Virus record (IMG/VR): IMGVR_UViG_3300011339_000264
Span: 1 to 35,209 of that record
DNA from: a virus
Taxonomy: Duplodnaviria; Caudoviricetes
Reading direction: 5' to 3' (one strand)
Length of the DNA: 35,209 nucleotides
Positions 1 through 35,209 of this stretch are shown piece after piece. Made by a program: the position numbers and the translations under genes. Under the pieces are notes generated by a model, which made no database searches, had not been told where the DNA came from, and saw nothing but the letters and a program-made list of their open reading frames with translations. Numbering within the stretch: position 1 is the stretch's first letter; each line of letters opens with the position of its first letter.

Positions 1-25
1 TTCTCTTGCAAGATGGAAGTGCTGA
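1..25 (+). CDS. 3' end of an upstream gene (..SLARWKC*), resembling the C-terminus of DUF6321-like small phage proteins (partial)
   Basis: The frame starting at base 2 reads tct ctt gca aga tgg aag tgc tga. The stop lies 1 nt before the next ATG (27). Only 7 codons are visible. Confidence 0.45.
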
Positions 26-26
26 C

Positions 27-197
27 ATGAAAGACGAAACTTTTAAGCACGTTATTGACGCGCTTTCTATCGTAACGGTAATCGGAACACTGGCGGACAT
101 GCTACCTTCTATTGCTGCCTTGTTCACCATCATCTGGACAGGAATTCGTATCTGGGAAACTGACACGGTCCAGCGCAGGATCAAGAGGAAAGAATAG
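27..197 (+). CDS. Small membrane protein, holin-like (56 aa)
   Basis: ATG at 27 is preferred over the track start at 6. Two hydrophobic segments (ALSIVTVIGTLA, IAALFTIIWTGI) and a basic C-terminus. The stop overlaps the GTG of the next gene. Confidence 0.65.
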   Translation: MKDETFKHVIDALSIVTVIGTLADMLPSIAALFTIIWTGIRIWETDTVQRRIKRKE

Positions 198-529
198 TGC
201 CTTCTACCTCAAAAGCTCAACACAAGTTCATGGCGGCTGTCGCACACTCACCGTCATTTGCCAAGAAAGCTGGCGTTCCGATGAGTGTGGGCAAAGACTT
301 TAACGAGGCCGACAAAGGCCGCAAATTTTCAAAAGGTGGTGATACTATGGCTACAAAGATGAATCCTTTCATGGCAATGATTGCCAAGAAAAAAGCTGGA
401 GCCAAACCTGAAATGCCCATGAAAAAGATGGCAACTGGTGGCTTTGTCCGTGCTGCTGACGGTGTTGCGTCTAAAGGCAAAACCAAAGCCAAGCAGATCA
501 AGATGAAAAGCGGCGGCATGGCCTGCTAA
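197..529 (+). CDS. Small basic Lys/Met-rich protein with three [FM]xxGG motifs; putative internal virion protein
   Basis: GTG start overlaps the upstream TAG. Contains FSKGG, MATGG and MKSGG, plus a C-terminal ADGVASKGKT motif. Confidence 0.75.
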   Translation: MPSTSKAQHKFMAAVAHSPSFAKKAGVPMSVGKDFNEADKGRKFSKGGDTMATKMNPFMAMIAKKKAGAKPEMPMKKMATGGFVRAADGVASKGKTKAKQIKMKSGGMAC

Positions 530-538
530 GGAGTTGAC

Positions 539-1318
539 ATGAAACCACGTAAGTTTGCAGACGAGGGGTTCGTTCGAGAGGGTGAAAACGAAAACATCGA
601 CGACGACACTCGTGCGCGTGCCCGGAAGTTTGTTGAGGGTGACAGCGCCCGTGTGTTTGCAAACCCCGACAGGTTTTCAGGCGCAAAGCCAAAAGTAGTC
701 ACCAAGGAAGAACTTGCCAAGTCTGGCTTGAGCCTGCGCGACTACATGAACCAGCAGCAAGGGCTGACACGGCGTGGGGGCGCAACTGCAATGCCTCGCA
801 CGGGGCAAGCTTCGAGCCCCATGTCCCGTGAAGACCTAATTTCTCAAATCCCACTTGATGCAACTCGAGCGCCGGTTGGCGGAGAGTCCGCCAGCGGTTC
901 CGAATTGGGGCGAAACGTCAGCAATACGCTAAACGCTTTGGCCGTATCTAAAGGCGTTCCAATGGCACAGATAGCAGCGGAAGCAGCTATGGGGACTCGC
1001 GCAGGGAAGGCGCTTAGTGGGCTTATGGGCGGAAAAAAGGCCGCAGAAGTGCAGCGGATTGAGCCCTCGATGTCCACTCTTAGCGCAGCCAAGAGAGCGG
1101 AGCTTGCCGGCGAACTTCGCCGCGGTGCAACACCCACCAAATTTACAAGCCCCAGCAAGCCAACAGCCTCCAAGAGAACTCGCAAGATGAACGACGACGA
1201 AGCAGGTGTGGAGTTCCGTAAAGGCGGCGGGGTCAAGAAGTACGCATCCGGTGGCTCCGTCTCATCCCGTGCAGACGGCATTGCGCAGCGGGGTAAGACT
1301 CGCGGCAAGATGTGCTGA
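539..1318 (+). CDS. Low-complexity protein with xxGG motifs and a C-terminal RADGIAQRGKTRGKMC motif; putative internal virion protein
   Basis: Strong SD (TAAGGAG) before the ATG; 259-aa ORF in operon order. Confidence 0.8.
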   Translation: MKPRKFADEGFVREGENENIDDDTRARARKFVEGDSARVFANPDRFSGAKPKVVTKEELAKSGLSLRDYMNQQQGLTRRGGATAMPRTGQASSPMSREDLISQIPLDATRAPVGGESASGSELGRNVSNTLNALAVSKGVPMAQIAAEAAMGTRAGKALSGLMGGKKAAEVQRIEPSMSTLSAAKRAELAGELRRGATPTKFTSPSKPTASKRTRKMNDDEAGVEFRKGGGVKKYASGGSVSSRADGIAQRGKTRGKMC

Positions 1319-1319
1319 T

Positions 1320-1607
1320 ATGAGAGCCTCCCGTGGCATGGGGGCCATTGACCCCAGCAAGATGCCTACCGGCAAGCGCAAGAAGCGCCGTGACGACACG
1401 GACTTCACGCAGTATGCTGAGGGTGGGGAAGTGAAGTCAAAGGTCAATGAGGCGGGCAATTACACCAAGCCGGGTCTGCGTAAACGGATTTTCAACAGCG
1501 TCAAAGCGGCGGCAATCGTAGGCACGGGCGCTGGGGAATGGTCAGCCAGAAAAGCACAAGTTATGGCTAAACGATATAAGGCCGCAGGCGGCGGGTATAC
1601 AGATTGA
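1320..1607 (+). CDS. DUF5872-like protein, N-terminal half (95 aa)
   Basis: ATG at 1320 lies 1 nt after the upstream stop (the track starts at 1206). Motifs YTKPGLRKRI and GEWSARKAQ..YKAAGGGY. Confidence 0.7.
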   Translation: MRASRGMGAIDPSKMPTGKRKKRRDDTDFTQYAEGGEVKSKVNEAGNYTKPGLRKRIFNSVKAAAIVGTGAGEWSARKAQVMAKRYKAAGGGYTD

Positions 1608-1837
1608 AAGCTCCGCAGCAATCGCTCAAGGACTGGGGCGACCAGAAGTGGCGCACCAAGTCTGGCAAACCGTCTTCCAAGACGGGGGAACGGTATTTGC
1701 CAGAGGCGGCTATCAAAAGCCTGAGCCCTGCCGAGTACGCTGCAACCACGAAGGCCAAGCGTGCTGGTAAAGCCAGCGGAAAACAGTTCGTAGCGCAACC
1801 TAAAGCAATTGCCAAGAAAACAGCAGGGTTCAGATAA
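1604..1837 (+). CDS. DUF5872-like protein, C-terminal half (77 aa)
   Basis: TTG start in a TTGA overlap. Motifs SLKDW..QKW, ERYLP and GKQFVAQP. Confidence 0.7.
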   Translation: MKAPQQSLKDWGDQKWRTKSGKPSSKTGERYLPEAAIKSLSPAEYAATTKAKRAGKASGKQFVAQPKAIAKKTAGFR

Positions 1838-2757
1838 TGACAACTTCAGGCGTCTCTAACTTTGACATGGACTTGAGTGAAGTCATAGAAGACGCATTTG
1901 AACGTGCGGGTTCTGAGCTTCGTTCCGGGTATGACATGCGTACGGCGCGGCGTTCCCTCAACATCATGTTTGCTGACTGGGCCAACCGGGGCATCAACAT
2001 GTGGACGATTGAGCAGGGGTCGTTTGCCCTGACGCAGGGGTTGAACACCTACGCGCTGCCGGTGGACACCGTGGACTTGCTTGAGCATGTCATCCGTACA
2101 AACGCCCACTCGACCTCCAACCAAGCAGACCTGACCATCACACGCATCAGTGTCAGCACCTACGCTACGCTGCCCAACAAGCTGACCCAAGCCAGACCCA
2201 TTCAAGTCATGGTGCAGCGCAACTCAGGCCAGACTTCAGCCACAACACTGACCCTCAACGGGGCCGTGACGGCCACAGCCACCTCTATCACACTGAGTTC
2301 TGTCGTAGGGCTTGCCGCTGCCGGGTACATCAAGGTGGACAGCGAGATCATCTACTACGGCTATATCGTGGGCAATGTCCTGACAGCTTGCTCCAGAGGG
2401 CAGGCAAACACCACCGCAGCCACGCACACGAGCACCACAGCGGTGTATGTATCAAACCCCCCTGCAATCACCGTCTGGCCCACTCCTGATGGCTCCCAGA
2501 CCTACACCTTCGTGTACTGGCGGCTGCGCAGGAACCAGAACGCTGGAGACGGTTCTGACACGATGGATGTTCCGTTTCGGTTTATACCTTGCGTAGCAGC
2601 CGGGTTGGCCTACTACTTGGCGCTCAAGCTGCCCAATGGCATGGAGCGCTTACAGGTTTTGAAGGCACAATACGACGAGGCGTGGCAGTTGGCGCAGGAT
2701 GAAGATAGAGAAAAAGCCGCCGTGCGATTTGTGCCAAGACAGATGTTCATGAGCTAA
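1837..2757 (+). CDS. Head-tail adaptor / tail tubular protein A-like, with an inserted beta-rich domain
   Basis: TAATG coupling. Helical N-terminus (ARRSLNIMFADWANRG), beta middle (ITVWPTPD..YTFVY) and helical C-terminus (GLAYYLA..YDEAW), as in gp11/gp4-type adaptors. Confidence 0.7.
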   Translation: MTTSGVSNFDMDLSEVIEDAFERAGSELRSGYDMRTARRSLNIMFADWANRGINMWTIEQGSFALTQGLNTYALPVDTVDLLEHVIRTNAHSTSNQADLTITRISVSTYATLPNKLTQARPIQVMVQRNSGQTSATTLTLNGAVTATATSITLSSVVGLAAAGYIKVDSEIIYYGYIVGNVLTACSRGQANTTAATHTSTTAVYVSNPPAITVWPTPDGSQTYTFVYWRLRRNQNAGDGSDTMDVPFRFIPCVAAGLAYYLALKLPNGMERLQVLKAQYDEAWQLAQDEDREKAAVRFVPRQMFMS

Positions 2758-2759
2758 TC

Positions 2760-3143
2760 ATGGGCAACAGGTTTGCGTCAGGTAAGAATGCGATAGCAGA
2801 GTGTGACCGCTGCGGGTTTCGCTACAAGCTGAAGGAACTGAAGAAGGAAGTTGTCAAGACCAAAACGTACAACTTGCTGGTGTGCCCAACCTGCTGGACA
2901 CCAGACCAGCCGCAGTTGCAGTTGGGAATGTACCCGGTAGACGATCCGCAGGGCTTGCGTGATCCACGCCGGGACTTGAGCTATGTGGTTTCTGGCTTGC
3001 TGGCAGACGGAAATCCGGGCGAAGGAAGCAGAGTATTTCAGTGGAACTGGAACCCGGTAGGCGGGTCTAGGGCCAACGATGACGGACTGACCCCCAACTA
3101 TTTGGTGGCAGAATTAGAACTTGGCTCAGTTACAGTAACCTAG
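2760..3143 (+). CDS. Zinc-finger (CxxC...CxxC) phage protein
   Basis: CDRC and CPTC pairs; lies in operon order. Confidence 0.75.
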   Translation: MGNRFASGKNAIAECDRCGFRYKLKELKKEVVKTKTYNLLVCPTCWTPDQPQLQLGMYPVDDPQGLRDPRRDLSYVVSGLLADGNPGEGSRVFQWNWNPVGGSRANDDGLTPNYLVAELELGSVTVT

Positions 3144-3151
3144 GAGTTGAT

Positions 3152-3340
3152 ATGGACAAGGCAGACATGAAGCAGGACAAGAAGATGATGGCCGGGGCCG
3201 TGCACAAGCACGAGAAGCGGCTGCACCCCGGCAAACCCATGACCAAGTTTTCCAAAGGCGGTAAGACGGACATGGACATGATGAAGTACGGGCGTGGCAT
3301 GGCTAAAGTAATGAACCAGAAATCTGGTCGCGGAGGCTAA
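3152..3340 (+). CDS. Small basic protein with an FSKGG motif
   Basis: SD TAGGAG; Lys/Met-rich like 197..529. Confidence 0.75.
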   Translation: MDKADMKQDKKMMAGAVHKHEKRLHPGKPMTKFSKGGKTDMDMMKYGRGMAKVMNQKSGRGG

Positions 3341-3341
3341 G

Positions 3342-3578
3342 ATGATCAACAACAAACAAGCAGCGGCCTATGCAAAGCCGCACACCATGTCTGGCAAAGC
3401 CGTGACCGTGGAAGCAAACCCCGGCAAGGGCAAAGACATGAGCATGTTGAACAACGCTCGTGCGTCGATTGGCCGCATCACCAACCAAGAGCAACCCGGC
3501 GTGAAGACATCGGGTATCAAGATGCGCGGCACGGGCGCTGCGACTAAAGGTCTGATGGCACGAGGCCCAATGGCATGA
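3342..3578 (+). CDS. Small basic protein with a C-terminal RGTGAATKG motif
   Basis: SD GGAGG; ATGA overlap with the next gene. Confidence 0.75.
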   Translation: MINNKQAAAYAKPHTMSGKAVTVEANPGKGKDMSMLNNARASIGRITNQEQPGVKTSGIKMRGTGAATKGLMARGPMA

Positions 3579-4237
3579 ACTACGCTGCGTTGGTTTCTGC
3601 GGTTTCCTCCTACACGGAGAACACCTTTCCTACGGTGGACATGAACCTGTTCATCACGCAGGCAGAGAAACGCATCTACAACACCGTACAGATTCCAGCA
3701 CTGCGTAAGAATGTGACGGGTATCACAACGGCGAGTAACAAATACTTGGCCTGCCCTGATGACTTTCTGTCTTCCTATTCTCTGGCGGCAATAGACCCGG
3801 TTACGGGGGCGTACACGTTCCTGTTGAACAAGGACGTAAACTTCATCCGGGAAGCGTACCCCAAGCCAACAACCACAGGGTCACCCAAGTTCTACGCTCT
3901 GTTTGGCCCCGCCGTGGCATCCAGCGTTATCACAACGGAACTCACGTTCCTCATTGGCCCCACTCCAGATGCTGCCTACAGCATGGAGCTTCACTACTAT
4001 TACTACCCGGAGTCCATCGTGACGGCCTCGACCACATGGTTGGGAGACAACTACGACCCTGTGCTGCTGTACGGGACACTGGTTGAAGCCTACACTTACA
4101 TGAAGGGTGAAGCCGACATGATTGGCCTGTATGACGGCAAGTACAAAGAAGCAATGGGACAACTCAAACGTCTGGGTGACGGGCTTGAGCGGCAAGACGC
4201 CTACCGCAGTGGGCAAGCTAGGGTGCCAGTAACATGA
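3575..4237 (+). CDS. Second head-tail adaptor/connector-like protein
   Basis: MNYAAL..FITQAEKRI, G.PKFYA, IGPTPDAAY, LLYGTLVEAY.YMK; same helix-beta-helix layout as adaptor proteins. Confidence 0.7.
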   Translation: MNYAALVSAVSSYTENTFPTVDMNLFITQAEKRIYNTVQIPALRKNVTGITTASNKYLACPDDFLSSYSLAAIDPVTGAYTFLLNKDVNFIREAYPKPTTTGSPKFYALFGPAVASSVITTELTFLIGPTPDAAYSMELHYYYYPESIVTASTTWLGDNYDPVLLYGTLVEAYTYMKGEADMIGLYDGKYKEAMGQLKRLGDGLERQDAYRSGQARVPVT

Positions 4238-4650
4238 GCATCGCCCAAACCCTGACCACATCCTTCAAGCAGCAACTGCTTGAGGCGGTGCATGATTTCT
4301 CCACAGACACCTTCTATATGGCGCTGTACACAGCCAATGCCGATATAGGGGCAGCTACCACCGTTTACACAGCAACGGGGGAGATTACAGGTACTGGCTA
4401 CACCGCTGCAGGTCAGGTGATGACCGGCATCTCAGTCAGTGTCAGCGACACCACCGCCTTTGTAAATTTCAGCAATGTTGTCTGGACTACTGGTGCGTTT
4501 ACAGCACGGGGTGCGCTGATTTACAATTCATCCAAGAGCAACAAATCGGTGGCAGTATTGGACTTTGGCGCGGATAAAACCACTACCTCATCGTTCACCG
4601 TTGTCATGCCAGCTAACACATCCACCGCTGCACTTATAAGGCTACCATGA
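4234..4650 (+). CDS. Minor virion/tail protein (paralog A)
   Basis: ATGA coupling; Thr/Ala-rich beta protein; aligns by eye with 4839..5339. Confidence 0.7.
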   Translation: MSIAQTLTTSFKQQLLEAVHDFSTDTFYMALYTANADIGAATTVYTATGEITGTGYTAAGQVMTGISVSVSDTTAFVNFSNVVWTTGAFTARGALIYNSSKSNKSVAVLDFGADKTTTSSFTVVMPANTSTAALIRLP

Positions 4651-4835
4651 TCACAACCACCAAAGGTCTGATGGACGAAGCCCTGCTGGACAAGCGGGAA
4701 GGCACCGTAGACAACGACAACGAAACCACGACATGGGTTGAATACTGGTTGGACGGCGAATTGGTACACCGTTCTGCACATGTGGCTCTGAAAAATCCCA
4801 TGCTTGCGGGTCTTGAAGCAGCTTCACTAGGATAA
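4647..4835 (+). CDS. Small conserved phage protein (WVEYWLDGELVHRS)
   Basis: ATGA coupling; fills the gap between the two paralogs. Confidence 0.7.
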   Translation: MITTTKGLMDEALLDKREGTVDNDNETTTWVEYWLDGELVHRSAHVALKNPMLAGLEAASLG

Positions 4836-4838
4836 ATC

Positions 4839-5339
4839 ATGGCGAACACGCAATCCCTTTGCACCTCCTTCATGGGCCAGTTGCTCAATGGCGGTCACCA
4901 ATTCGGCACTATCACCCTGACCAGCAGGACTAGCTTAACCGCACCCACAAAAGACACGTTTAAAGCGGCTCTGTACCTTGTCGGGGCCACAATGAACGCC
5001 TCAACCACGGCGTACAGCGCAAGCAACGAAGTCTCTTCAGCTAACTACACAGCGGGTGGCGAAACCATCACCAACGCTAATGTGCCGGTGGCTACCAATG
5101 CTTCAGCCACTGCGGGTGTGGCGTACTGGACACCTTCGGCAAGCATTGTCTATGGGGCAAGTGCAACACCCGTGACCTTCGCTGCTTTTGATGCGGTGCT
5201 GGTCTATAACTCCACGCAGGGTAATACAGCGGTCAGTGTCCACACCTTCAGCAGCCAAACGATCACGGCGGGTGTTTTTACGCTGACTATGCCGACTAGC
5301 TCAACGACCACTGCGCTTCTGCGGTTGTCAACAACCTGA
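4839..5339 (+). CDS. Minor virion/tail protein (paralog B)
   Basis: SD AGGA; shares TSF..QLL, DTF..ALY, YTA.G, YNS and ALLRL with 4234..4650. Confidence 0.7.
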   Translation: MANTQSLCTSFMGQLLNGGHQFGTITLTSRTSLTAPTKDTFKAALYLVGATMNASTTAYSASNEVSSANYTAGGETITNANVPVATNASATAGVAYWTPSASIVYGASATPVTFAAFDAVLVYNSTQGNTAVSVHTFSSQTITAGVFTLTMPTSSTTTALLRLSTT

Positions 5340-5343
5340 TGTC

Positions 5344-5874
5344 ATGTCTCTTGGCTGGGGCGATGGCACATGGGGTGAAAACGGATGGGGTGGCACACTT
5401 GCCATCACGGGCGTTGCAGCAACGGGAGCCGCTGGGTCAGTTGTAGCGCGTACTTCGGTAGCCCTGTCAGGCGTTGCTGCAACGGGGGCAGTCGGAACGG
5501 TTGTAGCAACGTCAGCCAGCGCAGAGACAGGGGCATTTGCCAGCGGGTTTGTCGGGACTGTAGCTCCAGAATTCTCGGTAGCTTTGACAGGTGTAGCATC
5601 TGCGGGTGCGGTAGGCTTTGTAGTCAATGGCATTTCAATGCCGCTGACAAGCGTAGTGGCATCCGGGGCAGTGGGGTCAGTAGCACCTAGCCACTCGCTG
5701 GCGCTAACAGGTGTGGCGGCAACAGGGGCAGTAGAAAGTTTTGGAATTGCTTTTTGGAGTGTTATAGATGACTCTCAGACACCAAACTGGGGAGTAATAA
5801 ATGTCCCGCAGACCCCCGCATGGGGTGTAATAGCAAATCCGCAAACACCCACTTGGCAAAATATTGCAACGTAG
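5344..5874 (+). CDS. Repeat-containing virion fibre/decoration protein
   Basis: N-terminal GWG.G.WG...WG motif, six ~20-aa LTGVAATGAVG repeats and three C-terminal 11-aa QTP.W repeats. Confidence 0.7.
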   Translation: MSLGWGDGTWGENGWGGTLAITGVAATGAAGSVVARTSVALSGVAATGAVGTVVATSASAETGAFASGFVGTVAPEFSVALTGVASAGAVGFVVNGISMPLTSVVASGAVGSVAPSHSLALTGVAATGAVESFGIAFWSVIDDSQTPNWGVINVPQTPAWGVIANPQTPTWQNIAT

Positions 5875-5883
5875 GAGAATTTA

Positions 5884-8112
5884 ATGTCAACATCATATAG
5901 TACGAATCTGGCTCTGGCACTTCCAGCTACGGGGGAACTGTCGGGCACATGGGGCACAACGGTCAACACCAATATCACCAACATGCTCGACGAGGCGTTG
6001 GGGTATCAGGCGTACTCAGCCACAGGGGGCGCAGACACGATTACCATCCCCGACGGCACTACAGGTGTAGCACGGAGTATCTACATCCAGCTTAACGGTA
6101 CAGGCGGCGGCAGTGTGGCGGTTCCTGCAACCAAGACGAAGATGTACTTTGTCTTCAACAACACTTCATCTGCCATCACGTTCAAAGTCACCGGACAGAC
6201 CGGGGTGTCTATCCCTGCTGCGGCAAAGATGGCCCTTGTCAGCAACGGTACAGACGTTATCGTTGCCCAGAACTACTTCGCAGCGTTGACCCTTGGAGCA
6301 GCACTCCCCGTAGCATCTGGCGGCACAGGGCTTACAGCAGGCACATCAGGCGGCGTACTGGCTTACACAGCCACAGGCACATTGGCATCATCTGCTGCAC
6401 TGGCAGCAAGCGCCTTGGTCATTGGCGGCGGGGCTGGTGCGGCTCCAAGCACTACAACCACAGGTACGGGTGTCGTCACAGCCCTCGGCGTCAATACAGG
6501 CACTGCCGGGGCGTTTGTCGTCAACGGCGGGGCACTCGGCACACCCAGCAGCGGCACAGTCACCAACCTGACCGGCACAGCCTCAATCAACATCAACGGC
6601 ACTGTCGGGGCTACAACGCCTACGACGGGGGCTTTTACTACGCTGAGTGCTACGGGTACGGCAACCTTGGGTACAGGTTTGGTTAGTTACGCGTTGGGTG
6701 GTGGCTCTGCCGCCGCCGCTGGTTTAACAGATAAAGATATAACACTCCGCGCATGGTCAGTATCATCCGGAACCAATGACTATTCGGGCGACTTGATACT
6801 ACAGTCAGGAGTTGGTACTGGTAATGGTAGCGGGAAACTAGGCAGTGTAATTATTAAAGCGGGTAATTCAGGGGCAAGTTCTTCAATCCTTGGCGCTTTA
6901 ACCACTATCGGCACATTCTCCTCCACCGGCCTAGCAGTCACCGGGACGCTGAGTGCTACGGGGCGGTCAGGCGTAACCATGTCGGGACAGACTTCTGCCG
7001 TAAGTCTTGGTCAGGTAAGTACCGACCCAACGTATGGATTGCTATCATTTAATGGAGCATTTGCAGCAACTACGTTAACTGGTATCTGGGGAGGTGCAGG
7101 TAGTCCAGATATGATAATCGGCGTCCCTACTGGCGGCAGCATATACAGCAGAGTAAACAATAGCACGGTCACCCTTCTCTCCTCCACCGGACTAGCAGTC
7201 ACCGGGACGCTGAGTAGCACCCTTGGCGCAAACCTTGCTACTAGCAGTGGGAGTGTTGGTGTTGGTAATTCTAGCCCCCAAGCACTACTTCATGTTGGCT
7301 CTGTAGTTGAAGCACCCGGTTTTGGTACTGCAAGTCAAATGTGTTATGTCAACGGCACAGTTCAACCAGAGGTATTGGTGCGAGAAACAACAAATAATGT
7401 TGTTGTGTCAATGTTTGCAGATTCAACTTCTGGGGCAATAAGAACAGCAACAAATCATCCACTTATCTTTTATACCAACAACACAGAACGCGCCCGTATC
7501 GGTTCTAACGGCTATAGTAAATTCAGCAATGTTGGAACATATAATGATACGGCAGGAAATTATCACGAATTTAGAGGCGACACTCAAAATAGTTATGTTG
7601 TAATTACAGCTTGCACCAACGCTACGCCTCTCTCTGAATTTATACAAGATTTTCGTTTTTCAGCGGCAACGCCTAATGATGGTAATGCAAGGTTTTGGAG
7701 TTGTACGGATGCAACCGCTGAAAGGGCTTATATCCGTTCTAACGGTGGTCTATCAAACTATTCAGCAAATGACACAAACTTGTCAGACCGCAGAGAGAAA
7801 ACAAACTTTGCCCCTGCCACTTCTTATCTTGACAAAATTTGTGCAATACCCGTTCAGACCTTCAACTACATTGACCAAAACCATGGAGAAGATGGTGGTC
7901 TGACATTAGGTGTCGTTGCCCAAGACGTTCAAGCGGTTGCTCCTGAGTTGGTGACTGAAAGCAATTGGGGTAGCAAAGAAGAACCAAAAATGCGCTTGTC
8001 AATCTATCAAACAGATTTGCAGTATGCGCTGATGAAGTGCATCCAAGAACAACAAGCCCTTATCACCCAACTGACCGCCCGTGTCGCTCAACTTGAAAGC
8101 AAACCATCATGA
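5884..8112 (+). CDS. Tail fibre protein with a C-terminal intramolecular chaperone (peptidase S74)
   Basis: SD AGGAG. N-terminal virion anchor (L.LPATGE.SGTWG..N.N), Gly/Thr-rich shaft, SDRREK autocleavage motif at 7783, G.VAQDV..V.PELV and a terminal coiled coil. Confidence 0.9.
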   Translation: MSTSYSTNLALALPATGELSGTWGTTVNTNITNMLDEALGYQAYSATGGADTITIPDGTTGVARSIYIQLNGTGGGSVAVPATKTKMYFVFNNTSSAITFKVTGQTGVSIPAAAKMALVSNGTDVIVAQNYFAALTLGAALPVASGGTGLTAGTSGGVLAYTATGTLASSAALAASALVIGGGAGAAPSTTTTGTGVVTALGVNTGTAGAFVVNGGALGTPSSGTVTNLTGTASININGTVGATTPTTGAFTTLSATGTATLGTGLVSYALGGGSAAAAGLTDKDITLRAWSVSSGTNDYSGDLILQSGVGTGNGSGKLGSVIIKAGNSGASSSILGALTTIGTFSSTGLAVTGTLSATGRSGVTMSGQTSAVSLGQVSTDPTYGLLSFNGAFAATTLTGIWGGAGSPDMIIGVPTGGSIYSRVNNSTVTLLSSTGLAVTGTLSSTLGANLATSSGSVGVGNSSPQALLHVGSVVEAPGFGTASQMCYVNGTVQPEVLVRETTNNVVVSMFADSTSGAIRTATNHPLIFYTNNTERARIGSNGYSKFSNVGTYNDTAGNYHEFRGDTQNSYVVITACTNATPLSEFIQDFRFSAATPNDGNARFWSCTDATAERAYIRSNGGLSNYSANDTNLSDRREKTNFAPATSYLDKICAIPVQTFNYIDQNHGEDGGLTLGVVAQDVQAVAPELVTESNWGSKEEPKMRLSIYQTDLQYALMKCIQEQQALITQLTARVAQLESKPS
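6917..7215 (+). repeat. 38-bp direct repeat (6917-6954 and 7178-7215, 37/38 identical); a linked 17-bp repeat at 6640-6656 and 6946-6962
   Basis: TCTCCTCCACCGG(C/A)CTAGCAGTCACCGGGACGCTGAGT occurs twice; ACGCTGAGTGCTACGGG occurs twice. Confidence 0.95.
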
Positions 8113-8423
8113 CAAACATCACTTGGACAATCACCGCAATGAACTGCTCAACCACTGAGCAGAACCCCGACACCGTAATCGTTTGCCACTGGACTTGCTC
8201 AGGCACTGACGGCACCTACTCCAGCAGCGTCTACTCCACCTGCTCTGTGCCTACGCCCACCGGCACCTTCACGCCCTACGACCAACTGACGCAAGAGCAG
8301 GTGCTTGGTTGGGTCTGGGCCAACGGCGTGGACAAAGACGCTACTGAGGCCGCTGTGCAGGCTCAGATTGAAGCCCAGATCAACCCGCCTGTAGTAACCC
8401 CACCGCTTCCTTGGGCCGCATAA
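8109..8423 (+). CDS. Tail-fibre-associated protein (assembly/chaperone-like)
   Basis: ATGA coupling to the fibre gene; FTPYDQLT.EQVLGWV and terminal LPW motifs. Confidence 0.75.
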   Translation: MTNITWTITAMNCSTTEQNPDTVIVCHWTCSGTDGTYSSSVYSTCSVPTPTGTFTPYDQLTQEQVLGWVWANGVDKDATEAAVQAQIEAQINPPVVTPPLPWAA

Positions 8424-8451
8424 CGGGACGCTGCCACCCGCTTCTGGCAGC
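8424..8451 (+). promoter_or_regulatory. Predicted H-type RNA pseudoknot in the intergenic spacer
   Basis: CGGG(8424-27) pairs with CCCG(8437-40); GCTGCCA(8430-36) pairs with TGGCAGC(8445-51). Confidence 0.6.
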
Positions 8452-8471
8452 ATATTAAAAAGGAAAACGAA

Positions 8472-8699
8472 ATGGAAAACAAAAAGCCCCAGATCGTCAC
8501 CATCGACGGTGTTGAGCATGACGCCAACACTTTTACCGAACAGCAAATCTTGCTGCTGAACCACACCATTGATCTTGATCGCAAGATCGGCTCAACGCAG
8601 TTTCAGCTACAGCAACTCCAAGTGGGCAAGGATGCATTCTTGAAGATGCTTAAAGATGATCTGGACAAGCCTGAAAAAGTAGAAGCCGAAGCTGTATGA
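8472..8699 (+). CDS. Small coiled-coil protein
   Basis: SD AAGGA; VTIDGVEH followed by an amphipathic helix. Confidence 0.8.
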   Translation: MENKKPQIVTIDGVEHDANTFTEQQILLLNHTIDLDRKIGSTQFQLQQLQVGKDAFLKMLKDDLDKPEKVEAEAV

Positions 8700-8956
8700 A
8701 ACCCGCCCCGTTCCCTGTTCTGTGGTTCCTGAAAGCCAGCAACTCGCTGGCGGTGACGATGCCTTGGCGCACAGTCTACTGCCGACCCGGACAAGAGGAG
8801 AACTACGCACTGGCCGCTCACGAGGCGGTGCATGTGTCACAGATCGAGCGGGACGGGGCTATCAAATGGACGGTGAAGATTTTCTACTACCTCATCAGGT
8901 ACGGTTATCTAAAAAGTCCGTATGAGGTAGAAGCTCGGGCCAAGTCTGGGTACTGA
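8696..8956 (+). CDS. Minimal zincin-like metallopeptidase (HExxH; DUF4157-like)
   Basis: LAAHEAVHVSQ followed by YEVEAR (third-ligand E..A motif); ATGA coupling. Confidence 0.7.
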   Translation: MKPAPFPVLWFLKASNSLAVTMPWRTVYCRPGQEENYALAAHEAVHVSQIERDGAIKWTVKIFYYLIRYGYLKSPYEVEARAKSGY

Positions 8957-8957
8957 C

Positions 8958-9110
8958 ATGGAACTCTTTGACCTGCTCTCCAAAAGCTGGCCGATACTGT
9001 TGGCGTTGATCACGCTCATTATCGTTTTGAGCAAGCTCGACCTCCGGGTAGCTGTTTTGGAAGAGAAGATCAAGACATTGTTTGAGTTGTTCAACAGGAA
9101 AGACAAATGA
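8958..9110 (+). CDS. Small membrane protein with one TM helix plus coiled coil (50 aa; not in the ORF track)
   Basis: MELFDLLSKSWPILLALITLIIVLSKLDLRVAVLEEKIKTLFELFNRKDK*. It fills the gap exactly and ends in an ATGA overlap. Confidence 0.8.
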   Translation: MELFDLLSKSWPILLALITLIIVLSKLDLRVAVLEEKIKTLFELFNRKDK

Positions 9111-9331
9111 AAGCCAAGCTCACTTTTTGTGTCACGTTGATGGTCAGCCTGACACTCTGCGTTGTTGTGATGGGCATGGTTGGCGTCATGTTGATGGGCC
9201 TGTTTGATGAGAAGGTGGACAACACCGAGATTTTTAAACTGATTAGCCCTGCGTTTCAAACAATTGTCGGGGGGTTCATTGGGCTATTGGCAGGTGTCAA
9301 GCTATCGCACGACGAAGAGGAAAACAAATAA
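9107..9331 (+). CDS. Two-TM membrane protein in the lysis cassette
   Basis: Two hydrophobic helices, acidic C-terminus and translational coupling on both sides. Confidence 0.7.
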   Translation: MKAKLTFCVTLMVSLTLCVVVMGMVGVMLMGLFDEKVDNTEIFKLISPAFQTIVGGFIGLLAGVKLSHDEEENK

Positions 9332-9834
9332 TGGATCAACTACTCAACCTACTCAAGGGCTTTGCCCCCACCATTGCTACCGCTGTAGCTGGCCCTCTTG
9401 GTGGCGCGGCGGTGTCGATGCTCTCCAAGAAGTTCGGAGTGGAAGACACCGTAGCTGCTGTGGCACAGGCTATTGCCGGTGACCCCAAGGCAGAAGAAAA
9501 GCTGCGGGAACTCGACCTTGAGTACGCCAAGATGCACCTTGAGAACGTCAAGGGTGCGCGGGATATGCAGACCGCTGCGCTGGGTCAGTCGGATGTGTTC
9601 TCCAAGCGGTTCATCTACTACTTCGCATCCTTCTGGTCAGTCTGCTCTGTTGTTTACATTGCGTTCATCACCTTCGCTACCATCCCGGCACCAAACATTC
9701 GCTTTGCCGACACCATCCTTGGGTTCCTGCTGGGCACAGTCGTGGCAACCATCTTGAACTTCTTCTACGGCACGAGCAAGTCGAGCCAAGACAAGACTGA
9801 CAAGATGGCTGAGATGGCAAAGGAAATGCGGTGA
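9331..9834 (+). CDS. Holin-like membrane protein
   Basis: APTIATAVAGPLGG N-terminus, a coiled coil, then two TM helices ending in FFYGTS; directly upstream of the endolysin. Confidence 0.7.
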   Translation: MDQLLNLLKGFAPTIATAVAGPLGGAAVSMLSKKFGVEDTVAAVAQAIAGDPKAEEKLRELDLEYAKMHLENVKGARDMQTAALGQSDVFSKRFIYYFASFWSVCSVVYIAFITFATIPAPNIRFADTILGFLLGTVVATILNFFYGTSKSSQDKTDKMAEMAKEMR

Positions 9835-10259
9835 ACCTCACGCCTCACTTCACGCTTGAAGAACTGACGATGACAAGCCACCGGCAGTTCGACAACACAC
9901 CCAACGCTGCGGAGACTGCCAACCTGACCCGATTGGCGCAGTTTCTGGAGTTGGTGAAGACCAAGCTGGACAACAAGCCGATCATGGTCAACTCAGCCTA
10001 TAGGTCTAAACAGGTCAATGACTCAGTGGGTTCCAAGGACACCAGCCAGCACCGGCTAGGTTGCGCTGCTGACATCCGTGTACCCGGCATGACCCCTGAT
10101 CAAGTTGTACGCGCTATCATGAGCCACGGGCTGTACTTTGATCAGATCATCCGTGAGTTCGATGCTTGGACGCATATCAGCATCCCCAACACCGCAGCCC
10201 TGCTCCCCCGCCGACAGGCGCTTATCATTGACAAAGCAGGCACTCGACCATTTGCCTGA
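9831..10259 (+). CDS. Endolysin, peptidase M15A-type (Zn D-Ala-D-Ala peptidase fold)
   Basis: SAYRS..VN..VG...SQH..G.AADI and WTHIS motifs; GTG start in a GTGA overlap. Confidence 0.85.
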   Translation: MNLTPHFTLEELTMTSHRQFDNTPNAAETANLTRLAQFLELVKTKLDNKPIMVNSAYRSKQVNDSVGSKDTSQHRLGCAADIRVPGMTPDQVVRAIMSHGLYFDQIIREFDAWTHISIPNTAALLPRRQALIIDKAGTRPFA

Positions 10260-10277
10260 TTCGTGGGAAAATGAGCT

Positions 10278-12368
10278 ATGCCTTTACAGAAAATTACCTT
10301 AAAAAGTGGCGTGAACCGCGAAAACACGCGGTACGCTAACGAAGGGGGGTACTACGAGTCGGATAACGTGCGTTTCCGTCAGGGAGCCCCCGAGAAGATA
10401 GGCGGGTGGCTTCGCATTTCTGCAAATACGTTCTTGGGCGTGTGCCGTTCCCTTTGGAACTGGGTTACGTTAGGCTATCAAAACCTTATTGGGGTTGGGA
10501 CAGACCTCAAGTTCTACATATCCAACGGCGGTGCGTATTACGACATCACTCCGACCCAGACTGTCCACACACTGACCGGCCCGTTTACCACAAACGGCAC
10601 TACCACGGTCACAGTCACGGATGCCGGTGGGGGATACATCAATAACAGCTACGTGACGTTTACAGGCGGCACTGCCGTTGGCGGGGTACTCATAACTGGG
10701 GAGTACCTGATAACGTACTCTTCAGGTTCCACTTACACCATCACTGTCGCAACTGCACCAACAGCAGCGTCTGGCGGCGGGACAGTCTATGCCGTGTACC
10801 AGATCAACCCCGGCCCAAGTTACGCGGCCCCCCTGTCTGGATGGGGCTCTGGCGCTTGGGGTTCTGGAACTTGGGGCAACAGCGCAAGTTCTGTGGAAGC
10901 TCTGCGGATTTGGAACCAATTCAACTTTGGTGAAGACCTGCTGTATGGCCCAAGGGGTGGGCCGCTGTACTACTGGGATGCCACTATTGGTTACCTAGCA
11001 CCCACGGTCACCATGACAATTGCCAACCCTTGCGTTGTCACCACCACACTAAATCTGCCTGACTTGACTCCAATCGTCTTTGAGACCACCGGGGCATTGC
11101 CTACGGGCTTGCTGGTAGGCACAACCTACTACACCCGGTATGTATCAGCCACCACGTTCAATCTATCCTTGACCCCCGCAGGGGCGCTCATCATCACTTC
11201 GGGTAGTCAGTCGGGTGTGCAGACCATATCCCAGAGAGGCGTTTTGTTGTCTGCGTTGGCAACAGCAAGCAATGTCCCGCTGAGCCAGATATTCTTCCTT
11301 GTTTCTGATGCCAGCCGGTTTGTCATTTGCTTTGGAACGAACGACATTGGCTCCTCCACAGTCAATCCGATGCTTGTGCGCTGGTCAGATCAAGAAGACC
11401 CCGCCCTTTGGACGCCTTCCATTACTAATCAGTCAGGCAGTATTACCCTGTCCCACGGTTCCACCATCGTCACTGCAATACAGAGCAAGCAAGAGATCGT
11501 GATCTTTACAGATTCTGCGCTGTACTCACTTCAGTATCTCGGGCCGCCCTATGTTTGGGGGTCACAGCTACTTGCAGACAACACCTCTCTTGCTGGCCCT
11601 AATGCCGTGACGCTGGCGGCGGGGACCATTTACTGGATGGGCGTAGACAAGTTCTACAAGTACGACGGACGGCTGCAAACCCTCAACTGTGACTTACTCA
11701 GGTATGTCTACAACGACATTGATCGCACGCAGTTTGAGCAGGTCTATGCGTCCACCAATGAGGGTTTCAGTGAGGTGTGGTGGTTCTACCCCAGTAACGG
11801 CTCGACAACCAACGACAGCTATGTGGTCTACAACTACCTAGAGAATGTCTGGTACTACGGCTCTATGGCCCGGACGGCGTGGCTGGACAGCGGCCTCCAA
11901 GAATACCCTGTTGCAGCCACCTACAGCAACAACCTTGTCCAGCACGAACTGGGTGTGGATGATGGTGTAGCCGCCACCCTTGCGCCAATCAATGCGTTCA
12001 TAACCTCATCCCAGTTTGATATTGGCGACGGCCACAACTTTGCGTTTGTCTGGAGGATGCTGCCTGACCTGACCTTCAACGGCTCCACCGCCGGGACAAC
12101 ACCCAGCCTGACCATGCAACTCCTGCCTTTGCAGAACTCTGGCTCGGGATACAACAACCCCAAGTCAGTCGGCGGCAACAGCAGCAGCGCAGAAGGAACA
12201 GTCACAGCCACCCAGACCTACCCCATTGATTTGGACACCTACAACGGGCAGTTGAACATCCGGGTCAGAGCGCGGCAGATGTCCATGAAGATCAGTTCAA
12301 ACACCCTTGGCACACAGTGGCAGATGGGCGCTCCAAGAATTGACATCAGAAATGATGGGCGTAGGTAA
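10278..12368 (+). CDS. Tail nozzle / tail tubular protein B-like (DNA stabilisation protein)
   Basis: 696-aa beta-rich protein; NVRF..G.PEKIGGW, VRWSDQED, EVWWFYP and YVVYNY..WY.G...RTAW motifs; lies before the ejection genes. Confidence 0.75.
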   Translation: MPLQKITLKSGVNRENTRYANEGGYYESDNVRFRQGAPEKIGGWLRISANTFLGVCRSLWNWVTLGYQNLIGVGTDLKFYISNGGAYYDITPTQTVHTLTGPFTTNGTTTVTVTDAGGGYINNSYVTFTGGTAVGGVLITGEYLITYSSGSTYTITVATAPTAASGGGTVYAVYQINPGPSYAAPLSGWGSGAWGSGTWGNSASSVEALRIWNQFNFGEDLLYGPRGGPLYYWDATIGYLAPTVTMTIANPCVVTTTLNLPDLTPIVFETTGALPTGLLVGTTYYTRYVSATTFNLSLTPAGALIITSGSQSGVQTISQRGVLLSALATASNVPLSQIFFLVSDASRFVICFGTNDIGSSTVNPMLVRWSDQEDPALWTPSITNQSGSITLSHGSTIVTAIQSKQEIVIFTDSALYSLQYLGPPYVWGSQLLADNTSLAGPNAVTLAAGTIYWMGVDKFYKYDGRLQTLNCDLLRYVYNDIDRTQFEQVYASTNEGFSEVWWFYPSNGSTTNDSYVVYNYLENVWYYGSMARTAWLDSGLQEYPVAATYSNNLVQHELGVDDGVAATLAPINAFITSSQFDIGDGHNFAFVWRMLPDLTFNGSTAGTTPSLTMQLLPLQNSGSGYNNPKSVGGNSSSAEGTVTATQTYPIDLDTYNGQLNIRVRARQMSMKISSNTLGTQWQMGAPRIDIRNDGRR

Positions 12369-12685
12369 TGGCACAAAAGAACGTAGTAGCCCCCCGGCTA
12401 CCTAGCCCCCCACAGGAGTATGACCCTGTTTACATGAACCAACTGTTGAGTTTGTTGCGTCTGTACTTCAACCAACTCGACAACGCAGGGCCGATGGCAG
12501 GTTCTACACAGATTAACGGAACCGCTGTAGTATCGGGTTTGAGCTTCTTCCCTACGTCTGGCACAGACCCCAGCCTGCCAACAGACGCTGACTTTGCCAA
12601 TTTGCGAATCGGGGATGTGTACAGAGACACCCAGAACGGGGTGATGAGCAACAACCAAACGCTTAAAATAAAGACCGCACTATGA
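12368..12685 (+). CDS. Small tail-associated protein
   Basis: TAATG coupling; LPSPP.EYD...NQL...LRLYFNQLD motif. Confidence 0.7.
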   Translation: MAQKNVVAPRLPSPPQEYDPVYMNQLLSLLRLYFNQLDNAGPMAGSTQINGTAVVSGLSFFPTSGTDPSLPTDADFANLRIGDVYRDTQNGVMSNNQTLKIKTAL

Positions 12686-14973
12686 GCCTAAATCAATTAG
12701 CCAACCACATGTCGGCTCAAGGCCGGGGTCCAGACTCCACTCTTGTGCACATGTCTCCTCGTGAGGTGTCAGGACTGCAGAGTCTGGCTATGGCACACGG
12801 CGGGACTCTGACCATTAACCCGCAAACGGGACTGCCCGAAGCAGGCTTCCTCGACAGCCTGCTACCCACGCTTCTTGGCGGTGCAGCTACTTACCTTACT
12901 GGGGGCGCAATTACCCCCATGATGGCAGCTATGGGTGTCGGCGGTCTGACGGCGTTGACCAGCAAAGACCTCGGCAAAGGGCTGATGGCGGGCCTTGGTG
13001 CTTATGGCGGTAGCGGCATCATGGAAGGATTAGCTGGGTTTGGTACGGGGGCGTTGTCGGCTGAAGCAGGAAAAGCGGCGGTACCATCTGGGATGGATGC
13101 ACTAGGCTATGAGGCAGAACAGCTATCTCAAAATGCCGTTGCATCTAAACTGGCAAACGCTTCTTACTACGACAAAATAGCCGCCGGGGCATCAAAAGCC
13201 ATGAGCGAACCAATGAACGCACTGAGCGCAATTGGCGGCGGCAGCAAACTCAAAGGCGCGGCGATGCTTGGCGCTCCGTTGCTGTCAGCCCTTTCAACGC
13301 AAGAAGCTACGCCAGCCCCGACGTTCCAGCAGACACAGTTTGACCCCCGAGCGGCCAACATAAATATGCGCAGAAGCCAACTTGCGTATCAACCAGACAC
13401 AGGCAGTTCTGCACAACGCAGGTACTTCACGCCCATGACAATCGACCAATACGGCGCTGATGGCGGCTTTGTTGCAGATGGCGGGATACAGCATTTTGCC
13501 AGCGGTGGGGTTCCTCTTGACCCCACCTACGACTACTCGGGCTACGGCAGGAAAAACACAACGCGACCCGTTCCGGTAGTGCAGCCTAAAGCCCTAGCCA
13601 AGCCCGACTTTGTGGGCGCTGACGGCAAAACGTACCGCTACGACCCCATGAAAAAAAGCTGGTACGTCATCAAAGACGCTCCAGCAAAAACCAACCCCGG
13701 CGTCGAAGTCCTGATGGGCGGTGAAGGCGGAGCAGGGGAGTTTGGTGGCAAGGGCGCGGGGACTTATGGTGGCAACCCTGAAAGTATTACTGGGGGTTTT
13801 CTATCGTCCGTTATTGGTACGCAGCTTCCAGCCCCGGTAGTTGAGAAAAGTACTTTTACTCCCGCTGCAATAGCAGAAGCCCAAGCCGCCCAAGAAAAAG
13901 CAGCAGCAGAAGCGGGGCGTACAGCAGCAACCATTGAAGGGCTGCAAAAAGACCCCGAAACGGGGCTAGCCCCCGGTGAATTGGCAGGTAGCCCGCAACA
14001 AAGTAGTCTAAGTAATGGATACTCCCCCGGAACACCCGGTAGTGCAAGCCGAGAAAGTGCTACTGCTGAAAAAAGCAATATAGATGCAGCCCCCGCTGCA
14101 GCAAGCAATGCGGGGTTAGCTGCACTAGCAAATATTCAACAGGATGTTGCAGCCCGAGCCGCTGAAGTTGGGAAAACACCCGGAGCGTTTGCAGAAGAGG
14201 GCCTTGCGGGAATTGCGGCACAAGCACAAACGGCTGCGGATAACGCCCGAGAGGCCAGCATGTCGGTTGGTGCCCCTGCCGCTGCCCCTGCCCCTGCCCC
14301 AATCGGACCTAACGCACTAGTCGGCGGCCCTACCGTTACTGGCGTAGAAGAAGAGGCTCCGGGTGCGTCACCAATCGGGCCATCCTCGGTTACAGGCCCT
14401 GCACTTGGTGCAGGCCCGAGTGGCCCAGAGGGTGCCAGCCCAGAGGGCCCCGGCGGAGGTGGTGTAAGCGGCCAGAGTAGCGATACGAGTGGTGGCCCGA
14501 GTGGTGGCCCAGAGGGCCCCGGCGGAGGTGGTGTAAGCGGCCAGAGTGGTGAGGGCGCAGGTGCGGGAGCGGGCGCAGGTGAGGGTGCGGGAGCAGGCGC
14601 AGGTGAGGGTGCGGGTCCAGAGGGCCCCGGCGGCGACTGGCGTTACGGCGGCATGGTAGGCCAGTACGCCCAAGGCGGGCTCGGCTCCCTCGGCGGCTAC
14701 TCGGATGGCGGCAGGCTCCTGCGCGGCCCCGGTGATGGTGTGTCGGACCATATCCCTGCAACGATTGGTCGTGGTCGGCAACCTGCGCGACTTGCCGATG
14801 GAGAGTTTGTAGTCCCGGCCCGGATTGTGTCTGAACTGGGCAACGGCTCAACGGAAGCAGGCGCACGTGCGCTGTATAAAATGATGGACCGCATCCAAGC
14901 CAACCGCCGTAAGACTACTGGCAAAAACAGGGTCGCTGTAGATTCCAAAGCGCACAAATATCTTCCCGCATAA
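12682..14973 (+). CDS. Putative internal virion/ejection protein 1 (Gly-rich hydrophobic segment, xxGG tags, TMP-like GEFV module)
   Basis: 763 aa; position after the nozzle gene; conserved-looking termini around a low-complexity middle. Confidence 0.7.
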   Translation: MSLNQLANHMSAQGRGPDSTLVHMSPREVSGLQSLAMAHGGTLTINPQTGLPEAGFLDSLLPTLLGGAATYLTGGAITPMMAAMGVGGLTALTSKDLGKGLMAGLGAYGGSGIMEGLAGFGTGALSAEAGKAAVPSGMDALGYEAEQLSQNAVASKLANASYYDKIAAGASKAMSEPMNALSAIGGGSKLKGAAMLGAPLLSALSTQEATPAPTFQQTQFDPRAANINMRRSQLAYQPDTGSSAQRRYFTPMTIDQYGADGGFVADGGIQHFASGGVPLDPTYDYSGYGRKNTTRPVPVVQPKALAKPDFVGADGKTYRYDPMKKSWYVIKDAPAKTNPGVEVLMGGEGGAGEFGGKGAGTYGGNPESITGGFLSSVIGTQLPAPVVEKSTFTPAAIAEAQAAQEKAAAEAGRTAATIEGLQKDPETGLAPGELAGSPQQSSLSNGYSPGTPGSASRESATAEKSNIDAAPAAASNAGLAALANIQQDVAARAAEVGKTPGAFAEEGLAGIAAQAQTAADNAREASMSVGAPAAAPAPAPIGPNALVGGPTVTGVEEEAPGASPIGPSSVTGPALGAGPSGPEGASPEGPGGGGVSGQSSDTSGGPSGGPEGPGGGGVSGQSGEGAGAGAGAGEGAGAGAGEGAGPEGPGGDWRYGGMVGQYAQGGLGSLGGYSDGGRLLRGPGDGVSDHIPATIGRGRQPARLADGEFVVPARIVSELGNGSTEAGARALYKMMDRIQANRRKTTGKNRVAVDSKAHKYLPA
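14438..14640 (+). repeat. Gly/Pro/Glu coding repeats: a perfect 41-bp duplication (14438-14478 and 14507-14547) plus GEGAGAGA units
   Basis: GCCCAGAGGGCCCCGGCGGAGGTGGTGTAAGCGGCCAGAGT occurs twice. Confidence 0.9.
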
Positions 14974-14982
14974 GGACGCATC

Positions 14983-17694
14983 ATGGCAGACGCAACACAA
15001 ACAATCGTAAATCAGGTTGGGTATAACCCAGCAGTTGCTCCGTATTTGCAGGAGAACATGGCGCAAGCACGAGCGCTGACCTACAACTACAAACAAGAGC
15101 CAGTTTTAGATGCCAATGGACAGCCGGTTATTGGCCCAGACGGAAGACCCGTAACAAAGAACATCATCGGCGCAAACGGGATGCCCGAGATTGAGAGCTT
15201 TAGAGAACCTGAAAGGTACGGGTACGAACGGCAAGCTGAGTTTTCAGACCTGCAGCAGCAGGCCATGCAGGGCGCTAGGGACATGGTGGGCGGTGGAGCG
15301 CAAGTAGCTAACCAGAACGCACAAAACATTATGAGCACTGCGGCAAATAACGCCGCAGGGTCTACATACACGGGGGGTAATTTTGGTAACCAATACGCGG
15401 CCCCCGCCAATCTTGGTTACACAGCCCAAAATGCAGCAGCGCAACAGGCAGGAATTGCCACGCTACCTACGGGGGAGACGGCTACAGCGGCCACAATGGG
15501 TAGAACCCCGACAAGTACAGCGGCAATTGGGCAGGCCCAGCAAGATCAGATGGCTCCAGAGATGGCTGCCCAAACCGGGACAGCGGCAACTGGGATTGCC
15601 GCGCTTAACAGAGCCACACCTCAAATGACTGCGCAAGCAGCCAATGCAGCCACACTAGGTGCTGCCCCGGAAGCCCTATCAACTCAGTTTGCAGGGCCGA
15701 GAGATGTGAGCGCGGAGCGAGTAGGGGCAGAACGTATAAACGCACCCAACCTGCGCGACATGAGCATGACTGCGGCAAAAGATATTGCCGGTTCAACAGT
15801 TGAATCCAGAGACATAAAAGCTGCCAAAGACACTGGTTTGGCAAGTCTTAAAAACTACCAGATGGGGCCAGCGGAACGGGTGGAAACAAAGAGTTTTGCC
15901 CAACCCGGCTCGGCGGATGCATACATGTCGCCTTACATGCAGAGTGTGGTGGGCATCCAGCAACGCGAAGCGCAACGAGCCGCAGATGTTGCTTCTACAG
16001 GACGTAGAGGTGAGCAGACCAGAGCAGGTGCTTTTGGGGGTTCCCGAGCAGCCATCATGGACGCTGAAGCTGCCCGTAATCTTGCCACTCAACAGGGTGA
16101 CATCCAAGCGCAGGGTTTGCAGGAAGCATATAAACAAGCGCAGCAGCAGTTCAATACGGAACAAGGCCAAGGTCTACAGGCCCAGACCGCCAATCAACAA
16201 GCCGGGTTGACCGTAGGCCAACAGAATCTTGCTGCTAATTTAGGCGTTCAGCAACTGGGCGAAGGACAGATCAACCTTCAAACCAAACTCGCCAATCTAA
16301 ACAATGAGCAGCAAGCGGCGGTTCAAAACGAATCCAACAGGCTTCAAGCACAGGGGTTAACCGCAGGCCAAGCCATGCAGGCTGCGCTTGCTAATCAGGG
16401 CGTGCAGCAGCAGGCCAATGTGCAGAACCTGAGTGCAGGTCTCCAAACGCAAGGTCTCGGTGCGCAGACCGGGCTGCAAGCACAGCAGTCCAATCAGCAG
16501 TACAACATGCAGGGCCAGCTTGCCAATCAGCAGTCCAATCTTACGGCGCAGCAGGCCAACCAAGGCATGGGCTACAACACAGCCCTGCAAAACGCACAGT
16601 TGCGTCAGCAGACTGAGTTAGCCAACCAAGGACAACGCGGGCAGTACGGGCTTCAGCAGGGGCAGTTTAATCAAGCGGCCAACATGCAGACCTCTGCACA
16701 AGCCCAAGAAGCGCAGCGGCAGAATCAGGCAATGGCGGGGCAGTACGGGTTGTCCGACACGGGTAATCAGCAACAGACCAACATGGCAAACGCTGGCTAC
16801 CAGCAACAAACTGGGATGGCAAATCTTGCAAATCAGCAAGAAGCGCAACGGCAAAATCAAGCCGTTCGCAGTCAGTACGGGCTTGCCAATCTTGCCAACA
16901 GACAGCAAACGGAGCAGGCTAACACCGGGTATCAACAGCAGACGGGGATGGCGAATCAAGCGCTGGCTGGTCAGTATGGGATGCAGCAGGGCACTATGGA
17001 TCAGCAGGCCGCTATGCAGACAGCGGCGAATAGGCAAGCAGCCGGGATGTACGGTGCACAAGCCCAAAACGAACGGGCGCAGTACAACGCCACCAACCAG
17101 CAGCAAACAGCACTTGCCAATCAAGCGGCAGGGAATAGAGCCAGTGAGTTTGGCGCTGGGCAGGGGCTGACTTCAGCAGGAACGGCTGCACAGTACGGGC
17201 AAGCGGCCAACCAACTGAACGAACAATCCGGGCAGTTTGGCGCTAACTTTGGTTTACAGGGGCAGCAAGCCGCCATGCAGGGCGCTACGGGGCTGTCCAA
17301 TATTGCAGGGCAGGGGTACAACCAAGGTGTGCAAACGAACCAACTGCTGGCTGGCTACGGCAATCAGCAACAAAACGCGGAGCAGCAACGGCTAAGCACG
17401 CAGTACCAAGACTTCTTGAACGAGCAGAACATGCCGTACAAGCAGCTTGGGTTTATGGCGAACACCGCCAGTGCAGCGCCCACAGCCAATCTGGGCAGCA
17501 CCATGTACCAAGCAACTCCCAGCGCATTCAACCAGATAGCCGGGTTGGGCACGGCAGCAGCGGGTGCGTTTAACGCTGCGGGCGGGTTTGGCTCTAAAGC
17601 AACCGGCGGTATGGTTGGGCGCTATGCCAAGGGGGGTCTGATACGATCACGCCCACAAGGTCTTGTTGCGCTGGCTATCCACAGCATGGCATAA
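14983..17694 (+). CDS. Gln/Asn/Ala-rich putative ejection (DNA pilot/tube) protein
   Basis: SD TAAGGA; core YMSPYMQSVV..GAFGGSR; 11-residue periodic Gln-rich C-terminal half. Confidence 0.7.
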   Translation: MADATQTIVNQVGYNPAVAPYLQENMAQARALTYNYKQEPVLDANGQPVIGPDGRPVTKNIIGANGMPEIESFREPERYGYERQAEFSDLQQQAMQGARDMVGGGAQVANQNAQNIMSTAANNAAGSTYTGGNFGNQYAAPANLGYTAQNAAAQQAGIATLPTGETATAATMGRTPTSTAAIGQAQQDQMAPEMAAQTGTAATGIAALNRATPQMTAQAANAATLGAAPEALSTQFAGPRDVSAERVGAERINAPNLRDMSMTAAKDIAGSTVESRDIKAAKDTGLASLKNYQMGPAERVETKSFAQPGSADAYMSPYMQSVVGIQQREAQRAADVASTGRRGEQTRAGAFGGSRAAIMDAEAARNLATQQGDIQAQGLQEAYKQAQQQFNTEQGQGLQAQTANQQAGLTVGQQNLAANLGVQQLGEGQINLQTKLANLNNEQQAAVQNESNRLQAQGLTAGQAMQAALANQGVQQQANVQNLSAGLQTQGLGAQTGLQAQQSNQQYNMQGQLANQQSNLTAQQANQGMGYNTALQNAQLRQQTELANQGQRGQYGLQQGQFNQAANMQTSAQAQEAQRQNQAMAGQYGLSDTGNQQQTNMANAGYQQQTGMANLANQQEAQRQNQAVRSQYGLANLANRQQTEQANTGYQQQTGMANQALAGQYGMQQGTMDQQAAMQTAANRQAAGMYGAQAQNERAQYNATNQQQTALANQAAGNRASEFGAGQGLTSAGTAAQYGQAANQLNEQSGQFGANFGLQGQQAAMQGATGLSNIAGQGYNQGVQTNQLLAGYGNQQQNAEQQRLSTQYQDFLNEQNMPYKQLGFMANTASAAPTANLGSTMYQATPSAFNQIAGLGTAAAGAFNAAGGFGSKATGGMVGRYAKGGLIRSRPQGLVALAIHSMA

Positions 17695-17703
17695 GGAATC
17701 AAA

Positions 17704-19701
17704 ATGTTTGATGATCGAAACAGTGGGTTGGCCGGGGTAGCTACTGACGCAAGTCTGATTAGCATGCTTGCCGGGATGAAGCCCGATGCTCGGCAGCGCT
17801 ACGCAGCAGAGCACTCTGATGACATCAACGTAGTCATCATGGCTAAGTTGGTGAGCGATGTAGCCAACAAACTCGATGTTGCAGAAAAAGGAAATCAAGG
17901 CGCACCGGCCCCCACCGTTTTGTCGCAGACGCTTGCAGCAATAAATCCGCAGTCGGCGCAAGGTATGCCACAAGGTATGCCACAAGGTATGCCACAAGGT
18001 ATGCCACAAGGTATGCCACAAGGTATGCCACAAGGTATGCCACAACAGGCCGTGCCACAACAGGCCGTGCCACAACAGGCCATGCCACAACAGGCTGCGC
18101 CGCCACAGCAAGCCCCACAACCGGCCATGCGGGCACCCCAAGGCCAAACTCGAATGGCGGCAAACGGCGGCTACATGGACTCCCGCCTGCCCGAAGAGAT
18201 GGGCATAGGCGCACTACCCGAACGTAGCCTGTCTAACATGGCGGACGGCGGGATTGTTGGCTTTAACGAAGGCGGAGATGTTCAGCGGTTTCAATTTGGG
18301 GGGACACCCAAACCCCGACCTATGTACCCCGGCATGATTGCGCAGGAGGGGGCGGGGTTGTTGCCGTCCACGACTGGCTACGAAGGCATGGGCATGCTGG
18401 AGTTCATACAGAAATTTGGGGTTGATGCGTACAACAAAATCAAAAATGCCATTCCCGGCGAAAGCACAGAAGAACGCTTGGCGCGGCAGAAACGCGAAGT
18501 TTACGAAGGCAGTGTCTCAGGGCAGCGGGATAAAGCAATGGCGGAAGTAGATAAACCAACCCCCGTTGATTCAATGACACTGCCCCCACGCCCACTTGGC
18601 CCCCTTAGTGCAGGCGCGGCACCGCCGTACGACCCCGCTACGGCAACACGCCGAGATCAGTATGTAAACAAAAACACTGGCCCCGGTGCTGGTCCCGGTG
18701 CTGGTCCCGGTGCTGGTCCCGGTGCTGGTCCCGGTGCAGCCCCCCGTGCGGCTACTGGCGCTGCACCCGTGCAACAGCAGGAAGATTACGGCGCACTATT
18801 TAACCGCATCAGGGGCGGCATGCCCGACGCCCGCGCCTCCATGCCGAAAGAAATTAAAGAAATGGGCGACTTGCGAGAAGCCCAAGCAAACAAAGAGCTT
18901 GCATCCGAAGAGAATGCGAAAGCGGGTTTAGCGTCCTTGCTGGGCAAGCGGGAAACGCGTATTGGCGAACGTGAAAAACGTCTTGCAGACAAGAGCAGCA
19001 ACGACATCAACATGGCACTCATTGACGCGGGATTGGCAATGGCGCAGTCCGTCAAACCGGGTTTTGCAGGAATCGCCGAGGGTCTTACCACAGGCGCAAA
19101 ACGCTTCGCTGAAGAGTCCCGTCTGACAGAAGCAGCGCGTCAGAAAATTGAAGAAGCACGCGATGCACACGACGACTTGAAATTCAATCGTGAAGACATG
19201 TCCCGCAGACAAATCCTAGCCGCGCAAGGCAAGATCACCGAGGCTAAAGTTGCGGTTAAAAAAGACGTTGTTGACTACTTGGCCAAAGATAGAGACATCA
19301 GCACCAAAGTGGCGGGGCATTTATTTGACGCGGAGGCCGCAAGAATTGCAGAAACACAGAAGCAACGGTTCCAAGCGGGCGAAAACGTACTCAACAGGGC
19401 CAACACGCTGAGCGCAGCGGGTATAAGCGCAAACGCATCGACAGCAGCAAAATTAGACATGCTAGAAAAACTAGGCGCGGCTAAGCCTGACAGTCCGTTG
19501 TACAAAGGCTACTTAATGACGGTGCAAGAAGGCCAAGAGCCAAAAATGTACGCTGATTACCTGACAAGAAGAGACGACCCCCTGAAGGGTGAAGACTTCA
19601 AAAAAATGTATCCCACGTTTGAGCTGTACAAAGCAGGTATGTCTGGCGGTGGTGGGGGTAACTTTGTGACGCCCCCGGCAGGAACAACAGCGCTAAAATA
19701 G
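17704..19701 (+). CDS. Putative internal virion/ejection protein 3
   Basis: SD TAAGGA; xxGG cluster, low-complexity repeats and a helical C-terminal half. Confidence 0.7.
   Translation: MFDDRNSGLAGVATDASLISMLAGMKPDARQRYAAEHSDDINVVIMAKLVSDVANKLDVAEKGNQGAPAPTVLSQTLAAINPQSAQGMPQGMPQGMPQGMPQGMPQGMPQGMPQQAVPQQAVPQQAMPQQAAPPQQAPQPAMRAPQGQTRMAANGGYMDSRLPEEMGIGALPERSLSNMADGGIVGFNEGGDVQRFQFGGTPKPRPMYPGMIAQEGAGLLPSTTGYEGMGMLEFIQKFGVDAYNKIKNAIPGESTEERLARQKREVYEGSVSGQRDKAMAEVDKPTPVDSMTLPPRPLGPLSAGAAPPYDPATATRRDQYVNKNTGPGAGPGAGPGAGPGAGPGAAPRAATGAAPVQQQEDYGALFNRIRGGMPDARASMPKEIKEMGDLREAQANKELASEENAKAGLASLLGKRETRIGEREKRLADKSSNDINMALIDAGLAMAQSVKPGFAGIAEGLTTGAKRFAEESRLTEAARQKIEEARDAHDDLKFNREDMSRRQILAAQGKITEAKVAVKKDVVDYLAKDRDISTKVAGHLFDAEAARIAETQKQRFQAGENVLNRANTLSAAGISANASTAAKLDMLEKLGAAKPDSPLYKGYLMTVQEGQEPKMYADYLTRRDDPLKGEDFKKMYPTFELYKAGMSGGGGGNFVTPPAGTTALK
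17959..18087 (+). repeat. Tandem repeat: (CAAGGTATGCCA)x7 followed by (CAACAGGCCRTGCCA)x3
   Basis: Encodes (QGMP)7 followed by QQAVP QQAVP QQAMP. Confidence 0.95.
18679..18738 (+). repeat. Tandem repeat (GGTCCCGGTGCT)x5, near-perfect
   Basis: Encodes (GPGA)5. Confidence 0.95.
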
Positions 19702-19761
19702 CGGACAATGCAAAAGTGCATAAATAGGGCCTTGCACAGCCCATAACACTGCTAAGAGACT

Positions 19762-22700
19762 ATGGCTAATTACATCCAGCTACCAAACGGCGCGTACTAC
19801 ACTGCACGGGAGGGGGATGATTACGCCACCACAGTCCGAGCAGCATACGCAAAGTACCCCGAAGCCTTTGGGGGCGAGAAAACTCCCGAGGAAACCCCGA
19901 AGTCAGGTTTCGTACCAGCGCTTAAAGCAGGGTTCTCAAGCCTCAAGGGCGATGTAGCTGCGCTTGCAGGGCGTACGGGCCTCATGGGGCTTCCCGAGGC
20001 AGAGAGTTACATTGCCGAGCAGGAAGCCTACCGAAAGAAAACCTTTGCCCCCACGCAAGAAGGTTTTTTTGAAGCCCCGCTGGCCAATATTAGTGAGCTG
20101 GCGGGCGGTTCCCTGCCCTATATGGCGGCTCCGCTTGCCGCTGGTGCGGCGACCCTTGCACTGCCTGCAACCCTTGCTGCGGCACCCGTACTAGGGGGTT
20201 TAACCACTGCCGGTACGGCGCTTGGACTAGGTGCCGCAGGCTTAACATCCGCCGCGCAATTCACCGGCTCTGGCCTAACTCGCCAGATGACACCGGGCGA
20301 AGGCATGGCGAACAAAAGCCTCGGCGAAACAGACCTTACCGATGCTGCCCTAGCGGCCATCCCTTCGGCGGTGCTGGATACGATCAGCTTGAAGATGATC
20401 CCCGGCATCGGCAAGATATTCGAGCGTGCTGGCATAGAACTGACCACCCAAGCGGCTAAAGACTTGGCCAAGGAGGGTATCAAGAAAACGGCTGCGGACT
20501 ACCTGCTGGCCACCGGAAAGACGATGGGTGTTGAAGGTCTGACCGAAGCGGGCCAGCAAGTGTTCGAGCGTATGCAGGCAGGTCTGGCCATCGACAACCC
20601 AACGGCCCGTGCAGAATACTTTGACAGCTTCATCGGCGGTGCCGTTCTTGGCGGCATCTTGGCCCCTGCTGGCCGGTACGTTGAACGCGGTCAAGAGCAA
20701 ACCCGGTTCGATACAGCCGACCGTGCCAAGCAAGTGGCCGACCGCACCGCAGCTTCGCAAGCCGCAGAGCAAGCCGCCGCAATTGAAAAAACCCAGAAGC
20801 AAACCCCTGAGTACGCTCAAAAAACACAAGCGGACTACCTAGCCGCAGAGCAGCGCAAGAACGAACTAGACGCTCAGATGCACCGGGCAGGCAAGGGTGT
20901 CAAGCTTACGGAAGATCAGAAGCAGGACAACCGCGAAACCCAGCAAGCCCTTGCCGAGCACGCCGACGTACTGAAAGCAGCCAACGCAGAGTTTCGCAAG
21001 TACCGCCAGTTCCTACCGCCCGAGCCAACCCCCGCGCCTACGCCCATTGAGGACACAACGCAACTGCAGCAGCCTTCACTGGTACCCGAAGGTGCAGCGC
21101 CCGTTACGCCCGACTTGGACATGTTTGGCACCCCTGTGGAACGTGCCGGTACTGCGGCTGAAGTTCTTGCTAATGAGCAGGAACGCAGCCTATACGGCCC
21201 AGACAGCCGACAAGCCCAGTTGCAACAGACGTTTGATATGTACGACCAAACGGTCGGCAATCGCGGCAAAGCCAATGCGCCTGAAACACTGTTGACGGAT
21301 AACCCCGATGTGCAACAGGCCCGAGCTTTAGAGGGCTATCTCGACCATTTGCGCGAACAAAATTCAGCGTTGCCGCCAACAGCGTTCAAAGAAAAACAAG
21401 CGTTGGCAGAAAAGTACGCCACGGTTAAAAAAGCACTGGATCAAATTCAAAGTTCCATGCCCGCAATGCCCGATGTTTTAAAAATTCAATCGCAGATTGC
21501 TACGCTGACTAAGAAGCTGGCAACTGCTGACGAACAGGGGGATTTGGATGCGGTAGGAAAACACGCGGCAAAGCTGGAGTCTTTACACAACCAGTTGGCG
21601 ACTGCTGCCCCAGCACCCAGCCCGCAACAAGAAATTCCGATGCAGCCGTTCAAAGCGGTGTCGCAAACAGCAGAACAGATCGAACAAGAAAAAACTGCAG
21701 CACTGGAGGCCCAACGTCAGAAAGCGCAACAAGGTGCCAAGGCGGAGTCCGACGCGTATGTTGCCCAACGTATCCAAGAGCGCCGCACCCAGCGTAAGTT
21801 GGATGCGTCAAAGGAGCCCGCCGCCGAACAGCCACAACGGGATGAAGAACTGCGGCACCGCGCTGAAAAAGAAACGATTGACAAGCTGCTGGCCACACTG
21901 CCTACTGGCAGCACCGTTACCCCCGGACAAATTATGTTGGGGCTTGGCGGTGAACAAGCGCACCTACGTGACCTGCAAACACAACTGGCCATTGCAAAAC
22001 TCACGCGAAACAAAGGGCTTATTGATTCGCTCAACGACCAAATCCTGAACATTGAGTCGAGCCAAGAGAACGCGGCATCCAACAAACCGATTGAACGCCT
22101 GCCCGCTTTGGGCGAAGGTAGGCTGTCTGAGCCCCGCGCTAAAGAAGCAGAAGCCGAACAGCATGCGGACAAGCAAAGCGAAATGCTGCAAGCGTTTGTA
22201 GCACAACTGCAAAAAATCAAACTGCGTCCTGACACGGCACAAGTGTCTACCCGCCTGCAAGACATTAACAAGAAACGCGAAGCAGAGGGCAAGCCTGCTA
22301 TTACGCTGGCAGACCAATCGTCCGCCATGCTGGACACAGCGCGAATGGCATACCTCAAGAGCCATTTGGATGAGATTGAAGCCCGCCGCGCAGCGTTTGG
22401 CCTGTCGCCTGCGGCTGATTGGGAAATTGGTGAAGCTCGCGCACGTGTCATGGAAGGCTTCAACGAGCTACAAGACCGTTGGGGTCAAGCCGTTCCAGAA
22501 AATGCCCCGGTAGGCCAGCGTCAGTTTGGTGCCCCGGTGGAAGCCGTTGCATCGCTGCAAGACCAGATGCGTGCCAACATCTACCAGAACATATTTTCTG
22601 CTGCCGAGCGCATGCAGAAGGATGTTCAGGGAACGATGAAAGAGAAGACCGTGCAGCGGTCGGCTACCCCTACGCTTGAGCGCGATGAAAACGGGCAAAT

Positions 22701-25700
22701 GCGCCAGACTGGCTACGCACGTCCGACTGGCCCGCAAATAGTTAGCCCGAACCTTAACTTGCGCGAGCAACCGAAGCTGGCGGAAGACGACAAACAAAAC
22801 ACGCTGGACATGATCGACCGTGTTCTAAACACGCGTGATACCCGCACTACCTCAATACCCACAAACACGGTTAAACCACCAGAAAAAGTAAAAAGTTTTA
22901 GCGATATCGCGCAGCTACTGGCCGAAGAAAAATCAGGGGTTACTACGACAAAAACCAATGAGGCTTCTGTACAACTGTTGAACCAACTGCGCGATGTACT
23001 GCCTGCTACGTCTGACAAAGAGTTCATTGCGCTGGCGCGTGAGCAAGTACAACGCGTTATGGAAGGCAACCTCCCCGACCAATTTGCGGTACGTGAACTG
23101 GGCGACATGATTCGGGCACAAGAAGAAGGCCGTCAAAGCACAACTCAACCCGGTGCTACACAGGAAGAACTGCAGCGAACCAGCGCTCAACCGCAGCGTT
23201 CTCTGTTCCCGGAGAGCGAGCCCGTTACGCAACGCGCTACGCCCGATAACTTTCAGACCATGCTGGACTCCAAAAACGTGCAGGGCATGCGCGAAGCCAT
23301 TGCGCAGCAAAAGGCTGACAACCAAGCAGCGCTGCAAGCTATAAAGAATAGCCTGCAACCCGCCAAGACTGCCGCACAGCAAGCCGAAGCTGCGCTCAAC
23401 AAGGCCAAAGCAGAAACGGAACCCTTGTTGGAGGGCGCAGAGAAAGAGCGTGGGGAGCCTGCTTGGTATGCCCCTGCCGTACGTAAAGTTGTCGAGCTTG
23501 AAACCGCGCTGCAAAGTATTCCCCCACGCGTAAAGTTGCTCAAGGACATTCGTGAACAAATTGCGGGGCTTAACGAAAGCCAAAAGAAAGCTTTGGTACA
23601 ACAGGTAGATCGTTTACTGGTAATTGTTGATAAAAATCCCGCGCAAAGAGTTGCGCTTTTGGATGCTTTGAAAGAACAGTACAAAAAAACAAAAAATGAA
23701 AACACCAAAAACCACATAAAGTTGGTGGAAGAAAATACGAACGAGGTGTTTTCCGCGAACAAAGTCAAAGAATTGTTTGAGCTTAAACGAGCGTTGGCGG
23801 GTGAAACTTCTTTAAACACAGAAATTAACCGCCTGACTGCCGCAGTACGGCTTGCTAAGAGCACCGTTGACAAAGCACGCGCTGACCTCAAGGGGTTGCT
23901 TAATAAATACGTATCGGACACCACCGTACGTAATGCGTTGTTGACAGAGGCTGATGAAGCCACGGCAAAAATTGATCGCCTCACCAAAGCGTTTGAGACA
24001 GCGCGGCGGCAAGAAACTGTTGACGAGACACGCAAAAAAGCAGAAGCCAAAGCTGAAGCTGATAAGAACGCGCCAGTTAACGAAGCTACCCCAATGGCAA
24101 CGTGGCGAGATGTATTGCAGCGTGGGCGCGAGGGCTTGGACTTACCGGGTACTCGCGTAACGCAGGATGTGTCCGAACTCAAGCAACGCATTCTTGGCAT
24201 CCGCAGAAAGCTGGGGTCGTTTGATGCACAACTGGAAACGCTGCTAGACCCGCAGAACAAGTTGACTACAGAAAGCAAAGAAAAAATTGCGGACCTTCAA
24301 GAAAAGCGCCGCAAGACTGTTGTCGAGCTGGACTCGGTTTACGAAAACGCACCGCGCATTACGACGGAAATCAAAGAGCAAGGTCAGCTTGCACTTGAGA
24401 AAGCTTTTGACGAATCCCAAGCCGCAGGCTATGACCAGAAAGCCAGAAAGCGCCAAGAAAAAGCCGGTGAAATTCCTGCAGACCTTGCTGCAGCGAAGTC
24501 GGGCAATACCGTTGTTGACACGCGTGCGGGTTATTACGCTGGCCGCATATCTGAGCCCGGTGAGCGCAAGCGTGCTTCTGACCGCGCAAAAGCCGCACAA
24601 GATGCGTTGCGCGAGGTGGCGGAAGCCCGTGCAGAACTGAAGGTTCTGCAAGACCAAATGCAGTACCTGCGGGACAACAACAAAGCAAAGAAAGGCAACC
24701 GTTACACAGAGCTGTTCAAAGGCTTGCAAGAACGGGAGACAACGCTCAAGGGGGTTCTTGCCGACAAACAAGCCGTTGTTGAGGAAGTCACGAAAAGCCA
24801 GAAAGAAACCAGCGCTGCACTAGCGTCTGCACGCAAAAGCGTAGAAGGGGCGCAGTCGGGGAAAGAAGCACTGGCGCTTAGTGACGCTGAAGCGCAGCGT
24901 CAGTCAGAGGCAAGCGGGAGTTTAAGCGCCCCCAGCCAGTTTGACGCTACTCGCACTTCCACGCCGCTGTCGGCACAGGCTGTTGAGATGGCGCAGGATG
25001 GGCGCATCCTTGATCTAGCGGATGAGCTTGCCAAGAACGGCTCGACCCCGGCTATCCGGGCTACTGCGGCCAAGCTGCGGCCCATGTTGATGCGTACCAA
25101 GTTGTCGGTGGACAAGGACGTCAACTACAAAGGCGAGTCGGTAGCCGGGTTGTACGACCCCCAAGACAACACTATCACGATGCACCCAGACGGGTTGACC
25201 GAAGAGGATGTGTTGCACGAAATGGGGCACGCTGCTACGGACCACGTATTACTGGCAGACCCGGCAACGCTGACGGCGGACCAACGCGCTGCACGTAAAG
25301 GGCTTGAGGCGCTGCACGCCAGTATTGTTAAGAGCGATTTGTTCAAGGGCGAGCAGGGCATTGCCGACGTACGCGAATTTGCCGCAGAGGTCGAATCCAA
25401 CAAGGACTTCCGCAATAAGCTGGACTCCGTGGGCAAGCCGACTACGCTCTTGCAACGGGTACTGGGCTTCTTTAAACGCATGTTGGGCATGCAGACTGAA
25501 ATATCCAGCAAAGAAGCCCAAGCGCTGGTTGACCGCATACTGGCCCCGTCACGCAAGCTGACGGCTAGAGCAACGCCTAGCCTGTTCCGCAAGGGGGCTC
25601 AGTATGCGTCCAACGATGCCCTGTCCGACTTAGCGAAAAAGGCCGTTGCACAACCCCAAACTTTGCGCGAGAAGGCCGGTTCCAACATTGCGCTGCAGCT

Positions 25701-28287
25701 TGAGATGCAAGTGTCCGACATGCGGGCGGGCGTTATCAAGGCGCTGAACAACGCTGTTGCAGACCCGAACACTATGGGCAGCACGCGGGAATTTCGTCAG
25801 GCCGTGTTCAGCATCACCGCAGCCGATCAGCACGGGGCCATTACCCAAATGGTGCTCAGCAACGGCCCGCCCAAGATGGTCAAGGACTCCAAGGGGTATT
25901 ACGAAGTCCAGAGCACCATGAAGAATGATGCTGGCGCGGTGTTCGACGCTGTGCAGGACATCCCCGATGCCTACGGCAATACAGAAGGCAAGATGGGGCT
26001 GGCGTCCGTGTACATGATTGCCCAGCGTGCGTTGAACAAAGGCTTGAAGAAGCTGGACATCGGCGCACTTGGAATTGAAACCGAGCAAGAACTTGTAGAC
26101 GCTATGGCTGTGGCTGACGCTGACCCCAAGCTGAAGGCCGCGCTGGAGAACGTACGCGCCAAGTACAACGCCTTCAACCGGGGCATGATCGAGTGGCTGT
26201 CTTCCCCGCAGGTAGCGGCCATTACGCAGGCTGATGCCAAGGCGTACTTGAAGGACGAGGACTACGTTCCTTATTACCGCGTTCGTGCAGACGGCGTGGC
26301 GGAGCTGGTCTTTGGTGGAGAGAAGACGATCACGATTGGCGACATCTCGCACCAGCCGTACCTTGCTGAACTCAAAGGCGGCAACGACAAGATCATGCCC
26401 TTGGACAAGTCGATCATGCGGAACACCATGCTGCTGGTCACCAAGGGCATGAACAACATGGCCATGAAGAACGTAGGCTACGCCATGCAAGCTGCAGGCC
26501 AAGGTCTTGGCCCCGTGGACAAGATGGGCAAGCCGACCAACTTGATGCCCATTCATTCCGGTAAAAGCCCTGCTGACGCCAGCGTCATTCGTTGGACGCA
26601 AGAGCCCGACCCAAATAAGCCCTCAGACAATGGCGACCGCTGGCTGCGCGTACAGACCAACGACACGATGTTCGGCGGTGTCCCTGCGGAACTAATCATC
26701 AAGTCCTTGGACGGTGCACACTTGACGCTGCCTGCGTTTCTGAAATGGGGCGGCATTGCCGGTGACTTGCTGCGCTCGGGCGTGACGCGCACGCCCATCT
26801 ACTTGGCTCGCCAGTTGTTCCGCGATCCGTTTGCAGCCACGGCTACTTCCGGGCTGGACTACGGCCCCATTACGGCTATCTTCAAGGCCAACCGGGAGTT
26901 CCTGAAGATCGTGGCAGGCAAGAGCGAAGCTGGCGCTAAGATGATCGAGAAGGGTTTGATGCAGTCGGGGCTGTTCGAGGGCGACCCGGCCAACATGTCC
27001 AAGATCGCGCTGCAGTTGGCCGGCGGGAAGTCCCAAGGCGTGCTCGACAAGTTGTTTGCCAAGGCCGACAGGCTGGCGCTGCAGGCCGATGCCGCTACCC
27101 GTGCGCTGATCTACGAGAACGCCATTAAAAACGGCTTGTCCGAAGTCGAGGCCAGCCACTCAGTGCGCGAGTCAATGAACTTTGCCAAGCGCGGGTTGTC
27201 GCCCACCGTGCAGTACGCCAGCCGCATGATACCTTTCTTCAACGCGCAGATTCAGGGTCTGAGCGTGCTGTTCAAGGCGGCGACGGGCAACATGCCCGCC
27301 AACGATGTGCTGAAGATTAAGCGCAAGTTTTACAACAACGCCATGATGCTCACGGGGTTCGGCATAGCCTACGCGATGGCTATGGACGACGACGATTACT
27401 ACAAGAACGCCAAGCCGCGAGACCGGTACACGAACTTCTTCGTGCCCTTGCCGGGTGTGGACGAGCCGCTCAAGCTGCCTATCCCGTACGAGTTTGGTTT
27501 CTTCTTCTCCGCAGGCGTGGCGTTGGCGGACGCCATCAAGGGCGAGGTGGATACCCCCCAGCAACTGCGTGCGATCAAGGACATGTTCGTCGGCTCTATC
27601 CCCGGCGCTAGCAGCAACTTTGCGCCGCAGATCATTAAACCCTTCGCCGAGATATATGCCAACAAGAGCTTCTTCTCGGGCAACGCAATAGAGTCCGAGC
27701 GCCAGAGGAAGCTGGACCCCGAGGCACGGTACAACGCGCACACCACGGAAGTCGCCAAGTGGATGGCCACTATGGTTCCGGGGCTGTCCCCCATCCAGAT
27801 CGAGCACATTGTGTCTGGCTACTTGGGGCAGATTCCTTTGATGGTGCTGGCGTCTACGAACGGCATTTTCCGCGACGGCAAAGAAGAGCCTACCCGCAAG
27901 CTGTCGGAGATGCCGCTGATTGGCAGCTCGTTCCAGCGCAAGTACGGCGGCGAGGAAGCGGACGTTGTGTACAAGCTGGCTACGGAAGCCTCGCAGGCCA
28001 AACGTACGTTCGACGACTACCGCAAGACCGGAAAAATCCAAGAAGCCAAGGACTACCTGCAAGAGCACCGCGCTGAGATTGCCGTCGCGCCAATGGCGAT
28101 GCAGTACCAGAAGGTCATGGGGGCGCTGCGTACGCAGGAAGAGCTAGTCCGCAACTCCAAAGCGTCTTCGGACGCCAAAGAAAAACGGATCGACGAGTTG
28201 AACGCGCAACGCCAGCTACAGTCCGAGCGCTACCTCAAGGCCATCAGGCGGGCGCAGGATGCCGCCGATAAAACCACACCCCCATAA
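19762..28287 (+). CDS. Giant polyvalent ejection protein (2841 aa): N-terminal hydrophobic region, long helical region, zincin metallopeptidase and C-terminal LPD38-like domain
   Basis: GLYDP...ITM..LHEMGH..EFAAE at about 25150-25390. IPFFNAQIQG..LKLPIPYEFG..P..E.YANKSFF.G.AI at about 27230-27700. Confidence 0.8.
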   Translation: MANYIQLPNGAYYTAREGDDYATTVRAAYAKYPEAFGGEKTPEETPKSGFVPALKAGFSSLKGDVAALAGRTGLMGLPEAESYIAEQEAYRKKTFAPTQEGFFEAPLANISELAGGSLPYMAAPLAAGAATLALPATLAAAPVLGGLTTAGTALGLGAAGLTSAAQFTGSGLTRQMTPGEGMANKSLGETDLTDAALAAIPSAVLDTISLKMIPGIGKIFERAGIELTTQAAKDLAKEGIKKTAADYLLATGKTMGVEGLTEAGQQVFERMQAGLAIDNPTARAEYFDSFIGGAVLGGILAPAGRYVERGQEQTRFDTADRAKQVADRTAASQAAEQAAAIEKTQKQTPEYAQKTQADYLAAEQRKNELDAQMHRAGKGVKLTEDQKQDNRETQQALAEHADVLKAANAEFRKYRQFLPPEPTPAPTPIEDTTQLQQPSLVPEGAAPVTPDLDMFGTPVERAGTAAEVLANEQERSLYGPDSRQAQLQQTFDMYDQTVGNRGKANAPETLLTDNPDVQQARALEGYLDHLREQNSALPPTAFKEKQALAEKYATVKKALDQIQSSMPAMPDVLKIQSQIATLTKKLATADEQGDLDAVGKHAAKLESLHNQLATAAPAPSPQQEIPMQPFKAVSQTAEQIEQEKTAALEAQRQKAQQGAKAESDAYVAQRIQERRTQRKLDASKEPAAEQPQRDEELRHRAEKETIDKLLATLPTGSTVTPGQIMLGLGGEQAHLRDLQTQLAIAKLTRNKGLIDSLNDQILNIESSQENAASNKPIERLPALGEGRLSEPRAKEAEAEQHADKQSEMLQAFVAQLQKIKLRPDTAQVSTRLQDINKKREAEGKPAITLADQSSAMLDTARMAYLKSHLDEIEARRAAFGLSPAADWEIGEARARVMEGFNELQDRWGQAVPENAPVGQRQFGAPVEAVASLQDQMRANIYQNIFSAAERMQKDVQGTMKEKTVQRSATPTLERDENGQMRQTGYARPTGPQIVSPNLNLREQPKLAEDDKQNTLDMIDRVLNTRDTRTTSIPTNTVKPPEKVKSFSDIAQLLAEEKSGVTTTKTNEASVQLLNQLRDVLPATSDKEFIALAREQVQRVMEGNLPDQFAVRELGDMIRAQEEGRQSTTQPGATQEELQRTSAQPQRSLFPESEPVTQRATPDNFQTMLDSKNVQGMREAIAQQKADNQAALQAIKNSLQPAKTAAQQAEAALNKAKAETEPLLEGAEKERGEPAWYAPAVRKVVELETALQSIPPRVKLLKDIREQIAGLNESQKKALVQQVDRLLVIVDKNPAQRVALLDALKEQYKKTKNENTKNHIKLVEENTNEVFSANKVKELFELKRALAGETSLNTEINRLTAAVRLAKSTVDKARADLKGLLNKYVSDTTVRNALLTEADEATAKIDRLTKAFETARRQETVDETRKKAEAKAEADKNAPVNEATPMATWRDVLQRGREGLDLPGTRVTQDVSELKQRILGIRRKLGSFDAQLETLLDPQNKLTTESKEKIADLQEKRRKTVVELDSVYENAPRITTEIKEQGQLALEKAFDESQAAGYDQKARKRQEKAGEIPADLAAAKSGNTVVDTRAGYYAGRISEPGERKRASDRAKAAQDALREVAEARAELKVLQDQMQYLRDNNKAKKGNRYTELFKGLQERETTLKGVLADKQAVVEEVTKSQKETSAALASARKSVEGAQSGKEALALSDAEAQRQSEASGSLSAPSQFDATRTSTPLSAQAVEMAQDGRILDLADELAKNGSTPAIRATAAKLRPMLMRTKLSVDKDVNYKGESVAGLYDPQDNTITMHPDGLTEEDVLHEMGHAATDHVLLADPATLTADQRAARKGLEALHASIVKSDLFKGEQGIADVREFAAEVESNKDFRNKLDSVGKPTTLLQRVLGFFKRMLGMQTEISSKEAQALVDRILAPSRKLTARATPSLFRKGAQYASNDALSDLAKKAVAQPQTLREKAGSNIALQLEMQVSDMRAGVIKALNNAVADPNTMGSTREFRQAVFSITAADQHGAITQMVLSNGPPKMVKDSKGYYEVQSTMKNDAGAVFDAVQDIPDAYGNTEGKMGLASVYMIAQRALNKGLKKLDIGALGIETEQELVDAMAVADADPKLKAALENVRAKYNAFNRGMIEWLSSPQVAAITQADAKAYLKDEDYVPYYRVRADGVAELVFGGEKTITIGDISHQPYLAELKGGNDKIMPLDKSIMRNTMLLVTKGMNNMAMKNVGYAMQAAGQGLGPVDKMGKPTNLMPIHSGKSPADASVIRWTQEPDPNKPSDNGDRWLRVQTNDTMFGGVPAELIIKSLDGAHLTLPAFLKWGGIAGDLLRSGVTRTPIYLARQLFRDPFAATATSGLDYGPITAIFKANREFLKIVAGKSEAGAKMIEKGLMQSGLFEGDPANMSKIALQLAGGKSQGVLDKLFAKADRLALQADAATRALIYENAIKNGLSEVEASHSVRESMNFAKRGLSPTVQYASRMIPFFNAQIQGLSVLFKAATGNMPANDVLKIKRKFYNNAMMLTGFGIAYAMAMDDDDYYKNAKPRDRYTNFFVPLPGVDEPLKLPIPYEFGFFFSAGVALADAIKGEVDTPQQLRAIKDMFVGSIPGASSNFAPQIIKPFAEIYANKSFFSGNAIESERQRKLDPEARYNAHTTEVAKWMATMVPGLSPIQIEHIVSGYLGQIPLMVLASTNGIFRDGKEEPTRKLSEMPLIGSSFQRKYGGEEADVVYKLATEASQAKRTFDDYRKTGKIQEAKDYLQEHRAEIAVAPMAMQYQKVMGALRTQEELVRNSKASSDAKEKRIDELNAQRQLQSERYLKAIRRAQDAADKTTPP

Positions 28288-28447
28288 GGCCAGCGCGGAT
28301 GCCCACCTTGGCTTGGGCATCAAACACACGCAGGAAGACGGCCCGTTTAAGGCCGTCTTCCTTAACCGCTTCGGGGTCTAGGCAGGGGACGAAGAACCCC
28401 TGCCCGCGCTCAACCTTTTCCCAAGGGTACGAGGGGTTTAAGGCCAT
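28244..28447 (-). CDS. Small phage protein (YPW....G..FFVP family, probably DNA-binding)
   Basis: YPWEKVERGQGFFVP and GVWFYR motifs; overlaps the primase gene 3' end and the giant gene 3' end. Confidence 0.6.
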   Translation of the reverse strand: MALNPSYPWEKVERGQGFFVPCLDPEAVKEDGLKRAVFLRVFDAQAKVGIRAGLMGVWFYRRHPAPA

Positions 28448-31370
28448 CGTCTTCGCTCAAGGGGCGGCTTATCCTCATGGCGGCTACGCGCATCAGGGGG
28501 CCGTTGGTTCTGGCCATCAAGTCCTTGCGTGGGGCGTACGAGACTTCCATGTGCGGGTGCGCTTCAAGCTGCTTCTTGAAGTCAGCGTAGCCGAAGCTCA
28601 TGCTGGAGCAGAACGTCCGCAGCACACGCTCCTCGATGTACAGGTCTGAGCAGCCCGGTGTCAGACCGTTCTCCACACGCCCCTGTACGGAAGTCCGCGT
28701 TGTCGTTTTGTCAATTGCAGCCCCGTCCCCCATCTGCGCCAAGACGCCGCCTGCAGCGCCGTAGTTCACAGTAACGAAGTGGCCGTTGTTCTCGCGGATG
28801 AAAGCGTTCAGGATGTCCTCGGCGGTGCGCTTGTTGCTGTTCACGGCCTTACGCATGGCATCTATGCGCCTGCCAAACGCCGCGATCATCTCGGGCATGG
28901 GGATGTTGACGATCTCCGCGTTGTTGTCGCTGAACAAGATGCCTGCAGCAATCGCAGTGCCTACACCTGCCATCCAGAAACGCTCGTCATTGGGGGCCTT
29001 GAACTGCAGGTACATCTGCCGCACCACATCAGGAACCATCTCAGCAATCTTGTCGAAGTTGTCCACCAAGTATTGGGCAAAGATGTCGCCCGCCACGCCG
29101 TAGTTCTGCGCCAAGGACTTGATGATCTCGATCTCATGGGGTTCCCACACCAGCGTGGTGTCCATATCGAACTCGATGACCCGGCGAATCTCCCCCTCGG
29201 ATGCGTGCTTGCGGGTGCCAAGCAGCGTGTCAACCACGTAGGTGTTCGAGGACATCAGCGCGTTCGACATCCATGTGGAGTTGTTGAGGTGCTCCTTGTT
29301 GGTGCCTGCCTCCATGCGCTCCTTGCCCCGGCCCTCGGTCATGTCCAGTAGGAACTCGGTAAACCAATCGGGGGCCGCACGGTTCTTGCTGGTGATCTCA
29401 TCCGTGATGAGGGGTAGGCTGTTGAGCATCCCAAGCCGCTGCTGCATGGCTACCGCCGATGTGCTCTTGCCCGTCCGGTAGTGCACCGGGTGGCCCCAGA
29501 TGGACGCCGCGCCTTCGAGCGCCAGCGACTTGCCCGTACCAGAGTACGTTGACGCGCAGTGGAACGTCATACCGTAGATGCCCGTAAACCTCATCAGGGG
29601 TGCGGCAGCGCCCACCAAGATGATCGCTAACTGGTCGTACAGCTTCTTCTGGATCAGCAGGTTAATCACGTTGCGCCAGCCCTGTAGCGTGCCAGTGGGC
29701 TGCGTGTTGTTCACGATGTTCTCCAGCCCGACCATAGGTATTTCCACGGGCTTGACCTTGGGTGCGTAAATCCTGCCTGCGTAGACGAAGGTGTTGTCCT
29801 TCTGCCAGCCGTAGCTTGCAGGTACTTTGATGGGTAATTTTCCAGTGCTCATTTTTTCAACGCTCGCTCGTATGTAATCAAAAAAGTTCTTGTCGTTACC
29901 AGCGCCAAAGGCAGCAAGTACGTTCTGCGTAGCCAAGCTCTTCATCGTCTCGTCTTTGCTAACGCAACTCCGTTGGGGCAGCAGGACTGTCTGCGTCCCT
30001 TCAGGGCGCAGCGCCAGCATGTGCACCATGTGCTCACCAGCGTTGTCGAGGATGTTGATGGGGAACAGGTCGTAGCTAATCAGCAGCGTGAGCTTCTTGG
30101 ACTCCGTGCCATCCTCATTCTCCGAACGCTTCTCAATGTACACGCCGCCCTTGCGCCCGTACGCATAACCAAACGGGGCTTCCGGGCGCAGTATCTTGCG
30201 AAACGTATCCGACCCCGTGACCTCAACCTCTACTTCCTTCGCCTCTGTAACGACAGCCGTATCACGCCCCAGCGCCAGCGGGTTTGTGATCTTTCCCCAG
30301 TGCTTGCAGTTGGTGCAAACGCCGGGGTTCTCCGAATCGAACTTGGTGCACGGGTACGGGCCTTTGATCTCAGCCAGCTTGGCGTGCATTCGGTTCGTAT
30401 CGTAAGGGTGCAGGTCGCTCAACCACGTAGCTGCACGCTCGCCATCCTCGCACTTCTGTGCGATGCTCAACATCCCCCGCCACAACGGCTCCCTGCCGTC
30501 ATCTGTGGCGTTCAGGACGTAGAACTCTAACTGCCCACAGCCATTACCCCTCTTGGTCGCCTTGTAGATATTGCCGAATTTGGTGATGCTGTTGGCAAAC
30601 AACTGCACGCTTGTGGTCATCGGCGCACTCTTAGGCCGCTGCCCAGTTATCGTGAGGGCGGTGCTCGGCGCGGGTTTCACGGCGTACGCGGTAATCGCTA
30701 GGTGACGCTCCAGCAGGGCGCGGATGTCCTCGATGTCGAAGAACCCCCCGCCGTGCATGAACCGCACACTGGTCTCGCCGCGCACGCGCTTGCCACTCTT
30801 GACGCCTGTGTTGACCGTCGCTGGTACGCGCAGCACCCGCGCTGCATCGCCCGTCACTGTGGGGTCGATGCCGAGTTTCTTCTGCACGCACAAGCGTTTG
30901 AACGCTTCTGCCACAGGCTTCCACTCAGCGATCTCCACAGCTTCCCGCAAGGGCCAGTAGGCGTGCACACCGCCGCCAGAAGCCACCATCCACGGCTCGC
31001 CCAGCCCAGCCAGCCCCACCTCGGTGGAGAACTCCATGATGGCTTGCGCGGCAGCGCGTGCCGAGGGGTACGCCTTGGGTTTGAACTCCCCGTGCTCATC
31101 GGGCAAATCTTTCGGATGGTTGCAGTCGATGTCGATGGCTATGCACTTTGCCATCTGGGTATTGGTGGCCGAACGTGTGTCGGCGTTGCCGAACGTACTC
31201 AGTCCAAAGTAGATGTCAAGGTTCGACTTCTTCCACCGATCTACGGCTACCTGCGCTTCCTCCAGCGTGTCCACATAAACGTGTTCTTTCTTCTTCGTCA
31301 GCTCTGCCACGCAGTAACGCCCGTTACCGGGAGGTGGCAAAACCGCCGCTAGAAAATCAAGCGGTTCCAT
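28410..31370 (-). CDS. Primase-helicase fusion: AEP/RepB-type primase, Cys-rich linker and DUF927-type helicase
   Basis: DID, SGGGVHAYW and D..RVLRVP (AEP motifs); YGW; Walker A SGTGKS; Walker B ITDE; GRGKERM. Confidence 0.85.
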   Translation of the reverse strand: MEPLDFLAAVLPPPGNGRYCVAELTKKKEHVYVDTLEEAQVAVDRWKKSNLDIYFGLSTFGNADTRSATNTQMAKCIAIDIDCNHPKDLPDEHGEFKPKAYPSARAAAQAIMEFSTEVGLAGLGEPWMVASGGGVHAYWPLREAVEIAEWKPVAEAFKRLCVQKKLGIDPTVTGDAARVLRVPATVNTGVKSGKRVRGETSVRFMHGGGFFDIEDIRALLERHLAITAYAVKPAPSTALTITGQRPKSAPMTTSVQLFANSITKFGNIYKATKRGNGCGQLEFYVLNATDDGREPLWRGMLSIAQKCEDGERAATWLSDLHPYDTNRMHAKLAEIKGPYPCTKFDSENPGVCTNCKHWGKITNPLALGRDTAVVTEAKEVEVEVTGSDTFRKILRPEAPFGYAYGRKGGVYIEKRSENEDGTESKKLTLLISYDLFPINILDNAGEHMVHMLALRPEGTQTVLLPQRSCVSKDETMKSLATQNVLAAFGAGNDKNFFDYIRASVEKMSTGKLPIKVPASYGWQKDNTFVYAGRIYAPKVKPVEIPMVGLENIVNNTQPTGTLQGWRNVINLLIQKKLYDQLAIILVGAAAPLMRFTGIYGMTFHCASTYSGTGKSLALEGAASIWGHPVHYRTGKSTSAVAMQQRLGMLNSLPLITDEITSKNRAAPDWFTEFLLDMTEGRGKERMEAGTNKEHLNNSTWMSNALMSSNTYVVDTLLGTRKHASEGEIRRVIEFDMDTTLVWEPHEIEIIKSLAQNYGVAGDIFAQYLVDNFDKIAEMVPDVVRQMYLQFKAPNDERFWMAGVGTAIAAGILFSDNNAEIVNIPMPEMIAAFGRRIDAMRKAVNSNKRTAEDILNAFIRENNGHFVTVNYGAAGGVLAQMGDGAAIDKTTTRTSVQGRVENGLTPGCSDLYIEERVLRTFCSSMSFGYADFKKQLEAHPHMEVSYAPRKDLMARTNGPLMRVAAMRISRPLSEDDGLKPLVPLGKG

Positions 31371-31382
31371 AGGTGACCTAGG

Positions 31383-31541
31383 TTACTGTGCGTCGGCGTC
31401 TACGAAAGCAACGAAGCGCTTGACCAGCTCCTCCACCCATTCAAAAGGCAGCTCCGAGGCAGGGTACAGCGTTGCGTAGTGGGCCAGCTCCTCGTCAGTA
31501 AGAATCCGTGGGTTCAGGGCTTCAAGTTGTACTCTTTGCAT
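31383..31541 (-). CDS. Small hypothetical protein (52 aa; not in the ORF track)
   Basis: MQRVQLEALNPRILTDEELAHYATLYPASELPFEWVEELVKRFVAFVDADAQ*. GGAG lies upstream, and the ORF fills the gap between the HTH and primase genes. Confidence 0.7.
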   Translation of the reverse strand: MQRVQLEALNPRILTDEELAHYATLYPASELPFEWVEELVKRFVAFVDADAQ

Positions 31542-31792
31542 ATTCTTCTCCAAGCTTCATCCGCCGTCTTTGACGAGGACATTATTGTTAGTAGCAGTTC
31601 GACGCGGTTCTGGTATGCCACAAAGACATCCTTACCCTCGAACCAGTTGTAGACGGTTTGGCGCGTGACCCCAAGCGCGATGGCGATCTTCGTCACGGGG
31701 AAGTCCAAGTGAACGGCCCAACGCCCAAGACGATTGCCCATCGTCTTGGGGGACGCCGCAACAAGGTCGATGATTTTTTGTGAGTAGGCCAT
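31514..31792 (-). CDS. XRE/Cro-like helix-turn-helix protein
   Basis: VTKIAIALGVTRQTVYNWFEG helix-turn-helix signature. Confidence 0.85.
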   Translation of the reverse strand: MAYSQKIIDLVAASPKTMGNRLGRWAVHLDFPVTKIAIALGVTRQTVYNWFEGKDVFVAYQNRVELLLTIMSSSKTADEAWRRICKEYNLKP

Positions 31793-31799
31793 AGTAGTG

Positions 31800-31817
31800 A
31801 GGGGGCCGAAGCCCCCT
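31800..31817 (-). promoter_or_regulatory. Intercistronic C(UUCG)G tetraloop hairpin
   Basis: Minus strand reads AGGGGGC-TTCG-GCCCCCT, a 7-bp stem. Confidence 0.8.
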
Positions 31818-31822
31818 AAAAA

Positions 31823-32818
31823 TTACTCGTCGTCCCAGTCAGACACGATGTCTGCAAGGCTGGCTTTACCAGCAGGCACGGCTGTTGCCTTGGGTGCGGT
31901 TTTACGCACTTCGGGTTCCGGTGCCGTGTCTTCTTCGACCACAGGAGCTGGCGCTGGCTTGGCCTTCTTGGCGGCGGGCTTGGCTACCGGAGCGGGGGCC
32001 GGGGCTTCGTCCTCGTCCTCATCAACCACGGGCGCTGGCGCTGCCTTTGCCGGGGGCTTGCCAGCGATAGCCAGCGGAGCGACCTTCGCGCCATCCGTTG
32101 CAGCCGCGCTTGCCCCAACAGCCTTCACAGCGTCTTCGCTGTCGGCTTGGTCTTTGATGGTGCTGTATTCGTCGTCGGTCAACCAGCGCGTGGGGGAGAA
32201 GTGCAGCTTGGGTGACTCCGACTTGGTGTCGAACTTCATGCGGGTCACGATCTGCTCCGGGTTGACCGGGGGGTTCTGCGCTGCAAGATAACGAGCGAAG
32301 GACTGCAGGGGGTGCTTGTCACCTTCTGCCTTGCCGAAGATCGACGTAGCTGGCAGGATCATCTGCATCACTGCGCCGTCCATGTCGTTCTCAAGCACCA
32401 CCGCCAGACGCTGTTGGTAGCGGCAGGCGCGGCTATTGCCCGTACCCGAACCAGCTTGGTTCTGTGGGCAGCTCAAGCATGTCACGGACTGCTTGTTCTT
32501 GGCGGAAGCATCGGGGCGCTCGCCGTCGTTGGAAGTGCAGTCGGGTGCCGAAGCGGTAGCATCGGGGTTCCATGCAGCCGCGTAGAACTGGCGGCTGACC
32601 TTTGGCGCGGCCTTGACGATGACGACATCCAAGTGGCGGTCATCAATGGCGGTGATCTCTTTGCCGTTGTCCAGCAAGCGGAACACACCGCCTTTGATGG
32701 AGATGCGCTTACCGCTGTTCGATCCGCCGCCAGTGAGGGCCAGTGCGGTGTCTGACAAGACGTTGTTGCGAGCGAACGCTGGTACGTTCGAGGGGTTGAA
32801 TAGGGTAATGTTACTCAT
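31823..32818 (-). CDS. Putative single-stranded DNA-binding protein
   Basis: Cys-containing beta core (C..CPQN..GS...RACR), Pro/Ala/Lys-rich linker, acidic aromatic tail (SDWDDE); replication-module context. Confidence 0.6.
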   Translation of the reverse strand: MSNITLFNPSNVPAFARNNVLSDTALALTGGGSNSGKRISIKGGVFRLLDNGKEITAIDDRHLDVVIVKAAPKVSRQFYAAAWNPDATASAPDCTSNDGERPDASAKNKQSVTCLSCPQNQAGSGTGNSRACRYQQRLAVVLENDMDGAVMQMILPATSIFGKAEGDKHPLQSFARYLAAQNPPVNPEQIVTRMKFDTKSESPKLHFSPTRWLTDDEYSTIKDQADSEDAVKAVGASAAATDGAKVAPLAIAGKPPAKAAPAPVVDEDEDEAPAPAPVAKPAAKKAKPAPAPVVEEDTAPEPEVRKTAPKATAVPAGKASLADIVSDWDDE

Positions 32819-32828
32819 GGGGTTCTCC

Positions 32829-33233
32829 TCAGTTGGAAGGCTTGGTTACGCGGATTTCAAAATCCGAAAATGCGTTCAGGCCGGGTGGCACTGAACCGGG
32901 GTTGTCCGCCAAGAACTGCGCCATATTGGTCTGGGCAATCCTTTTCTCCAGCAAGTCAACGGCATCGTTCGCAACAATGAAGTCTTTGAACGCGTCCCAG
33001 TCTTGCGTGGAATAGCGGGTCTTCAGCACCATCGACACTGTGCCGAAGGTGGTGTTCACAGTCTTCACACCGAGCGCATGCATCTGGTCTTTCATTGCAA
33101 ACTTCAGCGTGTTCTGCTTCTCTTTCAACAGCTCAACCTTGGTGTCATAGTCCTTGGTCAGCTCGTCGATTTCGGCCTTTATCTTTCGGTAGATGCGGGC
33201 TAGTTTATCCATTGGGATCATGTCTTCAGTCAT
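32829..33233 (-). CDS. Conserved phage replication-module protein (coiled coil plus small alpha/beta domain)
   Basis: SD AAGGAG; G.KTV.T.FGTV, DWDAF..FI and VPPG motifs. Confidence 0.75.
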   Translation of the reverse strand: MTEDMIPMDKLARIYRKIKAEIDELTKDYDTKVELLKEKQNTLKFAMKDQMHALGVKTVNTTFGTVSMVLKTRYSTQDWDAFKDFIVANDAVDLLEKRIAQTNMAQFLADNPGSVPPGLNAFSDFEIRVTKPSN

Positions 33234-33251
33234 TTTGCTTTCTCCTTTTTG

Positions 33252-33295
33252 TGTCTATCGTTTGACAAGTGTAGCGTGATTTTTAGCGTCTGCAA
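33252..33295 (-). promoter_or_regulatory. Sigma70-type promoter (TTGCAG-N16-TACACT) with a downstream palindromic operator (TGTCAA-N4-TAGACA)
   Basis: -35 at 33290-33295, -10 at 33268-33273, palindrome at 33252-33267; lies in the only sizeable intergenic gap of the module. Confidence 0.6.
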
Positions 33296-33303
33296 CTCCT
33301 TTC

Positions 33304-34863
33304 TTAAGAATTTATTTCTGTCTCGAACATCTGGGTCAACGTAAAGTTATCCACAACCTTTGTGGATAAAGCTGTGAACATCTTCTTCTCTACCGGGCTG
33401 CTCTCGATGTGGATAACCGTCACCTTGCTGGCGTCTTGGCCCTTGCGATCAGCCCGTGCAATGCACTGGATGTACTGCTCAACAGACATCAGCGGCCCGT
33501 AAAACACTACCGTATCCGCTGCGGTTAGGGTAATCCCGTGTGCCGAAGCCTGTGGCTGCATGACCAGCACGCGAGGGTCTTGCTCGTTCTGAAAACGTCG
33601 GATTGTGTCGGCGCGTTTGTTGGGTGTGATACCACCGTGGATCAGCTCTACGCGGAAGCCTTTCTTGGTGAGGTGGTTGTAGATGCTGTCGATGCTGCTG
33701 CGGAACATGGCGAAGATCAGCACCTTGCGGTCTGTCTCTTCCAGTATCTCTTCCAGCACAGCCAGCCGTGGGCCAGCATCGAACTCGACCACATCCTTCT
33801 CGTCCGTGTACACAGCGCCACAACTTATCTGCAGCAGCTTGCTCAAGCCCGACGCCGCGTTGACCGCTGTGATTGTTTCACCCGCTGCCTGTATCGACAT
33901 ACGATCCTTGAGCGTGGTGTAGTACTTGGACTGTTGGGGCGTCATGGGCACCAAACGGGTCGTGGTGAGCACGGGCGGCAAGTCCAAGCACTGGGCCTTG
34001 GTAAAGCGTATCGCAGGCTGTAGCGCCTCGTGGACGAGCTGCGGGGCATTGACCTTCGCCGCCCACTTGAACATCGTGACCTTGTGCATCACCTTGTCAC
34101 GCCACGCCGTGAAGAACCGGGGTATCCCGTTGGGGTTGACCAGCTTGGCTAAGCCGTACGCATCCGCCGGGGACTGCGAGGCGGGTGTGCCCGTCATCAT
34201 CCACAACCGCGTCTCCGGGGTCAGGATGCTCGCCAGCGCCTTGAAGCGCTTGGTCGTGGGGGTCTTGTAGGCGTTCGCCTCATCGACGATTACCAGATCG
34301 AACCTGCCGTCGTTCCTGACCTCGTTGGCGATCAGGTTCAGACCGTCGTAGTTGGCGATGACAAACTCGAAGTCCTGCTGCACCATCTCGATACGGCGGC
34401 TGGCCTGAGCGTGGTGCGCCACGATGGCAGACCTGTGGATGACGCTGCTGGTTAAGTCCCCTAGCCAAGCGCTCTGCATGATGGACAACGGGCAGAGCAC
34501 CAACACACGCCTGACCTTGCCAATGCTCATCAGGTAGTCTGCGGCCCATAGAGCGCTCAGCGTCTTGCCTGTACCCGGCTCGCTGAACACGAACGCCTTG
34601 CGGTGGATAGTGAGAAAGTCCGATGTGGCCATCTGGTGCGACATAGGCGTGTACCGCCCCGGCCAACCGTACCGCCCCGTAATGGGCGAAGGTACATCTT
34701 TGACGCCTAAGTTTCGTAGTACCTGAACCTCTTCTAACCCCCAGTAAACCAATATCTCAAACGTCCCCGCATTCTCAGAGAGGATTTTGTGTTTGGGAAT
34801 TAAGTGGTACTTGTCGGGGTTTCTAGTTTTAAAGAGTAGAGCTTTGTTCTCGATGACTTGCAT
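33304..34863 (-). CDS. SNF2-family (SF2) DNA helicase
   Basis: EPGTGKT, DEAN (motif II), MTGTP, HGITLTAA and Q..ARADRKGQ. Confidence 0.9.
   Translation of the reverse strand: MQVIENKALLFKTRNPDKYHLIPKHKILSENAGTFEILVYWGLEEVQVLRNLGVKDVPSPITGRYGWPGRYTPMSHQMATSDFLTIHRKAFVFSEPGTGKTLSALWAADYLMSIGKVRRVLVLCPLSIMQSAWLGDLTSSVIHRSAIVAHHAQASRRIEMVQQDFEFVIANYDGLNLIANEVRNDGRFDLVIVDEANAYKTPTTKRFKALASILTPETRLWMMTGTPASQSPADAYGLAKLVNPNGIPRFFTAWRDKVMHKVTMFKWAAKVNAPQLVHEALQPAIRFTKAQCLDLPPVLTTTRLVPMTPQQSKYYTTLKDRMSIQAAGETITAVNAASGLSKLLQISCGAVYTDEKDVVEFDAGPRLAVLEEILEETDRKVLIFAMFRSSIDSIYNHLTKKGFRVELIHGGITPNKRADTIRRFQNEQDPRVLVMQPQASAHGITLTAADTVVFYGPLMSVEQYIQCIARADRKGQDASKVTVIHIESSPVEKKMFTALSTKVVDNFTLTQMFETEINS
33347..33416. 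promoter_or_regulatory. Cluster of three perfect DnaA boxes plus one degenerate box
   Basis: TTATCCACA 33347-33355; TGTGGATAA 33361-33369; TGTGAACAT 33373-33381; TGTGGATAA 33408-33416. Confidence 0.8.
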
Positions 34864-34878
34864 TTGCTTCTCGTGTTT

Positions 34879-35139
34879 TTATTTGACGCTGTGGTCGCTC
34901 TTGCGGTCGAACGTCCTGTTGGCGGATGCTGTCTTGACGCGCAAGTTGCTGCGGGTTGTTGCACCGCCTTTGCTCACAGGCTTTTTGTGGTCAACGTCTT
35001 TGCCGTCGCCCTTGTGCACCAGCCCTTCTTTCTCCATGATGGTGCGGGCTTTGTTGCGTGCCGCACGCTTTTTGATAATGTCTGGGCGCTGTGCATACGG
35101 CGGGTATGTGTCGCGGTCTGCGGGATTTTTGTATGGCAT
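34879..35139 (-). CDS. Small HNH-endonuclease-like protein
   Basis: DVDHKKPVSKGG..NL....SANR. Confidence 0.75.
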   Translation of the reverse strand: MPYKNPADRDTYPPYAQRPDIIKKRAARNKARTIMEKEGLVHKGDGKDVDHKKPVSKGGATTRSNLRVKTASANRTFDRKSDHSVK

Positions 35140-35150
35140 GAATGTTCCCC

Positions 35151-35209
35151 TTAATTTTTAGGGTGGTGGACACAAGTGGTGACGGGGCCCCCCGGGCAAA
35201 GGGGGGCGG
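35151..35209 (-). CDS. 3' end of a probable PD-(D/E)XK / Cas4-like exonuclease (partial)
   Basis: Reads ..APLCPGGPVTTCVHHPKN*, resembling a C-terminal LCxWCP...C cluster. Only 18 codons are visible. Confidence 0.4.
   Translation of the reverse strand, partial: APLCPGGPVTTCVHHPKN

Follow-up and report, generated by a model that had tools for sequence, protein, structure and literature searches.

A short peptide motif, [FYM]xxGG in its loosest form, is real and selected in the phages analyzed, and it is confined to two gene blocks: the small basic genes between the capsid and adaptor genes, and the genes in ejection position after the nozzle gene. On balance, and by analogy with a cut mapped in phage T5, we favor reading it as a maturation cut site, X|A-x-G-G, where the chain would be cut after the first residue of the motif and not after the two glycines.

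The window, i.e., the whole 35 kb stretch of DNA that was analyzed, is an entire record and a partial phage genome. From position 1 to 28287 its + strand encodes small basic ORFs, two SU10-type adaptors, tail fibre and lysis genes, the nozzle protein, three large low-complexity ORFs and a 2841-aa LPD38 protein; from position 28410 primase, helicase and other proteins are encoded on the - strand. When nozzle proteins were compared, the nearest cultured relatives were found to be DSL-LC04, MinM2/Pra-JY27, CRP-901/902, and HTVC023P/027P (31-36%). The phage is uncultured and likely to be short-tailed and, judged from its sequence, resembles HTVC023P, DSL-LC04, and Pra-JY27. In five near-complete relatives the small basic ORFs come after the capsid gene and the large ORFs occupy the ejection-protein position of short-tailed phages. 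Gene position and PHROG labels predict that the tagged proteins reside inside the particle.

Table 1. Features of the window; the number after a tag is its position.
Feature	Position	Strand	Remarks
ORF197, small basic protein, 110 aa	197..529	+	Tags FSKGG 326, MATGG 428, MKSGG 503; Cys-terminal
ORF197, portable N-terminal module, 43 residues	197-325	+	PHROG 16759, 22033, 25121 across residues 1-44
ORF539, basic protein, 259 aa	539..1318	+	Tandem FRKGG 1214 and YASGG 1241, then conserved basic C-terminal module
ORF1320, small basic protein, 95 aa	1320..1607	+	YAEGG 1413 links two modules; PHROG 17747 covers the post-tag part
ORF3152, small basic protein, 62 aa	3152..3340	+	Tag FSKGG 3248
Nozzle/stabilisation protein	10278..12368	+	PHROG 3287; marks start of ejection-gene block; motif depleted
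ORF12682, first ejection-position protein, 763 aa	12682..14973	+	Tags FASGG 13495, YAQGG 14665, YSDGG 14698
ORF12682, looser copies	13450, 13468, 14638	+	
ORF12682, conserved N-terminal domain (GRGxD..L.H..P.E)	12682..12861	+	Tag precedes domain in many other relatives
GE domain, ORF12682 residues 674-755	14701..14946	+	Directly behind last tag YSDGG 14698
ORF14983, Gln/Ala-rich ejection-position protein, 903 aa	14983..17694	+	Tandem KATGG 17596 and YAKGG 17623, then 22-residue basic tail
ORF17704, ejection-position protein, 665 aa	17704..19701	+	MADGG 18238, FNEGG 18262, FQFGG 18289; looser MAANGG 18154
Giant polyvalent-type protein (ORF19762), 2841 aa	19762..28287	+	LPD38; HExxH at 25216

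Copies of the motif in the window and in related loci

An earlier note on this DNA had listed about 20 copies of the motif. All were found in place, on the + strand and within seven ORFs, but only 15 of the 20 are strict [FYM]xxGG matches, the others being YGADGG (13450), FVADGG (13468), WRYGG (14638), KATGG (17596), and MAANGG (18154). The same ORFs hold four further strict matches that had not been listed (12892, 12931, 15283, and 19639). Across 32 window ORFs we counted 23 copies of [FYM]xxGG, compared to 8.9 expected from within-protein shuffles (maximum 19 in 2000). In the seven ORFs, a set chosen after the fact, an F, Y or M stands three residues before GG in 19 of 59 cases (background 9%, p 6e-7); in the remaining 25 ORFs this is so in 4 of 54.

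The codons differ between copies, as had been noted before (9 distinct GG hexamers among 15 copies), and on this divergence a DNA-level repeat is rejected as source of the motif. Tandem copies do have the proposed period of 8-9 residues, with 8 residues being the commonest spacing, and the motif does lie at segment borders, i.e., at the joints or ends of modules such as residue 44 of ORF197. Other parts of the earlier description need correction. MAHGG at 12790 is not kept as a tag in relatives, the replication proteins are not free of the pattern, since primase ORF28410 carries FMHGG at 30761, and the tagged proteins are not all unrelated: ORF197 and ORF539 have a GG..ADG.A..GKT module in common, and ORF12682 and ORF14983 a 12-residue stretch.

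Because the seven ORFs had been picked after the fact, we tested 80 related loci, in which 1046 ORFs were called, 980 were sorted by position and 748 were left after dereplication; the 748 include homologs, and the counts from them are not independent. In 125 ORFs after the nozzle gene, [FYM][AS]xGG occurs 171 times compared to 17 expected from shuffles (10-fold). The loose pattern [FYM]xxGG occurs 257 times in ORFs of at least 200 aa downstream of the nozzle gene (86 expected) and 21 times in small ORFs upstream of the adaptor gene (3.2 expected), with [FYM][AS]xGG giving 7 compared to 0.5 in 15 small pre-adaptor ORFs. The class-specific signal that had been claimed for presumed internal proteins is thus borne out by the enrichment in relatives. 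Nozzle proteins are depleted in the motif (loose, 4 compared to 40; strict, 1 compared to 6.5; 42 nozzles). Tail proteins had been thought to carry it at chance level, and in 397 tail/lysis ORFs this holds for [FYM][AS]xGG (28 compared to 25) but not for the loose pattern, which at 156 compared to 108 exceeds all 60 shuffles.

The control pattern [LIVW]xxGG was found 133 times in after-nozzle ORFs, compared to 152 expected, and these shuffle and control counts rule out chance or a Gly-rich background as the cause. [FYM]xxGG is enriched 3.15x and other spacings 1.3-1.7x. The sequence logo is [YMF]-[AS]-x-G-G-x-[VLI], i.e., residues past GG are selected as well; in HTVC023P-type phages the second position is N, K or Q, and K and R at the first position are not enriched in the family of the window phage. 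The motif is found in DSL-LC04, HTVC023P, and Pra-JY27 and is essentially missing from the CRP-902 ORFs examined.

Position at module ends is also what a structural joint would give, i.e., a turn or short strand that starts portable modules, is spread by recombination and has no partner in trans. The exact placement at residue 44 of ORF197 and the movement of some copies together with longer common stretches agree with this, but we find it improbable, since the motif is conserved between flanks that are both unalignable and low-complexity, in unrelated modules and with divergent codons, and since loci that have no GE domain show it only at chance level (see below).

The consensus site of adenain and the ASFV protease is [MIL]-x-G-G. 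A cut after GG by an enzyme of this kind, or by a C39 protease, would yield polyprotein products or ubiquitin-like GG ends. The selection of V, I or L beyond GG speaks against such a cut even though GG is the sole invariant part of the motif and both glycines are required ([FYM]xxG-nonG, 0.90x). The adenovirus/ASFV precedent invoked in the earlier note finds little echo in the counts, where [MIL]xGG occurs 164 times compared to 141 expected (only 1.16x), and the C39 precedent fails on position: of 210 copies, 9 begin in the first 10 residues of their protein, and those in the window are located internally, in tandem or close to the C-terminus. By Pfam, no C39 peptidase or transporter and no clan CE protease was found in 30 window ORFs or in the 57 ORFs of a complete relative (G004), many of these ORFs being familyless. 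Moreover, a cut at the end of the first glycine pair would have to lie three bonds further along the chain than the one in T5. We therefore hold a cut after GG to be very unlikely.

Tagged proteins and the GE domain

The strict tag begins at residue 44 in 55 of 70 ORF197 homologs and somewhere in residues 39-56 in 57, and 10 of the remaining 13 match if Gly is permitted at the x positions. Homologs carry 2-5 tags each. Among 59 complete ORFs, 52 are Cys-terminal and 48 have 2-4 residues past the GG of the last tag, so that polyprotein cutting, as envisaged earlier, fits the large proteins but not these small ones. Cuts predicted near their C-termini would release peptides of 6-9 residues. In ORF17704, the A-x-G-G of the copy at 18238 is invariant in 15 of 15 aligned rows.

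The N-terminal module of ORF197 also occurs in jumbo-phage proteins, and a GG tag is absent from the 8 matches listed. Several of these proteins have Glu-ending motifs at or past the corresponding place, an observation that carries no statistics.

Tandem spacing and near-terminal last tags are as compatible with multivalent binding as with cutting. The tag may then be a loading or docking signal that stays uncut, with the peptide binding a repeated prohead site (portal, scaffold, capsid wall or GE domain) and bringing in cargo and small basic DNA-neutralising proteins; this we regard as possible but less likely than a cut. The 8-9 residue spacing would provide avidity, and the 2-5 tags of ORF197 homologs, the last adjoining the C-terminus, point the same way. 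So does MAHGG, which lies close to the end of the portal protein in one relative. Pfam shows no prohead protease among the 57 ORFs of G004, the head block of which holds GroES-like, unnamed, and capsid genes, and this too agrees with docking. Two observations do not: the same tag is found in long-tailed phages, on tape measures that stay out of the head, and the giant ORF19762, likewise in ejection position, has no copy of it. An HExxH sequence is found in this giant and in three of four giants called in relatives. Its putative zincin resembles a polyvalent-protein peptidase and is a minor candidate protease for the tags; no link between ORF19762 and the tags was found.

The GE domain follows the last tag of ORF12682. 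Over 97 aligned rows, Asp689 (14746), Glu708 (14803), one Val and one Gly are invariant. From this conservation and from its position we infer that the GE domain is a candidate two-carboxylate reader or cutter of the tag; its size of only ~70-80 residues is a point against a catalyst. The GE-domain profile was found to match the tape measures 8zdo (Douge, a mycobacteriophage; E 7e-13) and 8rk3 (JBD30, a Pseudomonas phage; E 1e-5), and judged from these matches the domain is homologous to tape-measure end modules. The DSL-LC04 version matched 1278 phage records at E<=1, with tape measures making up most of the 40 matches listed. The tag lies just upstream of the module in 8 of 8 fetched matches, and X[AS]xGG shortly upstream in 48 of 62 GE domains of the family, a raw count without shuffled control. 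Lambda gpH aligned from the tag through GEFV to a small profile of four fetched proteins, with a weak score (13.9 bits), and a search for lambda-type homologs returned only 100% copies.

Neither the T5 pb2 module nor crAss001 gp45 matched the GE-domain profiles. The hhalign comparison of the GE domain with the crAss gp45 domain was not significant (0.6%, E 0.09), with GE in register, and a Pfam search of 34 family members gave no match to PF25725; the ESM feature score of 0.84 between the GE domain and PF25725 is a lead only. Two AF2 monomer models were mediocre (pLDDT 55 and 68; GE domain 68), and three fold searches with them matched no solved fold (best Z 3.2, Foldseek E>7), an outcome that speaks neither for a new fold nor against the crAss fold. 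PDB sequence searches with the single GE domain and with the tandem tag gave no match. The N-terminal domain of ORF12682 was considered as a GE-domain homolog and rejected, the likeness being one by eye only and hhalign being negative.

Co-occurrence was assessed in 231 loci, of which 79 had at least 7 kb past the nozzle and 53 were left after dereplication. The 37 loci with a GE domain have 54 tags in other ORFs, compared to 12.5 expected, and 31 of these loci have at least one. The 16 loci counted as having no GE domain have 4 compared to 5.9 expected; one of them, L078, does have the domain in its record, and the other 15 come from the CRP-902 query and form a single clade (CRP-901/902 type), so that the joint absence of domain and tag amounts to one contrast, or one event. 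Four records of the CRP-902 clade, one of them complete, are without the GE domain.

Cut positions in T5 pb2, crAss001 gp45 and lambda gpH

According to the T5 study, a cut mapped by MS behind R1127 divides the tape measure pb2 into pb2* and pb2C, and the cryo-EM model of pb2* also covers 42-43 residues from T1085 (Linares et al., 2023; PMC10038345). The sequence at the cut is R1127|AEGG, i.e., the cut lies just past the first residue of the motif. There are only two A-x-G-G in the 1219 residues of pb2, and R-A-x-G-G is kept in two distant T5-like tape measures. At the position equivalent to the GE domain, T5 has a metallopeptidase motif which, according to the same report, acts on the cell wall and not on protein (PMC10038345), a further point against the proposed cutter. 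In the texts accessible to us a cut is the only event mapped at the motif, which argues against docking; no further mapped cut was found in the accessible parts of PMC3706429, PMC2248197, PMC10386132, PMC8954989, PMC10713586, and 10.1101/2025.06.11.659172.

The crAss001 protein gp45 (cargo C1) is an MS-proven cargo, and its resolved pieces, portal-bound 425-552 and tail-bound 214-245, are 420 Å apart, as described in the accessible part of the paper (Bayfield et al., 2023; PMC10172136; PDB 7QOG). Residue 425 is the A of N424|AFGG, and the ordered portal-bound part begins there. A-x-G-G starts at 8 of 842 positions in gp45, and the coincidence has a chance of ~2% if the start is free (two starts, 8 sites, 842 residues), but it is much less surprising if the motif is simply a domain edge. 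The start of the density may simply reflect a domain boundary, which weighs against the cut-site reading, and a portal-bound domain that begins at a tag (as far as the accessible part describes it) also suits docking. Each resolved piece fits inside one predicted fragment (207-260 and 425-559), and none of the four MS peptides quoted in the accessible part spans a site. There, the authors take the chain to be intact and do not read the start at 425 as a cut (PMC10172136); the stem 'cleav' is absent from the main text and readable supplement. All 21 gp45 homologs compared keep GG, and 18 of them have A or S at the second position; the first position is variable.

Two tags are present in lambda gpH, FATGG (733) and YATGG (778). 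A cut at 733 is predicted to give 79.8 and 12.5 kDa, compared to the reported ~78 and ~14. According to a 2025 paper (PMC12617516), neither the site nor the catalyst of gpH cleavage is known.

If the motif is a cut site, the proteins would be packed inside the prohead and then cut between the first residue of the motif and A-x-G-G. Once loaded, each large protein would give rise to an ejected body together with anchors or linkers; from the small basic ones, short basic peptides would be released. The most speculative step, to which we give about half the credence of the cut site itself, is that the GE domain of ORF12682 would bind the tag as its own first strand and read or cut the copies of other proteins. 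If the GE domain has this role, the failure to find an ordinary prohead protease would be accounted for. In a broader form, which we consider doubtful, a so far undescribed mini Asp/Glu module of long-tailed tape measures, crassvirus cargo and ejection proteins from podoviruses abundant in aquatic habitats would cut X|A-x-G-G in cis on tape measures, which would account for the cuts in lambda gpH and T5 pb2, and in trans on every tagged head protein, replacing the prohead protease.

The motif names a bond for the cleavage of lambda gpH, F733|A734, together with a candidate catalyst. If the cut reading is true, the gp45 pieces 420 Å apart may be separate fragments and not one portal-threaded chain. 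If the tag loads proteins instead of being cut, it would offer a handle of five residues by which proteins could be packed into phage heads. The family is large, with ~3000 IMG/VR stretches estimated from the nozzle gene and 14,358 protein clusters from the GE domain, and cultured members exist.

Comparison with known systems

No description of the motif was found in the open-licence literature searched, and the motif as such is not named in the accessible part of PMC10038345. The site described there in T5 pb2 is in the same peptide, cut as R|A-E-G-G, and is also followed by a short acidic module. Unlike T5, with one site in one tail protein, the window has ~15 sites in seven head-block proteins. 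The first residue is R in T5, N, H, K, A or R in crassviruses, and F, Y or M here.

Like the tagged proteins, crAss001 gp45 (PF25725) is an internal cargo; it has six motif-like A-x-G-G copies, a portal-bound domain that begins at one of them, and a GE-V-V segment in register with GE-F-V of ORF12682. It differs in that no profile match is significant, its authors propose an intact chain, and its phage belongs to another order. The gpH/gpH* and GPGTGTSD-type tape measures (TIGR01541) likewise have the tag followed by a homologous GE module, clearly in JBD30 and Douge and weakly in lambda, where gpH is cut near a tag and GE module; for JBD30 (8rk3) the authors guessed a different site, 1066. Unlike in the tape measures, the GE module is here found on an ejection-position protein.

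The sites of the adenovirus protease, ASFV pS273R and C39 leaders have two glycines in common with the motif, but differ in the spacing of the hydrophobic residue, in the side of the cut and in the enzyme. We do not regard the motif as an adenain or a C39 site. T4 and adenovirus fragment their scaffold and DNA-condensing proteins, which the predicted release of 6-9-residue peptides would resemble. The capsid targeting sequence of T4 can serve as address and cut site at once, and addressing and cutting by one tag need not exclude each other here either.

The marks of the SPN3US and T4 prohead proteases are, like the motif, one short sequence on unrelated internal proteins, often repeated; in SPN3US internal head proteins the cut site is AxE (PMC10052503). 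Unlike the motif, these marks belong to a dedicated prohead protease, are cut after Glu and mostly delimit N-terminal propeptides, whereas the logo found here has no conserved Glu and the sites are internal and C-terminal. By analogy, the motif would appear to act in the way of the maturation marks that internal proteins of SPN3US and T4 have in common, but without the Glu that defines those marks.

Peptidase-like domains and head genes

A zincin-like HExxH motif was found in the giant LPD38 polyvalent-type protein (2841 aa), and three of the four giants called in relatives carry it as well. The self-cleaving chaperone domain ending the tail fibre ORF5884 is ordinary. The portal-position protein of one relative (G002) has MAHGG, a match to the GG tag pattern ([FYM]xxGG), 17 residues before its C-terminus; this was not present in the three other portals compared. 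A GroES-like gene adjoins the scaffold-position gene in the complete genome G004, an arrangement also found in cultured relatives.

Features located in the window and in relatives
Feature	Window	Relatives
ORF197 N-terminal module, residues 1-43	197-325	L556-L563
C-terminal Cys, small basic proteins	503-529, 1241-1318	L564-L643
GG..ADGxAxxGKTKG module	503-529, 1241-1318	L564-L643
Peptidase_S74, ORF5884 C-terminal end (Pfam E 8.5e-14)	7780-7960	
Second conserved Asp/Glu domain, ORF12682 N-terminus	12682-12861	
ORF14983 quasi-repeats	15600-17300	
HExxH	25216	
MAHGG portal-position protein		G002:C1:24538-27054
GroES-like gene		G004:C1:60496-60897

ORF14983 and ORF12682

Long Gln/Ala/Asn-rich quasi-repeats, together with a length at this position of 929 aa in G001 but 274 aa in G004, suggest that ORF14983 is a channel protein of variable length. 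The N-terminal domain of ORF12682 follows a tag in many relatives, and a Met-Ser start instead in the window. The T4-like Synechococcus phage S-SM2 encodes a protein (SSM2_012, L554) with the tag and the GE module, the small Asp/Glu domain behind the last tag of ORF12682; its gene adjoins the baseplate hub gene.

Small basic proteins and the ORF197 module

The small basic proteins have the GG..ADGxAxxGKTKG module in common, and a C-terminal Cys ends 52 of 59 ORF197 homologs and 10 of 24 small ORFs of five relatives. This conserved Cys could be a site of cross-linking or modification. The portable ORF197 module recurs N-terminally in proteins of phiKZ-like phages, RaK2, CBB and phAPEC6, and the annotation of some of these reads "virion structural". 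The GG tag is absent from the eight such proteins compared, and Glu-ending motifs follow the module in several of them. The actual signal for loading may lie in this module, and the cut site would then be exchanged according to phage type.
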